Part shown: one piece after another, positions 1 through 64,000 of the stretch
How the letters are laid out: each line of letters opens with the position of its first letter
Position numbering within the stretch: the stretch's first letter is position 1
Program-made: the position numbers and the translations under genes
DNA from: Candidatus Margulisiibacteriota bacterium
GTDB taxonomy: Bacteria; Margulisbacteria; WOR-1; O2-12-FULL-45-9; XYB2-FULL-48-7
Length of the DNA: 64,000 nucleotides
Direction of reading: 5' to 3'
NCBI GenBank assembly: GCA_041650855.1
Contig: JBAZKJ010000002.1
Coordinates: 69,076 to 133,075, forward strand
The notes under the pieces: model-generated
The model's database searches: none
The model's input: only the letters and a program-made list of their open reading frames with translations
What the model was told of the DNA's origin: nothing

Positions 1-1
1 C

Positions 2-1171
2 TACGACGCGGTGAACGACCTGGTCCGGCGCGGCGTGACCGGCGGTTTCCCCGACGGCACTTACCGCGGCAAGAAGAACATGAGCCGCTTCGAGATCGCG
101 GCGTTCATTTCCAAGTTTTCCCAGTCCTTCAGCCGGCAGCGCGGCGCCAGCGAAAAACTGGTGGCGGAGCTCCGCTCGGAGCTGGCGCTCATCCAGGCCG
201 ACGCCGACCGGCGGAAAAAAGCGACGCGGGTGGAAGCCGACCTGCTCGGCCAGTGGCGGGCGGCGCGGGCGGCGGCCAGGCGTGGCGGCCGCGCCGATTA
301 CCGGCTGAAGACGGCGATCATCCGGAACTTTTCCGACCTGGCAAGTTTCCGGCTCGACCTGGATACGATGGACGCCGGCTACGATAACGGCGACCGCGAC
401 CTGGCGCGCGAACTGCTCGACTTTGCCGGCGAGGTCAAGCTGGGGCCGGGGGCCTTGCGCGTGACGGAGGGGCCGGGCGACGTGCCGCACAAGGACGACG
501 GGCTTTTTCCCGGCGAGGAGGGGACCAATTACCGGCGGCCGCGCCGGAGCGCCGCCTACGGCGGCCGGGTCGGCCGGACCGATTTCGCGCTGACGCACCA
601 GACCCGCTCGACCGCGCCCGACGGCGTGCTTGGCCTTGAGGAAGTTAGCCTGGAGCTCGGCCAAAGCTTTGACTATGGCCGGGCGGCCGTTATGCCGCGG
701 ACTTTCCGGAGCAACGGCGTCCAGCGAGATAACCGGATCGACCTGACGGCCGAGCTCCGGCCGTTCCCGGAGCTGGCCGGCACGGTCCTGCTCGGCGTCG
801 GTCAAACGGCCGATTACCCGCACGGGCTCTATCTGCGCGGGGAGGTCGGCTACCGCGGCCTGCTGACGCTCGTCGCCCAAAAGATCGGCGCGCGCTACCG
901 GGAGAACGCCAGCTACGACATTTTTGACGTCTTTGACCGTGCCTTGCCGGACGGATCGACAAATTTCGGTTTAGCCCTGGGGTTCGGCGCGGAGTGGTTC
1001 GCCCGCGCGCAGGGGGACTGGACGACGCCGGGCGACGCGCTGACGACCGCCTGGCGCCTGGGCCGGAACCTTGACGATCATTACGCCCTGCAGCTGGTCT
1101 ATCAGACGTACAACAGTACGGCGGTCAGTTTTTCCCAAGCGCTCGGCCTGGAGGCGAACATTAAGATATGA
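2..1171 (+). CDS. SLH-domain outer-membrane beta-barrel (porin-like) protein, 5'-truncated by window edge
   Basis: Frame is open from position 2 (YDAVNDLVRRGVTGGFPDGTYRG..MSRFEIAAF = SLH motif). A coiled coil follows, then amphipathic beta-strand-like sequence. Shares YRLK..LDTMD.GY with 3005..4429. Confidence 0.75.
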   Translation, partial: YDAVNDLVRRGVTGGFPDGTYRGKKNMSRFEIAAFISKFSQSFSRQRGASEKLVAELRSELALIQADADRRKKATRVEADLLGQWRAARAAARRGGRADYRLKTAIIRNFSDLASFRLDLDTMDAGYDNGDRDLARELLDFAGEVKLGPGALRVTEGPGDVPHKDDGLFPGEEGTNYRRPRRSAAYGGRVGRTDFALTHQTRSTAPDGVLGLEEVSLELGQSFDYGRAAVMPRTFRSNGVQRDNRIDLTAELRPFPELAGTVLLGVGQTADYPHGLYLRGEVGYRGLLTLVAQKIGARYRENASYDIFDVFDRALPDGSTNFGLALGFGAEWFARAQGDWTTPGDALTTAWRLGRNLDDHYALQLVYQTYNSTAVSFSQALGLEANIKI

Positions 1172-2970
1172 ACATCGCGGTCTTGCTTTTGATCACGGCC
1201 CCGCTCTTTGTCCTGGCTTACTTTTGGTACGGCGGTTTTCTGGCCCGGGTGCTGGGGACCGACGACCGGCGCCGGACCCCGGCGATGGAGATCAACGACG
1301 GGGTGGATTATGTCCCGACCAAGACGCCGGTCATCTTTGCCCACCATTTTTCCGCCATTGCCGGCGCCGGGCCGATCGTCGGCCCGACGATCGCCCTGTT
1401 CTACGGTTACTTGCCGGTCTGGCTCTGGATCGTGGTCGGTGCCGTCTTTTTCGGCGCCGTGCACGACTTTACCGCGCTCTTTATCAGCGTCCGGGAGCGG
1501 GGACGCTCCATGGCGGAAGTGGCGGGACAAACGCTGGGACGCTCGGGCTTCGCGCTCTTCATCTCTTTTACCATCATCATGATCGTCCTGGTCACTTCCG
1601 CTTTTCTCGGTTTGACCGCGAAGGCATTGACCTCGTTGGCGCCGCTCAGCATCCTGGGGGCGGTGGCAGGCCAGGGCCTGGTCAAAACGGTCCTGGTCGA
1701 CGGGGTAGAGTGCGCCCGGATCGGCGGCATCGCTTCGACCTCGACGATCTTCATTACGCTGCTGTCGCCCCTGATCGGTTATTTCCTTTTCATCAGAAAA
1801 GCCAACACGACCCTGATGTCGGTCCTGGCCGGGTTGGTGGCGGTCGCCAGCATCCTTCTCGGTTTCGCGTTCCCGCTGACGATCGATTTCCGGCTCTGGA
1901 TGGTCATTTTATCGCTCTATACTTTGCTGGCTGCCGGCGTACCGGTTTGGGCCATACTGCAGCCGCGCGACCTGGCCAATGTCCAGATCTTGTACGCCGG
2001 GATCGTCCTCCTGGCGCTGGGGATCGTCAGCTGCGCGGTCGCGGGAGTAACTTTTACCGCGCCGGCCCTGAACCTGTGGCCGGCGAACAACAGCCCGGCG
2101 CTCGGTTTTATCTGGCCGGTCCTGTTCATCACGGTCGCCTGCGGGGCGATCTCCGGTTTTCACGCGCTCGTTTCCGGCGGCACTTCGGCCAAGCAGGTGG
2201 AGAAAGAATCGCACACCAGGGCGATCGGTTTCGGCGGCATGCTGCTGGAGGGTTTTCTTTCGGTCTGCGTCGTTTCCGTGGTGGCGGCCGGCTTGCAATT
2301 CACCGATTACGTCAATCTCGTTTTTCCGGCGGAGATCGCCCGGTCGAACCCGATCCTCGCCTTCGCGCTCGGCGCCGGCAATATCCTCAACCGCGGGCTC
2401 GGCATCCCGCCGGAGATCGGCGCGATCTTCGGCATCCTGCTGGTGGAAGGGTTCGTCATCACGACACTGGACACGGCGGTCCGACTCAACCGTTATCTGT
2501 TCGAGGAACTGTGGGGGCTGATCTTCAAAAAGGTCCCCCGGCTTTTGCGGGCTTATTGGTTCAATTCGTTCCTCTCCGTCGCCTTGATGCTGTTCCTCGG
2601 CTATTCCAACGCCTACATCACGATCTGGCCGATCTTCGGGACCGGCAACCAGCTGCTGGCGGCGCTGACCCTGATCGCCGTTTCCGCCTGGCTGATGGTC
2701 CGGGGAAAACCGGCCTGGTTCACGGTTTGGCCGGCGCTTTTCATGATCGCGACCACTTTCGCGTCGCTGCTGCTGCTCTTGTTCACCAAGTACCTGCCGG
2801 CCGGGAATTACCCGCTGGTCGCGGCCGATCTGCTTCTTTTGGCCTTGGCTTTCGGCATGGCGGCCAAGGGAGCGCAATTGTTCATTAAACTGAAAAGAGG
2901 GGCGCGCTTCAACGCTAAAACGCTAGAACAACAGGCGCAGGATAAACTGGGGGACGAGTTGCATATTTAA
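1168..2970 (+). CDS. cstA: Carbon starvation protein A family peptide/pyruvate transporter
   Basis: Motifs HHFSAIAGAGPIVGP, GAVHDF, ITVACGAISGFHAL, TTLDTAVRL, IWPIFGTGNQLLAAL; highly hydrophobic; ATGA overlap with upstream gene. Confidence 0.93.
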   Translation: MNIAVLLLITAPLFVLAYFWYGGFLARVLGTDDRRRTPAMEINDGVDYVPTKTPVIFAHHFSAIAGAGPIVGPTIALFYGYLPVWLWIVVGAVFFGAVHDFTALFISVRERGRSMAEVAGQTLGRSGFALFISFTIIMIVLVTSAFLGLTAKALTSLAPLSILGAVAGQGLVKTVLVDGVECARIGGIASTSTIFITLLSPLIGYFLFIRKANTTLMSVLAGLVAVASILLGFAFPLTIDFRLWMVILSLYTLLAAGVPVWAILQPRDLANVQILYAGIVLLALGIVSCAVAGVTFTAPALNLWPANNSPALGFIWPVLFITVACGAISGFHALVSGGTSAKQVEKESHTRAIGFGGMLLEGFLSVCVVSVVAAGLQFTDYVNLVFPAEIARSNPILAFALGAGNILNRGLGIPPEIGAIFGILLVEGFVITTLDTAVRLNRYLFEELWGLIFKKVPRLLRAYWFNSFLSVALMLFLGYSNAYITIWPIFGTGNQLLAALTLIAVSAWLMVRGKPAWFTVWPALFMIATTFASLLLLLFTKYLPAGNYPLVAADLLLLALAFGMAAKGAQLFIKLKRGARFNAKTLEQQAQDKLGDELHI

Positions 2971-2988
2971 GTCGCAAAGTGCTATACT
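2959..2988 (+). promoter_or_regulatory. Sigma70-type promoter
   Basis: TTGCAT-18 nt-TATACT with extended TG, upstream of ATG 3005. Confidence 0.55.
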
Positions 2989-3004
2989 AAAATATCGGGA
3001 TAAT

Positions 3005-4429
3005 ATGCGAAAATATCTGATTTTATTGTTCATTGTCTGCCTGACATTGCCCGGCCTGGCCGAGAATGCCGAAAAAACCTTTAAGCTCAAAGACCTGCCC
3101 GATGACCACTGGGCCGCTTCCGCCGTGTACGACCTGGTCAAGCTCGGAGTGACCAAGGGATATCCCGACGGCACTTTCCGCGGCGATAAACCGATCAATC
3201 GCTACGAAGCGGCGATCTTTTTGTCCAAACTGGCCAAGTCGATCGGCAGCGACGATCTCAAGGCGGAGATCAAACAGTTGCGCGACCAGGTCGTGGTCCT
3301 GCAGCAGGCGCCGAAGGAGGAGCTGGTCGTTACCGGCCATTACGAGGGGGACTGGAAAGCGGGCAACGTGCTCTCGTCCAGCGGCGCCTCGCGCGAAGGG
3401 GTGGCCAATTACCGCCTGAAAATGACGGCCAAAAAAGAGCTGAGCGAGAACGCCGACATCAAGATCAACCTCGACACGATGGACTACGGTTATTTTGACG
3501 ACGGCTCGCTGGGCCAACCGGGGCGCGGTTTGCTGGCGACCGACCTGCTCGACATCGAATCGAACATCAATCTGAACCTGTCCGACTGGCGGTTAGCGCA
3601 CCCGGTCGCGCTGAAATTGACCTACGGCCCCGGCGCCAAGCAGCACGCCGCCGATCCGACCGGCGCTTTTCCGAGCGAGATCGGCACCACTTTTGTCCGC
3701 CCGGAGACCGGCATCCTGGCCTCGACCAAGCTGTTCGGCGCCGACGTCAAGGGGGGCTATTACTCGCTGCAGAGCGCGACCCTGGAAACATCGGGCCAGA
3801 TCAACACGAGCCGGATCACCGGCGGCCTCGGCTTTACGCTCGAGCGCTTTCTTCTGGCCAACGCGCTCCGGATCGACCTGACCGGCGATTACATTTCCAG
3901 CGGACTGTTCTCCTCCAACGAACGGAGCATTAAAGCCAAGGTTGACCTGCTGGCGCCGCTGGGGGACAAAGCGCAGGCCAGTACGACGATCGGTCTCGGC
4001 AAAAAGAACAGCCAGATGATGGTTGCCGGTTCGCTGGCCTTGAACGACCTGTGGGAGACCGGCACGGTGTTGACCGTTAAGCTGGCCAAGATCGGCGCCG
4101 AATACATCGATTCCCGTTTTGCCGGCGAAAAGTTCGACCTGGCCGGCTACGATTATTTTAACCGGCCGTACGAGAACGCGACCGTCAACCTGGGCGGCGA
4201 ACTGGTGCAGATCGTTTCCGATAAGGCCCAGCTGGTCGGTAAGGGCGACGTCCGCCTGGCCGGCGACTACCAATACCGGGGACCGCTCGCGCGGTTGACC
4301 GCCCAGGGCGGCATCCGGTACAACCTGGCGCCCAACGTGAACTTTGACGCCGCTTACCGCGTTTACCACGACAAGGCGCAAAACGATACCAGCGACCTGG
4401 CCCAGGTCGGCCTGCTTTATAAATTTTGA
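3005..4429 (+). CDS. SLH-domain outer-membrane beta-barrel (porin-like) protein
   Basis: Signal peptide; SLH motif DLPDDHWAASAVYDLVKLGVTKGYPDGTFRG..INRYEAA; coiled coil; beta-rich C-terminal region ending in Phe (LLYKF). Confidence 0.8.
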   Translation: MRKYLILLFIVCLTLPGLAENAEKTFKLKDLPDDHWAASAVYDLVKLGVTKGYPDGTFRGDKPINRYEAAIFLSKLAKSIGSDDLKAEIKQLRDQVVVLQQAPKEELVVTGHYEGDWKAGNVLSSSGASREGVANYRLKMTAKKELSENADIKINLDTMDYGYFDDGSLGQPGRGLLATDLLDIESNINLNLSDWRLAHPVALKLTYGPGAKQHAADPTGAFPSEIGTTFVRPETGILASTKLFGADVKGGYYSLQSATLETSGQINTSRITGGLGFTLERFLLANALRIDLTGDYISSGLFSSNERSIKAKVDLLAPLGDKAQASTTIGLGKKNSQMMVAGSLALNDLWETGTVLTVKLAKIGAEYIDSRFAGEKFDLAGYDYFNRPYENATVNLGGELVQIVSDKAQLVGKGDVRLAGDYQYRGPLARLTAQGGIRYNLAPNVNFDAAYRVYHDKAQNDTSDLAQVGLLYKF

Positions 4430-4953
4430 TCATCGGCAAGAAGGTCGTCCGCCTCGCCCAAGTCGATTCCACCAATGAGGAAGCGCGCCGCCTGATCAAG
4501 CAGGGCGAGGGGGAGGGCTTGGTGGTGATCGCCGCCAGCCAGACGCAGGGGCGGGGGAAGCCGGGAAGCCGGTGGCTCTCTCCGGCCGGTAATCTGTATT
4601 TTTCCGCGGTCGTCAAACCGTACCGCGATCCGCGCGCGCTCGCCTCGATCACCCTGATCGGCGCGCTGGCCGCCCGGCGCGCGCTGGCCGGGATCGCCCG
4701 TTTGACCGTCGTCATCAAATGGCCGAACGACCTGCTGGTGCGGGGAAAAAAGATCGGCGGCGTGCTGACGGAGCGGGTCCCCTCCGGACACCTGATCATC
4801 GGGATCGGCCTGAACCTGAACGCCGCTCCCGCTCTCCCCACGGCGACCTCCCTGAAAAAAGAGCGCGGCCGGGGCTGCCGCGTTGACCGGTGCGCGGCGC
4901 TGCTGGCGGCCGCCCTGGAGCGGGAGTACCTTGCCTATCTGGGCAAAGTCTGA
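4426..4953 (+). CDS. birA: Biotin--protein ligase, catalytic domain only (no N-terminal HTH)
   Basis: STNEEA, QTQGRGKPG..W, KWPNDLLV.GKKIGGVLTE, IGIGLN; TTG start overlapping upstream TGA. Confidence 0.92.
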   Translation: MIIGKKVVRLAQVDSTNEEARRLIKQGEGEGLVVIAASQTQGRGKPGSRWLSPAGNLYFSAVVKPYRDPRALASITLIGALAARRALAGIARLTVVIKWPNDLLVRGKKIGGVLTERVPSGHLIIGIGLNLNAAPALPTATSLKKERGRGCRVDRCAALLAAALEREYLAYLGKV

Positions 4954-4967
4954 TAATATTTTAGCCA

Positions 4968-5318
4968 ATGTTCACTCGCGGGATCAGAGGCGCGACCACC
5001 GTCAAAAATAACGATAAAGCGGAGATCATTGCCGCGACCACGGAGCTGCTGCGAAAGCTGGTAGCCGATAATTCCTTGCCGGTTGAAACGATCGCTTCGG
5101 CGCTCTTTTCCGCGACTCCCGGCTTGAACGCGGAATTTCCGGCCGTGGCGGCCCGGGAGATCGGCTGGCAAGACACGCCGCTGATGTGCATGCAGGAGAT
5201 CGCCGTTCCCGGCGCCCTGGCGAACTGCATCCGGGTGCTGCTGCTGGTCAACACCGAGAAAAAACCGCAGGAAATGAAACACGTCTATCTACGCGACGCC
5301 GTCAACCTCAGGAGGTAA
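4968..5318 (+). CDS. aroH: Chorismate mutase, AroH class
   Basis: [49 protein letters not shown]. Confidence 0.93.
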
Positions 5319-5325
5319 CTTTTTC

Positions 5326-6345
5326 ATGATCATCATCATGCGGCCGGACGCGACCGAAGAGCAGATCGGCCTGATCTCGGAGAAGCTCAAAAAACACGGT
5401 TTTGGCGTCCATCTTTCCCAGGGCGCCGAACGGACCGTGATCGGCGCGATCGGCGATAAATCGGCGATCCAGCTCGAAGCGCTGCAAATGATGCCCGGTG
5501 TCTCCGAGATCGTTCCCATCCGCAAACCGTACAAAATGGTCAGCCGGGAATTCCAAAAAGCGGATACGATCGTGATGCTGCCGGGCGGCGTGAGGATCGG
5601 CGCCGGCCAAAAGATCGCCGTGATGGCCGGTCCGTGCTCGGTCGAAGGGGAAAAGGAATTTCTGGAGGTCGCGGAAGCGGTCAAGCGGGCCGGCGCGAAC
5701 ATTTTACGCGGCGGCGCTTTCAAGCCGCGCACCTCGCCCTACGCTTTTCAGGGGTTGGGGGAGCAGGGGTTGAAGTTCATGGCCAAAGCGCGGGAGAAGA
5801 CGGGATTGCCGTTCGTCACCGAGGTCATGGATACCCGCGACGTGGAGCTGGTCGCCCGGTACGCGGACATGCTGCAGATCGGCGCGCGGAACATGGCCAA
5901 TTTTAATTTGTTGAAAGAGGTCGGCAAGACCAAAAAACCGATCTTGCTGAAAAGAGGCCCCGGGTCGACCATCCAGGAGTGGCTGATGTCGGCCGAATAT
6001 ATCCTCTCGGAAGGGAACAAGCAGGTCGTCTTGTGCGAACGGGGGATCAGGACCTTTGAAACGGCGACCAGGAACACCCTCGACATTAACGCCGTCCCGG
6101 TCGTGAAGAAATTGACCCATTTGCCGGTCATTGTCGACCCCAGCCACGGGACGGGCGAGTGGTACTTGGTCCCGGCGATCGCCCGGGCGGGGATCGCCGC
6201 CGGCGCCGACGGATTGATGATCGAGGTCCATCCCCGGCCGGAAGAAGCGATGAGCGACGGGGCGCAATCGCTTAAACCTGATACTTTTACCGAGCTGATG
6301 ACTAGCTTGCGGGCCGTAGCGCAGGCAGTTGGGCGTCAATTGTAG
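5326..6345 (+). CDS. aroF: DAHP synthase type I-beta with N-terminal regulatory domain
   Basis: [42 protein letters not shown]. Confidence 0.95.
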
Positions 6346-7414
6346 CCAGCAGTTTGTCCAGGTCGGTCCGCTGCAGCGCCGAGACCGCGACCGCCGGCCG
6401 ATACTTGCTCAAGACCTTTTTTGCCGCTTTGCCTTCCAGCTTGTCGATCTTGTTGAAGACCGTGATCAGCGGTTTGGCTATTCCTCCCAAATCTTCCAGG
6501 ACCTGGTAGACGGCGGCGATCTGCTGTTCGTAATAATTGCTGGAGAGGTCAACAACGTGGAGCAGCAAGTCGGCTTCCGTCACTTCCTCCAGGGTTGCCC
6601 GGAAGGCGGCCACCAGCGAGTGGGGGAGCTTTTGGATGAAACCGACGGTGTCGGTCACGAGGATCGTCCGTCCCGACGGCAGGTACAGGCGCCGGACCGT
6701 CGGGTCGAGCGTCGCGAACAGTTTATCCTGGACCAGGACCCCCGCCTTGGTCAGCGCGTTGAGCAGGGTCGATTTGCCGGAGTTGGTGTAGCCGACCAGC
6801 ACGGCGGAAATGATCCGGCTGGAGCGCCGCTGTTCCCTTTTTAACTGCCGTTCCGCCCGGACCTTTTCGATCTGCTCCTTGAGCTGGGAGATCTTTTTCC
6901 GCAGGCGGCGGCGGTCGTACTCCAGCTTGGTCTCGCCGGGGCCGCGGGTGGCGATGCCGCCGCCCAGGCGCGACATGGCGGCGCCGTGGCCGGTCAACCT
7001 GGTCAGGAGGAACGTCGCCTGCGCCAGTTCGACCTGCAAGTTGCCTTCGCGGCTGCGGGCGTGCTGGGCGAAAATGTCGAGGATCAGCTCGGTCCGGTCG
7101 ATCACTTTGATCCCGATCATGTCTTCCAGGTTCCGTTCCTGGGACGGGGAAAGCTCATGGTCGAAAACGGCCAGGTTGGCGCCGGTCGCGGCGATCAACG
7201 CCTGCAGCTCGGTGACCTTGCCGGCCCCGATAAAATATTTTGCGTCCGGCCGCTCCCGGTTCTGGGTCAGCGTGCCGACGACCGCCGCGCCGGCGGTGGC
7301 CGTCAGCCTTTCCAGCTCGGCCAGCGAAAGGGCGAGGGGAAATTGGTCGCGGGGAAAACCGACGCCGACCAGCAGGGCTTTTTCGATCGCCGGCAAGATT
7401 AATTTTTCGCTCAT
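6302..7414 (-). CDS. hflX: GTPase HflX
   Basis: [44 protein letters not shown]. Confidence 0.96.
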
Positions 7415-7422
7415 TTTACACT

Positions 7423-7444
7423 ATTATATCACATGTGTTATAAT
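7423..7444. promoter_or_regulatory. Back-to-back extended -10 promoters for hflX (-) and receiver gene (+)
   Basis: Minus strand TG-A-TATAAT (7431-7423) lies 8 nt before the hflX ATG; plus strand TG-T-TATAAT at 7436-7444. Confidence 0.55.
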
Positions 7445-7449
7445 CAGCC

Positions 7450-7845
7450 GTGTCAACCATGACCGACGCGACACCAAAAAAGATCCTGGTCGTTGACGAC
7501 GAACCGGACGTTGCCTCGCTCCTGACCCTGATGCTTAAATCACAGGGTTACGCGGTCATCACGGCCGGTGACGGCCAGGAGGCGCTGGAAAAGGCGCGCG
7601 GCGAGGCCCCCGACCTGATCCTGCTCGATGTCATGCTCCCCCGCATGGACGGCTACAAAGTCGCCCGCATGCTCAAGTTCGACGAGAACTACAGCCACAT
7701 CCCGATCATCATGCTCACGGCCAAGATCCAGGACCGGGACAAGCAGACCGGGTTGGAGATGGGGGCCAACGATTACCTGACCAAGCCGTTCGACACCACC
7801 GTCCTGCTCGATAAGATCAAAGACATTTTAGAAAAAAAGGGGTAA
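7450..7845 (+). CDS. Single-domain response regulator (receiver only)
   Basis: ILVVDDE, LILLDVMLP.MDG, IIMLTA, YLTKPF; no output domain; start may be ATG 7459. Confidence 0.92.
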   Translation: MSTMTDATPKKILVVDDEPDVASLLTLMLKSQGYAVITAGDGQEALEKARGEAPDLILLDVMLPRMDGYKVARMLKFDENYSHIPIIMLTAKIQDRDKQTGLEMGANDYLTKPFDTTVLLDKIKDILEKKG

Positions 7846-7855
7846 AATACCGGCC

Positions 7856-9529
7856 ATGGTCGACCAAAGCAAATCGTTGCGCGACAGTCTGGTGAACAGC
7901 GGCCTGCTGTCCGAGGCCCAGGTCAAAGAAGCGATCGACGAGGGGCGCCGGACCGGCGAGACCCTGATCCGCAGTCTCTTGCGCAAAGGGATGCTCGATG
8001 AAGGATCGCTGATCTCTTTCCTGGAAAAAGAGATGGAGATCCCCCGCGTCGACCTGGGCAGTTACCTGGTCGACCAGCGGACGGTTAACCTGGTCCCGAT
8101 CAGCATTGCCAAGAAATACCGCCTGATCCCGCTGTTCAAGGTCGGCGACGTGCTGACCATCGCGATGGTCGACCCGTTCGACGTGCTGGCCCTGGACGAG
8201 GTCCGGACCAGGACCAAATCGGACGTTGAGCCGATGGTCGCGACGGCCAAGGAGATCGACCAGGCGATCTCCCAGTATTACGGCGTGGCCGGTTCGGTCG
8301 AGGACATCCTGAAAGATCTCGGGCCGGTGCCGGAATCCCAGGTCCCGACGGTCGTGGAGGCGCCGGCGGAAGAGGCGCCGATCATCAAGCTGGTCAATAC
8401 CCTGGTGATGCGCGCCCTGATGGAGAACGCCTCCGACGTGCACATCGAGCCGACCGACCAGCATATCCGGATCCGTTACCGGGTCGACGGCCTGATGCAC
8501 GACGTTTCCAATACGCCGCTCCACCTTTTATCCTCCATCGTGACCCGGATCAAGGTGATGTCCAAAATGGATATCGCCGAGTCCCGTCTCCCGCAAGACG
8601 GCCGCTTTGAACTGAAGGTGGAGAACAAGACGGTCGATGTCCGCGTCTCCTCTTTCCCCACCATTTACGGCGAAGCGATCGTCATGCGGCTGCTCGACAA
8701 GAGCAGCGCGATCTTCACGCTCGGGGAACTGGGTTTTAACGAAAGCAACTTGAAGCAGTTCGACGAAACGATCAAGCGGCCGTACGGCATTATTCTGGTG
8801 ACCGGCCCGACCGGTTCCGGTAAAACGACGACCCTGTATGCCACCCTGAGCCGGATCGTGACCCCGGAAAAGAACATCATGACGGTCGAGGACCCGGTTG
8901 AGTACGAATTGGCCGGGATCCGGCAGTCGCAGATCAACCCGAAGGCGGGCATGGAATTCGCGACCGCGCTGCGCTCCATGCTCCGGCAGGACCCCGACGT
9001 GATCTTGGTCGGCGAGATCCGCGACCTGGAAACCGCCCGGGTCGCCATTCAGGCGGCGCTGACCGGCCACCTGGTCTTTTCCACGCTGCATACCAATGAC
9101 GCGGCCGGCACGCTGAACCGGCTGGTCGACATGGGGATCGAGCCGTTCCTGACCTCCTCGGCGGTGGCAGCGGTCATTGCCCAGCGCCTGATCCGGACGA
9201 TCTGCCCGCGCTGCAAGACCGCTTACACGCCCTTGCCGGAGTTGCTGGAAAAGATCGGCCTGGACCCGAAGAAAAAATACGAGTTTTTCCAGGGCAAAGG
9301 GTGCAAGACCTGCCGGAGCACCGGCTATAAAGGCCGGATGGGAATATTCGAACTCCTGACCGTTGATGCCAAGATTCAGGAGCTGGTCCTGCGCAAGGCC
9401 AACACCAACGAGATCAAGCAGCAGGCGATCCAGAACGGGATGAAGACGCTGCGCGACGACGGCCTGCAGAAGGTGCTGGAAGGGAAAACCACGATCGACG
9501 AAGTGCTGCGGGTGACCCAGCTTGACTAA
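7856..9529 (+). CDS. pilB: Type IV pilus assembly ATPase PilB/GspE
   Basis: N-terminal GspE_N-like domain, ASDVHIEP, RLPQDGR, GPTGSGKTT, EDPVE, RQDPDVILVGEIRD, TGHLVFSTLH, CxxC pairs. Confidence 0.92.
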   Translation: MVDQSKSLRDSLVNSGLLSEAQVKEAIDEGRRTGETLIRSLLRKGMLDEGSLISFLEKEMEIPRVDLGSYLVDQRTVNLVPISIAKKYRLIPLFKVGDVLTIAMVDPFDVLALDEVRTRTKSDVEPMVATAKEIDQAISQYYGVAGSVEDILKDLGPVPESQVPTVVEAPAEEAPIIKLVNTLVMRALMENASDVHIEPTDQHIRIRYRVDGLMHDVSNTPLHLLSSIVTRIKVMSKMDIAESRLPQDGRFELKVENKTVDVRVSSFPTIYGEAIVMRLLDKSSAIFTLGELGFNESNLKQFDETIKRPYGIILVTGPTGSGKTTTLYATLSRIVTPEKNIMTVEDPVEYELAGIRQSQINPKAGMEFATALRSMLRQDPDVILVGEIRDLETARVAIQAALTGHLVFSTLHTNDAAGTLNRLVDMGIEPFLTSSAVAAVIAQRLIRTICPRCKTAYTPLPELLEKIGLDPKKKYEFFQGKGCKTCRSTGYKGRMGIFELLTVDAKIQELVLRKANTNEIKQQAIQNGMKTLRDDGLQKVLEGKTTIDEVLRVTQLD

Positions 9530-10748
9530 TTTCGCCTACAAAGCCCGCGACCGTTACGGCGTGCTGGCCGCCGGCCGGATGGAGGCCGACGATTCCCGGA
9601 CGGTCGCCGCGCAGCTCGCCAAACAAGGGTTTACCCCGATCAGTATCGAGATCGACGAAGCGTCCAGCGCCTCCCTGCAGATGGAAAAGGTGATGGCCGT
9701 CCTGCAAAAGGTCAAGCCGGAGGATATCGTGGTCTTTACCCGGCAGCTGGCGTCGACGCTGGAAGCCGGCGTTCCCCTGATCAACAGCCTGGATGCCGTA
9801 GCGGAGCAGATCCGGAACAACCGCTTCCGCCAGGTCGTCCTGGAAGCGAAAAAAGAGATCGAAGGGGGCTCCACTTTTTCCGACGCGCTGGACAAGCACC
9901 GCGACATTTTCTCGGCGCTGGTCATCAACATGATCCGGGCGGGCGAAAAGGCCGGTATCCTGCCCCAGGTGCTGGACCGCATTTCCAACCTGCTGGAAAA
10001 GGACATCGAGACCTCCGGCAAGGTCAAAACGGCCACCCGCTACCCGCTGCTGGTCATGATCGCCCTGGTCATCGCTTTCTTTATCATGACGATCTACGTG
10101 ATCCCGAAGTTCGCCAGTTTTTTCGCCGCTTTCAAGACCGAACTGCCGCTGCCGACCCGGATACTGATGTGGACCAACGAGATCATGATGGGCTACTGGT
10201 ATTGGATGATCGGCGTCGTTTTTATCACGGCCTACGTGCTGAAAAAGTACCTGGATACCGAAAAAGGCCGCTTGAACTGGGACCGGTTCATCCTGTCCAC
10301 GCCGGTCTTCGGCTCGCTTTTTTCCAAGATCTACCTCTCCCGTTTCGGCCGCATGCTGGCCGCGATGCTTAATTCCGGCATCCCGATCCTGGAGGCCCTG
10401 ACCGTGACCGCGGCCACCGTCGAGAATAAGGTGATCTCGCACGTGATCATCGATATCCGGAACGACGTTGCCCAGGGGAAATCCCTGACCGAGCCGATGA
10501 AAGGGAGCAAGGTCTTTCCCCCGATCTCGATCTCCATGGTGGCGATCGGCGAAAAGGCCGGAACGCTGGAGAAAATGCTGGACAAAATGGCCGATTATTT
10601 CGATCGCGAGATCGACTATACGATCGAGAACCTGACGCCGCTGCTCGAACCGATCCTGATCTTCGGTCTCGGCATGATCCTCTTGGTCTTTGCCCTGGGG
10701 ATATTCCTGCCGATGTGGGACCTGGTCAAGATCTATAAATCCTATTGA
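9522..10748 (+). CDS. pilC: Type IV pilus inner-membrane platform PilC/GspF
   Basis: FTRQLASTLEAGVPL, YPLLV, ELPLPTR, GEKAGTLEKML, LLEP; TTG start overlaps pilB end. Confidence 0.92.
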   Translation: MTNFAYKARDRYGVLAAGRMEADDSRTVAAQLAKQGFTPISIEIDEASSASLQMEKVMAVLQKVKPEDIVVFTRQLASTLEAGVPLINSLDAVAEQIRNNRFRQVVLEAKKEIEGGSTFSDALDKHRDIFSALVINMIRAGEKAGILPQVLDRISNLLEKDIETSGKVKTATRYPLLVMIALVIAFFIMTIYVIPKFASFFAAFKTELPLPTRILMWTNEIMMGYWYWMIGVVFITAYVLKKYLDTEKGRLNWDRFILSTPVFGSLFSKIYLSRFGRMLAAMLNSGIPILEALTVTAATVENKVISHVIIDIRNDVAQGKSLTEPMKGSKVFPPISISMVAIGEKAGTLEKMLDKMADYFDREIDYTIENLTPLLEPILIFGLGMILLVFALGIFLPMWDLVKIYKSY

Positions 10749-10772
10749 CAATCAGTCGGGGCAGAGTATAAT
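10745..10772 (+). promoter_or_regulatory. Consensus sigma70 promoter
   Basis: TTGACA (10745-10750), 16 nt, TATAAT (10767-10772). Confidence 0.7.
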
Positions 10773-10804
10773 CGCACTTGGATGGGGACTTTGAAAGGAG
10801 CAAA

Positions 10805-11230
10805 ATGATGGAATGGTTAATTACCGCCGGCATCGTTAGTTTATTGACCGGGATCTTGCTCGTTTTCTCCAGCGATACATTGCAAAAGATCGGCGAGGTC
10901 CTCAATAAGCCGATCGCCAGCATCGACGGCGCGGTCATGGGGATCAGGCTCCCGGCCGGGATCGCTTTGGTCATTGTCGGCGGCTGGATAATTTCGGTCG
11001 CTTTCGGTTATACCTCGCTGTGGTACCTGCACCTGATCGGCGCCCTGATCCTCTTTTTCGGCCTGTTGTACCTTTTCCTGCCGCAATGGCTGGGGATCGT
11101 CTCCCGGGTCGCCGACCAGCTGCTCCTGTCGACCGATGAGCTGGTGCTGGGCACGCGCAAGAGCTTTGGGGTGGTGCTGATCGTCGTAGCGATCTACATC
11201 TTTTATTCGGCCTATCTGTCGGTCAGATAA
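10805..11230 (+). CDS. Uncharacterised 4-TM membrane protein with internal duplication (paralog A)
   Basis: AAGGAG SD before ATG 10805; two similar halves (TM - amphipathic - S.D..V.G.R - TM). Confidence 0.75.
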   Translation: MMEWLITAGIVSLLTGILLVFSSDTLQKIGEVLNKPIASIDGAVMGIRLPAGIALVIVGGWIISVAFGYTSLWYLHLIGALILFFGLLYLFLPQWLGIVSRVADQLLLSTDELVLGTRKSFGVVLIVVAIYIFYSAYLSVR

Positions 11231-11247
11231 GCTAGGGGAGGCAAAAG

Positions 11248-11667
11248 ATGGAATATTTATGGGTCTGTGGTCTTACCAGTCTGGTCTTCGGTCTGTTGCT
11301 GCTGCTCAATCCGTCGGTCCTCGGAACGCTCGGCTCGGTCCTCAATAAAGTCCTCTTTACGGTCAACGGCTGGACCTTCAATTACCGGGTCTGGATCGGC
11401 CTTGGCTTACTGGCGATCGGCGCCTGGATGATGTATGTCGGGCTCAGCTATCCCGACCCGTACATCACCGCCGCCTGGGTGGTTACGATCACTTTCGGCC
11501 TGCTTTTTCTGGTCCTGCCGAACTGGCTTAAGTGGCTGTCGAGCGTGTCGAACATCATGCTTTTATCCACGGACGAGCTGGTCATGGGGGCGCGCCGGCT
11601 CATCGGCGTGCTGATGCTGATCATCAGCCTGTACATATTCTACGGCATTTTCTACGCGATCAAATAA
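11248..11667 (+). CDS. Uncharacterised 4-TM membrane protein with internal duplication (paralog B)
   Basis: GGAGG SD; shares FGLL.L.LP.WL..(L/V)S.V....LLSTDELV.G.R with paralog A. Confidence 0.78.
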   Translation: MEYLWVCGLTSLVFGLLLLLNPSVLGTLGSVLNKVLFTVNGWTFNYRVWIGLGLLAIGAWMMYVGLSYPDPYITAAWVVTITFGLLFLVLPNWLKWLSSVSNIMLLSTDELVMGARRLIGVLMLIISLYIFYGIFYAIK

Positions 11668-11692
11668 AGTAAAAAAGGAGGTGAGATTTTAG

Positions 11693-12070
11693 ATGAAACG
11701 CGGTTTTACTCTTATCGAATTGGTTATGGTTATCGTGATCCTGGGTATCTTGGCGGCGACCGCTCTTCCGAGGTTCATTGACCTCTCCGCTAAAGCCAAG
11801 GAAAACGCGGCTAAAGGTTCGCTGGGCGCCATCCGGGCGGCTGTGGCGATCACTTACGCCAGCAACGCGGCCTACGGCAATGCCAGCGCTCCGGCTGCTT
11901 TGTCGGCAGGGATGTTCCATGACGGTGCTGTTCCGACCGAACCGTATTCCGGCTCCAGCGCTGTCACCAGCGTGACCAGTGTGGAAGGGATCGGTGCCGG
12001 CTCCGGTTGGGCGTATGATTCCGTCAATGGTCGTGTCTGGATCAACAACTCGGCCTATACTGACTACTAA
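11693..12070 (+). CDS. Type IVa major pilin
   Basis: Class III signal MKRG/FTLIELVMVIVILGILAA with Glu5; strong AGGAGGTGA SD; T-ending codons suggest high expression; own terminator. Confidence 0.9.
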   Translation: MKRGFTLIELVMVIVILGILAATALPRFIDLSAKAKENAAKGSLGAIRAAVAITYASNAAYGNASAPAALSAGMFHDGAVPTEPYSGSSAVTSVTSVEGIGAGSGWAYDSVNGRVWINNSAYTDY

Positions 12071-12093
12071 TTATTAGTGGATCTGTTTTAGAC

Positions 12094-12127
12094 AAAGGCC
12101 CCGGCGCAAGCCGGGGCCTTTTCTTTT
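12094..12127 (+). terminator. Intrinsic terminator after pilin
   Basis: AAAGGCCCCGGC-GCAA-GCCGGGGCCTTT hairpin followed by TCTTTT. Confidence 0.88.
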
Positions 12128-12144
12128 GGCCGCCAGGGGACAAT

Positions 12145-12173
12145 TTGAAAGGGGCCCGGATTTAAGTTATACT
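12145..12173 (+). promoter_or_regulatory. Sigma70 promoter of recJ (near-leaderless)
   Basis: TTGAAA-17 nt-TATACT; ATG 8 nt downstream; no SD. Confidence 0.6.
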
Positions 12174-12181
12174 GCCACTTC

Positions 12182-13852
12182 ATGAAAAAATGGCTGATCA
12201 ATCTGCCCGCCGATCCCGGCGCCCCCTTGCTGGACAGGATCCTAGCCAGCCGCGGGATCATTACTCCGGACGATCGGGAAAAATTCCTTAATCCCAAGCT
12301 TGCCCAGCTGCGCGACCCGCTGGAGATCCCCAATATTCAGGCGGCCGCCCACAGGATAATGCAGGCCAAAGAGCGCGGCGAAAAAACGGTCGTTTACGGC
12401 GATTATGACGTGGATGGCGTGACCGGCACGGCGATCCTGATCTCGACCCTGAAGCACCTCGGGCTCAGCGTTACATATTATATACCCCACCGCTACGGTG
12501 AGGGCTACAGCCTATCCCCGGAATCGGTCAAAAAATTAGCGGCCGAAGGGGTAAAATTGATCGTGACCGTTGATTGCGGCATTGCCAGCGCCGCAGAGAT
12601 CGCGCTGGCGGCCGAACTGGGGATGACGGTCGTGGTGACCGATCACCATAACCTGCCGGAACGGCTGCCGCCGGCCGCCGCCATCGTCAACCCGAAAATG
12701 ATCGTCGGCGACCATCCGTCGAAATATCTCTCCGGGGCTGGCGTCGCCTTCAAGGTCGCCTGGGTCCTGCTCCGCTTAGCCGGCGAAAAGGACAGCGTTT
12801 TTCTGACCTCGCTCCTGGACCTGGCGGCGCTGGGGACGTTCTCCGACGTCGTGCCGCTGACCGCGGAGAACCGGATCCTGGCGGTCGGCGGCCTGCGGCT
12901 GATCAACGAGCGCAAACGGCTCGGCCTTAAGCTGCTGGCTGAGGCGGCCTCCCTGAAAGGGACGATCGACGCCGACCGCGTCTACTTCGCGCTAGCCCCC
13001 CGGCTGAACGCCGCCGGCCGGCTCGAACACGCGTCCAAGGCGGTCGAGCTCCTGCTGACGGATGACCCGAGCAAAGGGAAGGAGATGGCGCAGGAACTGA
13101 ACCGGATCAACTCGCGGCGCCAGGACATCGGCGCGGCGATCAAGGACGAGGTCTTCGCCCAGCTAAGCGACGATTACCTGGCCGCGCACCGGTTAATCGT
13201 TCTGGCCGGCGAGAACTGGCACCCGGGAGTGATCGGGATCGTCGCTTCGCAGATCGTCGATCGCTACGGTAAGCCGGCCATTTTGATCGGGATCAACGAA
13301 GGGGTGGGGCGCGGCTCCGCCCGCTCGGTCGCCGGCTTTAATATTTACGCGATCCTCGATTCGTGCCGCGACTTGTTCCTTGATTTCGGCGGGCACGAAG
13401 GGGCGGCCGGGTTTGAGATCGAGCCGGCGCGGGTCCCGGAGCTGCAGCAGCGGCTTGGCGAGCAGCTGGCCAAGAACATCGATCCGGAGAGCATGGTCCC
13501 CAAGCTGGAGCTGGACGCGCAGATCGACCCGCAGGAGATCTCGCTGGCGCTGATCCGGGAACTGGCGAAGCTGGCGCCGTTCGGCGAGGGGAACCCGTCG
13601 CCGCTTTTCATGATCGGCGGCCTAGCGCTGGCGGAGCTCAAAACGGTGGGCAAAGAAGGGAAGCATCTCAAGGCGTGGTTCGGCAGTAACGGTATCCGGC
13701 TGGAGACGATCGGCTTCGGTTTTGGCGCGCTGGCCGATAAATTGGACTATAATAAAGAGTATGACCTGGCCGTTAACCTGGAAGCCAATGAATACAACGG
13801 CTTTGAATCGGTCCAGCTGTCGTTAGTCGACATCAGGGAGGCAGCGAAATGA
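12182..13852 (+). CDS. recJ: ssDNA exonuclease RecJ
   Basis: GDYDVDG, YIPHRYGEGY, TVDCG, TDHH, DVVPL, PRLNAAGRL, GSARS, GGHEGAAG. Confidence 0.96.
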   Translation: MKKWLINLPADPGAPLLDRILASRGIITPDDREKFLNPKLAQLRDPLEIPNIQAAAHRIMQAKERGEKTVVYGDYDVDGVTGTAILISTLKHLGLSVTYYIPHRYGEGYSLSPESVKKLAAEGVKLIVTVDCGIASAAEIALAAELGMTVVVTDHHNLPERLPPAAAIVNPKMIVGDHPSKYLSGAGVAFKVAWVLLRLAGEKDSVFLTSLLDLAALGTFSDVVPLTAENRILAVGGLRLINERKRLGLKLLAEAASLKGTIDADRVYFALAPRLNAAGRLEHASKAVELLLTDDPSKGKEMAQELNRINSRRQDIGAAIKDEVFAQLSDDYLAAHRLIVLAGENWHPGVIGIVASQIVDRYGKPAILIGINEGVGRGSARSVAGFNIYAILDSCRDLFLDFGGHEGAAGFEIEPARVPELQQRLGEQLAKNIDPESMVPKLELDAQIDPQEISLALIRELAKLAPFGEGNPSPLFMIGGLALAELKTVGKEGKHLKAWFGSNGIRLETIGFGFGALADKLDYNKEYDLAVNLEANEYNGFESVQLSLVDIREAAK

Positions 13853-15135
13853 AAGTTTTAGTCGTCGGGTCGGGGGGGCGCGAGCACGCCCTGGTCTGGA
13901 AGATCGCGCAAAGCCCGAAAGTGGACAAGCTCTTTTGCGCGCCGGGGAACGCCGGGACAGCCGGCCTGGCGGAAAATGTTCCGCTCAAGGCGGAAGATCT
14001 CCCGGGTTTATTAAAGTTCGCCCGCGAGAACAAGGTTGACCTGACGGTCATCGGTCCGGAAGTACCGCTGTGCGCCGGGATCGTTAATTTATTCGAACAG
14101 AACGGCCTGCGGGCTTTCGGCCCGCGGCAAGAGGCGGCCCGGATCGAAGGGAGCAAGGTTTTTTCCAAGGAATTCATGATCAAATACGAGATCCCGACCG
14201 CGCAGGCGGGGATCTTTAGCGACCCCGGCAAGGCCAAAGCGTATATCGAAGAGGTCGGCGCCCCGATCGTCGTCAAGGCCGACGGTCTGGCGGCCGGCAA
14301 GGGAGTGGTAGTCTGCCAGACGAAGCAAGAGGCGCTGGAGGCCGTTGACCTGATCATGGGGGCCAGGGAATTCGGCAGCGCCGGCGACAAGGTCATTATC
14401 GAAGAATGCCTGGCCGGCGAAGAAGCGTCGATCATCGCTTTTACCGACGGCAAGTCCGTTATCCCGCTCGCTTCGTCGCAGGATCACAAACGGGTCTTCG
14501 ACGGCGACCAGGGGCCGAACACCGGCGGCATGGGGGCTTACTCGCCGGCGCCGATCGTGACCGACCGCTTAATGGAACAGATCAACCTGGACGTCCTCAA
14601 GCCGTTCGTCGCCGGGATGCGGCAGGAAGGGATCAAATACCAGGGGGTCATTTACGCCGGGATCATGGTGACGAAAAAAGGTCCGCTGGTGCTGGAGTTC
14701 AACGCCCGGTTCGGCGACCCGGAGACCCAGCCGATCATGATGCGGATGAAAAGCGACATTATCCCGATCCTGGAAGCGATCATCGACGAAAAGCTCGACG
14801 ACCGCTTGATCGAATGGGACGAGCGGGCGGCGGTTTGCGTCGTTCTGGCGGCAGGCGGGTACCCGGGCAAGTACGAAAAAGGGATCCCGCTCAAGGGGTT
14901 GGACCGGATCGATCAGCTGGACAACGTGATGGTGTTCCACGCCGGGACGTCGACAGTCGCGGGTCACGAGTCGCGGGTTGTTACTGCCGGAGGCCGCGTG
15001 TTGGGTGTCACGGCGCTCGGCGGCTCGATCAAGTTCGCGATCGATAAAGCTTATCAGGCCGTCAATTTAATAAAGTTCAAGGGGATGCATTACCGCAAGG
15101 ATATCGGCAAGAAAGCGCTGAAGTATGAGCGTTAA
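13849..15135 (+). CDS. purD: Phosphoribosylamine--glycine ligase
   Basis: GSGGREHAL, IEGSKVFSK, KADGLAAGKGV, DHKRVFDGDQGPNTGGMG, EFNARFGDPE. Confidence 0.97.
   Translation: MKVLVVGSGGREHALVWKIAQSPKVDKLFCAPGNAGTAGLAENVPLKAEDLPGLLKFARENKVDLTVIGPEVPLCAGIVNLFEQNGLRAFGPRQEAARIEGSKVFSKEFMIKYEIPTAQAGIFSDPGKAKAYIEEVGAPIVVKADGLAAGKGVVVCQTKQEALEAVDLIMGAREFGSAGDKVIIEECLAGEEASIIAFTDGKSVIPLASSQDHKRVFDGDQGPNTGGMGAYSPAPIVTDRLMEQINLDVLKPFVAGMRQEGIKYQGVIYAGIMVTKKGPLVLEFNARFGDPETQPIMMRMKSDIIPILEAIIDEKLDDRLIEWDERAAVCVVLAAGGYPGKYEKGIPLKGLDRIDQLDNVMVFHAGTSTVAGHESRVVTAGGRVLGVTALGGSIKFAIDKAYQAVNLIKFKGMHYRKDIGKKALKYER
14955..14980. repeat. Period-7 tandem patch in purD
   Basis: AGTCGCG GGTCACG AGTCGCG GGTTG; encodes VAGHESRV. 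Confidence 0.7.
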
Positions 15136-15688
15136 ACTGCTCGTGGCGACGACGAACAAGCATAAGCTCCGCGAGATCAAGCGCGTCCTCAAGGGATACA
15201 GCGTCACGGGTCGCGGGTCGCGGGTCAGGGAGAACGGTCAGACTTTTGAAGCCAACGCGATCAAGAAGGTCAAGGCGCTAAAGTTAAAGGACAATGAGAT
15301 CGGGCTCGCGGATGATTCGGGATTAATGGTCAACAGCTTAAAGGGAAAACCAGGCGTAAAGTCGGCCCGTTTTGCTTCTCCTCCCACACCGGAAAACCTT
15401 TGCCGCAAGCTCTTGCGGGTAATGCGGAATGCGGCAGTCGGAATGCGGGGGGCGAAGTTCGTTTGCGTCATTGCTGTTGCCTGGCCGTCGGGCAAGGTTA
15501 GGACGGTCAAGGGCGTGGTCAACGGGCGGATCGTCCGCGAAATGCGGGGGACGCAAGGCTTTGGCTACGACCCGGTCTTCCGGCCGTGCGGTTACCAAAA
15601 AACTTTTGCGCAGATGTCCGCAGCGGGCAAGAACAGGATCAGCCACCGGGGCCGGGCGCTGCAAAAGCTGAAGGCGATCATTAAGTAA
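15125..15688 (+). CDS. rdgB: Non-canonical purine NTP pyrophosphatase (RdgB/HAM1)
   Basis: ATTNKHKLREI, TFEANA..K, ADDSGL, PGVKSARF, GFGYDPVF, KNRISHRGRAL. Confidence 0.95.
   Translation: MSVKLLVATTNKHKLREIKRVLKGYSVTGRGSRVRENGQTFEANAIKKVKALKLKDNEIGLADDSGLMVNSLKGKPGVKSARFASPPTPENLCRKLLRVMRNAAVGMRGAKFVCVIAVAWPSGKVRTVKGVVNGRIVREMRGTQGFGYDPVFRPCGYQKTFAQMSAAGKNRISHRGRALQKLKAIIK
15202..15229. repeat. Period-7 tandem patch in rdgB (family GGTCGCG)
   Basis: CGTCACG GGTCGCG GGTCGCG GGTCAGG; encodes VTGRGSRV. Confidence 0.8.
15421..15448. repeat. Period-7 tandem patch in rdgB (family AATGCGG)
   Basis: AATGCGG AATGCGG CAGTCGG AATGCGG; encodes MRNAAVGMR. Confidence 0.8.
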
Positions 15689-15692
15689 GATT

Positions 15693-15767
15693 TGCGCCCG
15701 GCAGGAGTCGAACCTGCTACCTATTGCTTCGAAGGCAATCGCTCTAATCCAGATGAGCTACGGGCGC
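15693..15767 (-). tRNA. tRNA-Arg (anticodon TCG)
   Basis: Reverse complement GCGCCCG..ATTGC-CT-TCG-AA-GCAAT..GGTTCGACTCC..CGGGCGC-A forms a cloverleaf; CCA not encoded. Confidence 0.93.
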
Positions 15768-15805
15768 GTTTGATATTATTATACTCTATGTGTTAGAATA
15801 AAATC

Positions 15806-17266
15806 ATGAAAAAACATGTTAAGTTCGGCGGCAAGATCCTGATCATCGGCTGCGGGTCGGTGTCGCAGTGCGCGATCCCAATAGTGTTACAGCAGATCGA
15901 TGTCCCGGCCAGGAACGTCACGATCATGGATTTCGTCGACAACCGCAAGCGGGTCGCCAGTTCGCTGAAAAAAGGGGTCAAGTACGTTAACGACCGGGTC
16001 ACCGAGAAGAACTACCAGAAACTGCTGGCCAAATACGTCGGCCCGGGCGACCTGATCATCGACCTGGCCTGGAACATCGACTGCCGCGCCATCACCACCT
16101 GGTGCCGCGAGAACCAGGTCCTGTATACCAACACTTCGGTCGAGGAGTGGGACCCCTATAAGGACGAACAGCGGAACGACCCGACCAAATATACCCTCTA
16201 CGCCCGCCACATGGAGATCCGCGACATGATCAAGAACGTCTGGAAAGACAACAACGGGACGACCGCGGTCGTCGACCACGGCGCCAATCCGGGGCTTGTT
16301 TCCCACTTCACCAAGCATGCCCTGATCGGCATCGCGAGCAAGATCATCGACGAGAAGCCGAAAGATAAAAGGGTGCCGGAGTTAAAGGACCAGCTGGCAG
16401 CCAAGAATTTTGCCAAACTGGCGCAGTTGACCGGGACCAAGGTCATTCATATCTCCGAGCGCGATACTCAGATCACCGACGAGCCGAAAAAGGTCAATGA
16501 GTTCGTCAATACCTGGTCGATCGAAGGTTTTTACGAAGAGGGTGTCGCCCCGGCGGAACTCGGGTGGGGGACGCACGAGAAATATGTGCCGGAAGGGGCG
16601 TTCTTCCACGAGACCGGCCCGCGCAACCAGATCTGCCTCCGTTCGCTCGGCATGCGGACCTGGGTCCGCTCCTGGGTGCCGCAGGGCGAGATCACCGGCA
16701 TGGTCATCCGCCACGGCGAAGCGTTCAGCATTTCCGATCGGCTGACGGTCTGGGAGAACGGCAAAGCCGTTTACCGGCCGACCGTCCACTATGCTTACTG
16801 CCCGTCGGATGTCGCCATCAATTCGCTGCGCGAACTGGAGATGCGCCAGTACCAGATGCAGCCGAAAATGCGGATCATGGCCGACGAGATCATCGACGGT
16901 GAAGACCAGCTCGGCGTCCTGCTGATGGGCCACGACTTTAAGTCGTGGTGGTGCGGCAGCCTGCTCGATATCCACACCTCGCGCAAACTGGTCCCGCACC
17001 AGCAGGCGACGACGATGCAGGTAGCTTGCTCGGTCGTGGCCGCCGCGATCTGGATGATCAAGAACCCGCGGCGCGGTTTCCTGCTGCCGGACGATCTCGA
17101 TCACGAAGAGATCCTCAAAGTTGCCATGCCGTATATCAAACCATTTGTTTCCAAGGCGGTCGACTGGACGCCGCTCAAGAACCTGAACACCAAGTTCACC
17201 AAGTTCGACATGGCGCTCCCCAAGGAAGAGGACGTCTGGCAGTTCGGTTCTTTCCTGGTAAAGTGA
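15806..17266 (+). CDS. hss: Homospermidine synthase
   Basis: IIGCGSV Rossmann motif, YTNTSVEEW, HGANPGLVSHF, HISERDTQ, FVNTWSIEG, RPTVHYAYCP, ATTMQVA. Confidence 0.92.
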   Translation: MKKHVKFGGKILIIGCGSVSQCAIPIVLQQIDVPARNVTIMDFVDNRKRVASSLKKGVKYVNDRVTEKNYQKLLAKYVGPGDLIIDLAWNIDCRAITTWCRENQVLYTNTSVEEWDPYKDEQRNDPTKYTLYARHMEIRDMIKNVWKDNNGTTAVVDHGANPGLVSHFTKHALIGIASKIIDEKPKDKRVPELKDQLAAKNFAKLAQLTGTKVIHISERDTQITDEPKKVNEFVNTWSIEGFYEEGVAPAELGWGTHEKYVPEGAFFHETGPRNQICLRSLGMRTWVRSWVPQGEITGMVIRHGEAFSISDRLTVWENGKAVYRPTVHYAYCPSDVAINSLRELEMRQYQMQPKMRIMADEIIDGEDQLGVLLMGHDFKSWWCGSLLDIHTSRKLVPHQQATTMQVACSVVAAAIWMIKNPRRGFLLPDDLDHEEILKVAMPYIKPFVSKAVDWTPLKNLNTKFTKFDMALPKEEDVWQFGSFLVK

Positions 17267-17267
17267 T

Positions 17268-18410
17268 TTGTTGACGTTAGCCAAACTGAAGAAGCTGGCC
17301 GGGAAAGAGGGGACGCCGCTCTTGATCATCGACCACGACGTGATCAGGGCGAATTACGAGCGCCTGCGCAAGCACCTGCCGCGCGTCGGCCTTTATTTCG
17401 CGATCAAAGCGAACCCCGAGCCGCAGATCATCCAGACCCTTTATCCGCTCAACAGCGGCTTTGACGTCGCCTCGCTGCAGGAGTACGAAGCGGTCCTGGC
17501 CAACGTACCGGCCAAGGCGCTGCGCGGCCACAAACGGAACGCTTTTATCTGGGACAAGATCATCGTCGCCAACACGATCAAGCCGATCGCCACGCTCCGG
17601 CAGATCACCGGCTATAACACGCTGATGACGTTCGATAACCCGGACGAGTTGACCAAGATCAAGGAGCATTGCCCCGATGCCGGCCTGGTCTGCCGCCTTA
17701 GGGTCCAGAACGTCGGCTCGGTCGTGGAACTGTCGAGCAAGTTCGGCGTGGAGCCGGGGGACGCGGCGAACCTGATCGAAAAAGCGTTCAACCTGGGCCT
17801 GACCGTCGAGGGCTTAAGCTTCCACGTCGGCAGCCAGTGCTGCAACATCGATAATTATCTCAACGCCCTGGAAGCGTCCGCCCAGATCTTTAAGGAGGTC
17901 GGCAAGCGCGGCTTTAAGATGCGCCTCTTGAACATCGGCGGCGGTTTTCCCGTTCCCTACGACGGCAACGTGCCCGACTTTGCGGGGCTGGCCAAGAAAC
18001 TGCGCCGGGAGATCGACCGGCTCTTCCCGAAAAAGATCGAGGTGGTGGCCGAGCCGGGGCGTTTCCTGGTCGCCACCGCGGCGACGCTGGTCGTGGAAGT
18101 GGTCGGCAAGTCGTTCCGCGACGATAAATGGGTCTACTACGTCAACGACGGCGTTTACGGCACGCTGTCCGGCGTGATCTTTGACCATATCCAGTACCAC
18201 TTTACCGCCTTCAAGCGGGGAGAGCAGAAGTTGAGCGCGGTCGTCGGCCCGACCTGCGACGCGCTGGACACCGTTTCGACCGCCGAGATGCTGCCGGAAC
18301 TGAACATCGGCGACCTGCTTTACGTCAAGAACTGCGGCGCCTACACCAACGGGTCGGCTACCACGTTCAACGGTTTCCCCAAGGCGAAGATCCTCAATAT
18401 CAATGCCTAA
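17268..18410 (+). CDS. Ornithine/lysine decarboxylase, alanine-racemase fold (type III PLP)
   Basis: FAIKANP (PLP Lys), FDVAS, SKFG, SFHVGSQ, NIGGGF, EPGRF, GPTCDALD, GAYT. Confidence 0.9.
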   Translation: MLTLAKLKKLAGKEGTPLLIIDHDVIRANYERLRKHLPRVGLYFAIKANPEPQIIQTLYPLNSGFDVASLQEYEAVLANVPAKALRGHKRNAFIWDKIIVANTIKPIATLRQITGYNTLMTFDNPDELTKIKEHCPDAGLVCRLRVQNVGSVVELSSKFGVEPGDAANLIEKAFNLGLTVEGLSFHVGSQCCNIDNYLNALEASAQIFKEVGKRGFKMRLLNIGGGFPVPYDGNVPDFAGLAKKLRREIDRLFPKKIEVVAEPGRFLVATAATLVVEVVGKSFRDDKWVYYVNDGVYGTLSGVIFDHIQYHFTAFKRGEQKLSAVVGPTCDALDTVSTAEMLPELNIGDLLYVKNCGAYTNGSATTFNGFPKAKILNINA

Positions 18411-20109
18411 ATTCCTGCCGGTCAGTAAGGAGGAATTCGGCGGCCAGCTCGACGTCATCATCGTTACCGGCGACGCTTATATCGACCATCCTTCGTTCGG
18501 CCCGGTCCTGATCGCCCGCTACCTGGAGGCGCACGGCTTCAGCGTCGGGCTCATTGCCCAGCCGGACTGGACCAAGGACGCAGACTTCTTAAAGCTGGGA
18601 AAACCCCGTTTGTTCTTCGGTGTTTCGGCCGGCAACCTCGATTCAATGGTGGCGAACTACACTGCCGACAAGAAAGTCCGCCGGACCGACATGTACACGC
18701 CCGGCAATGTCGGCGGTAAACGGCCCGACCGAGCGACTATTGTCTACACCAATAAGCTCAAAGCGCTTTTCCCTGGCGTCCCTGTCGTCTTGGGCGGAGT
18801 GGAGGCGAGCTTAAGGCGCTTTGCTCATTATGATTACTGGGATGATAAGGTGCGCAGGCCGCTCTTGTTCGACGCGAAAGCGGACTACTTGGTCTATGGA
18901 ATGGGCGAAAAAGGGATATTAGGCATTGCCAAGGGGGAGAAGGCCGGCAACACCGCCATTATCGAAAAGGATATATCAGGATATCCGGATGCTTTAGTTT
19001 TGCCCAGCTATGAAGAAGCGGCGGCGGATAAGAAGAAGTATGCCGAGGCGTTCAAGTTATTATACACGGAAGGGCGGAAGAAGAAGCCGCGGACGATCAT
19101 CCAGCCGTGCCAGGGGCGGTATGTCGTCGTCTTCCCGCCGGAAAACCTGAGCGCCAAAGAGCTGGACGATCTGTTTTCCCTGCCTTTTGCCCGCGCTCCG
19201 CATCCTGCTTACAAAGAACCGATCCCTGCCTGGGATTTTGTCCGTTTCTCGACGGTTTCCCACCGCGGCTGCTTTGGCGGCTGCTCGTTCTGCGCCATCT
19301 CCCAGCACCAGGGGAAATACATTACCAGCCGGAGCCTCGGCTCGATCAAAAAGGAGATCGGCGCTACGATGCTCAAAGACCCCGGCTTCAAGGGGAACAT
19401 CCTTGACGTCGGCGGGCCGACGGCGAACATGTACGGGATGGAGTGTGCCAGGGCAGGGGGGTGCACCCGGGCTAGCTGTAATTATCCGACGGTCTGCAAG
19501 GATCTGAAAGTTTCGCTCAAACCGGCCATTGGTCTGCTCAAAGAGATCAGGAACATCCCCGGCGTGAAAAAGCTGTTCATCGGTTCCGGGATCAGGTACG
19601 ACCTGGCGCTGCTCGACGACGAATATATGGAAGAGCTGGTCAAACACCACGTCAGCGGGCAGTTAAGCGTCGCCCCGGAGCACATTTGCGAAGAAGTGCT
19701 GCTGATGATGGGGAAGCCGAAGGCGGAAAAATTCCTGGAATTTAAAGAGCGCTTCGAGCAGTTAAGCCAAAAGCACGGCAAGAAACAGTTCATCGTCCCG
19801 TATTTTATCTCTTCCCACCCGGGATCGACGCTCAAGCATGCTCTGGAGTTGGCTTTATTTTTGAAGAAAAACAGGATCAGGGTCGAACAGGTGCAGAACT
19901 TTACCCCGACGCCGCTGACCGTCTCGACCTGCCTGTATTACACCGGCCTCGATCCGTTCACCGGCAAGACAGTCCATATTCCCAAGGGGGAAGAGCGCAG
20001 TTTTCAGAAAGCGCTCCTCCAGCCGCAGCTGGCCAAGAACTATCGTTTAGTGGCAAAAGCGTTGAAAATGCTTAAGCGGGAAGATTTGCTTAAGACCCTG
20101 ACCAAGTGA
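18403..20109 (+). CDS. ygiQ: YgiQ/UPF0313 family radical SAM protein
   Basis: VTGDAYIDHPSFG, GNLDSMV, GGVEASLRRFAHYDYW, HRGCFGGCSFC, GGPTANMY, QVQNFTPTP. Confidence 0.92.
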   Translation: MPKFLPVSKEEFGGQLDVIIVTGDAYIDHPSFGPVLIARYLEAHGFSVGLIAQPDWTKDADFLKLGKPRLFFGVSAGNLDSMVANYTADKKVRRTDMYTPGNVGGKRPDRATIVYTNKLKALFPGVPVVLGGVEASLRRFAHYDYWDDKVRRPLLFDAKADYLVYGMGEKGILGIAKGEKAGNTAIIEKDISGYPDALVLPSYEEAAADKKKYAEAFKLLYTEGRKKKPRTIIQPCQGRYVVVFPPENLSAKELDDLFSLPFARAPHPAYKEPIPAWDFVRFSTVSHRGCFGGCSFCAISQHQGKYITSRSLGSIKKEIGATMLKDPGFKGNILDVGGPTANMYGMECARAGGCTRASCNYPTVCKDLKVSLKPAIGLLKEIRNIPGVKKLFIGSGIRYDLALLDDEYMEELVKHHVSGQLSVAPEHICEEVLLMMGKPKAEKFLEFKERFEQLSQKHGKKQFIVPYFISSHPGSTLKHALELALFLKKNRIRVEQVQNFTPTPLTVSTCLYYTGLDPFTGKTVHIPKGEERSFQKALLQPQLAKNYRLVAKALKMLKREDLLKTLTK

Positions 20110-20135
20110 TAAAATTACCGTAAGAGGTGAGGGAT

Positions 20136-20741
20136 ATGGTTAAGAAAGCGAAAAAAACCAAGAAGGTCGCCCGGAAGGCGAAGCCGAAAAAGAGCAAGAA
20201 GATCGCCAGGAAAGCCAGAAGTAAGGCAAAGGCGAAGATGCCGGTTAAGTCGAAGGAAAAACTCCTGGGCTTGATCGACCACTACTTCGATAAGATCTCC
20301 GTCGCGGCGATCAGGGTCAAAGCGCCGTTCAAGGTCGGCGACGTCATCCACATCATGGGGCACACCACCAATTTTTACCAGCGGGTCGATTCGCTGCAGA
20401 TCAACCGCCAGGAGATTGCGCGGGCCAAAAAAGGGGACGACGTCGGGCTGAAGATCAAAGATTTTGTCCGGGACACCGACAAGGTTTACCTCGGTTCCGA
20501 GAAAGACCTGGCCGCCCAGCCGCGGACCTCGGGGATCATGATCAGCAAGCCGACCGGACCGAAAAAGCCGATCTACCAGACCTCGATCTTCAAACAGGAA
20601 GAAAAAACGTTGTACAAACCGGCGCCGAAGCCGGTCGTCCAGCCGCAGCAGCCGATAACCGCGGCTCCGCCGCCCCCGCCGCCGCCTAAAAAACCGGATA
20701 AACCGGACCCGTATTCGAACACGCGGTTCTTTAATTTTTAG
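20136..20741 (+). CDS. Hypothetical protein: Lys/Ala-rich N-tail, EF-Tu domain II-like barrel, Pro-rich C-tail
   Basis: SD GAGGTGAGG before ATG 20136; core HYFDKISVAAI..KVGDVIHI.GHTTNFYQ.VDSLQI....AKKGDDVGLK. Confidence 0.75.
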   Translation: MVKKAKKTKKVARKAKPKKSKKIARKARSKAKAKMPVKSKEKLLGLIDHYFDKISVAAIRVKAPFKVGDVIHIMGHTTNFYQRVDSLQINRQEIARAKKGDDVGLKIKDFVRDTDKVYLGSEKDLAAQPRTSGIMISKPTGPKKPIYQTSIFKQEEKTLYKPAPKPVVQPQQPITAAPPPPPPPKKPDKPDPYSNTRFFNF

Positions 20742-20776
20742 CGTATTTAGGCCAAAAAAGTAAAAACGGTTGGGGC

Positions 20777-20805
20777 TTGAAATCTGCCGGTTTTTCCGCT
20801 ATAAT
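20777..20805 (+). promoter_or_regulatory. Sigma70 promoter of proS-pur run
   Basis: TTGAAA-17 nt-TATAAT. Confidence 0.65.
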
Positions 20806-20838
20806 TACTCCTGTCAGATGGGGAGGGTGCTGAGCTAA

Positions 20839-22533
20839 ATGAGAATGTCTCAGGTGGTGGCGCCGACGCTCCGGGAGGATCCGGCAGAGGCGGAGGTAGT
20901 TTCCCACAAATTAATGCTGCGCGGAGGATACATCCGCAAAGTAGCCGCTGGAGTCTACACATTTTTACCCCTCGGTTTCCGCGTCCTGAACAAGGTCGCC
21001 AACATTATCCGCGAAGAGCTGAACCGGGCCGGGGCCCAGGAAGTGCTGATGCCGACCCTCTTGCCGGCCGAGCTCTGGCAGGAGACCGGGCGCTGGAACA
21101 TCTACGGCAAGGAACTTTTCCGCATCAAGGACCGCCATGACCGTGAGTTTTGCCTGGGTCCGACCCACGAAGAGTGCATTACCGACCTGGTCAGAAACAT
21201 CGTTAAATCGTACAAGCAATTGCCGGTCAACCTATACCAGATCCAGACCAAATTCCGGGATGAAATTCGCCCCCGCTTCGGGTTAATGAGAGGCCGCGAA
21301 TTCGTCATGAAAGACGCCTATTCGTTCCACACCAGCCAGGAATCGCTCGACCAAGAGTACCGGAACATGTACGACGCCTACTGCCGGATCTTCGACCGGC
21401 TCGGCCTTAAATACCGGGTCGTGGAGGCCGATTCCGGCCTGATCGGCGGCGGGTACTCCCAAGAGTTCATGGTCCTGGCCGAGACCGGCGAAGAGGAGAT
21501 CTTCCATTGCTCGCATTGCGACTATTCCGCGAGCCGCGACTCGGCCGGCGTCGGGGAGTATAAAGCCCCAGGTACCAGGGGCCAAGTACCCGGGACCCAA
21601 GAGGTCGCGACGCCTAACGCCAGGACCGTGGAAGAAGTCAGCGCCTTTCTCAAGATCAAGCCGGCCCAGCTGATCAAGACGCTGATCTACGAGACGGAAA
21701 AAGGGCCGCTGGCGGCGCTGGTCCGCGGCGACCACGCCATTAATGAGGCCAAACTGAAGAAAGTCGCCGGGGTGGACGAGCTCCGCCTGGCGAACGCCGA
21801 AACGATCAAGAAAGTGACCGGCGCGCCGGTCGGTTTTGCCGGCCCGGTCGGTTTAAAAGGGGTCAGGATCGTGGCCGATAACGCGGTCGAATTGATCGCG
21901 GACGGCGCTTCCGGCGCTAACAAGGCCGACTACCACGTTGTGAACATTGTCTACGGCCGGGATTACAAGGCGGAAACGACCGGCGACCTCCGTTACGCGG
22001 TGCACGCCGATAAATGCCCGCGCTGCGCGGAGGGGAAGTTCGAGGTTTCCCGCGGGATCGAAGTCGGCCACATCTTCAAGCTGGGGACTAAATATTCCGA
22101 CAAGATGCGCTGCGTTTATCTGGACGAGAACAACCAGGAAAAAGTGATGATCATGGGGTGCTACGGGATCGGCGTCAGCCGGACGGTGGCCGCCGCGATC
22201 GAGCAGAACCACGACAAGGACGGGATCATCTGGCCAATGCCGCTGGCCCCCTTCGAGGTCGCCGTGGTGCCGGCCAATACGGCGGAAAAAGAGCAGGTCG
22301 CGGTCGCGGAAAAGCTTTATCGCGACCTGGCGGCCGCCGGGTTCGCCGTCCTGCTCGACGACCGGGAAGACCGGCTCGGGGTCAAATTAAAAGATATTGA
22401 CCTGATCGGCATCCCGTACAAAGTGATCATCGGCAAGGCGCTCAAGGAAGGTAAAGTGGAGATCAAGTCGCGGCGGACCGGCGAGACGGTCCTGACCGAA
22501 CCGGCCGGCGTGGCGGCTAAGATAGGGAGATAA
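20839..22533 (+). CDS. proS: Prolyl-tRNA synthetase (bacterial type with INS editing domain)
   Basis: SHKLMLRGG, LGPTHEE, RDEIRPRFGLMRGREF.MKDAY, GIEVGHIFKLG, MGCYGIGVSR. Confidence 0.97.
   Translation: MRMSQVVAPTLREDPAEAEVVSHKLMLRGGYIRKVAAGVYTFLPLGFRVLNKVANIIREELNRAGAQEVLMPTLLPAELWQETGRWNIYGKELFRIKDRHDREFCLGPTHEECITDLVRNIVKSYKQLPVNLYQIQTKFRDEIRPRFGLMRGREFVMKDAYSFHTSQESLDQEYRNMYDAYCRIFDRLGLKYRVVEADSGLIGGGYSQEFMVLAETGEEEIFHCSHCDYSASRDSAGVGEYKAPGTRGQVPGTQEVATPNARTVEEVSAFLKIKPAQLIKTLIYETEKGPLAALVRGDHAINEAKLKKVAGVDELRLANAETIKKVTGAPVGFAGPVGLKGVRIVADNAVELIADGASGANKADYHVVNIVYGRDYKAETTGDLRYAVHADKCPRCAEGKFEVSRGIEVGHIFKLGTKYSDKMRCVYLDENNQEKVMIMGCYGIGVSRTVAAAIEQNHDKDGIIWPMPLAPFEVAVVPANTAEKEQVAVAEKLYRDLAAAGFAVLLDDREDRLGVKLKDIDLIGIPYKVIIGKALKEGKVEIKSRRTGETVLTEPAGVAAKIGR
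21567..21601. repeat. Period-7 tandem patch in proS
   Basis: CCCAGGT ACCAGGG GCCAAGT ACCCGGG ACCCAAG; encodes PGTRGQVPGTQ in the linker before the INS domain. Confidence 0.7.
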
Positions 22534-22537
22534 GCAA

Positions 22538-23842
22538 ATGTGCGGTATTTTCGCGGTCTCGGCGGCTAAAGAAAATATTTTAGACGACCTTTTTCTGGGG
22601 ACTTTTTACCTCCAGCACCGGGGGCAGCAGTATTGCGGCCTGTCCACCTACGCGGGCGACGGGATCAAGATCCGGACCCACCGCGGGCTGGTCCGGGCGA
22701 CTTTTACCGACGACCTTGGCGGGCTGGAGGGGCGGATGGGGATCGGCCACGCGGCGCTCAAGGACCGGCAGCCGATCAAGCTTGATTCCAAGATGGGGGA
22801 GTTCACCATCTGCTTCGAGGGGAACATCATTAATCTGGCCGAGCTGACCGACGAATTGAAGAAACAGGGCCATTCGTTCTACACCACTTCCGACATCGAA
22901 GTGATCGCCAAGCTGATCGCCCAGGGGGACGATTTCGTTTCCGGGATCGAATATATGGCGGGGAAGATCCGCGGCGCCTACGCCCTGCTTATCCTCTCCC
23001 GCGGCAAGATCTACGCCGCCCGCGACAAGCACGGGTTCCGGCCGATGATCATCGGCCAGAAAGAGGGGGCGGTGGCGGTCACTTCGGAATCGTGCTCGTT
23101 CGTCAACCTCGGCTACAATATCGTCCGCGACGTCAAACCGGGCGAGATCCTGGAAATAGAGGACGGCGAGTTCAAGACGGTCAAGGTCCTCTCTTCCGAC
23201 CTGATCCAGTACTGCACGTTCGAGTGGGTCTACACGGCCAACGTCGCCTCGACGATCGACGGAATGGCCGTCGATATCGCCCGGCGGAACCTGGGCGCTT
23301 GCCTGGCCCGGCGCTACCCGGTCAAGGCCGACATTGCCTGTGCCGTGCCCAATTCGGGGATTGGCCACGCGATCGGCTACTCCCAGGAATCGAAGATCCC
23401 GTTCGACAACGTTTTTATCAAGTACGATTACGCCAGCCGGAGCTACACCCAGCCGACCCAGGCGGAGCGCGACCGCGAGGCGAAGATCAAGCTGATCCCG
23501 GTCCCGGCCAAGATCGAAGGGCGAAAAGTGGTGATCTGCGACGATTCGATCGTCCGCGGCACGCAGATGAAGAACGACCTGGTCGTGAAACTGCGCAAGA
23601 ACAAGGTCAAGGAGATCCACGCCATGATCGCCTGCCCGCCGCTCAGGGCGCCGTGCCTTTACGGGGTCGCCACCCGTTCCAAAAAGGAACTGGTCGCCCA
23701 CGAAAAGACGGTGGAACAGCTGCGCGAATATATCGGGGTCGACGGCCTGGCCTATGCCACGCTGGAAGACCTGAGCCAGTCGATCGGCAAACCGCTGGAA
23801 CAGCTCTGCACTTCCTGCTGGACGGACGTTTATCGCGTATGA
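22538..23842 (+). CDS. purF: Divergent amidophosphoribosyltransferase paralog (PurF-like)
   Basis: N-terminal Cys (MCGIF), QHRGQ, DDSIVRGT PRPP loop and four Fe-S Cys present; GHVRY is replaced by GHAAL and HNG by FEG. Confidence 0.85.
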   Translation: MCGIFAVSAAKENILDDLFLGTFYLQHRGQQYCGLSTYAGDGIKIRTHRGLVRATFTDDLGGLEGRMGIGHAALKDRQPIKLDSKMGEFTICFEGNIINLAELTDELKKQGHSFYTTSDIEVIAKLIAQGDDFVSGIEYMAGKIRGAYALLILSRGKIYAARDKHGFRPMIIGQKEGAVAVTSESCSFVNLGYNIVRDVKPGEILEIEDGEFKTVKVLSSDLIQYCTFEWVYTANVASTIDGMAVDIARRNLGACLARRYPVKADIACAVPNSGIGHAIGYSQESKIPFDNVFIKYDYASRSYTQPTQAERDREAKIKLIPVPAKIEGRKVVICDDSIVRGTQMKNDLVVKLRKNKVKEIHAMIACPPLRAPCLYGVATRSKKELVAHEKTVEQLREYIGVDGLAYATLEDLSQSIGKPLEQLCTSCWTDVYRV

Positions 23843-25227
23843 AGGAATATTGCGGCGTCTTCGGGATCTATAATTTCGCGCCGGATTCGCCGGCCAAGTC
23901 GGTCTACTACGGGCTGTACGCCCTGCAGCACCGCGGCCAGGAATCGGCCGGGATCGCGGTCTCCGACGGCAAGGATATCGGCCACCACAAGGGGATGGGG
24001 CTGGTCAACCAGATCTTCAACGAAAAGAACCTCTCCGCGCTGAAAGGGACGCTGGCGATCGGCCACGTCCGCTATTCCACCACCGGTTCGTCGGTCATGG
24101 AGAACGCCCAGCCGATCGTGATCGATACCCGCTACGGCCCGATCGCGGTCGCCCACAACGGCAACCTGGTCAACGCGGACGACCTGCGGCAGCAGCTCAA
24201 GGACAAGGGGATCAGTTTCGTCGGCACGACCGATTCGGAAGTGATGGCGGCGCTGATCGCCACTTCCAAGAAACAGGAGCTCGAGGACGCCTTAGTCGAC
24301 GCGCTCAAGCAGTGCAAGGGGGCGTTCGCCCTGCTGGTGATGACCCGTGACAAGCTGATCGCCGTGCGCGATCCGAACGGGATCAGGCCGCTTTGTCTCG
24401 GCCGGCTGGACAAATCGTACCTGGTCGCTTCCGAGACCTGCGCCCTCGACATGCTCGGCGCCCAGCACGTCCGCGACGTGGCCAACGGCGAGCTGATCGT
24501 GGTCGATCAGGACGGCGTCCGGTCGCGCACCTGGGAAATGGCGGAGCGGGAAGCGCTCTGCGTTTTCGAGTACATCTATTTCGCCCGGCCCGACAGCGTA
24601 ATGCACGGGCGCAACATCTATGAAGCGCGCTACAACATGGGGAAATACCTGGCCAAAGAGCACCCGGTCGACGCCGACATGATCATGCCGGTGCCCGAGT
24701 CGGGCGTCCCGGCGGCGATCGGTTTTTCCGTCGAATCGAAGATCCCGTACGGCGAGGGGTTGATCAAGAACCGCTACATCGGCCGGACGTTCATCCAGCC
24801 GAGCCAGGAGATCAGGGACCTGGGGGTCAAGATCAAACTGAACCCGATCCGCGACGCGGTCCGCGGCAAGAAAGTCGTCGTGATCGACGACTCGATCGTG
24901 CGGGGGACCACTTCGCGCCAGATCGTCAAGCTGGTCCGGGAGGCGGGCGCCCGCGAGGTCCACATGCGGATCTCCTCGCCGCCGACGCTCAATTCCTGCT
25001 TTTACGGGATCGACACGCCGACCCGGGCGGAGCTGATCGCGGCGAACCTGTCGGTCGAAGGGATCCGGAAGTACCTGGAGGCGGACTCGCTCGGCTATCT
25101 TAGTTTAAAGAATTTGATCCGCTCGATCAGCCTGCCGAGCAAGAACCTGTGCCTGGCCTGTCTCAACAGCGAATACCCGGTCAAAGTGCCGGAGCGGATG
25201 GAATCATTAAAACTGTTCTTTAAGTAG
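23839..25227 (+). CDS. purF: Amidophosphoribosyltransferase (canonical)
   Basis: ATG 23839 (MKEYCGVF) overlaps upstream TGA; QHRGQESAG, GHVRYST, HNGNLVN, GRTFIQP, DDSIVRGTT, CFYGID, CLAC. Confidence 0.95.
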   Translation: MKEYCGVFGIYNFAPDSPAKSVYYGLYALQHRGQESAGIAVSDGKDIGHHKGMGLVNQIFNEKNLSALKGTLAIGHVRYSTTGSSVMENAQPIVIDTRYGPIAVAHNGNLVNADDLRQQLKDKGISFVGTTDSEVMAALIATSKKQELEDALVDALKQCKGAFALLVMTRDKLIAVRDPNGIRPLCLGRLDKSYLVASETCALDMLGAQHVRDVANGELIVVDQDGVRSRTWEMAEREALCVFEYIYFARPDSVMHGRNIYEARYNMGKYLAKEHPVDADMIMPVPESGVPAAIGFSVESKIPYGEGLIKNRYIGRTFIQPSQEIRDLGVKIKLNPIRDAVRGKKVVVIDDSIVRGTTSRQIVKLVREAGAREVHMRISSPPTLNSCFYGIDTPTRAELIAANLSVEGIRKYLEADSLGYLSLKNLIRSISLPSKNLCLACLNSEYPVKVPERMESLKLFFK

Positions 25228-25237
25228 GAGGTGACTG

Positions 25238-25435
25238 GTGATGGGGGATGCGTGTTTTCCGAAATGCGAGAAATGCGAAAAGGGCGTGTTGGTCCCGCTG
25301 TCCGATTTCAGCAATAACGCGGTCGCGATCAAGTACAAAGCGTGGGCCTGCACCAACAAGGATTGCCGGTTCTTTATCGTGCTGCGCGGCGGCGACGTTT
25401 ATTACGGCACCGCGACGGCGGAGGCCGCCCGTTAA
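25238..25435 (+). CDS. Small Cys-rich (Zn-ribbon-like) hypothetical protein
   Basis: Strong AGGAGGTGA SD; CxxC...CxxxxC; fills the gap between purF and purM. Confidence 0.75.
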   Translation: MMGDACFPKCEKCEKGVLVPLSDFSNNAVAIKYKAWACTNKDCRFFIVLRGGDVYYGTATAEAAR

Positions 25436-25467
25436 GGGGCGGGAAATCAGTTTGAAAGAGGTGAACA

Positions 25468-26451
25468 ATGATCACATATAAACAAGCCGGCGTTGATATC
25501 GAGGCCGGATACGAGGTTGTCAAACGGATCAAGAAGGTCGCCAAGGGGATCGGCCTGTTCGGCGGGCTTTTTCCCTTCGGCAAATACTACCTGGTCGGCG
25601 CGACCGACGGGGTCGGGACCAAACTGAAGCTGGCGTTCATGCTCAACAAGCACCACACGGTCGGGATCGACCTGGTGGCGATGAACGTCGACGACGTGGT
25701 GGCGATGGGGGCCAAGCCGCTCTTTTTTCTCGATTACGTCGCTTTGCACAAGGTTGACCCGAACCTGGTGGAAAAACTGGTCAAGGGGATGGTGGAAGGC
25801 TGCAAGCAGGCGGACGTCGAGCTGGTCGGCGGCGAAACGGCCGAGCTCTCCGATCTGTACCAGAAAGGGGAGTACGACCTGGCCGGGTTCGCGGTCGGCA
25901 TCGTGGAAAAGAGCAAGGTCATCAACGGAGCGAAGATCAGGGAGGGGGACAAGATCATCGGCCTGGCCTCTTCCGGTCTGCACAGCAACGGTTACACGCT
26001 GGCCCGCAAGGTCATTTTTGAGCAGGCGCAGATCCAGCCCAAGGACAAGCTCGACGGCTTTGACAAGCCGATCGGCGAAGAGCTGCTAACACCTACCCGG
26101 ATCTACGCCGGGCTGCTCCTGGAAATGATCAAAAAGTTCAAGATCAAGGGGATCGCGCACATCACCGGCGGCGGCCTGCCGGAAAACCTGGGGCGGGTCA
26201 TTCCGCCCAAGCGCCAGGCGGTGATCGAGCTCAATTCGTGGCCGATCCCGAAGATCTTCCGGCTGATCCAGCGGCTGGGGGACGTTGACCACGAGGAGAT
26301 GTACAAGACGTTCAACATGGGGATCGGCATGGTCCTGGTGGTGGAGGCGAAACAGGCCGACCGGATCATGGCTTACCTTAAGAAGAAGAAAGAGACCGCT
26401 TACGTCATCGGCGAGATCGGCAAGGGGAACCGGGAAGTTATTATAATCTAA
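25468..26451 (+). CDS. purM: AIR synthase
   Basis: YKQAGVDI, TDGVGTKL, GIDLVAMNVDD, GGETAE, SSGLHSNG, HITGGG, TFNMGIG. Confidence 0.96.
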   Translation: MITYKQAGVDIEAGYEVVKRIKKVAKGIGLFGGLFPFGKYYLVGATDGVGTKLKLAFMLNKHHTVGIDLVAMNVDDVVAMGAKPLFFLDYVALHKVDPNLVEKLVKGMVEGCKQADVELVGGETAELSDLYQKGEYDLAGFAVGIVEKSKVINGAKIREGDKIIGLASSGLHSNGYTLARKVIFEQAQIQPKDKLDGFDKPIGEELLTPTRIYAGLLLEMIKKFKIKGIAHITGGGLPENLGRVIPPKRQAVIELNSWPIPKIFRLIQRLGDVDHEEMYKTFNMGIGMVLVVEAKQADRIMAYLKKKKETAYVIGEIGKGNREVIII

Positions 26452-27053
26452 TGCTCAAGCTGGGGGTTTTGATCTCGGGCAGAGGCTCGAACCTGCAGGC
26501 GATCATCGACGCTTGCGAGGCGGGGAAGATCCCGGCTAAAGTGGCGGTCGTCATCAGCAATAATCCCGACGCCGGCGGGCTGGAACGGGCGAAAAAACAC
26601 AACATCCCGGCGGTCGTGATCGACAACCGCGACTTCCAGGATAAGAATACCTACGAGTTGGAGATCGTTAAGACCTTGAAAGAGCGCGAAGTCGGCCTGG
26701 TTTGCCTGGCCGGCTACATGAGGATCGTCGGTGAGGTGTTGCTGGAACATTTCCCGGAGCGGATCATCAACATTCACCCGTCGCTTTTACCGTCGTTCCC
26801 CGGCTTGCACGCCCAGCGGCAGGCGCTGGACCACGGCGTGACGGTGACCGGCTGCACCGTCCATTTTGTCGATTCCGGGTGTGATACCGGGCCGATCATC
26901 GTCCAGTCGGCAGTCCCGGTTAAGGAGAACGACACCGAAGAGACGCTCTCGGCCAGGATACTGGAACAGGAGCACCACATTTATCCGTTGGCTATTGAGT
27001 TTGTCGCCAAAGATAAACTTAAAATTGATGGCAGAAAGGTAAAACTAAAATGA
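26451..27053 (+). CDS. purN: GAR transformylase
   Basis: ISGRGSNLQA, LAGYMRI, NIHPSLLP, GCTVHFV, DTGPII. Confidence 0.96.
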   Translation: MLKLGVLISGRGSNLQAIIDACEAGKIPAKVAVVISNNPDAGGLERAKKHNIPAVVIDNRDFQDKNTYELEIVKTLKEREVGLVCLAGYMRIVGEVLLEHFPERIINIHPSLLPSFPGLHAQRQALDHGVTVTGCTVHFVDSGCDTGPIIVQSAVPVKENDTEETLSARILEQEHHIYPLAIEFVAKDKLKIDGRKVKLK

Positions 27054-28618
27054 AAAAGAAAACCGCGGAGAAAAGATACGCCCTGGTCTCGGTCTATGAT
27101 AAAGCGGGCTTGGCGCCGTTCGCCAAGGAGCTGACCCGGCTCGGTTTCGACCTGGTCTCTTCGGGCGGCACGGCCAAGTTCCTCCACCAGCATAAGATCA
27201 AGGTGACGGAGGTCCAGAAGATCACCAAATACCCGCACATGTTCGACGGCCGGGTCAAGACCCTGCATCCGATGATCCACGGCGGGATCCTGTCGGACCG
27301 GACCAACAAAGCGCACCTGAAAGAGATCAAAAAGTACGGGATCAAGCCGTTCGACCTGGTCGTTTGCAATCTCTACCCCTTCGAAGCGGTCATTGCCAAA
27401 AAAGACTTTACCCACGCGGAGGCGATCGAGAACATCGATATCGGCGGGCCGGCGATGGTCCGCGCCGCGGCCAAGAACCACCAGAACGTGGCGATCGTCG
27501 TCGATCCGCATGATTACCAGGTTATCCTGGACGAATTGAAAGCGGCCGGCGGCATCTCTCTCGCGACCAGGGAGCGATTAGCCCTGAAAGCGTACGAGCA
27601 CACCGCCCAGTACGACACGCTGATCGTCCGCTACCTGAAAGCGCGGGCCGGCGGGGAAGAGCGGTTCCCGCAGGAGATGGAAGTGCTGCTGGAAAAGATC
27701 CAGACGCTCCGTTACGGCGAGAACCCGCACCAGCAGGCGGCGCTCTACCGGGAACGGGGGGCGAAAGGCGAGGGCCGGGTGACGGAAGCCAAACAATTGC
27801 ACGGCAAAGAGCTGTCGTTCAACAACATCGTCGACATGGACGCCGCCTGGAGCTGCGCCAATTATTTCGCCGATCCGACGGTCTGCATCGTTAAACATAA
27901 CAACCCGTGCGGCGTCGCCAAGGCGGCCACGTTGGTGGAAGCGTACCAGCGCGCCCTGGAGTGCGATCCGGTCTCGGCCTACGGCGGGATCGTCGCGGCC
28001 AACCGGCGGATCGACGAGCTGACCGCCCGGGAAGTCGCCGCCCTGTTCGTGGAAGTGATCATCGCCCCTTCTTATACGCCCAAAGCGCTGGAGATCCTGA
28101 AGGCGAAACAGAACATCCGGATCATGGAGATGGGGGAGAGGTCGATCAATAAGCCGTTCAAGGGGCTGGATTACAAGCGGATCAGCGGCGGCGTGCTGGT
28201 CCAGGACCCGGATATCGCCCAACTTGGGATCAACGAGATCAAGGTGGTGACCAAGCGGGAACCGACCATGGCGGAGATGGAAGACCTCTTTTTTGCCTGG
28301 GGGGTCGCCAAGTTCGTCAAATCGAACACGATCGTTTACGTCAAGGACGGCCGCACCGTCGGGATCGGCGCCGGCCAGATGAGCCGGATCGACTCGGCGG
28401 AGATCGGCGTCAAGAAGTCGCAAGGGAAGGTCAAGGGCGCGGTCCTGGCGTCCGACGCCTTCTTCCCGTTCCCCGACGTGGTCGAGTTAGCCGCGAAGGT
28501 CGGCGTGACGGCGATCATCCAGCCGGGCGGCAGCAAGCGCGACCAGGCGTCGATCGACAAGGCGAACGAAGCGGGGATCGCCATGGTTTTTACCGGCCGC
28601 CGGCACTTTAGGCACTAG
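27050..28618 (+). CDS. purH: Bifunctional AICAR transformylase/IMP cyclohydrolase
   Basis: SVYDK, GRVKTLHP, ENIDIGGP, LRYGENPHQ, KHNNPCG, GAGQMSR, SDAFFPF, FTGRRHFRH. Confidence 0.97.
   Translation: MKKKTAEKRYALVSVYDKAGLAPFAKELTRLGFDLVSSGGTAKFLHQHKIKVTEVQKITKYPHMFDGRVKTLHPMIHGGILSDRTNKAHLKEIKKYGIKPFDLVVCNLYPFEAVIAKKDFTHAEAIENIDIGGPAMVRAAAKNHQNVAIVVDPHDYQVILDELKAAGGISLATRERLALKAYEHTAQYDTLIVRYLKARAGGEERFPQEMEVLLEKIQTLRYGENPHQQAALYRERGAKGEGRVTEAKQLHGKELSFNNIVDMDAAWSCANYFADPTVCIVKHNNPCGVAKAATLVEAYQRALECDPVSAYGGIVAANRRIDELTAREVAALFVEVIIAPSYTPKALEILKAKQNIRIMEMGERSINKPFKGLDYKRISGGVLVQDPDIAQLGINEIKVVTKREPTMAEMEDLFFAWGVAKFVKSNTIVYVKDGRTVGIGAGQMSRIDSAEIGVKKSQGKVKGAVLASDAFFPFPDVVELAAKVGVTAIIQPGGSKRDQASIDKANEAGIAMVFTGRRHFRH
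27750..27784. repeat. Degenerate period-7 patch in purH
   Basis: GGGAACG GGGGGCG AAAGGCG AGGGCCG GGTGACG; every unit ends in CG. Confidence 0.5.
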
Positions 28619-28628
28619 GGGATAGTTT

Positions 28629-29837
28629 ATGAAATTGAGCAATTGGTCATTGGTCATTATTTGGTGCTTATTGCTTGGGGCTTGGTCACTCTGCAACGCG
28701 CTAGACTTACCGGTGACGACCTCCGTGACCGGCTCGACCGGCGGACCGACCCAGCTGCGTTCGAACATCGGCGGGATCAGCCTTGGCTGGATCAAGGTCG
28801 GGAGCCGGGAGGTCGCGACCCTGGCCTGGCACCCCGATTTCAAGTTCGGCGCCTGGGGCGCCGGGTTCGACGTCAACCTGGCGTTGGGCGACAATAAGCC
28901 GGAAGGGTACGAAACCGCCGTGCTCCGTTACGTGGAATACGATGACTTTAAGAAAGGGCTGCGCTACGGGATCCTGGACGGCGTGACACTCGGTCACGGC
29001 CTGATCATGAAGAATTATTCGACCCGGGTCGGCAATTCGGTCCTGCCGGTCAATGAACAGACCGGCATCAGGGGTTACATCGACCTCGACAGGAACGTGG
29101 TCCGCGCCATGGCGACCAAGTCCAATGTTTACTACCTTCGCCTGGAACAGCGAGTTAACCCGTTGCTGACGCTGGGCGGGTATTACGTTACCGACTCGAC
29201 CGGCCGCAAGATCGTCCAGACCGACGGCTCGACCAGGCTGTTCCCGTCCGTTTCCGCGGTCGGCGTCGACGCGGTCATGCCGCTGCCGCTGAACCTCGAA
29301 GGATACGCGGAAGCCGGCCAGTTAATGAACCACGGCAACGGTTACGCCGCCGGCCTCTCCTGGGGTTACGACCTGATGGTGGCGAACGCCTCGTTCCTGG
29401 CCGAGTACCGGGTGCTGGATAAAGGTTTTGTCCCCGCTTATTTCAGCGCTGATTACGAGAACAACCCGGTCGACCTGGCCTCGGCGGAAGCCTCGGGCAG
29501 TACGAAGAACGGTTATCTGGCCCAGCTGGGCGTCAACGCGCTCGGGTTGGCGAGCTTAAGCCTGATCTACGAAGCGTATCAGGACAGCAACGCCACGCTG
29601 ACCGGCGACCTGACCGCGAAATTCACCGACCAGTTGACGGTCCGGGGGTACTACAAGCAGCCGAACTTTGTCGACTACCGGTCGATCACGCTGGAGCAGG
29701 GGGCGGTCCTGGGAGCGGACGTCGCTTACAAGCTCAATCCTTATACCAGCCTGATCACCCATTACAAGAAGTCTTATAACCCGGTCACCGGCCAGGTCGA
29801 AGCGACGCAGTACTACGAGATCGGGCTGAGCTTCTAG
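28629..29837 (+). CDS. Putative outer-membrane beta-barrel protein
   Basis: Signal-peptide-like N-terminus, alternating hydrophobic beta pattern, C-terminal YYEIGLSF. Confidence 0.65.
   Translation: MKLSNWSLVIIWCLLLGAWSLCNALDLPVTTSVTGSTGGPTQLRSNIGGISLGWIKVGSREVATLAWHPDFKFGAWGAGFDVNLALGDNKPEGYETAVLRYVEYDDFKKGLRYGILDGVTLGHGLIMKNYSTRVGNSVLPVNEQTGIRGYIDLDRNVVRAMATKSNVYYLRLEQRVNPLLTLGGYYVTDSTGRKIVQTDGSTRLFPSVSAVGVDAVMPLPLNLEGYAEAGQLMNHGNGYAAGLSWGYDLMVANASFLAEYRVLDKGFVPAYFSADYENNPVDLASAEASGSTKNGYLAQLGVNALGLASLSLIYEAYQDSNATLTGDLTAKFTDQLTVRGYYKQPNFVDYRSITLEQGAVLGADVAYKLNPYTSLITHYKKSYNPVTGQVEATQYYEIGLSF
28643..28688. repeat. TTGGTCA (STRR2-like) repeat patch forming the signal-peptide coding region
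   Basis: TTGGTCA TTGGTCA ..TTGGTGC..TTGGGGC TTGGTCA. Confidence 0.75.
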
Positions 29838-30358
29838 GGGCGTAGGGTCTTAGGCGTTTTAGTCGCGTCGATGACTTTTGACGGTTTTCCCAGTTTAACG
29901 CGTCCGGAGAGAACGAAATTTATTCCTTTAAGCCCGGCCGAAACTTGTTGAGCGTTGAGGAACGGGTTTTCCCCGGAAAGATTGGCCGAGGTGGCGGCGA
30001 TCGGGCCGACTTTGCGGATCAGGTCGATGATCGTCCGGTGGGCGGGGACGCGTAAACCGACCGTTTTTCCCTGACGTCCGGGAACGACCAGAGTTAACGG
30101 CCCAGGCCAGTGCTTTTTCGCTAAGCGCAAGGCTTGAGCGTTAAATATCCCCAGTTCTTTGGCCTGCCTTAAGCTGCTGACCAGTACCTGCAAGGGTTTG
30201 TTCTTTGGTCTTTTCTTTATTTTGTATATCCTGGCGATCGCCCGGGGCTTCGAGAGCAGGGCGCCGATCCCGTAGACCGTCTCGGTCGGAAAAGCTATTA
30301 CTCCTCCCGCTTTTAATATCCTTTGCGCCCTTAGTGTGCTTAGTGCCTTAGTGGTCAT
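29834..30358 (-). CDS. tsaC: L-threonylcarbamoyladenylate synthase (YrdC/TsaC, no Sua5 domain)
   Basis: PTETVYG, KKRPKNKPL, WPGPLT, VGLRVP, TSANLSG; start at ATG 30358 after GGAAAGGGA; the longer track ORF is an upstream extension. Confidence 0.92.
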   Translation of the reverse strand: MTTKALSTLRAQRILKAGGVIAFPTETVYGIGALLSKPRAIARIYKIKKRPKNKPLQVLVSSLRQAKELGIFNAQALRLAKKHWPGPLTLVVPGRQGKTVGLRVPAHRTIIDLIRKVGPIAATSANLSGENPFLNAQQVSAGLKGINFVLSGRVKLGKPSKVIDATKTPKTLRP

Positions 30359-30409
30359 TCCCTTTCCGGATTTTACCACCAAGACACGAAGAACACAAAG
30401 AACACTAAG
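30330..30409. repeat. Inverted pair of CACNAAG-unit arrays around the tsaC start
   Basis: Left arm has CTTAGTG x3 (30330-30355); right arm has CACNAAG x4 (30375-30409); 19-nt spacer. Confidence 0.85.
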
Positions 30410-30431
30410 TTTGCTATAATCAACGCTATTA

Positions 30432-31745
30432 ATGGACGCCGATCTAATTATTAAGGGCGGGATGGTCATGACGCTGGACGACAAGTTCACCCTGCATGAC
30501 CAGGCCGACGTCGCGATCAAGGGGACGAAGATCGTCGATATTTCCCCGCGGACCAAATACCGGGCCAAGAAGACGCTCGATGCCGCCGGCAAGCTGGTGA
30601 TGCCGGGCCTGATCAACTGCCACACCCATTCGGCGATGGTGATGATGCGCGGCCTGGCCGACGACATGCCGCTCGATATCTGGTGGAATAAGTTCATTTT
30701 TCCGATCGAAAAGAAGCTGCTGAACCCGGAATTCGTCGAGATCGGCGCGGCGCTGGCCGCGGTCGAAATGATCAAATCGGGGACGACCTGTTTTTCCGAC
30801 ATGTACTTTTTCCAGGCGGCGGCCGCTCCGGTCTACAAGCGGATCGGGATCAGGTCCATCCTGGGCGAAGCGGTGCTCGATTTTGCCACCCCGGACGCGG
30901 CGAACGCCGACGCGACCAACCGCTTGACGGAAGAACTGTTCGCGCAATGGGGTGGGGACGACTTGATCGGCCTCTCCGTCGCGCCGCACGCCCCATATTC
31001 CTGCGGCGAGGAGAATCTGCGCAAGGCCAAAGCCCTGGCCGATAAGCACGGTTTGTTGCTGCATATCCATATAGCCGAGACGGCCGGCGAGGTGGCCGAA
31101 TTCCAGCAAAAGCACGGCCAAACCCCGGTCGAGTACCTGGCCCGGCTGAAGTTCCTGGGCGAGAACGTGATGGGCGTTCACTGCGTCCATGTCTCGCCGG
31201 CAGACGTGAAAATCCTGCGCCGGCACGACGTCAAGATCGTCCACTGCCAGGAGAGCAACATGAAGCTGGCGTCCGGCTACGCGCCGGTCGTCGAAATGCA
31301 GTTCGCCGGCCTGACGGTCGCCCTGGGGACCGACGGGGCGGCGTCCAACAACAACCTCGACATGTTCGACGAGATGGATTCGGTCGCCAAGTTCCACAAG
31401 CTGATCCGGAACGACCCGACGGTGATGGAGGCGAAGAGCGTGGTCCGGATGGTGACGACCGACGCGGCCAAGGTTATCGGGCGGGAAAAAGCGCTCGGTT
31501 CGCTCGCGGTCGGCAGAACGGCGGACCTGATCACGATCGATCTGGCCCGGCCGCAGCTGACGCCGATGTATAATCCGTATTCCCACCTGGTCTACAGCGC
31601 CGGCGGCTCGGAGGTCGATTCGGCGGTCATCAACGGCCAATTGGTGATGGAAAACCGGGAGATGCTGACGATCGACGAGGACGAAGTGCTGGACCGGGCT
31701 AACCGGTTAGCTCAAAAGATCAAAGCGGAGGTGGCCAATGCCTAA
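30432..31745 (+). CDS. mtaD: 5'-methylthioadenosine/S-adenosylhomocysteine deaminase (amidohydrolase)
   Basis: PGLINCHTH, APHAPY, HIHIAET, HCVH, HCQESNMKLASG, GTDGAASNN. Confidence 0.88.
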   Translation: MDADLIIKGGMVMTLDDKFTLHDQADVAIKGTKIVDISPRTKYRAKKTLDAAGKLVMPGLINCHTHSAMVMMRGLADDMPLDIWWNKFIFPIEKKLLNPEFVEIGAALAAVEMIKSGTTCFSDMYFFQAAAAPVYKRIGIRSILGEAVLDFATPDAANADATNRLTEELFAQWGGDDLIGLSVAPHAPYSCGEENLRKAKALADKHGLLLHIHIAETAGEVAEFQQKHGQTPVEYLARLKFLGENVMGVHCVHVSPADVKILRRHDVKIVHCQESNMKLASGYAPVVEMQFAGLTVALGTDGAASNNNLDMFDEMDSVAKFHKLIRNDPTVMEAKSVVRMVTTDAAKVIGREKALGSLAVGRTADLITIDLARPQLTPMYNPYSHLVYSAGGSEVDSAVINGQLVMENREMLTIDEDEVLDRANRLAQKIKAEVANA

Positions 31746-32454
31746 AATAGCGATCATCGGCGGTTCCGGGGTAGAGAAGCTCGATTTTGCCGGGAAGATG
31801 CGGCCGCTGATCGTCACCACGCCGTACGGGAGCGTGCCGGTGGAGCTGGGCAAAGTCGCCGGCCGGGAAGTGGTTTTCCTGCTGCGCCACGGCAAGGAGT
31901 ACCGGCTCCCGTCCGAGATCAACTACCGGGCGAACATTACCGCCCTGAAACTGGCCGGGGTGACCGGGATCATCAGTTCGGCGGCGGTCGGCGCCATTAA
32001 CCAGCAAATGAAGCCGGGCGATCTTTCCCTGCTGACCGATTTTATCGATTTCACCCGGGGGAAAAGAGAGACCTTTACCAGCCATTCATTTATTGATATG
32101 AGCCGGCCGTACGATCCGGGTTTGAACGGCAGGATCGCCAAAGCCGCTAAAGCGCTCAAGATCAAGCTGCATCCCGGCGCGGTCTACGCTTGCGCGGAAG
32201 GCCCCCGGTTCGAAACGAAAGCGGAGATCAGGATGTACGGCCAGGCCGGAGCCGACGTGGTCGGCATGACGCAGGTTCCCGAGGTGGTGCTGGCGGCAGA
32301 GGCGGGGATCCCGTACGCGGCGATCGCCGTGATCACCAACTACGCCGCGGGCGTGACCGCCGGCAAGATCGATCCCGATCACGTCGTGGCGATGATGCGC
32401 CGGTGCTCCGCCCAGCTATCCCGCCTGATCGCCCGGACCATAACCAGCCGTTAA
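31738..32454 (+). CDS. mtnP: MTAP-family phosphorylase, probably 6-oxopurine (methylthioinosine) specific
   Basis: IIGGSG, RHG, INYRANI, EGPRFET.AE, VVGMT, TNYAAG (Asn-type, not DYD). Confidence 0.85.
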   Translation: MPKIAIIGGSGVEKLDFAGKMRPLIVTTPYGSVPVELGKVAGREVVFLLRHGKEYRLPSEINYRANITALKLAGVTGIISSAAVGAINQQMKPGDLSLLTDFIDFTRGKRETFTSHSFIDMSRPYDPGLNGRIAKAAKALKIKLHPGAVYACAEGPRFETKAEIRMYGQAGADVVGMTQVPEVVLAAEAGIPYAAIAVITNYAAGVTAGKIDPDHVVAMMRRCSAQLSRLIARTITSR

Positions 32455-32498
32455 AATTACCTGAAATAGCCGGCGGCAACGGCCGAAAAACAGGGGTA

Positions 32499-33347
32499 AT
32501 GATCGGTAAAACCACTGCCCGCCGGTACAGCCCCATTAACTGGCTGAGCAATTATTGTTTTCGGCGCGGGCTAACCGCGATCGACCGGGAGACTCCGGGC
32601 ACGATCCGTTATCCGCGGCGGCGGTTGATTCAGGACGTCGCTGCCGAACTTTGCCAGCGCCTGACCCAGCCGACGCCGCTGGCCGTTGCCTTGAAAAAAG
32701 CGGAAGACGAAAGCGCGCTCAAGGTCGCTTTTTCCCGGCGCCTGGCCGGTTTTATTTTTTTAGCTAACCAGCTTTCCCGCGACGAGAACTTTGTGGCCGA
32801 TTGCCTCCTGGAAGCGTCCCGGTATTACGACCTGGCGCTTTATCAGCATCAGGTCAGGGTTACCCTGCTTAGCGGCCACCTGGCCGACCGTCTCGGCCTT
32901 GACGGGGAACCGATCATGACGGCGGCGATGACCCACGATTTCGGCAAGATCGGGATGCCGTGGGACATTATGAACAAGGGGCACTGGACGGAGGACGAAA
33001 AAGAGCTCAAACCGTTCCACCTGCAACTGAGTTTGCTGGCCGTTTCGGCGATCCGCTCTTTTGCCGAAGTGGCCAAGATCGTTCACTACAACCATTATTA
33101 CGACGGCTATCCGAACGGGGTGGCGGGTAAACCGGTGCCGCTGGCGGGACAGGTCCTCTCCGCGGCCGATTTCTACGACGCGCTGACCACCCCCCGGCCT
33201 TCGCGCAACGGACGGGCCAAACCGGCGAGCGAGGCGCTGCAGAAGTTCGAGGAGCGGGGGAGATCGACCGAAGTGGCGACCCCGTATGACCCGCGGCTTA
33301 TTGCCGCGCTACGAGAAACCGTTCTTTCCCGGCCAGATCTTTTTTGA
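32499..33347 (+). CDS. HD-GYP-like domain protein (partly degenerate)
   Basis: HQVRV, THDFGKIG, DGYPNG, ADFYDAL..RP; start placed at ATG 32499, downstream of the mtnP stop. Confidence 0.75.
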   Translation: MIGKTTARRYSPINWLSNYCFRRGLTAIDRETPGTIRYPRRRLIQDVAAELCQRLTQPTPLAVALKKAEDESALKVAFSRRLAGFIFLANQLSRDENFVADCLLEASRYYDLALYQHQVRVTLLSGHLADRLGLDGEPIMTAAMTHDFGKIGMPWDIMNKGHWTEDEKELKPFHLQLSLLAVSAIRSFAEVAKIVHYNHYYDGYPNGVAGKPVPLAGQVLSAADFYDALTTPRPSRNGRAKPASEALQKFEERGRSTEVATPYDPRLIAALRETVLSRPDLF

Positions 33348-34140
33348 TCTCTACCGACCGGTAAAGGCCGGCTGCCAGTTGCTTGACCGCATTCCCCTGA
33401 TCGAAACCGATCTCGATAAACAGCAAACCGGGGGGCTGGGTGGTCAGGTGTTCGGGGGCTTTCTGAATTATTTCCCGCAGGAATTTTAGGCCGTCCTGGC
33501 CGCCGTCGAGCGCGCCCCGCGGTTCCCAATCCTTGACCTCCGGCTGCAGCTTATTGATCTCTGCCGTCGGGATATAGGGCGGGTTGGACACGATGATATT
33601 GACCTTTTCCGGCAAAGGCTCCAGCAAGTTGCCGCCCATAAAATGACAGCGCGCGGCGACTTTATTGTTTTCCGCGTTCTTTTTTGCCAGCTTCAAGGCA
33701 TCGCCGGAAGCGTCGATCCCGTAAACTTCGGCTAACGGCAGGTGTTTGGCGAGCGCAACGGCGAGGCAGCCGCTGCCGGTCCCGATGTCAGCGATGACGA
33801 CCCGCGACTCGCGGCCCGCGACCCGCAAGACTTGCTCGGCAAGCTGTTCGGTCTCGGGGCGGGGGATCAGGACGTGCCGGTCGACGGCGATATTGAGACC
33901 AAGGAAGGGTTGGTCGCCGATGAGGTAGGCGGTCGGTTCGTGCTTCAGGCGGCGGGCCAGCAGTTGTTTGAACCGGACCAGGCCGTTCTTCTCGATCGTC
34001 AGGCTCTGGTTGAGGATCAACTCGCTTTTTTTAATGTTGAGGGCGTGGGTCAAGAGCAGTTCCGCTTCCAGCCGGGGATCGGCGATCCGCTTGCCGGCCA
34101 GCTGGTCGGCCGCCCAGTCGAGCGCTTCCCCCAGGTTCAT
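33298..34140 (-). CDS. prmC: Release factor glutamine methyltransferase
   Basis: EPTAYLIG, VLIPRPETE, DIGTGSG, SNPPY, ALDGG.DGL, EIGFDQG. Confidence 0.95.
   Translation of the reverse strand: MNLGEALDWAADQLAGKRIADPRLEAELLLTHALNIKKSELILNQSLTIEKNGLVRFKQLLARRLKHEPTAYLIGDQPFLGLNIAVDRHVLIPRPETEQLAEQVLRVAGRESRVVIADIGTGSGCLAVALAKHLPLAEVYGIDASGDALKLAKKNAENNKVAARCHFMGGNLLEPLPEKVNIIVSNPPYIPTAEINKLQPEVKDWEPRGALDGGQDGLKFLREIIQKAPEHLTTQPPGLLFIEIGFDQGNAVKQLAAGLYRSVEIKKDLAGKERFLVARQ
33799..33828. repeat. Period-7 tandem patch in prmC (GGTCGCG family)
   Basis: Plus strand CCCGCGA CTCGCGG CCCGCGA CCCGCAA; encodes RVAGRESRV. Confidence 0.78.
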
Positions 34141-35198
34141 GCCGCTTTGGCCAGCTTGGCGGCGCGATCGGCGGTGGCCAGCGCGTCGATGATCTCGTCG
34201 AGCTCGCCGTCGAGGACGTTATTGAGCTGGTGGACGGTAAAGCCGATCCGGTGGTCGGTGACCCGGCTCTGCGGGAAATTGTAGGTCCGGATCTTTTCCG
34301 AGCGGTCGCCGGTGCCGACCATGATCTTGCGGGTCGATTCCCGGTCTTTCCGCTGTTTTTCGATCTCCGCCTCGTAAATGCGGGAACGGAGCAGCTTCAT
34401 CGCCTTGACCCGGTTCTGCAGCTGCGACCGCTCTTCCCGGCACTCCACGATCACGCCGGTCGGCAGGTGGGTCAGCCGGACGGCCGAGGAGACCTTATTG
34501 ACGTTCTGGCCGCCGGCGCCGCCGGAGCGGAACGCCTCGAACTTGATGTCCTTTTCGTCGACCTTCACGTCGACTTCGTCGACTTCCGGCAGGACGGCGA
34601 CGGTCGCCGCCGAGGTGTGGATCCGGCCGCTGGCCTCGGTTTTGGGGACGCGCTGGACGCGGTGGGTGCCGCTTTCGTATTTCAGACGGCTGTACGCCCC
34701 TTTGCCGATGATATTGAAGACCGCTTCCTTGTAGCCGCCGAGGCCGGTGTCGTTGACCTCCAGCATTTCGGTCTTCCAGCCTTTCCGTTCGGCGTAGCGC
34801 AGGTACATGCGGAGCAGGTCGCCGGCGAAGAGGGCGGCCTCGTCGCCGCCGGTCCCGGCGCGGACTTCCATGATGATGTTCTTTTCGTCAAGCTGGTCCT
34901 TGGGCAGCAGAAGGGTCTCCAGTTCTTTGGTCAGTTCCTCTTTGCGTTTTTTCAGGTCGTCGAGCTCGACCTCGGCCAGCTCCTTCATCCCTTCTTCTTC
35001 CATCATCCCTTCCGTGTCCTCGGTTTCCCGCACCACGGCCCGGTATTCCCGGTACTTATCGACGATCTCCTTGAGGTTGTTGTATTCCTTGGTGTATTTG
35101 ACGAAGGTGTCGTGGTCGTTGATCACTTTGGGGTCGCTGACGAGCTTTTCCAGTTCGAGGTAATGCTGTTCGATCTTGGCGAGTTTTTCGGGGAGCAA
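34137..35198 (-). CDS. prfA: Peptide chain release factor 1
   Basis: EVRAGTGGDEA, HRVQRVPKTE (PxT), SGGAGGQNVNK, EKIRTYN; TTG start. Confidence 0.97.
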   Translation of the reverse strand: MLPEKLAKIEQHYLELEKLVSDPKVINDHDTFVKYTKEYNNLKEIVDKYREYRAVVRETEDTEGMMEEEGMKELAEVELDDLKKRKEELTKELETLLLPKDQLDEKNIIMEVRAGTGGDEAALFAGDLLRMYLRYAERKGWKTEMLEVNDTGLGGYKEAVFNIIGKGAYSRLKYESGTHRVQRVPKTEASGRIHTSAATVAVLPEVDEVDVKVDEKDIKFEAFRSGGAGGQNVNKVSSAVRLTHLPTGVIVECREERSQLQNRVKAMKLLRSRIYEAEIEKQRKDRESTRKIMVGTGDRSEKIRTYNFPQSRVTDHRIGFTVHQLNNVLDGELDEIIDALATADRAAKLAKAA

Positions 35199-35204
35199 GG
35201 GAGC

Positions 35205-35471
35205 CTACTTCTTGCCGGCGGTCTTCTTGGCGGCGGGTTTCTTTTTCTTGACCGGCTTCTTCGCTTTGGCGGCGACGCCCGCGTACTTTTTCTGGAACTT
35301 CTGGACCCGGCCTTCGGCGTCGATCAGTTTCTGCTTGCCGGTGAAAAGCGGGTGGCAGTTGCTGCAGATGTCGACGTGGATGTTCTGGCGGGTGGAGCCG
35401 ATCTCAAAAGCCGCCCCGCAGGCGCATTTCGCCGTGGTCTGGAAGTATTTAGGATGAATGTCCGGTTTCAT
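35205..35471 (-). CDS. rpmE: 50S ribosomal protein L31 (Zn-binding type) with Lys/Ala-rich tail
   Basis: [31 protein letters not shown]. Confidence 0.96.
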
Positions 35472-35493
35472 GTAGGCTCATTTTATCATATGG

Positions 35494-36348
35494 TCAGTTC
35501 TTTGGCAACTCGCTCTCTAGCCCGCGCCGATAATGATATTCTTCGGCCAAATATTGGTAAAAAGGGGAGGAGTTGGCCCTGGCTTCGATGCGCGCCAGTA
35601 AGTTCGGGTAATTTTTAATGAGGCGGTAGATCGCCATTGCCAGCGGGTTCAACCCGAGGAACAGTTTGATCGTTAAATTCGGGTGTTTTTTGTAGAACAG
35701 GGCGGCCGAGCGCCCCATTGCGAACTTCCTTTCCAGCATCCCTGCGCGGGAGACTGGATGGTGGTGGTGGTTGACCGCGGGGGGGAGGTAATAGAGCTTG
35801 ATCCGCATCTGGGCGAGGCGGTAGCCGAGCTCAACATCTTCCCAGCCGTACCCTTTGAAGTTCTCGTCAAACAGGCCGGCGTCGATCAAAGCTGACCGGC
35901 GGATCGAGAGGTTGCCGGTCAGGAAATACGACCATTTCAGCTTTTGCAGCAGCCGGAACTTTTCCCGGATGTACGGTTTGCCGTCCGGATTGACGGTCAG
36001 GCCTTCGAACGCGCCGTTCGGTTTGCGGTGGTGGGCGTTCAGGTGCTCTTCCAGGAGGTTCGGTTCCGCCTCCATATCGGCGTCGGTCAGGAAAATAATG
36101 TCGCCCGTGGCTTGTTTAATGCCAAGGTTGCGGGCGTAAGCCTTGCCCTTGTTCTCCACCCGCTGGTAGTTGAAGCGGCAGGTTGGCTTCAATTCCTCGA
36201 CCATTTGCTCGGTCCCGTCGTTCGATGAGCTGTCGATCAGCTCGATCTCGTAGAGTTCGGGGGAGAGGGTCTGGTGGAAGAGCGACTCCAGCGTCTTTTT
36301 CAGGACGTGTTTCTGGTTATAGGTGCCGATGACCACGCTGATCTTCAT
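35494..36348 (-). CDS. Glycosyltransferase family 2
   Basis: ISVVIGTYN, DSSSNDGT, ARNLG, TDAD, GWEDVELGYR. Confidence 0.9.
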   Translation of the reverse strand: MKISVVIGTYNQKHVLKKTLESLFHQTLSPELYEIELIDSSSNDGTEQMVEELKPTCRFNYQRVENKGKAYARNLGIKQATGDIIFLTDADMEAEPNLLEEHLNAHHRKPNGAFEGLTVNPDGKPYIREKFRLLQKLKWSYFLTGNLSIRRSALIDAGLFDENFKGYGWEDVELGYRLAQMRIKLYYLPPAVNHHHHPVSRAGMLERKFAMGRSAALFYKKHPNLTIKLFLGLNPLAMAIYRLIKNYPNLLARIEARANSSPFYQYLAEEYHYRRGLESELPKN

Positions 36349-37616
36349 TGTTGGGTTGCCGCCTTGATGGAATCATAAGTGATGGCCAGCAATTTCGCAA
36401 GCTCGGCCCGGGAGATATTAAGCGGCGGCATCAGGATGATCACGTCGCCGAGCGGGCGGAGAATAGCGCCCCGCTTCCGCGCTTCCAGAATGACCCGGTG
36501 CCCCAGGCGGGCCGCCGCGGGATATCCGGCGAGCTCGATGCCGACCATCAGCCCCAGCTGGCGGATCTCCGCCACCGGAGCGAGCCGGAAAAAGCGCGGC
36601 AGTCCCTTTTTTAGCAAGGCGATCGAGCGGTTGACCTTTGGCAGCAGCGCGGTCTGCCGGAAGAGCCGGAGCGAGGCGAGGGCGGCAGCGCAGCCGAGCG
36701 GGTTGGCGGTGTAAGTGTGGCCGTGGAAGAACGTGCGCTGGCTTTCGTGCGAGCCGAGGAACGCCCGATAAACCTTTTCGGTCGTCAGCGTCGCGGCGAC
36801 CGGCAGGTAGCCGCCGGTCAAACCCTTGGCGACACACATTATATCGGGCCTGATCCCTTCGTGTTCGCAAGCGAACATCTTGCCGGTCCGGCCGAAACCG
36901 GTCGCCACCTCGTCGCAGATCAGCAGGACGTTATATTTGGTACAGAGACGGCGGACCCCCTTTAGATAGCCGGGCGGCATCAGGAGCATGCCGGCGGCCG
37001 CCTGCATCAGCGGTTCAACGATCATGGCGGCGACCTGGCGGTGATGTTTTTTCAACGTCCGTTCCAGCGCCGGGAGATCCCCGACCGGCACCTTGAACGA
37101 TTTGAAAAGGAGGGGCCGGTACATTTTATGGAAAAGATCGATCCCGCCGACCGAAACCGAGCCGATCGTGTCGCCGTGGTAAGCGTTGGCCAGCGTGACG
37201 AACCTGGTCTTATTTTTCCGCCCGCTCTGCTGCTGGTACTGGAAAGCGATCTTGAGCGCGATCTCGACCGCGGTCGAGCCGTCGTCCGAATAAAAGACCC
37301 TGGTCAGGCCCCGGGGCGCGATCTTGACCAGCTCTTGAGCCAACTCGATCGCCGGTACGTGGCTTAAGCCGAGGAAAGTGGAGTGGGCGATCTTGTCCAG
37401 CTGCCGCTTGATCGCGTTGTTGATGGTCCGCGCGCGGTGGCCGTGCACGGTGACCCAGAGCGACGAGACGCCGTCTAAGTATTTTCGCCCCCGGGTGTCG
37501 AACAGGTACGAGCCGGCGCCGCGGGCGATCACCAGCTGGTCGTGCGCCGCCCAGTCTTGCATCTGGGTGAACGGGTGCCAGAGGTGTTTCTTGTCGAGCT
37601 TTTGCCAGTCGGGCAT
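36345..37616 (-). CDS. bioA: Adenosylmethionine-8-amino-7-oxononanoate aminotransferase
   Basis: Start MPDWQKLDKKHLWHPFTQM; SSLWVT.HG, DDGSTAVE.ALK, YHGDT, DEVATGFGRTG, AKGLTGGYLP, HGHTYTANP. Confidence 0.95.
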   Translation of the reverse strand: MPDWQKLDKKHLWHPFTQMQDWAAHDQLVIARGAGSYLFDTRGRKYLDGVSSLWVTVHGHRARTINNAIKRQLDKIAHSTFLGLSHVPAIELAQELVKIAPRGLTRVFYSDDGSTAVEIALKIAFQYQQQSGRKNKTRFVTLANAYHGDTIGSVSVGGIDLFHKMYRPLLFKSFKVPVGDLPALERTLKKHHRQVAAMIVEPLMQAAAGMLLMPPGYLKGVRRLCTKYNVLLICDEVATGFGRTGKMFACEHEGIRPDIMCVAKGLTGGYLPVAATLTTEKVYRAFLGSHESQRTFFHGHTYTANPLGCAAALASLRLFRQTALLPKVNRSIALLKKGLPRFFRLAPVAEIRQLGLMVGIELAGYPAAARLGHRVILEARKRGAILRPLGDVIILMPPLNISRAELAKLLAITYDSIKAATQQ

Positions 37617-37694
37617 ACTGTTAGTATAAATTCTATTTACCCCGCCGTCAATTTTGTCTATAATCAAACCGGCGCCGATCAAGGAGGAAAACAA

Positions 37695-38795
37695 ATGGCT
37701 GATCAATATACGGTGACGACTAGAAAAAGCTGGGGGAGCAATATCCTGGATTCTTTCGTTGGGGCGGGGATCGGGATACTGATCTTTATCCTTTCGTTTA
37801 TCGTGCTCTGGAACAACGAAGGCTCGGTCGATTTCTCCAAAGTGGCCCGGACCAGCGTACCGGTCTCGGCCAGCGCGCTGGAGAGCGGCGCCAGCGGCAA
37901 GCTGGTCTCCCTCTCCGGCAAACTGAGCACCGCCGACCTGGTCGGCGATCCGCAATTCCTGAAGCCGGGGAGTTACCTGCAATTGTCCCGGCGGGTGGAG
38001 ATGTACGCCTGGCAGGAGAAAAGCCAGAGCGAGACAAAAGACCAGCTGGGCGGCGGGAGCGAGACCAAAACCACTTACACTTACGTCAAAGGGTGGACGA
38101 TCAATCCCAAGGATTCCAGCCGCTTTAAAGCGCCGGACGGCCACGAAAATCCGCCGCTGCCGGTGGAAAGCATGACGTTCACCGCCCTGACCGGCAAGAT
38201 CGGGGTCTACAGCGTCGATCCGCAAAGCATGGAGCTGCCGAAGCCGGCGCCGCTCAACCTGCGGGCCGACATGTTGCTGCCCGGCGAGGCGCTCTCCGGC
38301 AACCTGATCTTTAAAGGGCGTGGGACGCCGCAGTCGCCGCAGGTCGGCGACCTGCGGATCACTTACTCGGTCGTGCCGAACAAGATCGGCGTGACCGCCT
38401 TCGGCAAGCTGGAAGAAGACAGCCTGGTCCCTTTCCTGTATAAAGGGCGGGACAAACTATACCGCGCCGTGAAAGGGAGCCGCGACGAAGCGATCGCGGA
38501 GCTGGCGGCGGAGCACGGCGCCGCGGTCTGGGCGGTCAGGCTGGTCGGTTTCCTGCTGATGTGGGGCGGACTGTTCCTTTTCCTCAATCCGCTCAATGCC
38601 GTTTTGAAAGTGCTGCCGTGGCTCGGCACCGCCGGCCGCTGGACGATCGGGATCGTTACCTTCCCGGTCGCGCTGGTCTTAACGGCCGTGACCGTTATCA
38701 TTGCGATCGTCGCCCATAACATCTGGCTGCTGCTGGCGGTGCTGGCGCTGCTGGTCGGCCTGGTCTACTGGCGGTCGACGCTCAAGAAAAAATAA
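37695..38795 (+). CDS. TMEM43/DUF1625 family membrane protein
   Basis: AAGGAGG SD before ATG 37695; LWNNEG, RRVEMYAWQE, YTY.KGW, P.VGDLRI; four C-terminal TM segments. Confidence 0.82.
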   Translation: MADQYTVTTRKSWGSNILDSFVGAGIGILIFILSFIVLWNNEGSVDFSKVARTSVPVSASALESGASGKLVSLSGKLSTADLVGDPQFLKPGSYLQLSRRVEMYAWQEKSQSETKDQLGGGSETKTTYTYVKGWTINPKDSSRFKAPDGHENPPLPVESMTFTALTGKIGVYSVDPQSMELPKPAPLNLRADMLLPGEALSGNLIFKGRGTPQSPQVGDLRITYSVVPNKIGVTAFGKLEEDSLVPFLYKGRDKLYRAVKGSRDEAIAELAAEHGAAVWAVRLVGFLLMWGGLFLFLNPLNAVLKVLPWLGTAGRWTIGIVTFPVALVLTAVTVIIAIVAHNIWLLLAVLALLVGLVYWRSTLKKK

Positions 38796-39331
38796 TGCTG
38801 CTCAACGTCTGCTGCGCCCCCTGCGGCCTGCCGATCATCGAGGCGCTCGCGGGGAGCGAGCTGACGCTTTTCTTCGACGGCCCCAACATCGCTCCCCGGG
38901 CGGAATACGACCGGCGCCTGGCGGCGACCCGCCGAGTCGCCGAGCTCTATCAACTTAAGTTCCTGGCGGGGGAGTACGAGCACGAGGCCTGGCTGAAGTT
39001 CGTCGCCGGCCAACTGGAGCAGCCGCCGGCCAAATATCCCGAGAACGGCGAGCGCTGCCGGGCCTGTTTCAAGTTCCGCCTGCAGCGGACCGCTTTTTTT
39101 GCCCGGGAGCACGGTTTTACTGCTTTTGCGACCACGCTGAGCGTCAGCCGTTTCAAGGACGTCGTTTTTATTAACCAGTACGGCAAGGAGTTGGCCAACA
39201 AACTTTGGTTGACTTACGTGCCGCTGGAGCTTGACCCCGGGCTGGCGCACCGCCGGGGGAGAGAACTTTCCCAACAGCATGAGATCTACCGGCAGAAATA
39301 TTGCGGCTGCGAGTTCAGCCTGCAGGCTTAA
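38795..39331 (+). CDS. queH: Epoxyqueuosine reductase QueH
   Basis: CCAPC, PNIAP..EY, RC..C...RL, FATTLSVS, YRQKYCGCEFS. Confidence 0.88.
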   Translation: MLLNVCCAPCGLPIIEALAGSELTLFFDGPNIAPRAEYDRRLAATRRVAELYQLKFLAGEYEHEAWLKFVAGQLEQPPAKYPENGERCRACFKFRLQRTAFFAREHGFTAFATTLSVSRFKDVVFINQYGKELANKLWLTYVPLELDPGLAHRRGRELSQQHEIYRQKYCGCEFSLQA

Positions 39332-39930
39332 CGCCAGGGGAGCTGGGCGAGGACGGGGAGGTTGGTCAGTCGTTCGATGATCGCCGCGTTGCTTTTTTCC
39401 GCGCGGTCTTTTCCCCGGTAACCGTTAATGATTATTCCCATGATCGGAATATTCCGCCGGCGCAAAGCTTCCACGGTCAACAGGGTATGATTGATCGTCC
39501 CCAGCCCCGCCCGGGCAACGATAATGGCCGGCAGTTTTAGCCGCTTGATCAGATCGACGACCAATAGCTTTCCCGTGATCGGGACCAGCACTCCGCCGAT
39601 CCCTTCAATCAGCACGATCCCGTGCCTTTTTTTCAATTGCCGATAAGCCTGGATCGCGGTTTCGAGTTTCAGGTTTCGTTTTTCGAGTTTAGCTGCCGCC
39701 AGAGGGGCCAAGGGAGCCTTCAGGTGGATCGGATTGATCAAGCGGAGTGGATCTTTTAGCTTCAATTTATTTTTGAGAAAGCGGGCATCATCGTCCCTGG
39801 CCGATCCCGTGGAGATCGGCTTCATGACGCCGATGTCGAGGCCGCAACGCCTTAAATAGCGCGCCAGCCAGACCGTTACGTAAGTTTTGCCGCAGCCGGT
39901 GTCAGTTCCCGTAATAAAGACGCCAGACAT
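39328..39930 (-). CDS. bioD: Dethiobiotin synthase
   Basis: FITGTDTGCGKT, MKPISTG, APLAAA, IEGIGG, LGTINHTLLT. Confidence 0.95.
   Translation of the reverse strand: MSGVFITGTDTGCGKTYVTVWLARYLRRCGLDIGVMKPISTGSARDDDARFLKNKLKLKDPLRLINPIHLKAPLAPLAAAKLEKRNLKLETAIQAYRQLKKRHGIVLIEGIGGVLVPITGKLLVVDLIKRLKLPAIIVARAGLGTINHTLLTVEALRRRNIPIMGIIINGYRGKDRAEKSNAAIIERLTNLPVLAQLPWR
39661..39688. repeat. Period-7 tandem patch in bioD
   Basis: TTCGAGT TTCAGGT TTCGTTT TTCGAGT; encodes LEKRNLKLE on the minus strand. Confidence 0.72.
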
Positions 39931-40955
39931 TCGATCTCCTCCTTGGTGTGGGCCGCCGTGATCGTTATGCGTAAACGCGAGCCGCCGGCCGGGACGGTCG
40001 GCGGCCGGATGCCGGAGACAAAAAAGCCGCGGTCGAACAACTCGGCCGAGAGCCGCAGCGTCTCCGCCGCGTCGCCGATGACCAGCGGAATGACGGAGCT
40101 CTCCGCCCGCGGGCTAAGCAGGCGGATGTTGTCCCAGAGCTTTTGCCTGAGCTCCGGTTGAGCTTCAATTATTGCCAGGGCGGCGAGGGAGGCGGCGCAA
40201 ACGGCGGGGGGGAGGGCGGTCGTGTAAATAAAACTGCGCGCCTTGTTGCGCAGGTAGTCGATCAGCTCCGCGCTGCCGGCGACGAAGCCGCCGAGGCTGC
40301 CGACCGCCTTGGACAATGTTCCCATCACGACGTCGGCGGGGTTGTTGAACTCCAGCACGCCGGTCGCGTGAGCGTCGTCGGTCATTAAGATCGCGTCGTA
40401 TCGTTTAGCGAGCCGGGAGAGTTCGGGGAGCGGCGCCAGGTCGCCGTCCATGGAGAAGACGGTGTCGGTCACGATCAGCCGGCGGCGCGACTTGGCGGCC
40501 TTTTTTAGTATTTCTTCCAGGGCGGCGGCATCTTTATGCGGATAGACTTGCAGTTTTGCTTTGGACAACCGGCAGGCGTCGATGATCGAGGCGTGGTCCA
40601 GCCGGTCGATGATAACGGTGTCATGTTCGCCGACCAGCGCGCTGATCGTGCCGAGGTTCGCCATGTAACCGGTCGGAAAAACGAGGGCGGCCTCGCGTTT
40701 CTCGAAAGCGGCGATCTTTTTTTCCAATTCTTCGTGGAGCGGCGTGTTGCCGGAGATCAGGCGCGAGGCGCCGGCGCCAAGACCATATTCATCAATGGCA
40801 GACTTGGCTTTCTCCCTGACCAGCGGGTGCCGGGAGAGCCCCAGATAGTCGTTGGAGCAAAAGATCTTGTGGGTTGCCCGGTCGATGGTCCTCAATTCGC
40901 GATACAGACCCGCGGCTTTCAGCGCTGCCAGCTCGGCGTTAATGAACTCGAGCAT
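39876..40955 (-). CDS. bioF: 8-amino-7-oxononanoate synthase
   Basis: FCSNDYLGL, GAGASRLISG, GYMANLG, DRLDHASIID, VFSMDGD, DDAHATG, GTLSKA, IRPPTVP. Confidence 0.95.
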   Translation of the reverse strand: MLEFINAELAALKAAGLYRELRTIDRATHKIFCSNDYLGLSRHPLVREKAKSAIDEYGLGAGASRLISGNTPLHEELEKKIAAFEKREAALVFPTGYMANLGTISALVGEHDTVIIDRLDHASIIDACRLSKAKLQVYPHKDAAALEEILKKAAKSRRRLIVTDTVFSMDGDLAPLPELSRLAKRYDAILMTDDAHATGVLEFNNPADVVMGTLSKAVGSLGGFVAGSAELIDYLRNKARSFIYTTALPPAVCAASLAALAIIEAQPELRQKLWDNIRLLSPRAESSVIPLVIGDAAETLRLSAELFDRGFFVSGIRPPTVPAGGSRLRITITAAHTKEEIECLASLLRELTPAAAKLT

Positions 40956-41925
40956 CGATCTCCAGGCCGAGCTCTTTGAGCATTTGCCGATCGCGTTCCG
41001 GTGCCTGGCCTTTGGTTGTCAGGTAATCGCCGATCAGGGTGACGTTGGCCCCGGCGGCGAACATCAGCGGCTGCAGCGTGCCGAGCGCTTTTTCCCGCCC
41101 GCCGAAGACGCCGAGGTCCTGGGTCGGCAGGATAAAGCGGTAGGCCGCGACCAGCTTGAGGACGGCAAAAGGGGTGAGCGGGGGATTGTTGGCCGCCGGG
41201 GTGCCGGGTACCGGGTGGAGGATGTTAATGGGGACAGACTGGACATTAAGCTCTTTCAGGGCGAAAGCCAGCTCGATCCGCTGCTCCGCCGTTTCGCCGA
41301 TGCCGAATATCCCGCCGGAACAGACCTCCAGGCCCGCTTCCTGAGCGAGCTTGATCGTCTTGATCCGGTCGGCGTAGGTATGGGTGGTGCACATTTGCGG
41401 GAAGAAGCTCTCCGCCGTTTCTAAATTATGATGCAGGCGTTTCAGGCCGGCTTTTTTCAGCTTATTGATCTGTTCCCGGTCCAAAGTCCCCAGTGAAACG
41501 CAGCGGTTGAGCTTGGTTTCCCTGGTCACGGCTGCCAGGGCGGCGCCGATCGTCGCCAGTTCCGCGTCGGAGTGGATCGTTTTGCCCGAAGTGACAAAGG
41601 AGAAACAGGTGGCGGACATGTTCCGTTCCGCTTGTTTGGCGGCGTTGACCAATTCCGGCTCGGCCATTAACGGGTAAACCCGGCAGTCGGTCTGGTGGTG
41701 GGCGGATTGGGCGCAGAAGCTGCAGTTCTCGGAACAGCGGCCCGACTTGGCGTTAACGATGCCGCAGAGCTTGACCTGGTTGCCGTGAAAACGGCGGCGG
41801 ACCTGGTCGGCGGCGGCCAGCAGCGACCAGATCTCCCGGTCGGGACAGGCGATCAGGCGTTCCGCTTCGCCCTGCGTGACGGGGCTTCCCGCGCCGACCC
41901 GGTCTGCTAATGCCTGGTGATCCAT
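40939..41925 (-). CDS. bioB: Biotin synthase
   Basis: NAKSGRCSENCSFCAQS, HHNLET, CSGGIFG, SVPIN; start at ATG 41925 (MDHQAL). Confidence 0.96.
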   Translation of the reverse strand: MDHQALADRVGAGSPVTQGEAERLIACPDREIWSLLAAADQVRRRFHGNQVKLCGIVNAKSGRCSENCSFCAQSAHHQTDCRVYPLMAEPELVNAAKQAERNMSATCFSFVTSGKTIHSDAELATIGAALAAVTRETKLNRCVSLGTLDREQINKLKKAGLKRLHHNLETAESFFPQMCTTHTYADRIKTIKLAQEAGLEVCSGGIFGIGETAEQRIELAFALKELNVQSVPINILHPVPGTPAANNPPLTPFAVLKLVAAYRFILPTQDLGVFGGREKALGTLQPLMFAAGANVTLIGDYLTTKGQAPERDRQMLKELGLEIDARVH

Positions 41926-41943
41926 GCTAAAATAATTATAACA
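41925..41943. promoter_or_regulatory. Interlocked divergent extended -10 promoters between bioB and bioH
   Basis: CATGCTAAAATAATTATAACATG: plus strand TG-C-TAAAAT, minus strand TG-T-TATAAT; 17 bp between the start codons. Confidence 0.65.
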
Positions 41944-42563
41944 TGGATATCTTCCTCCACGGCTTCGCGACGACGCCGGCGATCTGGCCGGCGGGCGGCC
42001 CCGTTCTCCATTTTGACGATCTGGAGCGGGAGGCGGAACGCGTCGGCCAAGGGTTGGGCAGGGGAACGAGAGTGATCGGCTGGTCGATGGGGGGGATGGT
42101 GGCGCTGCTGGTCGCAGCAAGATATCCGGAGAAGGTCGGTCAACTTGTCCTGGTCTCGACCACTCCCAAATTCATCGCGTCCGCTGATTTCTCCGGCGGT
42201 TTGCCGCTGGCTTTGCTGCGGCGGTTAGAAAAACGGATCAAAACCGAGGGGATCAAGGCGTTCCACGCCCTGGTCTTTCCGGACGGGCATAACGCCGGCT
42301 TAGCCGACCTGACGGTGGAGCAGGCGTTAAAAGAACTGGCGGCGCTGGAAAAAGTCGATCTGCGGTCCCTGCTCGGCTCGATCAAAGCGCCGACCCTGAT
42401 CGTCCACGGCGAGCGGGACGAGATCTGCCGGCCGGCGGCGGCTAGCTACTTGCACGCCGGGATCGCCGGGAGCGAACTGGTCATCTTGCCGGGGGTCAAA
42501 CACGCGCCGCCGGTCGAAGCGCCGGAGCGGTTCGCCGAATTGCTGAGGAACAATGCTGGATAA
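41943..42563 (+). CDS. bioH: Pimeloyl-ACP methyl ester esterase (short alpha/beta hydrolase)
   Basis: FLHGF, GWSMGG nucleophile elbow, STTPKF, HG.RDE, KHAPP; bio context. Confidence 0.85.
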   Translation: MDIFLHGFATTPAIWPAGGPVLHFDDLEREAERVGQGLGRGTRVIGWSMGGMVALLVAARYPEKVGQLVLVSTTPKFIASADFSGGLPLALLRRLEKRIKTEGIKAFHALVFPDGHNAGLADLTVEQALKELAALEKVDLRSLLGSIKAPTLIVHGERDEICRPAAASYLHAGIAGSELVILPGVKHAPPVEAPERFAELLRNNAG

Positions 42564-43269
42564 AACGGCGATCAGCGATAATTTTTCCCGCAGCGCGCCG
42601 CAGTACGACCGGCACGCGGTCCTGCAGCAAGCTATGGCGGCCGGGTTGCTGGCGAAATTACCGGACATTAAACCGCAAAAGATCCTTGACCTTGGTTGCG
42701 GCACGGGGACCCTGACCCGGGAGCTGGCGGCCAAGTTCCCGGCCGCGCGCGTCGTCGGCCTCGATATCGCGCCGGGGATGATCGAGATCGCCAACCGGCG
42801 GGCCGGCGGCAACTTGGAATTCCGGGTCGGTGACGGTGAAGCGTTGGAGGGCGAGAAGGAATGGGACCTGGTCGTCGCCAACGCTGCTTTGCAGTGGATG
42901 GACGCGGCCGCGGTCTTTGCCCGCGTGGCGCGGGCGCTGAAGCCGCACGGCCTTTTTGCCTTTACCACCTTTGGGCCGCAGACCTTGCTTGAACTGCGGA
43001 CCGGCGGTTTCGCGGTCAACCGGTTCCTGGCGGCCGAAGAGCTGAACCTGTTGGCCGTGCCGCTCTTTGCCCGGGCCGAGATCGCGGCCGAGACCCGGCT
43101 CAGCGGTTTTTCCAGCCTGAAAGAGCTGCTCCATTACCTTAAGGAGCTCGGCGCCAATACGCCGGAGTACCGGCCGCGCGCCGAACTGTCCGCTTTTCGC
43201 CGTTTCCGGGAGCGTCACCCGCTGGTCACGGCGACGTTCGAAGTGATCACCGGGTTGCTTTTTAAATAG
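42553..43269 (+). CDS. bioC: Malonyl-ACP O-methyltransferase
   Basis: FSRSAPQYD..A.LQ, LDLGCGTG, NAALQW, FTTFGP.TL.EL, YLKELGA. Confidence 0.9.
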   Translation: MLDKTAISDNFSRSAPQYDRHAVLQQAMAAGLLAKLPDIKPQKILDLGCGTGTLTRELAAKFPAARVVGLDIAPGMIEIANRRAGGNLEFRVGDGEALEGEKEWDLVVANAALQWMDAAAVFARVARALKPHGLFAFTTFGPQTLLELRTGGFAVNRFLAAEELNLLAVPLFARAEIAAETRLSGFSSLKELLHYLKELGANTPEYRPRAELSAFRRFRERHPLVTATFEVITGLLFK

Positions 43270-43291
43270 GGCTGGCTTATTATTCAATTGC

Positions 43292-44389
43292 ATGGAAGTC
43301 AGGTACAGTAAAGCGGAGGTCCTGAGCCGGGTCGCCTGGGCGAACCATTTCCGGATCATCTTCGGTTCGATCTTTTTCTTCGGTTTGATCGTGATGAATT
43401 CCTTCGGCGTTTTCCTGCGCGAACCGACGATCGTGCTGGTGCTGATCGGCCTGGCGATCCTTTTTTACGCCCTGCTCAGCTATTATTACCTGACGACCCA
43501 GCGGCCGTCGCTCGGGGAGACCATTTTCCTCTCGGTCTTCCTGGGGGTGGTCGATATTCTGGCCATTACCGTTTTCGTTTATTTCAGCGGCGGGGCGGAT
43601 AGCCCTTACTTTGTCTTTTACCTGCTGGTTTTGGCGGCCAAGCTGATCAGCACCCCGTATTTCCCGCAGGCGGTTTTCCTGTGGGCGGCGGTCGCCGCCT
43701 TCTGTTACGACGCGCTCCTGCTCCTCCTGCTGGCGGGTTTCCTCCCGGTCTACGCCCGCGGCGCCGAGATCGTCGGGATGACGCCGGCGGTCGCGCATTC
43801 GATCACGACCAACCTCTTCCTGATCCCGGCGGTGATAGCCTTTTTCGCGCTCGGGGTGTATTTGATCGGCCAGGTGACCAGGCGGGAGCGCCAGACGCTG
43901 CAAGGCGAACTGGAAGGGGAAAAAGAGCTGGAAAAAAAGATCGCCGCCTTCGGGCAGGTCTTTTGGACGCTGACCCACGTGTTCAACCTGGACAATATGC
44001 TGAGCGAGGTCCTGGCCAAGCTGCTTGATATCCTCGACCTCGGTTCCGGCCTGATCATGATCACCGACCAAAGAGGGGCGCTGGTGCCGAAGGCCGCCAA
44101 AAATGTCCCGCCCGAACTGCTGGAGGTCTTCAGCCGGCAGAACTTGAAACAGCTCGATATTTCGCCGGCAAACCTGAAAGGGATCATGATCGATAATGAC
44201 GTGATCCATCACCTGATGCTGAAGAAACTGGCTTTTCAGAAACGGTCGCTCGGCTTATTGGTCCTGTTCTGCCGGGAAGGGGAGCATTGCCCGAACGCGA
44301 AGCTGAGCGCCGCTCTGGAGCCGGTCGTGGACGAGCTGTCCGTTACGCTTTATTACGCCAGATTGTTCCGGCGGGTGAAAGCCGAATGA
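43292..44389 (+). CDS. Multi-TM membrane protein with C-terminal GAF-like region, no output domain
   Basis: About 6 hydrophobic helices including GGADSPYFVFY, then a coiled coil and LDNMLSEVL..LLDILDLGSGLI (GAF-like). Confidence 0.65.
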   Translation: MEVRYSKAEVLSRVAWANHFRIIFGSIFFFGLIVMNSFGVFLREPTIVLVLIGLAILFYALLSYYYLTTQRPSLGETIFLSVFLGVVDILAITVFVYFSGGADSPYFVFYLLVLAAKLISTPYFPQAVFLWAAVAAFCYDALLLLLLAGFLPVYARGAEIVGMTPAVAHSITTNLFLIPAVIAFFALGVYLIGQVTRRERQTLQGELEGEKELEKKIAAFGQVFWTLTHVFNLDNMLSEVLAKLLDILDLGSGLIMITDQRGALVPKAAKNVPPELLEVFSRQNLKQLDISPANLKGIMIDNDVIHHLMLKKLAFQKRSLGLLVLFCREGEHCPNAKLSAALEPVVDELSVTLYYARLFRRVKAE

Positions 44390-44655
44390 AAGGCGCCGCC
44401 GTCGTTCTGCTGCTGATCATGGCGGTTACCCCGGTCCTGGCCCAGACCGCGACCGCGGAGGCGGGCGGCCGCGGTTTTGCCACCGAATTCGACCTCACTT
44501 TCTGGCAAACGCTCCCGTTCGCCACGTTCTGGAGCTACGCCGTCGCCAATCAATTGGCGCACGGGGGAGCGCTCAACTGGTCGCCGATCATGAACGCCGC
44601 GCTGATCGTTTCCGTCGCTAACGCCGTCATCCACGCCCGGAATGTGGCAAAGTAA
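44386..44655 (+). CDS. Small hypothetical exported/membrane protein
   Basis: ATGA overlap with upstream gene; signal peptide MKGAAVVLLLIMAVTPVLA; two hydrophobic segments. Confidence 0.65.
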   Translation: MKGAAVVLLLIMAVTPVLAQTATAEAGGRGFATEFDLTFWQTLPFATFWSYAVANQLAHGGALNWSPIMNAALIVSVANAVIHARNVAK

Positions 44656-44673
44656 CGCCGGTTGTGCTAAAAT

Positions 44674-45996
44674 GTGGCGTTTGATTTTATGCCAAATTTC
44701 CGCGGCGGTGTCCACCCGCCCGAACAAAAGGACGCAACAGAGAAACAACCGCTGAAAACAGCCGCTTTGCCGGCCAGGGTCGTGCTTCCGCTGCAGCAGA
44801 ATCTCGGTTGTCCCAATGACCCGCTCGTCAAGGTCGGCGACGAGGTCAAGGAAGGCCAGAAGATCGCCGACGCCCAGAAGTTCATTGCCGCCCCGCTCCA
44901 CGCGCCGATCTCCGGCAAAGTCACCAAGATCGAAAAACTGGACAATGCCTGCGGTTTTGATACTGCTTCGATCGTGATCGAGGGGAGTGGGGCTGCTACC
45001 GCATACGCCGGCCAGTGGTCGGTCGAAGAGCTGACCCCGGAACAGATCCGCCAGTCGGTCCGCGAAGCGGGTATCGTCGGCCTCGGCGGAGCCGCCTTCC
45101 CGACCCACGTAAAACTGACCCCGCCCGCCGGCAAGCAGATCGATGCCGTCATCATTAACGGCTGCGAGTGCGAACCGTACCTGACGGCCGACCATCGCAT
45201 CATGCTGGAAAGGGGCGCGGACCTGCTCTACGGGGCGCGGGCGATCGCCAAAGCGGTTGGGGCGGGCCGGATCATTATGGCGATCGAGGAGAACAAAGCT
45301 GACGCAATCGCTAAGGTGCAACTCGCGACACGCGACACGCAACTCGAGACAATAAAGCTTCGGACCAAGTATCCGCAGGGCGGGGAAAAGATGCTGATCA
45401 AGACGCTGCTCGGGCGGGAAGTCCCGTCCGGCGGGCTGCCGTCCGACGTCGGCGTCGTCGTCCAGAACGTCGGGACCGCGGTGGCGATCGCCGAGGCGGT
45501 CAAGTACGGCAAGCCGCTGATCGAGCGGGTGGTCACGGTGACCGGCTCCGCGGTCAAACAGCCGCAAAACCTGGTGGTGCGGATCGGGACGACATTTAAA
45601 GAAGTGATCGACCAGTGCGGCGGGCTGACGGAGGACGCGGCCAAGGTGATCATGGGGGGGCCGATGACCGGGATCGCGGTCGCGTCGCTCGACGTGCCGG
45701 TCGTTAAGGCGACCTCCGGTATCCTGGCCCTGAACAAACGGGACGCGCAACACTATGAAGAGGGGGATTGCATCCGCTGCGGCCGCTGTCTCAAGGTCTG
45801 TCCGACCGGCTTAATGCCGAATTTCCTCGGCGAGTATGCCCGGTTAAAAAATTGGGACAAGATGGCGGAGTACCACGTCGCCGATTGCATCGAATGCGGC
45901 TGCTGCAGCTACGTCTGCCCGAGCCGGATCTATCTGGTCCAGTATTTCAAGGTCGCCAAGCGCGAGCTGCAGACCAGAAAGGCTGTTTGTAAATGA
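44674..45996 (+). CDS. rnfC: Rnf complex subunit C
   Basis: FRGGVHP, GIVGLGGAAFPTHVK, NGCECEPYLTADH, KYPQGGEK, two CxxCxxC ferredoxin motifs; start may be ATG 44689. Confidence 0.95.
   Translation: MAFDFMPNFRGGVHPPEQKDATEKQPLKTAALPARVVLPLQQNLGCPNDPLVKVGDEVKEGQKIADAQKFIAAPLHAPISGKVTKIEKLDNACGFDTASIVIEGSGAATAYAGQWSVEELTPEQIRQSVREAGIVGLGGAAFPTHVKLTPPAGKQIDAVIINGCECEPYLTADHRIMLERGADLLYGARAIAKAVGAGRIIMAIEENKADAIAKVQLATRDTQLETIKLRTKYPQGGEKMLIKTLLGREVPSGGLPSDVGVVVQNVGTAVAIAEAVKYGKPLIERVVTVTGSAVKQPQNLVVRIGTTFKEVIDQCGGLTEDAAKVIMGGPMTGIAVASLDVPVVKATSGILALNKRDAQHYEEGDCIRCGRCLKVCPTGLMPNFLGEYARLKNWDKMAEYHVADCIECGCCSYVCPSRIYLVQYFKVAKRELQTRKAVCK
45319..45346. repeat. Period-7 tandem patch in rnfC
   Basis: CAACTCG CGACACG CGACACG CAACTCG; encodes QLATRDTQL. 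Confidence 0.78.
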
Positions 45997-46907
45997 GCTT
46001 TGACATTTCCACCGGCCCGCACATCCGCGTTCCGTCCGACGCCAGGCTGGTCATGTGGCTGGTGGCGTTCGCGCTCCTTTTTCCGGCGGCGGCCGGGGTC
46101 TATTACTTCGGTTCCGGCGCGCTGATCTTGATCGTTTTCACGACCCTCGTGGCGGTCGCGACCGAAGCGGCGTGCCAGTGGTTCGCCCGGCGGCCGATCA
46201 CCGCGCTTGACGGGAGCGCGGCCGTGACCGGCCTGCTGTTGGCCCTGATCCTGCCGCCGACCCTGCCGCTCTGGATGGCCGGGATCGGCGCCGCTTTCTC
46301 GATCGCGATCGTCAAGGTCCTCTTCGGCGGGCTGGGCTTTAACATTTTTAATCCGGCGCTGGCCGCGCGCGCCTTTTTGCTCGCTTCCTGGCCGGTGGCG
46401 ATGACGACCTGGGTCCGGCCGTTCGACGCCGTCACGACGGCGACCCCGCTTTACCTGGTCAATAAACTGCACGAAGCGGCGCCGAGCTACTGGGCGCTTT
46501 TTGTCGGCAACCGGGCCGGTTCGCTGGGCGAGACTTCGGTCCTGGCCATTCTGATCGGCGCGGCGCTCCTCCTGCTGGTCCGGGTCATCGACTGGCCGGC
46601 GCCGACCGCTTTTATCGGCACGGTGGCGCTCCTTTCCTGGCTGCTCGGCCACGATCCGCTTTTCGCCATCTTGAGCGGCGGGTTGGTCCTCGGCGCGTTT
46701 TTCATGGCGACCGATTATGTCACCGCGCCGGTCACCGTCAAAGGGCGTTTTATCTTCGGCCTTGGTTGTGGCTTACTGACGGTCTTGATCCGCTATTTCG
46801 GCGGTTTCCCCGAAGGGGTCAACTATTCCATTTTAATAATGAACATGCTGACCCCGGTGATCGACAAGTACGCGCGGCCGCGTTTATTCGGGAGCAAACA
46901 TGCTTAA
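45993..46907 (+). CDS. rnfD: Rnf complex subunit D
   Basis: GPHIR, DGSAAVTGLLLAL, FGGLGFNIFNPAL, DAVTTATPL (FMN Thr), GSLGETS, FMATD. Confidence 0.95.
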   Translation: MSFDISTGPHIRVPSDARLVMWLVAFALLFPAAAGVYYFGSGALILIVFTTLVAVATEAACQWFARRPITALDGSAAVTGLLLALILPPTLPLWMAGIGAAFSIAIVKVLFGGLGFNIFNPALAARAFLLASWPVAMTTWVRPFDAVTTATPLYLVNKLHEAAPSYWALFVGNRAGSLGETSVLAILIGAALLLLVRVIDWPAPTAFIGTVALLSWLLGHDPLFAILSGGLVLGAFFMATDYVTAPVTVKGRFIFGLGCGLLTVLIRYFGGFPEGVNYSILIMNMLTPVIDKYARPRLFGSKHA

Positions 46908-47346
46908 CAGCTGCAAAATGGGACTGATCCTGGCGGTTTTCTGCGTTATCTCCGCCTGGGGTTTGGCTTATGTTTACATGTTCACGCAGACGCAGATCGC
47001 GGCGAACGGCCAGATCGCCTTGGAGAATTCGACCAAAGAGGTCCTGCCGGCGTCCGGCCAGGGGCGGGCGGTCGCCGTTAAGGCGCGCGGTTACGGCGGT
47101 GAGATCGAGCTGCTGGTCGGCATCGACGCCAAAGGGGTGGTGAGCGGGCTCAAGGTCCTGAACCACCGGGAAACGCCGGGGCTCGGTGCCAATATCACGG
47201 GAACCAAATTCCTCGGCCAGTTCAAAGGGAAGAAGGCCGGCGACCGGCTGGAAGCGAAAAAAGATATCGACGCAATCAGCGGGGCGACGATCTCCAGCCG
47301 GGCGGTCTGTTTCGGCGTTAAAGAGGCGTTGAAAAAAACACCATGA
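46900..47346 (+). CDS. rnfG: Rnf complex subunit G (short)
   Basis: GYGGEI, HRETPGLGA, DAISGATISS (FMN Thr). Confidence 0.92.
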   Translation: MLNSCKMGLILAVFCVISAWGLAYVYMFTQTQIAANGQIALENSTKEVLPASGQGRAVAVKARGYGGEIELLVGIDAKGVVSGLKVLNHRETPGLGANITGTKFLGQFKGKKAGDRLEAKKDIDAISGATISSRAVCFGVKEALKKTP

Positions 47347-47933
47347 GCTTATGGCAAGACTTTAACCAGGGAATAATCAAAGAGAACCCCGTTCTCCGGC
47401 TGATGATCGGGCTCTGTCCGACGCTGGCGGTCTCGAACAACGCGACCAACGCGCTCGGGATGAGCGTGGCGGTCGCTTTTGTCCTGATCTGCTCCAACTG
47501 GGTGATCGCGGCGCTCCGCAAATTCACCCCCGACCAGATCCGGATCCCGATCTTCATCATTATTATCTCCACTTTTGTCACGATCAGCGACTACATTATG
47601 CAGGCTTATTATCCGGCGCTGTACGCCGCGCTCGGCGTCTTCGTCCCGCTCATCGTCGTCAACTGCATCATCCTGGGCCGGGCGGAAGCGTTCGCTTACA
47701 AGAACCCGGTCCTCAGCTCGGTCCTCGACGGGGTGGGGATGAGCCTCGGGTTCGCTTTCGCGCTGGTCAGCATCGGCGTGGTCCGCGAGCTGCTCGGCGC
47801 CGGTTCGGTCTTCGGCCTGACGGTTTTCAATCCGGCCGTAGCGGCGACGATCATGGTCCTGCCGCCCGGGGCGTTCATCACGATCGGCATCCTGATGGCG
47901 CTGCTCAATAAATACGAGAACAAGGTGCAATAG
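47343..47933 (+). CDS. rnfE: Rnf complex subunit E
   Basis: ENPV....GLCPTLAVS, IRIP, PLIVVNCIILGRAE, LPPGAF. Confidence 0.95.
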   Translation: MSLWQDFNQGIIKENPVLRLMIGLCPTLAVSNNATNALGMSVAVAFVLICSNWVIAALRKFTPDQIRIPIFIIIISTFVTISDYIMQAYYPALYAALGVFVPLIVVNCIILGRAEAFAYKNPVLSSVLDGVGMSLGFAFALVSIGVVRELLGAGSVFGLTVFNPAVAATIMVLPPGAFITIGILMALLNKYENKVQ

Positions 47934-48511
47934 TGGAACTTTTCGGCATATTTTTCGCGGCGTTCCTGATCAATAACATCTTATTGATCCGTTTCATCGC
48001 GCTTTGTTCGTTCTTCGGCGTCTCGACCAAGATCGACACCTCGGTCGGGATGAGCCTGGCCGTCATCTTCGTCATGACGATCTCGTCCGCCGTTTCCTGG
48101 GTCATTTTCCACGCGATCCTGGCCCCGTTCCACCTGGAGTTCCTCCGGACGGCCACCTTTATTTTGACGATCGCGGCGCTCGTCCAGCTGGAAGAGCTCT
48201 ATCTTAAGAAAATGATCCCGACCCTTTACCGGGCGATGGGGATCTACCTGCCGCTGATCACCACCAATTGCGCGATCCTGGCGGTCGCTTTCCTGGCGAT
48301 CGATTACCGCTACGACTTCGTTCAGTCGATGGTCTATTCGCTTGGCGTCTCGTTCGGCTACTCGCTGGCGATCATCCTGTTCGCCTACGTCCGCGAGCGG
48401 ATGGCGCTGGCGCCGATCCCGAAATGGTTCCAGGGTTATCCGATCGCCTTTATCACCGCGGCGCTGATGTCGCTCGCTTTCCTCGGTTTTACGGGGTTGT
48501 TCGGGCTATGA
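47933..48511 (+). CDS. rnfA: Rnf complex subunit A
   Basis: NNILL..F..LCSF, LRT..FIL, GIYLPLITTNCAIL, RERM. Confidence 0.94.
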   Translation: MELFGIFFAAFLINNILLIRFIALCSFFGVSTKIDTSVGMSLAVIFVMTISSAVSWVIFHAILAPFHLEFLRTATFILTIAALVQLEELYLKKMIPTLYRAMGIYLPLITTNCAILAVAFLAIDYRYDFVQSMVYSLGVSFGYSLAIILFAYVRERMALAPIPKWFQGYPIAFITAALMSLAFLGFTGLFGL

Positions 48512-49290
48512 TCATAACTTCGATCGTTGTTCTGGGGATAATGGGGTTCGTCTTTGCGGCGCTCCTGGCGCTGGCGGCCGATTATTTCGCGATCGAGGTC
48601 GATCCGCGGGTCAGCTCGATCATCGCGATCCTGCCCGGCGCGAACTGCGGCGCCTGCGGCGCCGGCGGCTGCCACGATTTTGCCGAGCGGGTCGTTAAGG
48701 GAGAGATCGCGGTCAGCGGCTGCGTCGTCGGCGGGGCGGAAGTCGCCAAGAAGATCGCCGAGATCATGGGGACGTCCGGTTTTACCGTCCACAAGAAGGT
48801 TGCCGCGGTCCATTGCGGGGCGAACGAGGGCCAGCGGCGGCGGAACGCGCACTACTATGGGGTCAAAACCTGTCAGAACGCCGACATTGTCGGTACGGCC
48901 GGCATGATGTGCGCTTACGGCTGTCTCGGCTACGGCGACTGTTTCTGCGCCTGCGCTTTTGACGCCATTAAGATGGTCGACGGTCTCCCTCAGATCGACC
49001 CGGAAAAATGCACCGCCTGCGGCAAATGCGTCGCCGCCTGTCCGCGCGGCATCATCAGCTTGCGCCCTTACAACTTGCCCGTCCGCGTCGCCTGTTCGTC
49101 GCACGACGGCCCGGCCGCGACCAGGAAAAATTGCCCGGTCGGCTGTATCGCCTGCAAAATATGCGAAAAAGCGGTTCCCGAAGTTTTTAAGGTAGTCGCC
49201 AACCTGGCGGTGCTCGATTACGCCCAGACCGGCGTCAACTGCGATCCGGCCGTGGAAAAATGCCCCACCAAGTGTATACTTAAGTCGTAG
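48508..49290 (+). CDS. rnfB: Rnf complex subunit B
   Basis: Start MIITSIVVLG at ATG 48508; DPRV, LPGANCGACG..GC, polyferredoxin Cys motifs. Confidence 0.94.
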   Translation: MIITSIVVLGIMGFVFAALLALAADYFAIEVDPRVSSIIAILPGANCGACGAGGCHDFAERVVKGEIAVSGCVVGGAEVAKKIAEIMGTSGFTVHKKVAAVHCGANEGQRRRNAHYYGVKTCQNADIVGTAGMMCAYGCLGYGDCFCACAFDAIKMVDGLPQIDPEKCTACGKCVAACPRGIISLRPYNLPVRVACSSHDGPAATRKNCPVGCIACKICEKAVPEVFKVVANLAVLDYAQTGVNCDPAVEKCPTKCILKS

Positions 49291-49309
49291 CAAGTACGGG
49301 AGGTTGAAG

Positions 49310-51175
49310 ATGAAAAAAACAATTTTGGCGCTGGTCTGTTTAATTTCTTTCGTGTTCCTGCTCGGCTGCGGCGAGGGGATACCCGATCTGGTCGTTACTA
49401 CTACCACCACGGTCGCGCCGGGGACGACGACCACGACCGGGACCGGGTCGACAACAACGACGACCACGACAACGACCAGCACCACCACGACGACGATCGG
49501 GGCTTACATTGTCGGCGGTTTTACCGCGGCCGGCGAATTTAACCGGCCGTCCGGCATCTTTATCGATAACAGCGGTAATTTTTACGTGTCGGAAATGATG
49601 GGGTGCCGGGTGCAGAAATTCGACAGCAGCTGGGCGCACCAATTGACGATCGGCGGATACGGGAACAGCAACGGCCAGTTCATCATGCCGCGCGGGGTGG
49701 CGGTCAAGAGCGGCAATATTTATGTCGCCGATACCAATAACGACCGGATCCAGATGTTCAACAGCAGCGGTGTTTTTCAGTGGACCTACGGGAGCGCGGG
49801 GACCGGGATCGGCGCGTTCGACGGTCCGCAGCGGCTCTCTTTTTCCGGCGCCGGCGACCTTTACGTGACCGACTACGGCAACAACCGGGCCCAGTACTTC
49901 GACCTGACCGGCGGGACGCCGAGTTACTTTGGGGAGTTCGACGGTACAGCCGGCGGCGGGACCGCTTTCAGCAAACCGCGCGGATTATTCCACACGACCA
50001 GCGACCAGTTTTGGGTCACTTCGACCGATAATGTGAAGATCCAGCAGTACAATCCGGCCGGCAGCTTTTTATTCGGCTTCGATTCGGCCGGTTCGCCTTC
50101 TGGAGTGGCGATCGATTCATCGTTAAATGTTTTCGTGGCCGATGACGATAATAACCACATTTATAAATACAACTCTGCCGGCACGCTCCAAACGACGATC
50201 GGTTCGACCGGTAAGGGGGCTGGCCAGTTCAACGGGGCGGAGGATGTGGCGGTCGACGGTTCCGATAACATTTATGTCGTCGACGCCAATAATCACCGGG
50301 TCCAGAAATTTGATAACAGCGGCAACCTGCTGGCTATTTACGGTTCGCAGGCGACCGCCGAAGGGAAATTCAACATGCCGGCTTGCGTGGCGATCGACGC
50401 GGGCAAGAACAGCTACGTGACCGACATGTACAATGCCCGGGTGCAAAAATTCACCCCGGCCGGGGTCTTCCTCTGGCAGTTCGGTGAGCTCGGCATCGGG
50501 GACGGCCAATTTGCCAACGCGGTTGGGATCGCCGTTGACGCGGCCGGGAATATCTTGGTGGTTAACAGCGGTAATGACCGGGTCCAAAAGTTCGACAGCT
50601 CCGGCGCCTTAGTCAGCAAGTTCGGCTCGACCGGCAGCGCCCACGGCCAGTTTGACCAGCCTGCCGGCATCGCCCTGGACGCGAGCGGCAATATTTATGT
50701 GGCCGATACGGACAACGACCGGATCGAGATGTTCAACAGCCTTGGCGTTCACCAGGCGACGTACGGCAGTTCCGGGGCGGGCGACGGGCAGCTCGATGGG
50801 GCGCGCGGGGTAGCGGTCGACGCGGCGGGCAACATCTTCGTCGCGGATACCAATAACCACCGGGTCCAGCGGTTCAACGCCGCCGGGACGATGACCTTGA
50901 AATTCGGCAGTTACGGGCCGGGCAACAGCCAGTTCAAATCGCCGTTCGCGGTCGCGGTCGACGGTGCGGGCAACATCTACGTGGCCGATTACGAGAACCA
51001 CCGGATCCAGAAATTCGACAGCGCCGGCAACTACCTGGCGAGTTACGGTTCGCCGGGGAGCGGCAGCGGCCAGTTCGGTTATCCGAGCGACGTCAAGTCC
51101 GACAGCGCCGGCAATCTCTGGGTGATCGACAGCGCCAATAACCGGATGCAGTATATCCCGGCCGGGACATTCTAA
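49310..51175 (+). CDS. NHL-repeat lipoprotein with Thr-rich linker
   Basis: Lipobox LLGC; TTTT linker; about 12 repeats of F..P.GIAVD..GNIYVAD..N.RIQKF; GGGAGG SD fits ATG 49310. Confidence 0.88.
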   Translation: MKKTILALVCLISFVFLLGCGEGIPDLVVTTTTTVAPGTTTTTGTGSTTTTTTTTTSTTTTTIGAYIVGGFTAAGEFNRPSGIFIDNSGNFYVSEMMGCRVQKFDSSWAHQLTIGGYGNSNGQFIMPRGVAVKSGNIYVADTNNDRIQMFNSSGVFQWTYGSAGTGIGAFDGPQRLSFSGAGDLYVTDYGNNRAQYFDLTGGTPSYFGEFDGTAGGGTAFSKPRGLFHTTSDQFWVTSTDNVKIQQYNPAGSFLFGFDSAGSPSGVAIDSSLNVFVADDDNNHIYKYNSAGTLQTTIGSTGKGAGQFNGAEDVAVDGSDNIYVVDANNHRVQKFDNSGNLLAIYGSQATAEGKFNMPACVAIDAGKNSYVTDMYNARVQKFTPAGVFLWQFGELGIGDGQFANAVGIAVDAAGNILVVNSGNDRVQKFDSSGALVSKFGSTGSAHGQFDQPAGIALDASGNIYVADTDNDRIEMFNSLGVHQATYGSSGAGDGQLDGARGVAVDAAGNIFVADTNNHRVQRFNAAGTMTLKFGSYGPGNSQFKSPFAVAVDGAGNIYVADYENHRIQKFDSAGNYLASYGSPGSGSGQFGYPSDVKSDSAGNLWVIDSANNRMQYIPAGTF

Positions 51176-51190
51176 CCGAGGAGGGTAAAA

Positions 51191-51811
51191 ATGAACAAGC
51201 AAATTATCGCGGTTTGCCTGATGTCCGCTCTGGCCCTGGCGGCCGAGGCCGCCGTCCAGGAGTTTTCGGCCGACGTGGTGACGAAAACCAAAGGGCAGAC
51301 CATTAACTCCAAGCTGAATTACGGCGGCGATAAATGGCGCCTGGAGACGACGGCCGGCGGCAAGAAGACGGTCTCGATCGTCCGGAGCGACAAGAAGGTC
51401 GTCTGGATGGTCATGCCGGAACAGCGGCTCTACCTGGAACAGAAAATGGGACCGGAACACCAGCGGGGGATGACGGCGAAGCAAAACGGCGAAGTATCGC
51501 GCAAAAAGATCGGCCGGGAGCCGGTCAACGGGGTCGCGGCCGACAAATACGAAGTGACCTACAAGAACGGCCGCAAGACCGAGAAGATGCACCAGTGGAT
51601 CTCCGATGACAAATGGCCGGTCAAGTCGGCGGCGGTCGACGGCTCGTGGAGCACCGAGTTCAAAAACATCAACAAGGGCGATCAGCCTGAGGTGCTATTC
51701 AGCGTGCCGGCCGGGTTTAATAAAATGAGCTTACCATCGATGAGGGCGCCGCGCGGGATGAACCCGAGCAACCTTTACCGGAACATGAAGGAATTACCCG
51801 ATCAGGAATAG
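51191..51811 (+). CDS. Secreted protein, DUF4412/LolA-like fold candidate
   Basis: Signal peptide (A-x-A), EFSAD, WMVMP....Y, KIGRE.VNG....KY, LFSVPAGF. Confidence 0.65.
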   Translation: MNKQIIAVCLMSALALAAEAAVQEFSADVVTKTKGQTINSKLNYGGDKWRLETTAGGKKTVSIVRSDKKVVWMVMPEQRLYLEQKMGPEHQRGMTAKQNGEVSRKKIGREPVNGVAADKYEVTYKNGRKTEKMHQWISDDKWPVKSAAVDGSWSTEFKNINKGDQPEVLFSVPAGFNKMSLPSMRAPRGMNPSNLYRNMKELPDQE

Positions 51812-52564
51812 CCGTTTGGCGTTCCGGGTCGTCGCTAAAGCAACCTCGGCCGTGGTCAGGCCTTTGACCGCCGCGATCTGTTCCGCCACTTTTACCGCGT
51901 AAGCCGGCTCGTTCCTTTGGCCGCGGAACGCCTGAGGGGCGAGGAACGGACAATCGGTCTCGATCATGATCCGCTCCAGCGGCACCTGTTTGACCGCCTC
52001 GCGCAGATCGTCCGCCTTGGGGAAAGTGATATTGGCGGTGAACGAGATATAGAGTCCCATGTCCAATGCCGCCTGGCCCAGCGTCAGATCCCCGGCAAAG
52101 CAATGCAGAACACCCTTCAGCTTCCCCTTATTTTCTTCCCGCAAGATCGTCAGCGTGTCGCGCGCGGCGTCGCGGGAGTGGATGACGGCCGGTTTATCGA
52201 TCTCCTGGCAGAGCTGGAGAAAGCGGCGAAAGACCTGCTGCTGGGCTTCGACCGGGGAGAGCCGGTAATGGTAATCGAGGCCGGTCTCGCCGATCGCGAC
52301 GAGCTGATGTTGTTTCGCCAAATCCTTGAACCGTTGATAATCCGCTTCCCGGTAATCCTGGGCTTCTTGCGGGTGGATCCCGGCCGCGGTAAAGAGATAG
52401 CCGGGATATTCGGCAGCGAGGGCGACCGATCTTTTCAGCGCCTCATCATCCAAGGCGATATTGACGATCGCTTCCAGGCCGGCTTCTTTGGCCCGTTTGA
52501 TAACGTCGGGGAGGTCGAGCGCGAACTCAGGAAAAGTTAAGTGCGCGTGGGTGTCGATGTACAT
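51794..52564 (-). CDS. tatD: TatD family nuclease
   Basis: IDTHAH, GIHP, IGETGLDY, IHSRDA, VLHCF, IETDCPFL, RNEP. Confidence 0.95.
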   Translation of the reverse strand: MYIDTHAHLTFPEFALDLPDVIKRAKEAGLEAIVNIALDDEALKRSVALAAEYPGYLFTAAGIHPQEAQDYREADYQRFKDLAKQHQLVAIGETGLDYHYRLSPVEAQQQVFRRFLQLCQEIDKPAVIHSRDAARDTLTILREENKGKLKGVLHCFAGDLTLGQAALDMGLYISFTANITFPKADDLREAVKQVPLERIMIETDCPFLAPQAFRGQRNEPAYAVKVAEQIAAVKGLTTAEVALATTRNAKRLFLIG

Positions 52565-53402
52565 AGTCGTTCAATTCGGCCAGGATCCGCAGGGGGGCCC
52601 CGGTATCGACGAAGTTGGCCGTGCCGACCTGGACCGCTTTGGCGCCGGCCAGCAGGAACTCGGCCGCGTCGCTGCCGGTCATGATCCCGCCGATCCCGAT
52701 GACCGGGACTTTAACGGCCCGGGTCAGTTCATAGACCATCCGGACGGCAATTGGCCTGATCGCTGGCCCAGAAAGGCCCCCGGTTTTTGTCCCGAGTCGC
52801 GAGTCGCGGGTCTCCGTGTCGATGACCATGCCGACGATCGTGTTGATGGCGGAGAGAGCGTCCGCTCCGGCGTCGACCGCCGCCTGGCCGATGACGGTGA
52901 TGTCGGTCACGTTCGGCGTCAGCTTGGCGATGACCGGCTGGGTCGTCGCTTTACGGACAGCCGAGATGACTTGGGCGGTTAATCCGGCATCTACGCCGAA
53001 CGCCATACCGCCGCTTTTCACGTTAGGGCAGGAGATATTGACCTCGAGCCCCTTGACCATGGTCTCTTTGCTTAACCGCTTGGCCAGTTCGGCGTATTCT
53101 TCCACCGTCTCGCCGGCGATGTTGACGATCGTCGGGGTATCGAACTTGGCGAGGAAGGGGAGGTCTTCTTGCAGAAAATGTTCCAACCCCTCGTTCTGCA
53201 GGCCGATCGAATTGAGCATGCCCGACGGCGTTTCCGCGATCCGGGGGGCGGGGTTCCCGGCGCGCGGCTTGAGCGTGATGCTCTTGGTGATTATCGCGCC
53301 GAGCTTATTAAGGTCCAGATACTCGGAGTATTCCTTGCCCCAGCCGAACGTTCCCGAGGCGACCATGATCGGATTTTTTAACTTGATCCCGGCTAACTCC
53401 AT
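52527..53402 (-). CDS. pyrD: Dihydroorotate dehydrogenase B catalytic subunit
   Basis: ASGTFG, GNPAPR, NSIGLQN, NISCPNV, KLTPN, INT, GGLSGPAIRP, GIGGI. Confidence 0.96.
   Translation of the reverse strand: MELAGIKLKNPIMVASGTFGWGKEYSEYLDLNKLGAIITKSITLKPRAGNPAPRIAETPSGMLNSIGLQNEGLEHFLQEDLPFLAKFDTPTIVNIAGETVEEYAELAKRLSKETMVKGLEVNISCPNVKSGGMAFGVDAGLTAQVISAVRKATTQPVIAKLTPNVTDITVIGQAAVDAGADALSAINTIVGMVIDTETRDSRLGTKTGGLSGPAIRPIAVRMVYELTRAVKVPVIGIGGIMTGSDAAEFLLAGAKAVQVGTANFVDTGAPLRILAELNDYVHRHPRALNFS
52791..52812. repeat. Period-7 tandem patch in pyrD (GGTCGCG family)
   Basis: CCGAGTC GCGAGTC GCGGGTC; encodes TRDSRLG. Confidence 0.72.
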
Positions 53403-54181
53403 GTGATCTCCTTAGCGTCAAAGACCGGCCCATCCTTACAGACCATTTTATAACCACCCTTGGTCATAATAGCACAACCTTTACAGGCTCCCACGCCGCA
53501 CGCCATCCGTTCTTCCAGGGACAACTGGCAGTCGATCTTCTTTTGCCAGGCGATCTCGGCAACAGCCTTGAGCATCGCCTTCGGCCCACAAGCGTATATT
53601 TCCGTTAGTCCCCAGTCCCTAGCCCCCAGCGTATTCTCGAGCAGATCAAGGAGCAGATCGCTTACCAGTCCCTTCTTTCCGTGACTGCCGTCATCGGTGC
53701 TGACGATCACCCGGTCGGCAACTTCTTTCAGCTCCGCTTCGCACTGCACACAATCTTTCTCCCTTGCCCCAATCAGGATGAACGGTTTGCTGCTTTTGAG
53801 CTTGTTGGCCAAGGCAAGCAAGGGAGCGACGCCCATGCCTCCGCCGACTAAGAGATGGGCCTTCTTCCCCGGGTCAATCTTAAAGCCGCTGCCTAAAGGG
53901 CCGAGGACGTCCAGTTCTTCGCCGACGAAATATTTGGTCAAAAGTTCGGTCCCCCGGCCGACCACTTCGTAGAAGAGCTCAAAGGTCTCGTGTTCCGGGT
54001 TGATCCGGTGGAGGCTGATCGGCCGGCGGAGGAGGGGGTCGTAACTGTCCGAACACCTGACCTCCACGAACTGCCCGGGTTCGGCGTGGGTCGCGATATA
54101 TTGGGAAAGGAGGGTCAGTTTGTAAAAGCGGGGGCCGATCTTTTGGTGGTCGAGTATCCGGCACTTTTCCTGGATCGGCAT
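53393..54181 (-). CDS. pyrK: Dihydroorotate dehydrogenase B electron-transfer subunit
   Basis: PGQFV, LRRPIS, GPLGSGF, GGGMGVAP, ACGP, LEERMACGVGACKGC, VCKDGPVF. Confidence 0.94.
   Translation of the reverse strand: MPIQEKCRILDHQKIGPRFYKLTLLSQYIATHAEPGQFVEVRCSDSYDPLLRRPISLHRINPEHETFELFYEVVGRGTELLTKYFVGEELDVLGPLGSGFKIDPGKKAHLLVGGGMGVAPLLALANKLKSSKPFILIGAREKDCVQCEAELKEVADRVIVSTDDGSHGKKGLVSDLLLDLLENTLGARDWGLTEIYACGPKAMLKAVAEIAWQKKIDCQLSLEERMACGVGACKGCAIMTKGGYKMVCKDGPVFDAKEITWS
53610..53630. repeat. STRR1-like heptamer triplet in pyrK
   Basis: CCCCAGT CCCTAGC CCCCAGC (21 nt), within the segment encoding TLGARDWGL on the minus strand. Confidence 0.75.
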
Positions 54182-54230
54182 TGCCCTGTAATTATATGAA
54201 ATTTTCCGCCTTATTTCAAGATAATTAGCT

Positions 54231-54905
54231 ATGCAGGTACGTTCGGGAATAAAAATACGGGTGGGCAGACCTTTATCTTTGGTTCAGGGAAAACAAATCC
54301 GGGCGTTAAGTCTGGAGAACCGGCGTTTGCGCGGCCGGGTCGCGGCGCTGGAAAATAACAACGAGCGGCTGCTGGAGCAGGCTCTGCGCGACCCGTTGAC
54401 CGGCTTGCTTAATAAACGCGGTTTTACCGCCGGTTACGAACGGACCCTCTCGGCCGCCATCCGGCACGGCCGCAAGTTCACCCTGGCGATCCTCGACCTT
54501 GATTTCTTTAAAAAAGTTAACGATACGCACGGCCACGCGGCCGGCGATTTTGTCCTGCAAGAGGTTGCCCAAATAATGCAGAAGGCGCTCCGGTTGACCG
54601 ATACCGTCGCTCGTTGGGGGGGGGAAGAGATCGCCGTGCTCCTGGACGAGACCTCGTTCGCCCAGGCGACCGTACCGCTGGAGAGGATCAGGCAGCGGAT
54701 CGCCGAACACGCCTTCTCGTTCAAGGGGACGGCGATCAAGTTGACCGCCAGTATCGGCTATACCGCTTATGAACCGGACAAACTGCGCTTTCATATGGAC
54801 CAGGACGGCCATCAGGCGTTAAAAGAGACGCTTTTTGAGAAGGCGGACCTGGCCCTTTATTACGCCAAGAACGCCGGCCGCAACCAGATCAGCGGACAGG
54901 AATAG
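54231..54905 (+). CDS. Diguanylate cyclase (GGDEF) with N-terminal coiled coil
   Basis: DPLTGLLN, DLDFFKKVNDTHGH..GD, RLTD (RxxD), RWGGEEI, ADLALYYAK..GRN. Confidence 0.92.
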   Translation: MQVRSGIKIRVGRPLSLVQGKQIRALSLENRRLRGRVAALENNNERLLEQALRDPLTGLLNKRGFTAGYERTLSAAIRHGRKFTLAILDLDFFKKVNDTHGHAAGDFVLQEVAQIMQKALRLTDTVARWGGEEIAVLLDETSFAQATVPLERIRQRIAEHAFSFKGTAIKLTASIGYTAYEPDKLRFHMDQDGHQALKETLFEKADLALYYAKNAGRNQISGQE

Positions 54906-54923
54906 TCTTTTCTCCTTTTGTTG

Positions 54924-54932
54924 TGCTATAAT
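54924..54932 (+). promoter_or_regulatory. Extended -10 promoter of tRNA cluster
   Basis: TG-C-TATAAT, 11 nt upstream of tRNA-Gly. Confidence 0.6.
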
Positions 54933-54943
54933 TTTCTAATCGA

Positions 54944-55016
54944 GCGGGAGTAGCTCAGTTGGTAGAGCTTCTGCTTCCCAAGCAGAAGGTCGCGGGTTCG
55001 AACCCCGTCTCCCGCT
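54944..55016 (+). tRNA. tRNA-Gly (anticodon CCC)
   Basis: GCGGGAG/CTCCCGC acceptor stem, TCTGC-TT-CCC-AA-GCAGA anticodon arm, GGTTCGAAC T-loop; no CCA. Confidence 0.95.
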
Positions 55017-55027
55017 TTTTTTCTTGC

Positions 55028-55098
55028 GGCGGCATGGCCGAGTGGTTAGGCAGCGGTCTGCAAAACCGTTTACTCCAGTTCGAACCTGGATGCCGCCT
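55028..55098 (+). tRNA. tRNA-Cys (anticodon GCA)
   Basis: GGCGGCA/TGCCGCC acceptor stem, GCGGT-CT-GCA-AA-ACCGT anticodon arm, U73; no CCA. Confidence 0.95.
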
Positions 55099-55228
55099 TA
55101 TGTTACAATATACCGGATACCGGGAAGAATGCGCGCTTAGCTCAGCTGGTTAGAGTACTTGTCCCGATGGTCATTATAATAGATAATAATGGAATCATCG
55201 GGATCCCGATTCGATCAGCATCATCATT

Positions 55229-55302
55229 GCGCGCTTAGCTCAGCTGGTTAGAGTACTTGCTTGACAGGCAAGGGGTCACTGGTTCGATCCCAGTAGCGCG
55301 CA
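55229..55302 (+). tRNA. tRNA-Val (anticodon GAC), intact, nested in the insert of the outer copy
   Basis: GCGCGCT/AGCGCGC acceptor stem, CTTGC-TT-GAC-AG-GCAAG anticodon arm, GGTTCGATCC; no CCA. Confidence 0.93.
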
Positions 55303-55333
55303 ATGATGAGTTGGCCCCATCGGGACTTGACAG

Positions 55334-55358
55334 GTGCCTCGACTTCGCTCGGCACAGG
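55334..55358. repeat. Small hairpin element in outer tRNA-Val anticodon arm
   Basis: GTGCC-TCGACTTCGCTC-GGCAC; ACAGG is duplicated on both sides. Confidence 0.75.
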
Positions 55359-55403
55359 CAAGGGGTCACTGGTTCGATCCCAGTAGCGCGCATTCTTCTT
55401 TTT

Positions 55404-55916
55404 TTATGCCGCCAGGAATGCCAACAAATGCCTGATGATCGTGGTGGGAGAGGGAGGGCAGCCGGGGATATGCAGATCGACCTTGAGGACCTTATCGACC
55501 CCGCCCAGCGTGTAATACGAATCCTTGAATAATCCCCCGTTCAACGCGCAGTCGCCCACGGTGATGACAAATTTCTCCCCCGGCAGCGCTTCGTAAGTCT
55601 TCTGCAGAGCCAACAGCATGTTGCGGCTGACCGGGCCGGTCACCAGCAAGGCGTCGGCGTGCTTGGGCGAGGCGACAAAACTGACACCGAACCGCTGGAT
55701 GTCATAGATCGGGTTGGTGGTCGAGATGATCTCCGATTCGCAGGCGCCGCACGAGCCGGTGTCGACCTCGCGGATCTGGAACGACCCCTTGAACCGCCGG
55801 TCGATGACCCGCTTTAATTCTTTCCCCAAGGCTTCAACCTCGGCGGTCAGCTCCTGGCGCGGCAGATCGACGATCCCCTGGCGCAGACGGTTTTTGATCA
55901 TCTTTAACAGTGCCAT
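55404..55916 (-). CDS. Ehr/group-4 small Fe-S subunit (NuoB/HycG-like)
   Basis: DTGSCGACE, HADALLVTGPV, GDCA..GG, IPGCPP. Confidence 0.92.
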   Translation of the reverse strand: MALLKMIKNRLRQGIVDLPRQELTAEVEALGKELKRVIDRRFKGSFQIREVDTGSCGACESEIISTTNPIYDIQRFGVSFVASPKHADALLVTGPVSRNMLLALQKTYEALPGEKFVITVGDCALNGGLFKDSYYTLGGVDKVLKVDLHIPGCPPSPTTIIRHLLAFLAA

Positions 55917-57484
55917 TACAGGTCGTTCCCCGCGTAAGAAAGATCAAAGCTCTTGTTGCAGAGCGGAAAGTCGGGGATGATCTCCCCCTGGGCGGCGTAG
56001 GAAAGTCCTTCCCAGTTATGGAAAGAAGGATCGACGATCTTGCACCGTTCGATCTTCCCTTCATTGTCCAGCTTCAGCCAGTAGAGGACCGGGCCGCGCC
56101 ACCCTTCAACTGCTCCCAACCCGTAACCTTCGACCGGAGAGGGGGCCGTAACCGTCAAATCACCGGGGAGAAGCTGCCCGAGAAAATTGCTGATCAATTC
56201 GCTCGATCGCTTGAACTCCAGCAACCGCATTTTTAGCCGGGCCAGGCAATCGCCGGTTTCCTGGACGACCGGCTGGAAGCCGGCCGATCGGTACGGCTCA
56301 AGGTCGGCGCGCAGGTCGCGCGGCAGGCCGCAGGCGCGCGCGGCCAGGCCGAGCACGCCGATATCTTCGGCGGTCTTCCGGCGGAGAATGCCGGTCGAAT
56401 CGACCCGGTCGATAAAACTGGCGCTGTTGAACAGTATCCCCTCCAGCTCTTTCAAGTCGATGGTCAAAGAGAGGAGCTTGGCAGTCAGCTCGGCGGCCAG
56501 GTTCTTATCGAGGTCCTTGGCGACGCCGCCGACCAGATTGATCCCCTTCAAATAACGGCTGCCGGTCAGCCGGTCGTTCAGCTGCAGCATCCTCTCTTTC
56601 TGGACCGAGGCGAACGAGGCGGCAAAGGTGAAACCGACGTCGAGCGCGATCCCGCCGATGTCGTTGAGATGGTTGGACATCCGCTCCAGTTCCAGATAAA
56701 CGGCACGGAGCAAGACGGCGCGCGGGGGAGGCGTCAAGCCGAGCAGCTTTTCCGACGCTAGCACAAAGGCCAGGCTGTGGGCAAAAGCGGAGTCGCCGGC
56801 CACGCATTCGCTTAAACGGAGCCCTTCGATCAAAGTTTTCCCTTCCATGATCTTTTCCACGCCGCGATGAGTAAAGCCGAGCCTGATTTCCAGGTTAATG
56901 ATCGGTTCCCCGGCGACGCTGAAGCGGAAATGGCCCGGGCCGATGATGCCGGCGTGCACCGGCCCGACCGGTATTTCGAACAACCCTTCGCCTTCGCCTT
57001 TGATAAAATCGTAGGACTGTCCGGTCGGCCCTGCGGCCGACGGGGCGACGAAGTCTTTGCGGAGCGGGAAAACGCCTGCCGGCCAGACCTCGTCGTGCAG
57101 CCGCAAGCGGCGCAGGTCGGGGCTCCCCTCCAGGTCGATCCCGAACATCTCCCGGATCTCCCGTTCGAACAAGCTGGCGGAATAGATCTCTTTAGCCAGG
57201 GAAGGGAACGACTCGGCCCCCGCCGGGAGATCGAGGCAAACGTAGAACCAGTGCCGCTCCGCCGCCGCGTAGAAAGCGGTGTTGAGCCGGAAACAGGAGC
57301 GCGTCCGCCGCTTATCTTCCGCGAACATCATCATGACCGGCGAGGCGCAAAGCTTGTGCAGGGCCAGACAAGCGGGGATAAAATCGGCCGGCTTGACCGT
57401 CAAATAACTTTCCCCCGGTATCTTGGCGTTGACCGTGACCGGTTCGATCTTATATTTGCCGTGTAACTCTTCCCTGATACCCAT
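55916..57484 (-). CDS. Ehr large subunit (NuoCD/HycE-like) lacking NiFe ligands
   Basis: GPVHAGIIGPGHFRF, THRGVEK, ELER..NH, VEGWRG, KIVDPSF; L1 reads ECVAGDSAFAH and L2 reads DLSYAGNDL (no CxxC). Confidence 0.9.
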   Translation of the reverse strand: MGIREELHGKYKIEPVTVNAKIPGESYLTVKPADFIPACLALHKLCASPVMMMFAEDKRRTRSCFRLNTAFYAAAERHWFYVCLDLPAGAESFPSLAKEIYSASLFEREIREMFGIDLEGSPDLRRLRLHDEVWPAGVFPLRKDFVAPSAAGPTGQSYDFIKGEGEGLFEIPVGPVHAGIIGPGHFRFSVAGEPIINLEIRLGFTHRGVEKIMEGKTLIEGLRLSECVAGDSAFAHSLAFVLASEKLLGLTPPPRAVLLRAVYLELERMSNHLNDIGGIALDVGFTFAASFASVQKERMLQLNDRLTGSRYLKGINLVGGVAKDLDKNLAAELTAKLLSLTIDLKELEGILFNSASFIDRVDSTGILRRKTAEDIGVLGLAARACGLPRDLRADLEPYRSAGFQPVVQETGDCLARLKMRLLEFKRSSELISNFLGQLLPGDLTVTAPSPVEGYGLGAVEGWRGPVLYWLKLDNEGKIERCKIVDPSFHNWEGLSYAAQGEIIPDFPLCNKSFDLSYAGNDL

Positions 57485-58882
57485 TTAGCTCCCCCGCAAG
57501 ACGCTGACCGCCGCGTCGAGGCTCTGGCGCAAGACATTGGGGATGAATATCCCCAAACCGATGATAAAAATAAGCAGGAACCCGTAAGACAACCAGCCGC
57601 CGATCGGTTCGGCCGGAGAAACGGTCTGTTCCAACGGCCGCCCGAAGAGGACCTTGCCGAAATGATAGAGGAGGGCGCCGCCGATCACCGCCAGCAGGCC
57701 AAGCAGGAGCGCGCCGATCAGGTAATGACCGGCGATGAACGCGGCGCCGACCAGATAGAACTCGCTGACGAAGACGGCGCCGGGCGGAAAGCCGATCAGG
57801 GCGAAAATACCGACCAACAGAGCAAGCCCGGTCACCGGCAGCGCGCGGCCGACGCCCGAGATCTTGGCCAGGTCGTGCGTGCCGTAGGCTTGGGCGACGC
57901 GGCCGGCGCCGAAGAACATCAGCGCTTTGCCGACCGCGTGGTTGAACAGGTGGAGGAGGGCGCCGAACATCGCCAGAGGGCTGTTGAGGCCGATCCCGAT
58001 CGCGATCAGGCCGAGATGCTCGATGCTGGAATACGCCAGGAGACGCTTCAGGTCCTTCTGGGTAACGATGAAAATGCACGCCACGATCAGCGAGAGCAGG
58101 CCGAAGAGGAGCATCAGGCTGGAATAGAACGGCGCCCCGCAGCAGCGCGTGACGACGATCCCGTAGCGTAAGATGGCGTACAGCGAGCATTTGAGCAGGA
58201 CGCCGGAGAGCATGGCGCTGGCCGGGGAGACCGCCTGGCTGTGCGCGTCGGGCAGCCAGGTGTGCAGCGGCGCCAGGCCGGCTTTGGTGCCGTAGCCGAC
58301 CAGGATAAAGATAAAAGCCACCTTAACGACTTGCGGGTTAAGCAGCTTGGCCGCGGCCAGCAGATCGGTCCAGTTCAGGCTCTTGAGCCCGGTCGCCGAG
58401 GAGAGCGCGAAGGTGAACAGGATCGCGCCGAACAAGGCCAGGGTGATGCCGACGGAACAGATGATCAGGTATTTCCAGGCCGCCTCGACCGAATGTTTGG
58501 AGTTGTAGAAGCCGACCAGGAAAGAAGAGATAAGCGTGGTCAGCTCGATCGCCATCCAGAGGAACCCGAGATTGTTGATCAACGGGACCAGGAACATCGC
58601 GGCGGCGAACAGGTTGAATAATAAATAATACAGCAGCGCTTTACCGGTAGTGATCTTCCCCTGCGCCAGGTCGTCGGCGATAAAGGAAATGGAAAAGAGG
58701 GCGGCGGCAAAAGTGACCGTGGCCGTCGTCAGGATCAGGAGAGCGCTCAGCGCGTCGACATAAAAGAGCGCGCCCAGGGGGATTTTCAGATTGCCGGCGC
58801 CGACCGTCGCCAGGAGATAAAGCGACACCAGCCAGATCAGAAAATGGCCCGCGGCGTTGATCAGGCCTGCTCGTTTGATCAT
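57485..58882 (-). CDS. Antiporter-like membrane subunit (HyfF-like)
   Basis: W.AIELTT, EAAWKY, GYGTKAGLAPLHTWLPDAH, KRLLAYSS.EH. Confidence 0.9.
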   Translation of the reverse strand: MIKRAGLINAAGHFLIWLVSLYLLATVGAGNLKIPLGALFYVDALSALLILTTATVTFAAALFSISFIADDLAQGKITTGKALLYYLLFNLFAAAMFLVPLINNLGFLWMAIELTTLISSFLVGFYNSKHSVEAAWKYLIICSVGITLALFGAILFTFALSSATGLKSLNWTDLLAAAKLLNPQVVKVAFIFILVGYGTKAGLAPLHTWLPDAHSQAVSPASAMLSGVLLKCSLYAILRYGIVVTRCCGAPFYSSLMLLFGLLSLIVACIFIVTQKDLKRLLAYSSIEHLGLIAIGIGLNSPLAMFGALLHLFNHAVGKALMFFGAGRVAQAYGTHDLAKISGVGRALPVTGLALLVGIFALIGFPPGAVFVSEFYLVGAAFIAGHYLIGALLLGLLAVIGGALLYHFGKVLFGRPLEQTVSPAEPIGGWLSYGFLLIFIIGLGIFIPNVLRQSLDAAVSVLRGS

Positions 58883-58883
58883 G

Positions 58884-59519
58884 TTAACCTTTTAACCCCG
58901 ACAGTTTGCTGACGTCGATATGGGTAAAGATCGCGTTGATCCGGTAAATGAACAGCCCCAGGATCATGACGCTGACCAGGATATCGAAGAACAGGGCGAT
59001 CTCGACGAAGAACGGCATTCCGCCGGGAATGACGGTCGCGGCCAGGAAAACGCCGTTCTCCGTCAGCAGCAGGCCGATGACCTGGGCGAGCGCCTTGATC
59101 CGGGTGACCATTAAAAATATTCCGGTCAGCATGACAAAACAAGCTACGCCCAAGGTAGCTTGCTCCAGGTAGGCGGGGGCGGGTATGACCATGCAGGCCA
59201 GCGACCAGGAGAGCAAACCGATGACGACGGTCAACAGCAGGGAAACCTGGGAGTTCACGAACAATCCCAGGTGGTCGCTGGAGCCGATCCGCTTGATCAG
59301 CACGTCGAAGAGATGCGGGATCAGCAAAACTTTTAAGCTGAACAGCAGGCAAGCGATCAGGTAAAGTTCCGGGCTTCCCTCGCGGTAGGCGGCGATCAGC
59401 GTCAGCAGGGCGAGGCAGAGCGATTGGTAGCGGAAATTACGCAAAAGCGCCGGGAAGCGGCTTACCAGCGCGGTTTCCGCGGTTATTAATAAAATTGCGA
59501 ACAGACAAAGCCAGACCAT
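58884..59519 (-). CDS. HyfE-like membrane subunit
   Basis: QVIGLLLTENG, GMPFFVEI..FFD; position in the cluster. Confidence 0.85.
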   Translation of the reverse strand: MVWLCLFAILLITAETALVSRFPALLRNFRYQSLCLALLTLIAAYREGSPELYLIACLLFSLKVLLIPHLFDVLIKRIGSSDHLGLFVNSQVSLLLTVVIGLLSWSLACMVIPAPAYLEQATLGVACFVMLTGIFLMVTRIKALAQVIGLLLTENGVFLAATVIPGGMPFFVEIALFFDILVSVMILGLFIYRINAIFTHIDVSKLSGLKG

Positions 59520-59524
59520 TTAAC

Positions 59525-60325
59525 TTATACCCCCAGGAGCGCGCTGACTACGGCCAGCAGCGCCAGGATCACGCCGAAAACGAGCAGGTCGGGGACCTTG
59601 AACAGCCGGTACTTTGCTGTCCCAACTTCGATCAGCGCGATCACGATGATCAGCACCGGCAGAGAGAGCAGGCCGAACACGCCGGCCAGCAGGCAAAGCC
59701 AGAACGCTTGCTTGATCTGGGCGGATAGTTCGATCAGCGCGAGCGCCGGGCCGGAATAATCGAGCAGCATCGCTTCGTGGACCATGGTCAGCTCCAAGTG
59801 AGTTTCCTGGTTATCGACCGGCAGGCGGGCCGTTTCCGCCAGGATGACGAGCAAGAGAGCGAGGCCGGCCAACAGGTGCGAGACCGACCAGCCTGCTCCG
59901 GGCGCCAGATAAAGAGTGAAAATGACCAGACAGGCCGCCGGCTCGACAAAACTGGCGATGAACATCTCCCGGGAGGCGCCGATCCCGCCGAAAGAACTCC
60001 CCGCGTCGAGCGCGGCTAACGCCAGGAAGAAGCGGCCGAGCGCCAGAACAAAAATGATCGCCAGCAAGTTGTCCGCCTGGAGTAAGATGACCGCGGTCAC
60101 GCCGGTCGCGAAAGCGATGAACGGAGCGGCCCGGAAGATCCAGGAGCTGTCGGCCGGGACGATCGACTCTTTGCCGAATAATTTCCAGAGCTGACGGTAC
60201 GGCTGAAAAATATCCGGACCTTGACGGAGACGGAGGTTATTCTTGATCTTGGCGATCAGGCCGCTAACCAAGGGAGCCAGCCCGATCACCAGGAACAACC
60301 GTAAGACGATCGTCATGCTTGTCAT
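59525..60325 (-). CDS. NuoH/HyfC-like membrane subunit
   Basis: RQGP...QPY..L.KL, ALD.GSSFGG.GASRE, AETARLPVDN, LELTMVHEAM.L.YSG. Confidence 0.9.
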   Translation of the reverse strand: MTSMTIVLRLFLVIGLAPLVSGLIAKIKNNLRLRQGPDIFQPYRQLWKLFGKESIVPADSSWIFRAAPFIAFATGVTAVILLQADNLLAIIFVLALGRFFLALAALDAGSSFGGIGASREMFIASFVEPAACLVIFTLYLAPGAGWSVSHLLAGLALLLVILAETARLPVDNQETHLELTMVHEAMLLDYSGPALALIELSAQIKQAFWLCLLAGVFGLLSLPVLIIVIALIEVGTAKYRLFKVPDLLVFGVILALLAVVSALLGV

Positions 60326-62151
60326 CAAAATACCCTCACCAGGAAGACCAGCAAGACCAGCGTGGCCAGAATATAAGAAATATACAGGTGGATGCTGCCG
60401 GCCTGGACCCGCTTAAACTGCCGGGCGGCGCGGAGCAATACGCCCAGGCTGGCGTCATAAAGATATTCTTTGAAGATCTTGGTCGTGTAGGTTTCGTAAA
60501 CGAACGATTTGACGTGATAAAAAGAATCTTTGACCTTCTCCGTTTTCCGGAAAGGGAGGAGGAAGAAACTGAAGCTGATCCGGAACGGTTTGGAAAATGC
60601 GGTAGCAGTGTATTCGTTCCGGCTGCCGACCTGGTAATAACCGCAATCCCAGGTCCGGCCGAGCCGGACCCGGTTGCCGGCCGTGAGCCGGTAAACGACC
60701 GCTGCGACGGTCAAGCCGCCGCCCAAAACCAGCGTGATGAACAACGGGGAGATCGCCGGACGACCGAGCGGCGGCAGGCCTAAACTGAAAAGATCGGTGA
60801 TCTGCGGGGTGGCGTGGCAGATCGGTCCGGCGACCCGGGCGATCAGGTTGAACACGGCCGGCGCCAGCAAACCGAGGCCGACCACTGCCGCCGCCAAAAA
60901 GGCCATGCCGAGCTGCATGGAGAAGGGAGATTCTTTGGCTTGCTCGGCCTCCCGGCCGCGCGGCAGCGCCAGAAAAGTGATGCCGAACGCTTTGACGAAA
61001 CAAGCGGCGGCCAGGCCGCTGGTCAGGGCGAGGGCGGCCGCGCCGAGCGCCAGGCCAAAGGCCAGGGTGCCGGGCACTTTGAGCGCGCCGGCGAAGAAAG
61101 TTTGAAGGATCAGCCATTCACTGACAAAGCCGTTCAGCGGCGGGAGCGCGGAAATCCCCATGGCCCCAACAAGGAAAAAAGCGGCGGTCCACGGCATCTT
61201 CTTGATCAATCCGCCCAATTTTTCCATGTCCAGGGTGCCGGTCCCTTTCTGGACGCTGCCGGCGCAGAGGAAGAGGAGCCCTTTGAAAACGGCGTGGTTG
61301 ACCAAGTGGTACAGGCCGGCGATCAGCGCCAGCGCGGCCAAGCTCGCCAAATTCAGGCGGGTAAAGACCATTGCCAGTCCCAGACCGAGCAGGATAATGC
61401 CGATGTTCTCGACGCTGTGATAAGCGAGCAGCCTTTTCAGGTCGTGTTCCATCAAAGCGTAGATCACGCCGACCAGGCAGGAGATCGTCGCCAGGACCAG
61501 GACAGCGACCCCCCACCAGAGCGAACTGATCCCCAGGACCAGAAAAACGAAACGGATCAGGCCGTAGAGCGCCGTTTTGATCATGACGCCGGACATCAGG
61601 CAGGAGATATGGCTGGGCGCCTGGGGGTGCGCGGCGGGGAGCCAGATATGGAGCGGCACGATCCCCGCCTTGGTCCCGAAGCCGATCAGGAAACAAAGGA
61701 ACAATCCGTTGCGGAGCAGGGGGGACATGGTTTGGCAGGCGGCGGCCATGGCGGCGAGATCGAACGAACCGGCGTGCCGGTAGATCAGGAAAATGGCGCC
61801 GGTCAGAAAAGCGGTCCCGCAATGGGTCATGATGATATACAGGGAGGCGGCGTTGACCGCGGCCTCGTTCTCGCTGTCGGTCAGGACCAGCAGGTAGGAA
61901 AGGAGCGTCATCAGTTCCCAGACGATCAGAAAGACCAACGCGTTCCCCGCGACTACCAGCAGCAGCATGGAGCCGATAAAAGCCAGGGTAATAAGCTGGG
62001 TGGTCAGGAGCTTGGCCCGGGTGAATTTCCCCCGCAAATAACCGAGCGAATAGACCAGGGCGGGAACGCTGACCAGGAGAATAACTGTTAGAAAATAGAG
62101 GGCGAGAGGGTCCAGTAATACCAGCGAGCGCAGATCAATAAGTAAGTTCAT
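60325..62151 (-). CDS. Antiporter-like membrane subunit (HyfB-like)
   Basis: WELMT, GFGTKAGIVPLHIWLP.AHP.AP, KRLLAYHSVENIG, LPPLNGFVSEW, WDCGY. Confidence 0.92.
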   Translation of the reverse strand: MNLLIDLRSLVLLDPLALYFLTVILLVSVPALVYSLGYLRGKFTRAKLLTTQLITLAFIGSMLLLVVAGNALVFLIVWELMTLLSYLLVLTDSENEAAVNAASLYIIMTHCGTAFLTGAIFLIYRHAGSFDLAAMAAACQTMSPLLRNGLFLCFLIGFGTKAGIVPLHIWLPAAHPQAPSHISCLMSGVMIKTALYGLIRFVFLVLGISSLWWGVAVLVLATISCLVGVIYALMEHDLKRLLAYHSVENIGIILLGLGLAMVFTRLNLASLAALALIAGLYHLVNHAVFKGLLFLCAGSVQKGTGTLDMEKLGGLIKKMPWTAAFFLVGAMGISALPPLNGFVSEWLILQTFFAGALKVPGTLAFGLALGAAALALTSGLAAACFVKAFGITFLALPRGREAEQAKESPFSMQLGMAFLAAAVVGLGLLAPAVFNLIARVAGPICHATPQITDLFSLGLPPLGRPAISPLFITLVLGGGLTVAAVVYRLTAGNRVRLGRTWDCGYYQVGSRNEYTATAFSKPFRISFSFFLLPFRKTEKVKDSFYHVKSFVYETYTTKIFKEYLYDASLGVLLRAARQFKRVQAGSIHLYISYILATLVLLVFLVRVF

Positions 62152-62173
62152 TTTGTCGTTTATTTCACCGCAA

Positions 62174-62189
62174 TGCTATAATTATAACA
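62174..62189. promoter_or_regulatory. Overlapping divergent extended -10 promoters (Ehr operon / lipid kinase)
   Basis: TGCTATAATTATAACA: plus strand TG-C-TATAAT, minus strand TG-T-TATAAT. Confidence 0.62.
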
Positions 62190-62190
62190 T

Positions 62191-63090
62191 ATGCGGTCTT
62201 ACTTCATCGTTAATCCGCGTTCGGCGAACGGCAAGACCGCCCAGAGATGGCCTGCCATTAAACAAGCGTTCGAGTCCTCCCTCGGCCCGCTCGATTTTGC
62301 CCTGACCGAGGCGAAGGGCCACGCTACCAAGCTGGCGTTGACCGCTCAGGCGAACGGCTTTGAGAAGATCGTCGCCGTCGGCGGCGACGGCACCCTGCAC
62401 GAAGTCCTCAACGGTTTGAGCGAAAGAGCGGTCCTCGGTTACTATCCGAGCGGGACCGGCCAGGATTTTTCCCAGACGATGGGAATCGCCGGACGATCGC
62501 TGGCCGACCATGTCCAGCGGATCTTAAAGGGGGAGCAGCAGCGGATCGACGTCGGCCTGGTTACTTACCGCTCGCCCGAAGGGGGCCAGGCCGCCCGCAA
62601 GTTCATCAACGTTTCCAGCCTCGGTTTTTCCGCCCACGTGGTCCAGCGGGTCAACCGCTCTTCCAAGCGGCTGGGCGGCAAAGCGACCTTTATCCTCGGC
62701 GTCCTCCGGTCGCTCCTCTTCCTGAAAAACACCCCGCTCCGGATCGAGGTCGACGGCGCGGAGTTCTTCAGCGGCCGCTCGCTGATCGTCACCATGGCCA
62801 ACGGCCGCTTTTTCGGCGGGAGCATGATGATCGCCCCGCAGGCGGAGGTCGACGACGGGTTGTTCGAGGTCGTGGTGGTCGGCCGGATGGGGCGGATCGA
62901 GGTGTTGCTCAATATCGGCAGCATCTACGCCGGCACGCATTTGACCCATCCCAAGATCAAGGTGACCAGGGGGCGGGCGATCACGATCAGTTCGGCCGAA
63001 ACGGCCTGGGTGGAAGCGGACGGCGAGCTTTTGGGGATGACCGAAGCGAAGTTCCAGATATTACAACAAGCGGTCGCTTTTATCGTTTAG
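62191..63090 (+). CDS. Diacylglycerol kinase family (YegS/DagK-like) lipid kinase
   Basis: IVNP.SA, VGGDGTLHEV.NG, PSGTGQDF, ANGRFFGG, DDGLFEV, EADGE. Confidence 0.92.
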   Translation: MRSYFIVNPRSANGKTAQRWPAIKQAFESSLGPLDFALTEAKGHATKLALTAQANGFEKIVAVGGDGTLHEVLNGLSERAVLGYYPSGTGQDFSQTMGIAGRSLADHVQRILKGEQQRIDVGLVTYRSPEGGQAARKFINVSSLGFSAHVVQRVNRSSKRLGGKATFILGVLRSLLFLKNTPLRIEVDGAEFFSGRSLIVTMANGRFFGGSMMIAPQAEVDDGLFEVVVVGRMGRIEVLLNIGSIYAGTHLTHPKIKVTRGRAITISSAETAWVEADGELLGMTEAKFQILQQAVAFIV

Positions 63091-63684
63091 TTATTCGGCC
63101 GGTTCTTCGTCGCGGAGCGCTTTTTTCAGCTTGAGCGTGGCGTCTTTGCAGATGCGGGAAACCTGCGATTCCGACAGGCCGATCTCCTTGCCGATCTGCT
63201 TAAAGGTCTTGTCTTTCTGATAGTAGTTCTCGATAACCGATCTTTCCTTGGCCGAGAAGTCTTCCATCGCCGAGTCGACGTGCAGCAGTTTGTCGACCTC
63301 TTCGTGGACGATCTCTTTCCGGTTGAACGCCATGTAGACGTTCGCCGCGCTGGTGATGAACTCGTAGAGGCCGGCGACCGGGTCGGTCCCCCGCTTGCGC
63401 AGGTAATCCTGCATGGAGCCCTTTAACCGGACGGAAACGTACGGCCACAGGTCTCCCTTGCGCGGGTCCCAGGTCTTGAGGCATTCCACAAAGGCGATCT
63501 TGGCTTCCGATTCCAGGTCGTGCGCCTCGGAGCTGGCGATGTGCCGGGGGAGGGTGGAAACGTACCAGCGGACGGTCGAATTGATCTGGTCCTTGTATTT
63601 TTCCAGTGTTTCAGAGCTGTATTTGACGAACTGTTCGCGCAGAATGGAGACGATCCGGTCCTCTACCTCTTTGCGGGTCGTCAT
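63091..63684 (-). CDS. FliA/WhiG-like sigma factor with only regions 2 and 4
   Basis: DLESE.K.AFVE....WDPRKG....Y...R.KG.M.DYLR (region 2); KER.VI..YY....TFKQIG..IGLSESQVSRI (region 4). Confidence 0.8.
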   Translation of the reverse strand: MTTRKEVEDRIVSILREQFVKYSSETLEKYKDQINSTVRWYVSTLPRHIASSEAHDLESEAKIAFVECLKTWDPRKGDLWPYVSVRLKGSMQDYLRKRGTDPVAGLYEFITSAANVYMAFNRKEIVHEEVDKLLHVDSAMEDFSAKERSVIENYYQKDKTFKQIGKEIGLSESQVSRICKDATLKLKKALRDEEPAE

Positions 63685-63893
63685 GAGAACCTCTTGGCGA
63701 GATTTTTGAGGAATTCCTGGGTCTTATTGTTTCCCAGCTCTTTGCTGAAGCGCTCGGCCATGTCGTGGGCGAATTTCCATGACGCTCGGAGGATGGGGGA
63801 GATGCCGGCGGGCGGCGCGGAGGCGGCCCCTTCGACGCCGGGCCGCCCGATCTTTCTCAGCTCTTTGTGCTGGTCGACTCTTCTAATGCTCAC
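63681..63893 (-). CDS. Small hypothetical protein coupled to the sigma gene
   Basis: ATGA overlap with the sigma start; GTG start overlaps an upstream TGA. Confidence 0.55.
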   Translation of the reverse strand: MSIRRVDQHKELRKIGRPGVEGAASAPPAGISPILRASWKFAHDMAERFSKELGNNKTQEFLKNLAKRFS

Positions 63894-64000
63894 GGTTTCT
63901 TTTTAATGTAGAGACTGGCCATGGCCAGGGTCTGGCGCCGGAGCTCCGGGTTGGTCACGATCGCTTCCGCCAGAGTGTCCACCATTTTAGCAAAGCCGGG
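63890..64000 (-). CDS. 3' end of a hypothetical protein (truncated by window edge)
   Basis: Open frame PGFAKMVDTLAEAIVTNPELRRQTLAMASLYIKKKP* ends in a GTGA overlap with the next gene. Confidence 0.4.
   Translation of the reverse strand, partial: PGFAKMVDTLAEAIVTNPELRRQTLAMASLYIKKKP

Follow-up and report, generated by a model that had tools for sequence, protein, structure and literature searches.

Essential core genes of a compact Margulisiibacteriota/Saganbacteria (WOR-1) genome, about 95% of which is coding, carry short in-frame arrays of tandem heptanucleotides at sites that are conserved among relatives and at which the repeat unit turns over. These arrays are best read as STRR-type simple sequence repeats (SSRs), members of the heptanucleotide class that predominates among the long SSRs of cyanobacteria and of many further bacteria. 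Heptamers are the most abundant class of long SSRs in many bacteria; polymerase slippage has been suggested as their origin, and they have no known function (PMC4679880; PMC4692102, citing Mrazek 2007; 10.1101/309039). The 7-nt tandem repeat type is already known, though unexplained. New are the in-frame, site-conserved arrays with unit turnover, the closer similarity of units between loci of one genome than between genomes, and the nature of the patches as approximately length-neutral replacements.

The window, i.e. the whole stretch of 64,000 nucleotides that was analysed, had been described preliminarily as containing at least eleven heptamer patches, and each of the eleven that were listed is present where it had been placed. 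Tandem Repeats Finder (TRF, score at least 30) reports seven of them as period-7 arrays (15203, 15421, 28642, 33798, 45324, 52789 and 53607), and all eleven are among the 20 segments that reach a score of at least 8 in a segment scan at lag 7 in which mismatches are penalised mildly. When at least 16 matches in 21 comparisons are demanded, lag 7 yields four patches against 0.06 in 50 dinucleotide shuffles, and lags 4, 5, 8, 10, 11 and 13 yield none in the window; period-7 runs are thus commoner than in shuffled sequence, the reverse of what would have spoken against the preliminary description. It is extremely improbable that the arrays are a chance or codon-usage artefact of GC-rich coding sequence. 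At a segment score of at least 11 there are seven segments at lag 7 and none at lags 4, 10 and 13, which share its codon phase, and 313 kb of relatives repeat the single peak at 7. On the other side, the purH, proS and purD patches, taken from the window alone, score where control lags also give a few matches: at a score of at least 8 there are 20 segments at lag 7 against 3, 4 and 5 at lags 4, 10 and 13, so that chance could account for a few segments at the weak end. About six or seven patches are each far beyond chance, and the other four or five are weak taken singly, the weakest being purD (14955), proS (21567) and purH (27750), with segment scores of 8-9. Three weak patches (purD, the second rdgB site and proS) are backed by clear heptamer arrays at the same site in relatives. 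Chance is refuted for the set as a whole and could still explain one or two patches among the weakest. With the patches masked, the window retains no lag-7 excess, so a pervasive weak period-7 process is not visible.

The gene names purD, rdgB, proS, purH, prmC, bioD, rnfC, pyrD and pyrK are borne out by full-length NCBIfam matches, from which it follows that these nine reading frames are intact; the name "OMP" for the gene at 28642 has no such backing, its 402-aa product matching no family in Pfam or NCBIfam. It is true that all patches lie inside ORFs, as had been remarked, but at about 95% coding this is uninformative alone (probability of 11/11 about 0.59). The unit families named preliminarily stand, with GGTCGCG-type units at five loci on both strands.

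Among these five, the purD patch (14949..14978, + strand; GTCGACA GTCGCGG GTCACGA GTCGCGG; segment score 9) encodes TVAGHESRVV (aa 369-378); it falls within a hairpin loop of the C-terminal domain and exceeds its counterparts in PDB orthologs by 2-3 aa. The first rdgB patch (15203..15226, +; GTCACGG GTCGCGG GTCGCGG GTC; TRF, segment score 15) encodes SVTGRGSRVRE (aa 26-36), a short edge strand and loop 3-5 aa shorter than in PDB orthologs, and has four G3 tracts. The prmC patch (33798..33826, -; sense GCGGGTC GCGGGCC GCGAGTC GCGGGTC; TRF, score 14) encodes LRVAGRESRV (aa 105-114), a stretch that separates the N-terminal domain from the I-x-D-x-GTG SAM-binding strand; array-free outgroups are equal in length there. 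The GGTCGCG family is antisense to the gene in rnfC (45318..45351, +; CAACTCG CGACACG CGACACG CAACTCG; QLATRDTQLET, aa 216-226; TRF, score 14) and in pyrD (52789..52812, -; + strand GTCCCGA GTCGCGA GTCGCGG GTC; ETRDSRLG, aa 197-204; TRF, score 13). The pyrD patch shares the 15-mer GACCCGCGACTCGCG with the prmC patch and aligns to PDB 5ue9 gap-free, with T, R and L conserved.

The second rdgB patch (15421..15448, +; AATGCGG AATGCGG CAGTCGG AATGCGG; TRF) encodes VMRNAAVGMR (aa 99-108), a helix end and loop 2 aa longer than in S. aureus RdgB, and has the 10-mer CGGGGGGCGA in common with the weak, G-rich and degenerate purH patch (27747..27785, +; RERGAKGEGRVT, aa 234-245). The latter scores 8, a level reached by control lags, and has at least four G3 tracts, like the first rdgB patch; the only purH ortholog seen (L092) has an indel and other residues at this place. 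The proS patch (21568..21598, +; CCAGGTA CCAGGGG CCAAGTA CCCGGGA; APGTRGQVPGTQE, aa 243-255) is degenerate and, with a score of 8, weak alone. In bioD (39659..39690, -; + strand GTTTCGA GTTTCAG GTTTCGT TTTTCGA; score 11) the patch encodes KLEKRNLKLE (aa 81-90), and the ortholog in L090 is equal in length, with similar residues and no clear periodicity. Two patches are close to cyanobacterial STRR units, an earlier link that proves apt, also in view of the host phylum being sibling to Cyanobacteria (PMC6349859): the TTGGTCA-type (STRR2-like) patch (28642..28685, +; TRF, score 13) forms the N-terminal hydrophobic segment NWSLVIIWCLLLGAWSL of the 402-aa protein, and the CCCCAGT-type (STRR1-like) patch in pyrK (53607..53630, -; LGARDWG, aa 185-191; TRF, score 11) exceeds its counterpart in PDB 5jca_S by about 5 aa.

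The patches lie between aa 5 and aa 378 and favour neither gene starts nor gene ends. They align to variable, indel-prone protein segments, and differences within clusters of at least 90% identity concentrate in rdgB site 1. In ortholog alignments the patches swap variable segments at about constant length and are not simple additions. The earlier placement in loops or linkers is roughly right; patches also take in strand and helix ends, and that of pyrD lies on a segment of conserved length.

The periodicity belongs to the DNA and not to the protein: one unit family is read in both orientations (sense in purD, rdgB and prmC, antisense in rnfC and pyrD) and gives unrelated peptides. Exact 11-15-mers are common to patches, with five pairs of at least 11 nt against about 0.07 expected. 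When two units of one genome are separated by more than 1.5 kb, they differ by at most one mismatch in 16.5% of pairs (14.3% without the window), compared with 5.1% between GC-matched genomes (Fisher p = 4e-4). The units AGGGTCA and TTGGTCA, with TGA in their complements, occur in sense orientation only, and the stop-free window variant CGGGTCG occurs in both.

In the clade as a whole, a tandem period of 7 far outweighs every other, and nearly all arrays fall within ORFs. There are 15.3 period-7 arrays per 100 kb in 21 Margulis/Sagan loci, every other period reaching at most 4.2; in other phyla the density of period-7 arrays is 4.65 per 100 kb, most of it in a few loci. Of 54 arrays in the window and clade loci, 47 are inside ORFs of at least 150 aa, and the commonest family is (GGGNNNN)n with about four units.

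At all five tested sites (purD, both rdgB sites, proS and prmC), orthologs have heptamer periodicity at the same protein position, with differing units. Pooled lag-7 identity of orthologs is 0.41-0.56 inside patches, and in control windows of the same genes it averages 0.24-0.26, with maxima of 0.35-0.44 that each stay below the patch value of the same gene; other phyla have no lag-7 signal at these sites. The purD site (0.42 against 0.25 in control windows) holds AGGGTCA in L001, AACCAGT in L006, AGAAAGC in L009, AGTAGAC in L012, GACGAGA in L021 and CAACTCG in L153. For rdgB patch 1 the value in 24 clade orthologs is 0.52 (control mean 0.24, other phyla 0.23), and a 7-aa xV......xV repeat is found in most of 120 protein orthologs. 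The second rdgB site (0.43) has AATACGG in L019. Clear arrays at the proS site (0.56) are those of L003 (GCCAGGG), L004 (GGGACAA) and L155 (AGAACAC x4.3), and the prmC site (0.41) has AGTCACG in L083, ATTCCAC in L087, ATTCGTC in L092 and ATTTCGA in L095. Relatives thus differ in amino acids at these sites and yet show DNA periodicity there, the reverse of shared amino acids without periodicity, which would have told against the preliminary description. A site in a YgiQ-type radical-SAM gene (Radical_SAM_N/DUF3362) is occupied by arrays in at least five relatives and is array-free in the window, which points to gain or loss. The one further assembly of this organism is identical, and arrays are unchanged within the strain pairs L153/L154 and L155/L156. 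Four-fold sites of rdgB are saturated between the window and its closest relatives (identity 0.28-0.46, chance 0.36), and arrays within each genome are still 80-100% self-identical. Such near-perfect self-identity, despite synonymous sites at chance identity, argues that the arrays are young or continuously homogenised, and these comparisons of sequences suggest that the repeats are renewed continually.

On balance, we consider it probable that these STRR-type repeats are made and re-homogenised by DNA-level copying in a 7-nt register and then filtered by selection. A copying process of this kind would keep producing short arrays in the clade; within an array, slipped or transient misalignment of the nascent strand is likely, and between similar arrays occasional template switching or ectopic conversion could spread the unit. 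Purifying selection would then retain arrays that keep the frame (length-neutral or in multiples of 3 nt), whose units are stop-free in all three sense-strand frames, and that fall in protein segments tolerating almost any hydrophilic sequence. Nearly all arrays would be found in genes because the genome is about 95% coding, and the threefold filter would account for the same permissive segments being occupied across many lineages even as their units drift or give way to others. Several points weigh against this proposal. Simple slippage changes length by 7 nt and breaks the frame, so length-neutral homogenisation assumes transient misalignment or conversion; local misalignment alone does not account for a unit shared by dispersed loci, which makes the ectopic step ad hoc; and the proposal does not account for the 7-nt register. 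The identical second assembly, the unchanged arrays of the strain pairs and the absence of a lag-7 excess outside the patches also count against it. The arrays probably serve no cellular function, a view against which stand the canonical G4 motifs formed by some arrays and some conserved residues within patches.

A functional alternative, in which the arrays are selected cis-elements (G-quadruplex or protein/RNA-binding heptad sites) that affect how the host genes are replicated, transcribed or translated, is unlikely. Regulatory roles have been proposed for heptamer repeats of Nostoc and Xanthomonas, where four units are preferred and G4 formation was measured (PMC4692102), and for the putative regulatory elements (GGGACCG)4 of Geobacter (PMC2700814); expression of Nostoc recF and recO is affected by heptamer repeats (10.1101/2022.06.06.494920). 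The G3 tracts of rdgB patch 1 and the purH patch and the clade's commonest family, (GGGNNNN)n, speak for it, and persistence of the array state at the same sites across saturated divergence could reflect selection. However, seven unit families coexist in one 64-kb window, most of which cannot form G4 (TTCGAGT, TTGGTCA, AATGCGG, CAACTCG), and orthologs differ in unit at the same site, so that no sequence-specific factor fits. Both orientations occur, the arrays are not biased to gene starts or ends, and sites are gained and lost between lineages.

The preliminary description spoke of a system and of a mechanism that makes or deposits the arrays; a dedicated system or writer is not supported. 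A dedicated writer (reverse transcriptase/telomerase-like, primase-like, or a tiny mobile element with its transposase), inserting or overwriting arrays from a genome-specific template that sets the dominant unit, is quite improbable, although dispersed loci do have a genome-specific unit in common, including exact 12-15-mers in the same variant order, and the arrays are spread patchily over the phyla. In purD, a close relative has a unit related to that of the window but in opposite orientation, which resembles replacement and not drift, and in relatives tiny conserved hairpin elements lie in frame inside heptamer arrays, which shows that mobile micro-DNA does target such arrays. Against a writer, a Pfam record and scan of the window's genes, covering only 64 kb of the genome, gave no reverse transcriptase, Avd-like, transposase or integrase domain, nor any DGR gene. 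Target-site duplications and fixed array ends are absent, many unit families stand side by side in one genome, and AGGGTCA arrays are very rare on viral contigs (2/2.9 million). The unit at the purD site of L153 merges into conserved flanking codons (TCGTAACT), pointing to local seeding. Inheritance of an old array, shuffled by homologous recombination with no ongoing repeat generation, could also yield site conservation. Within clusters of at least 90% identity, the pairs P0005/P0143 and P0027/P0134 differ in rdgB site 1 and a contiguous N-terminal stretch and are identical beyond, resembling an imported recombination tract. Yet with synonymous sites at chance identity an unrenewed array would have decayed, and arrays are near perfect in each genome; recombination also leaves unit sharing between different genes of one genome unaccounted for, and this explanation is very unlikely.

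Heterocystous cyanobacteria reportedly contain STRR1 (CCCCA(A/G)T), STRR2 (TT(G/T)GTCA) and STRR3 (CAACAGT), as described by Mazel et al. in 1990. The window arrays resemble them as short arrays of tandem 7-nt units scattered over many loci, each genome having a few unit families. They differ in being all in frame in housekeeping genes, STRRs being mostly intergenic, in their shortness (3-5 units), in the dominant unit GGTCGCG, which is not an STRR unit, and in their non-photosynthetic host. In a later source STRRs are cited as "three tandemly repetitive heptanucleotides" (PMC4692102). Heptamer arrays inside genes have a precedent in Geobacter metallireducens, whose (GGGACCG)4 is present in 49 copies, intragenic as well as intergenic (PMC2700814). 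These genome-specific, GC-rich elements of four tandem GGGNNNN units are like ours; they belong to another phylum, were called putative regulatory RNA, and cross-species site conservation or unit turnover was not reported for them (PMC2700814). GGGAATC of Xanthomonas and GGGGA(C/T)T of Nostoc PCC 7120 are likewise heptamers with a G tract and about four preferred units, which related species have at matching positions, though varying widely in length and sequence (PMC4692102), whereas the window arrays are inside ORFs and most of their units cannot form G4.

TAACTGA repeats of marine Beggiatoaceae, cyanobacteria and some Bacteroidetes are similar in having a genome-specific heptamer at very many loci, patchy across phyla and with no known mechanism, but lie mostly in 5' untranslated regions with a single dominant unit; exclusion of their stop-codon orientation from ORFs has already been noted (PMC4679880). 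Relatives of the window genome also have AGTTACC/CCAGTTA, one base off this family. The uptake sequences of Pasteurellaceae and Neisseriaceae (USS/DUS) are single 9-12-mers driven by biased uptake. They are comparable as genome-specific short motifs at dispersed loci, in both orientations, under DNA-level drive and, within genes, preferentially in tolerant protein segments whose length they leave unchanged; being single motifs with a known drive and not tandem heptamers, they are analogous in logic only. The tandem repeats of Borg elements are likewise fast-evolving nucleotide repeats inside ORFs, through which proteins gain or alter variable segments and disordered regions arise; their in-ORF units are longer, are multiples of 3 nt and expand proteins (PMC9879509). 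By contrast, the 7-nt unit of the window arrays is read in all three frames within each array, and protein length is hardly altered.

Direct reading of the window recovers three to five degenerate heptamers at each of the eleven positions for which the preliminary description had claimed them: in purD (14955), rdgB (site 1 at 15203, site 2 at 15421), proS (21567), purH (27750), the gene of a 402-amino acid protein named "OMP" (28642), prmC (33798), bioD (39661), rnfC (45324), pyrD (52789) and pyrK (53607). Seven of these patches (both rdgB sites, "OMP", prmC, rnfC, pyrD and pyrK) are detected by TRF as period-7 arrays with a score of at least 30 and 2.4-4.1 copies. When at least 16 matches in 21 comparisons were demanded, the window yielded four patches at lag 7, against 0.06 in 50 dinucleotide-preserving shuffles, and none at lags 4, 5, 8, 10, 11 and 13; the objection that period-7 runs might be no more frequent than in shuffled sequence, raised in advance, thus falls away. 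A maximal-segment scan with mild mismatch penalty found 20 lag-7 segments scoring at least 8, all 11 patches among them, compared to 3, 4 and 5 segments for lags 4, 10 and 13, which were chosen as controls because their codon-phase relation is the same as that of lag 7. At a score of at least 11, seven segments are retained for lag 7 and none for any of the three controls. Judged by these scores and control lags, about 6-7 of the 11 patches are therefore individually secure; those of purD, proS and purH are weak when taken alone. After masking of high-scoring segments, lag-7 identity in the window is 0.2477, inside the range of 0.2449-0.2482 given by same-codon-phase lags 10-22. A pervasive weak lag-7 bias is thus rejected, and the visible products of the process are discrete patches. 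One further lag-7 segment, TTTGTTC TTTGGTC TTTTCTT (score 10), is present at 30197-30227 on the minus strand, in a gene of the Sua5/YciO/YrdC family, and is adjoined by period-8 and period-9 tandem repeats, CCTTAGTGT and ACACAAAGA (30329-30409); neither the segment nor these repeats had been listed before.

The names of the host genes stand for purD, rdgB, proS, purH, prmC, bioD, rnfC, pyrD and pyrK, whose products have full-length NCBIfam matches, meaning also that the reading frames are intact; "OMP" is a protein without family match. The hosts are housekeeping enzymes with full-length intact frames in the window and in all orthologs seen, which is not the behaviour of phase-variable contingency loci. 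All 11 patches lie inside ORFs, as claimed, a placement expected by chance at coding density of about 95% (P ~0.59). Predominantly intergenic location, usual for heptamer repeats, is not observed here: besides the 11/11 patches, 47 of 54 period-7 arrays in the window and the loci of its clade (Margulisiibacteriota, Saganbacteria and WOR-1) are inside ORFs of at least 150 amino acids. Arrays of other phyla are more often found outside ORFs or at ORF ends than those of the clade.

Alignment of six patches supports replacement of protein segments rather than insertion, as their lengths are near those of comparison sequences. RdgB site 1 is 3-5 amino acids shorter than in PDB homologs, and rdgB site 2, purD and pyrK patches are longer than comparison sequences by 2, 2-3 and about 5 amino acids, respectively. 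The pyrD patch aligns without gaps, with T, R and L kept, and the prmC patch equals array-free outgroups in length; in some distant lineages, the prmC site is extended by 15-23 amino acids and carries two arrays. A search of solved structures gave no match to BioD at E <= 1e-25. For RdgB, an AlphaFold model from single sequence (pLDDT 45.7) was set aside, and a model rebuilt from 120 orthologs (pLDDT 89.4) places site 1 in a short edge strand with loop and site 2 at a helix end with loop, in rough agreement with the location anticipated in the preliminary description.

[quoted passage not shown] AGGGTCA and TTGGTCA have TGA in their complements and are found in sense orientation only; the CGGGTCG variant of the window, with no stops on either strand, is present in both orientations. 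An equivalent point on stop codons was made by MacGregor for TAACTGA (PMC4679880).

Units are shared among loci at the level of DNA. In purD, rdgB and prmC, units of the GGTCGCG family are read in sense and code for peptides such as RVAGRESRV; in rnfC and pyrD they are read in antisense and code for QLATRDTQLE and ETRDSRLG. Since sense and antisense copies give unlike peptides, the shared entity is DNA and not peptide, and peptide-level selection is ruled out as the cause of sharing. Exact words of 11-15 nt are common to prmC and pyrD patches (GACCCGCGACTCGCG) and to purD, prmC and pyrD patches (CGAGTCGCGGGT); five pairs of patches share an exact word of at least 11 nt, whereas about 0.07 are expected. 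In the window and 32 clade loci, 16.5% of unit pairs from the same genome and more than 1.5 kb apart differ by at most one mismatch (14.3% with the window left out), compared to 5.1% of GC-matched pairs from different genomes (Fisher odds ratio 3.7, p = 4e-4, the P value being indicative only because pairs are non-independent). The effect thus persists against GC-matched pairs, and GC content as its sole cause is rejected; genomes using AGGGTCA span a GC range of 0.38-0.59, which means that the unit is not determined by GC content alone. In an earlier permutation test, different sites in one genome were alike in 17.3% and orthologous sites across genomes in 9.8% of cases (p = 0.0006, again only indicative for non-independent pairs).

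In orthologs, heptamer arrays are found at matching protein positions, and their units differ. Units at rdgB site 1 include AGGGTCA, AGTTACC, GGGTTAC and AGGGACT; the purD site has AGGGTCA, AACCAGT, AGAAAGC, AGTAGAC, GACGAGA and CAACTCG, the proS site GCCAGGG, GGGACAA and AGAACAC, and the prmC site AGTCACG, ATTCCAC, ATTCGTC and ATTTCGA. Pooled lag-7 identity is 0.52 at rdgB site 1 and 0.43 at site 2 (24 orthologs each), 0.42 in purD (19 orthologs), 0.56 in proS (5 orthologs) and 0.41 in prmC (12 orthologs). In the same genes, control windows have means of 0.24-0.26 and reach at most 0.35-0.44, the patch exceeding the control maximum of its own gene every time, and non-triplet lags other than 7 give about 0.2-0.3 inside the patches. 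RdgB genes of other phyla reach a lag-7 identity of only 0.23 (site 1) and 0.27 (site 2). At the protein level, most of the 120 RdgB orthologs have a 7-residue echo at site 1 (SRVTGRESRV, LPVTSCQLPV, TRVLGLGTRV). Orthologs with the same amino acids and no DNA periodicity, the other outcome foreseen as damaging to the idea, are therefore not what is found: periodicity is retained at matching sites with other units. The purD site is without array in L003 and L157 (L numbers denote compared loci). A further site belongs to a YgiQ-type radical-SAM gene (Radical_SAM_N/DUF3362; 18403-20109), where arrays of up to 7.9 units, CAAATGA, AAATACT, GAAATTC and AATGACG among them, follow the YGMGEKGIL motif in at least five relatives (L002, L007, L008, L021 and L155); the corresponding segment of the window (18895-18990) is short and array-free, and the site is a case of presence/absence variation. 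In the more distant L097 (match at about 10001-10888) and L100, the prmC site contains an inverted pair of GGGGATT-type arrays (AATCCCC...GGGGATT), predicted to form a long hairpin within the ORF and coding for NPPSPPFSKGGMGGF.

Turnover of arrays is apparent from comparison with synonymous change. Four-fold degenerate rdgB sites of the window and its closest relatives are identical in 0.28-0.46 of cases, chance at this composition being 0.36, so synonymous change is saturated. Units within the array of each genome are 80-100% alike, for example (AGGGTCA)3.9 in L003, (ATTCGTC)4.6 in L092 and (AATTTCG)4.7 in L095. As an old untouched array would have decayed, this combination implies that the arrays are either young or continuously homogenised. 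Array sites are gained and lost between lineages (the YgiQ-type gene, purD). In clusters of RdgB proteins with at least 90% identity, differences concentrate in site 1, where seven residues differ in one pair; in two such pairs, differences run along a contiguous N-terminal tract, which suggests recombination. Closer comparisons speak neither for nor against turnover: Logan contigs encoding the same proteins match the window at 100% identity and apparently come from the same sample, strains L155 and L156 are identical, arrays included, and L153 and L154 differ by 11 SNPs in 3.7 kb, none of them inside an array.

The best RdgB relatives, with 60-75% identity, are found only in MAGs named Candidatus Margulisiibacteriota, Saganbacteria or candidate division WOR-1, and a protein search revealed nearer relatives with 80-81% identity. 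These lineages are siblings of Cyanobacteria (PMC6349859). The sampled DNA comprises 64 kb of the host genome and, from relatives, loci no longer than about 20 kb. TRF detected 48 period-7 arrays in 21 clade loci (313 kb), or 15.3 per 100 kb; no other period exceeds 4.2 per 100 kb, and the peak at period 7 was found again in an independent second set of loci around prmC. Other phyla have 4.65 period-7 arrays per 100 kb (924 kb, 59 loci), clustered in few loci of Lentisphaerae, Nitrospirota, Verrucomicrobiota and Desulfotomaculia-like Bacillota. Scanning of viral contigs for (AGGGTCA)3 gave two matches; these IMG/VR contigs, L158 (9366-9427) and L159 (2599-2681), with GC of 0.57-0.58, contain AGGGTCA-type arrays of up to 8.9 units and other heptamer arrays.

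Two hairpin elements of about 21-24 nt reside in frame within heptamer arrays of relatives L008, L013, L090 and L093. In one of them, the loop TCGACT(T/G)CGCTC is conserved and the stem varies with compensating changes (GTGCC/GGCAC, TCCC/GGGA, CTCC/GGAG). This element is present in L008 (7057), L090 (10347), L091 (5875) and the window (55338), in frame within arrays of rdgB in L008 (LDCARS) and prmC in L090 and L091 (IPRLRSGQ), and also at rdgB site 2 of the ortholog protein P0014. This hairpin presumably resembles the small dispersed repeats of Nostoc, which, as reportedly described by Elhai in 2008, are mobile hairpins of 21-27 nt embedded in tandem heptamer repeats. The other, a perfect 20-nt palindrome, CCTGCCTGCCGGCAGGCAGG, occurs in Margulis/Sagan, Verrucomicrobiota and Nitrospirales (L013 1667, L093 207, L004 5072, L014 6131 and 11215, L068 6482, L062 2891, L102 14122). 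It lies in frame within the arrays of L013 rdgB and L093 prmC, coding for LPAGRQ, and recurs in proteins P0025, P0046 and P0103; its conservation across phyla suggests a horizontally spreading micro-element.

One hairpin copy in the window is located outside arrays, in a tRNA-Val fragment. The tRNA-Val(GAC) gene (55228-55303) sits between two fragments of itself (55133-55392): the upstream one (55133-55163) copies its first ~32 nt and is followed by an AT-rich hairpin, and the downstream one (~55322-55392) copies its 3' half, with a 21-nt hairpin, GTGCCTCGACTTCGCTCGGCAC, breaking up the anticodon-loop region. Of the three, only the intact copy is recognised by ARAGORN and Rfam. A repeat with periods 33, 15 and 3, rich in GAC/CAC/AAC and coding for an Asp/His/Asn tract, is located at 49423-49496, near the N-terminus of a 623-amino acid NHL-repeat beta-propeller protein (49304-51175). 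Directly upstream of recJ, positions 7450-13852 hold a putative type IV pilus or competence-like cluster. It consists of genes for a response regulator, an ATPase of MshE/T2SSE type and a T2SSF platform protein, together with three small ORFs that resemble pilins and have N_methyl motifs, and may be relevant to how this lineage takes up and recombines DNA. The window further contains an Rnf complex operon (rnfC, D, G, E, A, B) and a membrane-bound complex I-like/group-4 hydrogenase-like cluster (Oxidored_q6, Complex1_30kDa/49kDa, NADHdh, Proton_antipo_M) at 44674-49290 and 55404-62151, respectively, both consistent with the hydrogen-based metabolism of these lineages (PMC6349859), and two SLH-domain proteins (11-1171 and 3005-4429).

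The best-supported explanation is that the patches are STRR-type heptanucleotide repeats, made and re-homogenised by a copying process with 7-nt register and then pruned by selection. The nascent strand would be transiently misaligned, copy a few bases from a neighbouring unit and then realign, a step with which length-neutral homogenisation agrees. Sharing of units among loci would need an additional step, for example template switching from one array to a similar one or conversion of short patches between them. The purD array of L153, CAACCCG TAACTCG CAACTCG TAACT, merges into the conserved flanking codons TCG TAA CT, which suggests local seeding from the flank. In two reports, the 7-nt register is suggested to match the polymerase contact (PMC4679880, PMC4692102, citing Mrazek 2007). 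Chance is excluded for the set as a whole, and pure inheritance with recombination cannot keep the arrays perfect. Functional elements, forming G-quadruplexes or binding proteins, fit in part, as they suit (GGGNNNN)4 arrays and agree with published proposals (PMC4692102, PMC2700814, 10.1101/2022.06.06.494920), but seven unit families within one window, turnover of units at a given site, occurrence of both orientations and lack of positional preference speak against them. G-quadruplexes are rejected as a general explanation because most units have no G tracts: at least four G3 tracts on one strand, counted in the sequence and with G4 only predicted, are present in rdgB patch 1 and the purH patch only, three in prmC and pyrK, and none elsewhere.

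A dedicated writer or mobile element depositing the arrays likewise fits in part. Genome-specific units and the apparent replacement at the purD site in opposite orientation would be natural for it, but no RT, Avd-like, transposase or integrase domain is found among the genes of the window. DGR-type machinery (RT with Avd-like four-helix bundle), whose four-helix-bundle genes are mentioned in the preliminary description as flanked by similar arrays elsewhere, was not found in the 64-kb window either: no such Pfam family is present among genes of window positions 5124-63402 or the remaining ORFs. The boldest form of the writer reading, a trans-acting template-directed activity whose template sets the dominant unit of the genome and which overwrites short dispersed stretches in either orientation, seems to us very improbable. 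If it were true, the long-known heptamer repeats, in cyanobacteria as in other bacteria, would record the activity of a DNA-rewriting machinery not yet described, and core-gene patches of Margulisbacteria would be the places to date and measure rewriting against orthologs.

Intergenic arrays are hard to study, as they have no ortholog frame for comparison. Arrays within universally conserved enzymes are exactly delimited, can be aligned to an ancestral state and come with an inherent filter on frame and stop codons, and the same sites can be traced through more than 100 orthologs. The pace at which arrays are renewed, length constancy of homogenisation, extent of unit sharing between loci and involvement of a trans-acting factor are thereby made directly testable. 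In a whole clade, continual rewriting of defined segments is tolerated by core enzymes. This matters for annotation, for phylogenies of these phyla that rely on alignments and, since such sites are naturally validated as permissive, for protein engineering.

With STRR-type repeats the patches share head-to-tail 7-nt units in at least three copies, an excess of period 7 over other non-triplet periods and shuffled sequence, and few genome-specific unit families at many dispersed loci, the GGTCGCG family accounting for 5 of 11. STRR1 and STRR2, reportedly defined by Mazel in 1990, are consensus heptamers of cyanobacteria, and we take CCCCAGT (53610) and TTGGTCA (28643) to be their units; the other nine patches use different ones. 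The host is not a cyanobacterium, heterocystous or otherwise, its closest relatives being Margulisiibacteriota, Saganbacteria and WOR-1 MAGs. In the papers searched for Margulisbacteria or Saganbacteria together with repeats, no report of such arrays was found. Heptamer tandem repeats are the most abundant class of long SSRs in many prokaryotes, mostly intergenic and with "no clear clue" to function or origin (SPADE, 10.1101/309039), and genome-specific heptamers at many loci are known from Xanthomonas and Nostoc (PMC4692102), Beggiatoaceae (PMC4679880) and Geobacter metallireducens (PMC2700814). The repeat class of the patches is therefore a known one, and the phylum is new for it. Three points appear to be new: in-frame residence in core enzymes, clade-wide conservation of sites combined with turnover of units, and approximate length neutrality. 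As for intragenic location itself, the (GGGACCG)4 element of Geobacter metallireducens has intragenic copies too (PMC2700814).

Follow-up and report, generated by a model that had tools for sequence, protein, structure and literature searches.

PurF carries out the committed step of purine synthesis, and its channelling of ammonia is textbook knowledge. In the window analysed here (the whole stretch of 64,000 nucleotides from contig JBAZKJ010000002.1 of a Candidatus Margulisiibacteriota bacterium), two purF-like genes follow each other directly, and the first of them has lost residues of the glutamine site. This raises the question of what the first gene, here called purF' (copy 1), encodes and what its product might do beside the second gene, a canonical purF (copy 2).

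The tandem purF'-purF locus

The pair occupies positions 22538-25227 with an ATGA overlap, exactly where the sequence-only reading had placed it, in the gene order proS-purF'-purF-purM-purN-purH. The features of the locus are as follows.

20777..20805, + strand: promoter-like site TTGAAA-17-TATAAT upstream of proS (11/12, a consensus match only)
20839..22533, + strand: proS (ORF), ending 4 nt upstream of purF'
22538..23842, + strand: purF' (copy 1), PurF-like paralogue (ORF, 434 aa)
22541..22543, + strand: Cys1 codon, position of the Ntn nucleophile; copy 1 starts MCG
22745..22774, + strand: shortened glutamine loop GHAALKDRQP, with the conserved Arg77 (from the alignment)
22811..22825, + strand: CFEGN for AHNGN (Asn101 to Glu, Gly102 kept; from the alignment)
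23213..23215, + strand: Fe-S ligand Cys226, aligned to the first Fe-S Cys of B. subtilis PurF
23417..23470, + strand: start of the PRTase flexible loop, IKYDYASRSYTQPTQAER; equivalents of Lys326 and Arg332 kept
23534..23569, + strand: PRPP loop, ICDDSIVRGTQM; family signature GTQ, not GTT
23654..23656, + strand: Fe-S ligand Cys373, invariant in the diverse family alignment
23807..23818, + strand: Fe-S ligands Cys424 and Cys427 (CTSC), invariant in the diverse family alignment
23839..23842, + strand: ATGA, overlap of the copy 1 stop and the copy 2 start
23839..25227, + strand: canonical purF (copy 2; ORF, 462 aa; TIGR01134 567.6 bits)
25468-26451, + strand: purM, downstream (ORF, named by reading its translation)
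26451-27053, + strand: purN, downstream (ORF, named by reading its translation)
27050-28618, + strand: purH, downstream (ORF, named by reading its translation)

The promoter-like site is possibly the start of a proS-purF'-purF transcript, and an Rfam search of the surroundings of the operon gave no match to a riboswitch or any other RNA element. The synteny proS-[purF']-purF-purM-purN-purH is kept in relatives. At one relative locus (L082) the purN homologue is present without annotation, and the match to purH is weak (26%, 67 bits). Within its own genome, the PurF homologues are copies 1 and 2 only, plus one GlmS-like match.

Protein features of copy 1

Copy 1 aligns with copy 2 over the full length (36% identity, E 3e-98). 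Against TIGR01134, the purF equivalog (EC 2.4.2.14), it scores 330.4 bits, under the curated cut-off of 350 bits; the HMM spans 1-431 of its 432 positions on copy 1, which indicates a full-length Ntn-glutaminase plus type I PRTase architecture. The AlphaFold model (pLDDT 94.7) has the same two-domain fold as the PurF proteins of B. subtilis (1AO0/1GPH) and Arabidopsis (6LBP), at 34-35% identity and with TM 0.91-0.93 to 1AO0 and 6LBP.

Asn101 and Gly102 of PurF form the oxyanion hole, and Asp127 binds the amino group of glutamine. The glutamine loop of E. coli PurF comprises R73-E84, in which Arg73 binds the carboxylate and Tyr74 contributes the channel wall and the coupling of the sites (PMC7953260). 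Compared with PurF of the Fe-S type, copy 1 shares Cys1, QHRGQ, the Asp127 equivalent (in TTSDIEV), DDSIVRGT, the Lys and Arg of the flexible loop (equivalents of Lys326 and Arg332), and the four [4Fe-4S] cysteines C226, C373, C424 and C427, which align to the ligand positions of B. subtilis PurF. It differs in four respects. The glutamine loop, GHAALKDRQP against GHVRYSTTGSSVMENAQP in copy 2, is 8 residues shorter, and Arg73 and Tyr74 are absent; the oxyanion hole is incomplete, with Glu for Asn101 and Gly102 present; the flexible loop reads IKYDYASRSYT against IKNRYIGRTFI in copy 2, with Tyr and Thr for Phe334 and Ile335; and Gln takes the place of the last Thr in the PRPP loop. In copy 2 every glutamine-site residue is present. 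As far as the alignment indicates, the glutamine-binding elements and the walls of the ammonia channel have been taken apart in PurF', and the PRTase site and the [4Fe-4S] ligands are intact.

Most of this agrees with the sequence-only reading, which had noticed the retained Cys1, PRPP loop and four Fe-S cysteines, the changes of HNG to FEG and of NRYIGRTF to YDYASRSY, and the canonical character of copy 2. The letters that it gave for the glutamine loop (GHAALK for GHVRYS) are right, but the change includes an 8-residue deletion and is more than a set of substitutions.

Phylogeny and spread of the PurF' clade

The trees place copy 1 in an ancient, cross-domain clade of PurF paralogues, here named PurF'. 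The short-loop proteins are separated from canonical PurF by one split with 100% support, which still has 99% support once all diagnostic motif columns are removed from the alignment, and copy 1 is placed on the PurF' side. This placement rules out a recent local duplication. The tandem duplicate with subsequent loss of residues that the sequence-only reading implied gives way to an old clade and a linked cassette; the three options proposed for copy 1 (ammonia, another amide donor, a regulatory subunit) are all still live.

PurF' is found in many anaerobic bacteria and archaea, including gut Bacteroidales, rumen Fibrobacter, sulfate reducers, PVC bacteria, Margulisbacteria and several archaeal groups. 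Short-loop proteins account for about 46 of the top 150 clusters at 50% identity, and the pattern [DE]DSIVRGTQ occurs at no fewer than 599 loci in species genomes. These proteins are annotated everywhere merely as amidophosphoribosyltransferase, and the family has neither a dedicated NCBIfam model nor a solved structure.

Related loci in species genomes were searched with a 9-sequence family alignment, and 80 loci were compared. The features shared by PurF' proteins are the shortened glutamine loop (without Arg73 and Tyr74), the replacement of Asn101, RS[YF] rather than RTF[I] in the flexible loop, a PRPP loop ending in GTQ, and a C-x2-C-W C-terminus, which copy 1 also has. Across 24 diverse members, D336, S337, V339, R340, R301, C373, C424 and C427 are invariant. 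Most family members have replacements at every one of Cys1, Arg26, His71, Asn101 and Asp127, so that glutamine hydrolysis in cis would be impossible in them.

Cys1 was lost several times within the family. The Cys1-bearing members from Desulfobacterota keep the residue set of the Margulisbacteria, and the Cys-less members lose this set together. A strict pairing of Arg77 with Cys1 was considered and rejected: it is true in the 80 genome loci but fails in some metagenomic representatives, with Arg lacking Cys in P0124 and P0126 and Cys lacking Arg in P0128 and P0129. Cys-less PurF paralogues with a long loop (P0146, P0152, P0156) exist as well, and therefore degeneration occurred more than once.

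Conservation and selection in the Margulisbacteria orthologues

The 119 orthologues of copy 1 are 64-95% identical to it. Cys1 is found in 118 of them, preceded in some by a short propeptide. Arg26, Gly27, Gly102 and Asn103 vary little or not at all in the Margulisbacteria clade (in copy 1 numbering, R28, G29 and G95 in 119/119 and N96 in 118/119), and the Asp127 equivalent, Asp119, is Asp in 104/119. Conserved residues that are new to this clade include Arg77 (116/119), Tyr32 and Cys33. At the Asn101 position, Glu (81), Ser (24), Asp (10) and Thr (4) alternate, and the Gly that follows is present in 119/119. In the PRTase half, no orthologue deviates at R301, T304 or Q308, Thr always stands at the Ile335 equivalent, and DDSIVRGTQ, R301 and the four Fe-S cysteines are 99-100% conserved (Cys226 in 119/119). 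The Ntn site of this clade is thus only partly dismantled, with Cys1, Arg26, Gly102 and Asp127 kept; some amide hydrolysis or ligand sensing may therefore persist there.

Copy 1 is under purifying selection, with a dN/dS of 0.06-0.14 that is the same as that of purF. Its median dN is 0.139 vs 0.154 for purF, its N-domain is equally constrained (dN 0.17 vs 0.19), and it is the less diverged of the two genes in 68 of 91 genome pairs. It is thus scarcely conceivable that copy 1 is a purF duplicate in decay. The loss of canonical glutamine-site residues and the TIGR01134 score under the cut-off could be taken as signs of it, but the reading frame is intact, orthologues are numerous and similar, the structure model is confident, the clade is ancient, and the selection analysis refutes decay directly: the dN/dS near 1 that the sequence-only reading had associated with it was not observed.

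Gene neighbourhood and co-inheritance

Within the class, the purF'-purF pair is located between proS and purM. The PurF tree and the tree of the flanking genes are in conflict (AU p = 3e-5). Mapped on the PurF tree, the presence of PurF' takes 6 changes, a value reached by 0 of 500 shuffles; on the flank tree it takes 10 changes, and 382 of 500 shuffles are as low. The pair has been exchanged within the class as a linked cassette. Five genomes carry a paired-type PurF alone, from which it follows that this PurF needs no PurF' partner. Paired-type PurFs differ from the other PurFs of the class at six positions only (K51, Q58, E88, E287, E324 and V346), which give no interpretable interface signal.

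Canonical PurF is present in all 22 class genomes with PurF', and the two genes are adjacent in 21 of them. Beyond the class, PurF' coexists with canonical PurF in 11/12 of the non-DPANN, non-Patescibacteria genomes tested; the exception is Paramuribaculum, whose second homologue, a divergent ORF of 628 aa, scores under the cut-off. The other exceptions to coexistence are DPANN and Patescibacteria MAGs. Adjacent purF genes are also seen in Planctomycetes, Omnitrophota, Clostridia and an Asgard MAG. At the majority of the 80 loci, purM, purL or carB are found within 7 kb but purF is not. Across phyla the neighbours are purM (11 loci), carB (10), purL (6) and purF (about 10), as well as purD and purE, with the purM homologues forming the most recurrent neighbour cluster. 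PurF' is therefore linked to the purine pathway rather than to purF alone. A further neighbour cluster, from four loci, is a putative purN without annotation.

The only PurF homologue in an Iainarchaeum MAG with PurD and PurM is a short-loop, Cys1-bearing protein, which shares 51% identity with copy 1. PurF' is also present in two very small MAGs (Minisyncoccia and Nanoarchaeota, 0.4-0.7 Mb) in which PurD and PurM were not found; this may point to a function other than purine synthesis or to incomplete genomes. At the Minisyncoccia, Nanoarchaeota, Iainarchaeum and unclassified loci, the genes around PurF' were not informative.

Possible functions of PurF'

With the glutamine-holding loop lost, PurF' probably uses free ammonia or works with the normal enzyme. 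The explanation that we favour, though tentatively, is that copy 1 serves as an additional PRPP aminotransferase fed by free ammonia. PurF' would convert PRPP to phosphoribosylamine with free ammonia, entering via the open site, as its nitrogen source, and would act as a second isozyme beside the glutamine-dependent PurF in ammonia-rich anaerobic habitats. Several observations are consistent with such an enzyme: the distinct and populous clade; the replacement of glutaminase residues in most members while the PRTase half is conserved, its PRTase and Fe-S residues being invariant in the diverse members and nearly so in the orthologues; the changed channel residues of copy 1 (Tyr74 deleted, Thr for Ile335); the selection pressure equal to that on purF; neighbours from the purine pathway beyond purF; the Iainarchaeum MAG with a short-loop PurF only; the five genomes in which a paired-type PurF does without PurF'; and the ammonia-dependent activity kept by Cys1 mutants of E. 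coli PurF. On the other side, the conservation of Cys1, Arg26, Gly27, Gly102, Asn103, Asp119 and Arg77 is hard to explain if the N-domain merely admits ammonia, and PurF' without PurD or PurM in the two small MAGs does not fit easily. The coexistence with canonical PurF would suit a partner role equally well, and a complex would also be in keeping with the ATGA overlap and with inheritance alongside a single PurF lineage. In such a PurF/PurF' hetero-oligomer, copy 1 would tune activity or nucleotide feedback, perhaps binding PRPP or nucleotides with little catalysis of its own, by analogy with the pseudoenzyme subunit HisZ with HisG. We consider this rather unlikely. It would agree with the adjacency of the two genes in the class and in several other groups, with the presence of PurF' tracking one PurF lineage, with canonical PurF in nearly all of the fuller genomes tested, with the equal evolutionary rates, and with the replacement in copy 1 of the equivalent of the flexible-loop Arg328, a residue of the B. 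subtilis allosteric nucleotide site. But linkage alone accounts for the co-inheritance, most of the 80 loci lack a nearby purF, the paired-type PurF persists by itself in five genomes with few distinguishing positions and no clear interface signal, and PRTase catalytic residues that are all invariant in a very old family would be unusual for a non-catalytic subunit.

The residues that weigh against simple admission of ammonia would be accounted for by a remodelled Ntn site in the clades that retain Cys1 (the Margulisbacteria and the Desulfobacterota group). Copy 1 would then have remained an amidotransferase, taking either glutamine in a new mode, with Arg77 for Arg73, or another amide donor, and would serve as an isozyme whose affinity or regulation differs. 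The near-invariance of Cys1, and the short propeptide that precedes it in some orthologues much as in Ntn enzymes that process themselves, argue for this, as do the conserved Arg26-Gly27 and Gly102-Asn103 positions, Arg77, Asp119 and the newly conserved Tyr32 and Cys33, the same set being kept in Cys1-bearing Desulfobacterota and jointly lost in Cys-less members. The constrained N-domain and the Cys1-retaining type of the sole Iainarchaeum homologue also speak for it. Equivalents of Arg73, Tyr74 and Asn101 recur in other Ntn amidotransferases. Copy 1 nevertheless lacks Arg73, Tyr74 and the Asn101 side chain, all conserved in canonical PurF; the Asn101 position varies with no substitute for the oxyanion-hole side chain fixed; the Arg before QP and Cys1 are poorly correlated across the family; and the repeated loss of Cys1 suggests that the glutaminase was already dispensable. 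We regard a remodelled amidotransferase as unlikely. A bolder variant, to which we likewise give a small chance, is that Cys1-retaining PurF' is more than an ammonia-using PurF, namely a new Ntn amidotransferase or sensor half that is obligately joined to a PurF lineage of its own, with both genes moving as an exchangeable cassette; its remodelled site (Cys1, Tyr32, Cys33, Arg77 and Asp119) would then hydrolyse a non-glutamine amide or read nitrogen status. It is very improbable that the reaction of PurF' is another PRPP-dependent one that involves a different nucleophile and has nothing to do with phosphoribosylamine. The family-wide changes near the PRPP site (GTQ for GTT, RSY for RTF, KY for KN), the many loci without purine genes nearby and the two MAGs without detected PurD and PurM could be cited for it, but these MAGs are small, the recurrent neighbours are purine-pathway genes and carB only, and no alternative pathway context surrounds the DPANN and Patescibacteria genes.

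Should PurF' prove to be an isozyme that depends on ammonia, the nitrogen and ATP costs assigned to purine synthesis in metabolic models of anaerobes would be wrong, and a gene duplication flagged as unexplained since 2011 would be explained. If it is a partner of PurF, it would add a new regulatory layer to the purine pathway.

Comparison with known systems

A second PurF-like gene with an impaired glutaminase site, located by purF and purine genes, was described in Crenarchaeota as PurF' (Brown et al., 2011, Biol Direct 6:63, PMC3261824). An ammonia-dependent enzyme was proposed for it, and its function was untested in 2011 (PMC3261824). In a literature search for purF2, PurF-like, ammonia-dependent or Cys-less PurF, this was the only relevant report, and no later functional test was found. 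Like the crenarchaeal PurF', copy 1 is encoded beside purF and other purine genes; compared by published description, the crenarchaeal protein has Ala or Val at the Cys1 position, whereas copy 1 keeps Cys1.

In E. coli PurF, changing Cys1 to Ala or Ser is described as abolishing the glutamine activity and leaving the ammonia activity (Mei and Zalkin, 1989, as cited in PMC3261824). As summarized there, these mutants are an experimental precedent for a PurF without glutaminase that makes phosphoribosylamine from ammonia. They are laboratory point mutants with loop and channel intact, whereas PurF' is an ancient lineage that lost the loop in nature.

Further counterparts are the Cys-less members of copy 1's own clade (L029-L095, from Bacteroidales, PVC bacteria, Omnitrophota, Clostridia and archaea), which have the same loop deletion, share RS[YF], GTQ and the Fe-S cysteines with copy 1, and are linked to purL, purM and carB. 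Unlike copy 1, to which they are 36-40% identical, they have Ser or Gly for Cys1 and have lost Arg26, His71 and Asp127. The Margulisbacteria variant, with the nucleophile kept and the glutamine-binding residues lost, is a natural intermediate for dissecting the elements of the Ntn site.

The purF'-purF Pair

The tandem purF pair proposed in the sequence-only reading was borne out. The two genes are arranged head-to-tail, with an ATGA common to the stop codon of the first and the start codon of the second:

22538-23842, + strand, copy 1 (purF'), 434 aa PurF homologue
23839-25227, + strand, copy 2 (purF), 462 aa PurF homologue

Their products are 36% identical in an end-to-end alignment. On the purF equivalog model TIGR01134 (cut-off 350 bits), copy 2 scores 567.6 bits and is an ordinary purF, in agreement with its earlier description as canonical; copy 1 matches the model over its full length but, at 330.4 bits, misses the cut-off, and its glutaminase domain is all that Pfam recognizes. 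All the altered motifs described for copy 1 are present in the alignment: the change in the glutamine loop (GHAALKDRQP vs GHVRYSTTGSSVMENAQP) is an 8-residue deletion, CFEGN is found where AHNGN is expected, and IKYDYASRSYT where IKNRYIGRTFI is expected. The alignment likewise confirmed the reported retention of Cys1, the PRPP loop (DDSIVRGT) and four cysteines, which align to the Fe-S ligands of Bacillus subtilis PurF; QHRGQ and the Asp127 equivalent are also kept. Besides these two copies, no further PurF homologue was found in the genome (1.85 Mb, 95% complete), except for a GlmS-like match.

PurF' as an Ancient Family

An exhaustive HMMER search was performed against 1.84 billion cluster representatives. 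About 46 of the best 150, which were inspected, share the signature of copy 1, namely a shortened glutamine loop, replacement of Asn101 (E. coli numbering), RS[YF] for RTF, GTQ for GTT and a C-x2-C-W C-terminus, and most of them also lack Cys1. In a 153-sequence tree, a single branch, supported at 100%, separates the short-loop proteins from all others, and the same split is 99% supported after removal of all diagnostic motif columns. The trees thus replace the earlier picture of a local duplicate with that of an ancient family, here called PurF'.

Scanned for [DE]DSIVRGTQ, a genome set with a single representative of each species yielded at least 599 confirmed loci, of which the best 80 come from Bacteroidales (including Prevotella and the isolate Paramuribaculum intestinale DSM 100749), Fibrobacter, Kiritimatiellia, Omnitrophota, Planctomycetota, Desulfobacterota, Syntrophales, Clostridia, Elusimicrobiota and Patescibacteria, and from several archaeal groups. 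Five diverse members that were scored all remain below the purF cut-off and match no other NCBIfam model, and the PDB holds canonical PurFs only, with no PurF' structure. In an alignment of 24 diverse members, D336, S337, V339, R340 and R301 of the PRTase site and three Fe-S cysteines are invariant, and the fourth cysteine is nearly so.

In a large Cys-less subgroup, Cys1 is replaced by Ser or Gly, and Arg26, His71, Asn101 and Asp127 have been lost as a set. A Desulfobacterota group, like that of the Margulisbacteria, retains Cys1, Arg26, Tyr32, Cys33, His71, Arg77, Gly95, Asn96 and mostly Asp119. An intermediate protein (locus L025) has Ser at Cys1, yet retains Arg26, Tyr32, Cys33, Arg77 and Asp119; its genome encodes two PurF' copies (254 and 246 bits) and a canonical PurF. 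Three metagenomic representatives (P0146, P0152 and P0156, one cluster being named from Tissierellaceae) are long-loop PurF paralogues without Cys1 and/or Asn101. They are cases of independent glutaminase-site degeneration outside the short-loop clade, and such degeneration has therefore occurred more than once.

A PurF' in Crenarchaeota was described as a second PurF-like gene beside purF and purine genes; it lacks Cys1, and ammonia dependence was proposed for it (Brown et al., 2011; PMC3261824). The same study pointed out a paralogue in Methanocorpusculum with Ser in place of Cys, and the duplication is entered there as unexplained. Going by this published description, copy 1 resembles the crenarchaeal protein in its gene context but differs in keeping Cys1. 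In the literature searched, no later work on the crenarchaeal PurF' was found.

Orthologues and Selection

The closest proteins to copy 1 are named from Candidatus Margulisbacteria and Saganbacteria MAGs. Orthologues (66-100% identity, >600 bits) were found in 22 of 121 sampled genomes of the phylum, all among the 48 genomes of the class of the window; the remaining matches in this sample are canonical PurFs (≤314 bits). The distribution is patchy even within the window's own family; in a 98%-complete, one-contig relative, for instance, no copy 1 was found. Where present, copy 1 directly adjoins purF, apart from one genome in which the two lie on separate contig ends, and it is upstream in all but one genome. 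That exception (G117:C36; L100, 2943-5639) has the order proS-purF-purF'-purM, and its PurF groups with that of a PurF'-less genome (G023), not with the main paired lineage, which suggests a separate insertion or rearrangement.

Selection was examined in 14 genomes carrying both genes (91 genome pairs). For unsaturated pairs, Nei-Gojobori dN/dS ranged from 0.06 to 0.14 in copy 1 and from 0.055 to 0.14 in copy 2; the median dN values were 0.139 and 0.154, respectively, and copy 1 was the less diverged in 68 of the 91 pairs. The N-domain of copy 1 is similarly constrained (dN 0.17, vs 0.19 for the PurF glutaminase domain). A decaying duplicate, with dN/dS near 1, is thereby excluded. Conservation was scored over 119 orthologues (64-95% identity), in which the Asn101 position varies (E 81, S 24, D 10, T 4).

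Table. Residues conserved among 119 copy 1 orthologues
Cys1: 118/119
Arg28, Gly29, Gly95: each 119/119
Asn96: 118/119
Arg77: 116/119
Asp119: 104/119
DDSIVRGTQ, Arg301, four cysteines: 99-100%

The AlphaFold model of copy 1 (63-sequence alignment) is confident (pLDDT 94.7, pTM 0.91) and superposes on B. subtilis and Arabidopsis PurF with TM 0.91-0.93.

Exchange of the Pair within the Class

In relatives without copy 1, this locus runs from proS straight into purF, purM, purN and purH. The PurM+PurH+PurN tree agrees with taxonomy, recovering the window's family as monophyletic with 100% support and the next family with 99%; on it the presence of PurF' is scattered, requiring 10 changes, no better than shuffles. 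On the PurF tree, it is clustered, with 6 changes, and none of 500 shuffles was as low. Here members of both families that lack PurF' group in a separate clade (100%), and monophyly of the window's family is rejected (AU test, delta lnL 165, p = 3e-5). This conflict with the flank tree indicates that the purF segment, with or without purF', was swapped between lineages while the flanks stayed put; within this class the pair behaves as a mobile cassette. PurF' goes with a single PurF lineage, in which 21 of 26 members carry it, and physical linkage suffices to explain this association. Since only six positions set the paired lineage apart from other PurFs, co-adaptation is not claimed, and the five genomes that retain this lineage without PurF' show that PurF does not depend on it.

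Neighbours and Coexistence with Canonical PurF

Among the best 80 loci of the motif scan, PurF' is neighboured by purM in 11 and by purL in 6 (Bacteroidales included), and purD, purE and a presumed purN also recur. The gene carB, encoding the carbamoyl-phosphate synthase large subunit, shares the same ~15-kb locus in 10, mainly of Desulfobacterota and Syntrophales (L018, L024, L026-L028, L031, L048, L082, L091 and L095; direct adjacency was checked only in L048). Canonical purF adjoins PurF' in Planctomycetota, one Omnitrophota, three Clostridia and one Asgard MAG. In the Clostridia (L066, L071 and L082), the GTQ-scan match overlies canonical purF, the extracted ORFs read GTT, and beside purF lies a Cys-less PurF' of greater divergence (32-33% identical to copy 1), within clusters of the purE-purF-purM-purN-purD type, which makes a further, independent tandem arrangement.

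In a small sample that includes several MAGs, an above-cut-off canonical PurF accompanies PurF' in ten genomes from other phyla and an Altiarchaeota MAG. The second homologue is below the purF cut-off in a Thermoplasmatota MAG (525-aa ORF, 312 bits) and in P. intestinale DSM 100749 (G125, C313:30565-31851; L069, 7001-8404), which has a divergent 628-aa PurF-like ORF, no protein above the TIGR01134 cut-off, and a Cys-less PurF' directly downstream of purL. Three small MAGs (Iainarchaeum, Minisyncoccia and Nanoarchaeota), for which completeness figures are lacking, have PurF' and no other detected PurF, which is suggestive only. The Iainarchaeum MAG has PurD and PurM, and its PurF' shares 51% identity with copy 1, has a short loop and keeps Cys1 and Asn101; PurD and PurM were not found in the other two (0.4-0.7 Mb).

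Possible Functions of PurF'

The glutamine loop of E. coli PurF spans R73-E84, R73 forms a salt bridge with the substrate carboxylate, and the flexible loop K326-L350 closes over PRPP (PMC7953260). Cys1 mutants of this enzyme are cited as losing glutamine-dependent activity and keeping ammonia-dependent activity (PMC3261824). The deletion in copy 1 removes Arg73 and Tyr74, and an invariant Thr stands in the place of Ile335; copy 1 still has the counterparts of Lys326 and Arg332, as well as the PRPP loop. In most PurF' members, the glutaminase site is wholly gone and the PRTase half is strictly conserved. The simplest reading of these sequences, which we hold tentatively, is that PurF' may still aminate PRPP, taking ammonia from solution, and would serve as a second isozyme in ammonia-rich anoxic habitats; such habitats fit the taxa found and the retained oxygen-sensitive cluster. 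That PurF' catalyses a different PRPP reaction is poorly supported and very improbable.

The ammonia reading is complicated by the Margulisbacteria clade, where the Ntn site, strongly conserved, is no more than half dismantled. This leaves room for a role as a PurF partner or as a sensor, a rather unlikely candidate, or as a remodelled amidotransferase, which we consider unlikely. The interpretation in the sequence-only reading is supported in part, and its three options (ammonia dependence, another amide donor, or a regulatory subunit) still stand. PurF' is a large family of ecological prominence whose members are mis-annotated, and experiments could well begin with its Cys1-retaining Margulisbacteria form.

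Other Features of the Window

Rfam matches over the window were limited to four tRNA genes:

54944-55302, + strand, three-tRNA-gene cluster
15693-15767, - strand, one further tRNA gene

A 204-aa ORF (20127-20741, + strand) lies between a radical-SAM (YgiQ-like) gene and proS, and its product is very rich in Lys at the N-terminus and rich in Pro at the C-terminus.

Follow-up and report, generated by a model that had tools for sequence, protein, structure and literature searches.

Introduction

To our knowledge, the only interruptions described in bacterial tRNA genes are self-splicing group I introns of the anticodon loop, and we know of no non-self-splicing tRNA intron in bacteria and of no enzyme for one. 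Here we describe a tRNA-Val(GAC) gene that is split by two inserts, one of which contains an intact copy of the same gene. It lies in a 64-kb stretch of Candidatus Margulisiibacteriota DNA (hereafter the window) and resembles several described systems in part. Protein-spliced tRNA introns of archaea (non-canonical, multi-intron and split forms, with transposition proposed in Thermoproteales) also place several short inserts at many positions of one tRNA gene and related inserts at different sites; as here, the exons give a perfect tRNA and the tRNA body can form. However, the host of our locus is bacterial, its inserts are hairpin pairs with an invariant foot, and one insert carries a whole tRNA gene. 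We know of no splicing endonuclease in this bacterial lineage. The group I introns found in anticodon loops of bacterial tRNAs (in cyanobacteria and others) are similar in interrupting the gene near the anticodon, in being mobile in principle and in their patchy distribution. In contrast, the inserts considered here have no ribozyme core and are also found in the D stem, D loop, variable loop and T loop.

Mobile elements offer further parallels. REP, REPIN and MITE sequences and hairpin-ended derivatives of IS200/IS605 are, like our inserts, tiny non-coding palindromes with conserved ends, a variable interior and doublet forms; compensatory change keeps the hairpin, and there is no internal transposase. 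Our hairpins differ from them in lying inside one tRNA gene, being neither extragenic nor dispersed in 64 kb, and in having exons that abut the foot; besides, one insert has a cargo tRNA with its own putative promoter. Integrative elements that target tRNA genes are comparable in that insertion is made harmless by accompanying tRNA sequence (the attP replacement segment) and direct repeats of tRNA parts are left; the 39-nt repeat of our locus begins in the anticodon loop. Here, however, there is no integrase, the insert has 164 nt and not kilobases, it brings a complete gene and not a 3' segment, and the old gene is split, not restored. Finally, intervening sequences of 23S and 16S rRNA, which are cut by RNase III without religation, share with these inserts that they are hairpin extensions in a bacterial structural RNA gene, patchy and presumably removed. 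Yet rRNA tolerates fragmentation, whereas a tRNA cut at two to four sites would need ligation, and the foot is invariant in our case. The nested layout as a whole matches no described bacterial intron or mobile element, and no published description of such inserts was found in a full-text literature search.

Results and Discussion

Layout of the tRNA-Val locus

The features of the locus are as follows (coordinates within the window, strand, description).

54943-55017, + strand: tRNA-Gly(CCC), uninterrupted (ARAGORN, Rfam)
55028-55098, + strand: tRNA-Cys(GCA), uninterrupted (ARAGORN, Rfam)
55101-55109, + strand: putative outer promoter, extended -10-like box TGTTACAAT (from the sequence)
55124-55130, + strand: outer leader GAAGAAT, pairing with A73 plus the trailer TTCTTC (55392-55398) and extending the outer acceptor stem to 14 bp
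55131-55161, + strand: outer exon 1 with the acceptor 5' strand, the D arm and 4 nt of the anticodon stem (tRNA positions 1-30); 31/31 nt as in the inner copy
55162-55203, + strand: hairpin A, foot TCCCGATG/CATCGGGA, AT-rich interior GGTCATTA..TAATGGAATC, -19 kcal/mol
55204-55325, + strand: hairpin B (cassette), foot TCCCGAT (55204-55210) and ATCGGGA (55319-55325), from inverted repeats and covariation across five nests
55221-55228, + strand: inner leader TCATCATT, pairing with A73 plus the trailer ATGATGA (55303-55309); this stalk bears the inner tRNA
55229-55302, + strand: inner intact tRNA-Val(GAC), 74 nt, CCA not encoded (ARAGORN; Rfam, 65 bits)
55326-55334, + strand: outer exon 2 CTTGACAGG, tRNA positions 31-39 (anticodon loop), 3' boundary ambiguous by 5 nt
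55335-55358, + strand: insert 2, 19-nt imperfect palindrome TGCCTCGACTTCGCTCGGC plus one ACAGG copy; orthologous inserts in L059 and L113
55359-55392, + strand: outer exon 3, tRNA positions 40-73 (anticodon stem 3' strand, variable loop, T arm, acceptor 3' strand, A73)
55393-55405, + strand: outer trailer and T-tract TTCTTCTTTTTTT, resembling the plain-gene trailers TTCTTTTT and ATCTTTTTTT

An earlier note, made from the DNA letters, had described a split tRNA-Val whose 164-nt insert holds an identical intact copy, and this description was correct in every detail. When the outer pieces of 31, 9 and 34 nt (55131-55161, 55326-55334 and 55359-55392) were joined by script, they gave a 74-nt tRNA-Val(GAC) that is identical at 74/74 positions to 55229-55302, which sits within insert 1 (55162-55325). 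The identity runs for 31 nt from the 5' end (32 including T-1) and for 39 nt from the 3' end. ARAGORN also returned tRNA-Val(GAC) for the joined outer sequence; run on the locus as it stands, both ARAGORN and Rfam report the inner tRNA-Val only. Since the outer gene escapes tRNA finders, present annotations do not show loci of this kind. Insert 1 consists, as the note had it, of two units that are both bounded by TCCCGAT...ATCGGGA (55162-55203 and 55204-55325), and its outermost 10 bp, GTCCCGATGG/CCATCGGGAC, are perfectly complementary. Its position at 30/31 agrees as well. Insert 2 (24 nt) has the 5-nt direct repeat ACAGG on either side, so its position is ambiguous from 34/35 to 39/40, a range that includes both the canonical 37/38 and the 39/40 proposed before. 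Chance is excluded as an origin, since 0.03 TCCCGAT...ATCGGGA hairpin patterns are expected per window and the three tRNA pieces are exact and in order.

Complementarity of leader and trailer, which the earlier note did not contain, lengthens the acceptor stem of both copies, to 14 and 15 bp in total; leader and A73 plus trailer pair as GAAGAAT/ATTCTTC in the outer copy and as TCATCATT/AATGATGA in the inner one. The promoter-like box and the T-tract reported before are both present. The outer -10 box reads TACAAT in the window and TATAAT in relatives. The interior of hairpin A has two similar boxes, TATAAT (55175-55180) and GATAAT (55182-55187), and hairpin A is a putative promoter of the inner gene. 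The outer T-tract (55393-55405) is probably a terminator tail; a simple terminator scan called no terminator there. The order Gly-Cys-Val of the cluster is also found in L002, L031, L059, L113, L121 and L193.

Recurrence in other Margulisiibacteriota

The window was placed in Candidatus Margulisiibacteriota by the hydrogenase small subunit and lipid kinase encoded near the locus. Species-representative genomes were searched with a shared 22-mer and metagenomes with the junction GGTTAGAGTACTTGTCCCGA, a kind of search that the earlier note had proposed. The same nest was found at six further loci: L059, L024/L131, L113, L127/L132, L130 and L199 (at a contig end), seven including the window. L127 and L132 have an identical nest in two separate samples (Ga0155422 and Ga0155959), and L130 came from Ga0209777. 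Identity to the window is 70-83% in the coding flanks of these two loci, L059 and L113, and 86-90% in the nest. Because the same layout recurs in independent Margulisiibacteriota assemblies, the nested tRNA-Val arrangement is real and neither an assembly artefact nor a private accident. An artefact or chimera is hardly credible, even though the window derives from a metagenome-assembled genome and two related contigs (L199 and L001) end in or near such loci: the seven loci stem from different projects and assemblers and have diverged sequences, yet show one layout. The earlier note had also considered a collapsed assembly of variant alleles; this is refuted by the nests in other assemblies and samples, with the identity of L127 and L132 among them, and the repeats of 32 and 39 nt should be short relative to read length and shorter than typical assembly k-mers. 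Nested loci of this type can themselves break assemblies.

Insert sites and differences between outer and inner copies were taken from a spliced alignment of the window and five loci.

Window: inserts at 30/31 and in the anticodon loop; outer versus inner, 0 differences
L059: inserts at 10/11, 30/31, in the anticodon loop and in the T loop (56/57); 0 differences
L127: inserts at 30/31 and 56/57; 6 differences, all compensated
L130: inserts at 10/11 and 30/31; 3 differences
L131: inserts at 15/16, 30/31 and others; outer gene without the T-stem 5' strand
L113: inserts at 30/31 (5' side deleted), in the anticodon loop, variable loop and T loop; outer gene without positions 11-30

Insert families and their sites

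Up to four or five sites are occupied per outer gene, and across the other six loci the additional positions are 10/11, 15/16, 45/46 and 56/57. The inserts range from 24 to 168 nt and are mostly simple hairpins, the smallest being a foot plus a short loop. The main family consists of two tandem hairpins with an invariant 6-bp foot, TCCCGA...TCGGGA, and a palindromic centre, TCGGGATCCCGA. An exon ending in G is followed by TCCCGA...TCGGGA TCCCGA...TCGGGA and then by an exon starting with C; in the T loop, C precedes and G follows. The target sites are TTAG^CTCA, TCAG^CTGG, CTTG^CTTG and GTTC^GA. Since the exons rejoin exactly, the hairpin pairs lack a target-site duplication. Five of the 7 nests have the hairpin A family at 30/31, a site that is missing from L113 through a deletion and from L199 because the contig is cut off; L131 has the family at 15/16 too, and L127 at 56/57, in one orientation throughout. 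It occupies three different sites and has therefore moved.

A second palindrome family, CCCGAG..CGAGGG with tandem G.A, makes up variable-loop and T-loop inserts of L059, L113 and L131, and is also found in trailers and among tRNA-Gly fragments of L082. Insert 2 of the window appears, from its sequence, to be a reverse-oriented member of this family (GCCGAG..CGAGGC / CCCGAG..CGAGGG). Both orientations are thus seen, in insert 2 and in the T-loop inserts, which points to insertion at the DNA level. No other hairpin of either family was found elsewhere in the 64-kb window, and the 8-kb flanks of L024, L059 and L113 contained no further hairpin copies.

Uninterrupted relatives and the resident gene

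The tRNA-Val gene is uninterrupted in L192 and L193, where the neighbouring lipid kinase is 89% and 87% identical, respectively. The sequence upstream of it is TTATGTTATAATTTA(C/G)CGG(G/A)AAGAAT; the outer box TGTTACAAT of the window is orthologous to TGTTATAAT, which precedes the plain gene in three relatives (L192, L193 and L002) and the outer gene in L059. AAGAAT/TTCTT flanks also occur on the plain genes of L031, L121, L192 and L193. The trailer is TTCTTTTT in L193 and TTTATTCCGAG... instead in L192. Because plain relatives share its promoter and leader (and, in L193, its trailer), the resident orthologue is the outer gene, to which the inserts were added. L002 (hydrogenase subunit, 88% identity) has a plain gene with an inner-type leader and an outer-type trailer, the arrangement that a nest would be expected to leave after recombining at its direct repeats. 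Nests are distributed patchily: at 87-89% protein identity of neighbouring genes, three relatives (L192, L193 and L002) have a plain gene. The closest strain-level relative (L001, L194) has the tRNA cluster at neither syntenic position, so that no allele comparison was available. The paired-hairpin family, the occupation of multiple sites, the second palindrome family in two orientations and the status of the outer gene as resident orthologue all go beyond the earlier note.

These relatives bear on a further alternative, a decayed tandem duplication or triplication in which copy 1 left its 5' part and copy 3 its 3' part. It would account for the direct repeats of 32 and 39 nt and for the resemblance of the two promoter-like boxes to the ancestral box; however, the break points fall at exactly 30/31 in the five nests that retain the site in full, the pieces fit together with nothing missing or extra in four genomes at up to four sites, and a defined hairpin family, not spacer sequence, lies between them. 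No tandem tRNA-Val array was observed among the relatives examined in the clade. Such a plain duplication had been named in the earlier note as a finding that would overturn its description; the relatives have either the same nest or a clean uninterrupted gene. We consider this origin very improbable.

Folding and covariation

Every main insert is a closed hairpin, with fold energies of -13 to -22 kcal/mol. Across five nests, 99.2% of cells were paired and eight pairs showed double changes, values reached by 0 of 500 shuffles; slid-register controls in the same nests gave 34-41% pairing. The seventh base pair covaries (U-A, C-G, G-C), and the interiors vary yet stay paired. Covariation in the five nests was detected both in the foot and in the leader-trailer helix, with double changes at three pairs of the stalk below the inner tRNA. 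The sense strand was the more stable one for 11 of 14 hairpins. A conserved G.U pair was noted in the hairpin A family, and a G.U pair in the L130 foot.

Such structure might suggest that the nest is a structured RNA or DNA unit with another role, either a scaffold that controls transcription, maturation or stability of the inner tRNA or a decoy, the outer gene being kept for its shape and not for decoding. Folded as RNA, the 286-nt region has an energy of -129 kcal/mol (z = -8.1), the leader-trailer helices of both copies covary, and the cassette arms vary more than hairpin A or insert 2 do. In addition, hairpin A has conserved -10-like boxes, and TTGTCC at the exon/insert junction is a possible -35 element. 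A structural role is nevertheless unlikely. It leaves unexplained the exact preservation of every exon, anticodon loop and D loop included, and the success of relatives with a plain gene, and Rfam matches to the locus are tRNA families only.

Comparison of the inserts with known splicing and insertion signals

A tRNA intron of the bulge-helix-bulge type has its splice sites in two 3-nt bulges separated by a 4-bp helix. At insert 1, G30 and C31 flank a perfect, bulge-free helix of 9-10 bp (GTCCCGATGG/CCATCGGGAC). At insert 2 the sole 4-bp helix, UGCC/GGCA, has loops of 8 nt and 3 nt on the same side of the stem. Genes for an EndA-type splicing endonuclease and ligase were not found between 47.9 and 63.7 kb of the window. 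Rfam scans at permissive E-values of the window and the six related loci detected no group I core and no small self-cleaving ribozyme, only tRNA.

With regard to MITEs, terminal inverted repeats, TCCCGA(Y)/(R)TCGGGA, are present at the ends of every main insert; a target-site duplication is missing from the hairpin pairs, and a 5-nt repeat flanks only the 24-nt insert 2. Dispersed extragenic copies of the MITE, REP or REPIN kind are missing from the 64-kb window and from the 8-kb flanks of L024, L059 and L113, and the hairpins have no 5' GTAG motif as in REP and REPIN sequences. Integron cassettes are no closer match: their attC sites have RYYYAAC/GTTRRRY and are served by intI, whereas our feet are TCCCGA/TCGGGA and there is no integrase nearby. 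Integron attC, CRISPR repeats, box C/D RNA and the hammerhead were all rejected, their core motifs being missing from the sequence.

Integrity of the outer exons

The joined outer exons form a perfect tRNA-Val cloverleaf in the window, L059, L127 and L130, across two to four insert sites and with exons as short as 9-10 nt, and ARAGORN accepts all four as tRNA-Val(GAC). ARAGORN found no tRNA in the L131 outer gene, and its call for the L113 outer gene was discarded as a forced-alignment artefact because exon 11-30 is missing. Between genomes, the outer exons differ at 0-5 of 74 positions (0-7%) and the inner tRNA at 0-6 of 74, whereas the cassette arms mostly differ by 35-65% (with extremes of 3/16 and 14/22 in single comparisons) and the interior of hairpin A by 7-43%. 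The outer gene of L127 differs from its inner copy at six compensated positions and matches the window, the plain genes of L002 and L031 and, in the parts printed, L193; its exons, if joined across the insert sites, would read contiguous GGTCACTGGTTCGATCCCAGTAGCGCGCA and CACTGGTTCGATCCCAGTAGCGCGCA. The outer gene of L127 has kept the ancestral sequence while the inner one changed; copying from the inner gene therefore cannot explain the integrity of the outer one.

Other observations point in the opposite direction. About six independent secondary insertions were identified, all in outer copies; none was present in the six inner copies that are visible (L199 is cut off before the inner region) or in the seven plain genes examined. 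This restriction is expected if such inserts are lethal in the sole working gene. Furthermore, deletions that end at inserts have broken the outer genes of L113 and L131, two of the seven, which indicates that the outer gene is dispensable.

These data bear on the two remaining readings of the earlier note, whose interpretation was supported in part. According to the first, the hairpin pairs are selfish palindromic DNA, that is, non-autonomous, site-specific elements that destroy the tRNA-Val gene they enter; the outer gene is dead and the inner copy rescues the cell. In a single-copy gene the only viable variant would be one bringing a complete, promoted tRNA-Val, and the dead outer gene would then be a safe landing pad for more hairpins. 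The outer-only secondary inserts and the two broken outer genes fit this reading, as does the patchy occurrence among close relatives, where nests would be easily lost; the mixed leader and trailer of L002 look like such a loss by direct-repeat recombination. The two orientations of the second palindrome family, the 5-nt direct repeat at insert 2 and the invariant foot with a variable interior, reminiscent of terminal repeats read by a transposase, are consistent with it too. Moreover, inner and outer T arms change together between clades, and bacterial machinery for splicing such inserts is not known to us. However, the reading has to explain outer exons conserved like the inner tRNA next to insert arms near saturation, for which it would invoke invasion that was recent or happened repeatedly, horizontal transfer of the complete locus, or gene conversion. 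The ancestral outer gene of L127, beside an inner copy with six changes, is difficult to reconcile with this, and exons of 8-22 nt (L059 and L113) are unlikely substrates for gene conversion unless the inserts were erased too. The main family also lacks a target-site duplication, no transposase, integrase or autonomous copy was seen, and there is no other hairpin copy in 64 kb. We rank selfish DNA with a rescue copy second, as a possible explanation only slightly less likely than the one placed first.

The other reading, a nested precursor that is processed or spliced, gains from the conservation of the outer exons and loses from the outer-only secondary inserts and the two broken outer genes. 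We rank this intron-like reading first; the data do not separate the two cleanly.

Hairpin-pair intervening elements as a proposed explanation

Our tentative first choice is that the inserts are hairpin-pair intervening elements in an outer gene that is still maintained, and that they are taken out of its transcript. Small elements made of tandem hairpin pairs occupy the chromosomal tRNA-Val(GAC) gene of a Margulisiibacteriota clade, placed precisely between G and C and duplicating no target sequence. Of the pair at 30/31, hairpin A has a -10-like promoter box and hairpin B a whole tRNA-Val gene on its leader-trailer stalk. The outer gene would still be in use, with the inserts behaving as introns: a transcript from the outer promoter may fold into a cloverleaf from which closed hairpins protrude, a putative factor may read the invariant foot and cut at the base of each hairpin pair, and the exon ends, kept together by the tRNA fold and the flanking G-C, may be ligated. 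Maturation of the tRNA-bearing insert would take RNase P, a 3' nuclease and CCA addition; alternatively, this insert might be transcribed separately from hairpin A. One locus would in this way yield two tRNA-Val molecules.

The intron-like model is favoured because the outer exons are conserved like the inner tRNA while the insert arms diverge, and because all inserts are closed hairpins that let the cloverleaf form. We also count in its favour the recurrence at seven loci, the joinable exons, the stability of the sense strand, the single orientation of hairpin A and the lack of hairpins elsewhere in the regions searched. Counted against it are junctions at the base of a continuous helix with no bulge-helix-bulge, the TACAAT outer box, the confinement of secondary inserts to outer copies and the two broken outer genes. 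With somewhat less assurance, we suggest that the hairpin pairs may represent a new class of mobile, enzyme-dependent, non-self-splicing bacterial tRNA introns, whose UCCCGA/UCGGGA foot is read, with cutting at the helix base and religation of the exons; with a complete tRNA gene inside one member, a single transcript would give two tRNAs.

If the outer gene is expressed, the locus implies protein-dependent tRNA splicing in bacteria, a nuclease that is sequence-specific and an RNA ligase with a physiological role in bacteria, and the origin of tRNA introns and split tRNAs becomes testable outside archaea and eukaryotes. If it is dead, an essential single-copy gene can be entered by a tiny non-coding element thanks to the promoted replacement that the element brings, and the wreck then gathers more elements.

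Neighbourhood and other candidates

The lack of a nearby integrase or transposase noted earlier was borne out: no candidate integrase, transposase, recombinase, nuclease or ligase is encoded between 47.9 and 63.7 kb, and no recombinase lies within about 7 kb of the 164-nt non-coding element. An invertible-promoter switch was rejected, as the segment between the repeats (26 nt) is too short and a recombinase is absent. A junction scan of viral contigs gave one match, which lay within coding sequence without a tRNA and was attributed to chance; the hairpin-pair pattern matched 57 stretches of viral contigs, of which five passed a stricter two-hairpin filter and 0 were linked to a tRNA. L082 has a truncated GIY-YIG ORF among duplicated tRNA-Gly fragments. 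This possible lead was dropped: the ORF belongs to the ubiquitous family of small GIY-YIG proteins, two close homologues are in unrelated contexts, and neither the window nor the other nests contain one. Near the locus, and among the genes common to the nests, only housekeeping functions were seen: a GGDEF protein, pyrD/pyrK, a membrane-bound hydrogenase, a YegS-type lipid kinase, a sigma factor and TatD.

Palindromes and the hairpin pair

In the window, the two tandem hairpins inserted into the outer tRNA-Val(GAC) gene meet at a 12-nt perfect palindrome, TCGGGATCCCGA (55196-55210), which includes GGATCC and is likewise central in every hairpin pair of the related loci L059, L127, L130 and L131. 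The sites at which the hairpin pairs are inserted are themselves the midpoints of short palindromes (AG^CT, TC^GA). Judged from sequence, this symmetry of both centres and insertion sites suggests that the recogniser would be a symmetric, dimeric DNA-binding enzyme.

tRNA-like sequences at related loci

A second, AT-richer lineage (contigs L128, L129, L133 and L134) carries one to three tandem tRNA-Val-like units of 94 nt adjoining thrS, with an intact tRNA-Val(GAC) downstream:

L134 8744-8951, minus strand: tRNA-Val-like units (example)

Each unit runs from tRNA positions 1-30 through a minimal TCCCGAC(NN)GTCGGGA hairpin to GGGTCACTGGTTC, and therefore the junction ACTTG/TCCCGA is also found outside the Margulisbacteria clade. 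The D region of one of these units also bears a TCCCGATAAATCGGGA hairpin. A chimeric sequence was observed in L131, one of the nest-bearing loci:

L131 3404-3484, minus strand: chimeric tRNA-like sequence (Rfam, 27.6 bits)

Its D and anticodon arms are those of tRNA-Val, its acceptor is AT-only and its T arm is replaced by a CCCGAGCTTAAACGAGGG hairpin. It lies at the position of the second match in L024, and its site is the place of the plain tRNA-Val in L082, the trailer hairpin being common to both. The L082 genome, in which tRNA-Val is plain, contains fragments of other tRNAs at 1-900, where the 3' part of tRNA-Gly occurs three times (two of the three scrambled around a TCCCTCGG..CCTCGGGA palindrome) and the 3' end of tRNA-Cys is duplicated.

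L082 255-431: truncated GIY-YIG ORF (58 aa), between these tRNA fragments

Genomic context of the nest

Downstream of the nested tRNA-Val genes, the following operon separates the tRNA cluster from a YegS-type lipid kinase:

Window 55404-62151: membrane-bound, group-4-like hydrogenase or complex-I-like operon (NuoB-like subunit, fused 30K/49K large subunit, antiporter-like subunits)

In L113, L193 and L031 the kinase is instead close to the tRNA cluster, as is an adjacent kinase/sigma-factor block in L059 and L121; thus, synteny around the nest is rearranged. In L192, a close relative whose tRNA cluster is plain, two genes lie near that cluster:

L192 1-128 and 4618-5022: 23S rRNA intervening-sequence protein family (PF05635)

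The -10 box of the outer gene (window 55101-55109) reads TACAAT, versus TATAAT in L059 and the plain relatives, and the outer promoter in the window may be weakened. Nest loci may also break short-read assemblies. A related contig terminates within a nest (L199 1-100), and in the closest strain-level relative a HlyIII-like gene occupies the place of the window's tRNA cluster (L001 4514-4676).
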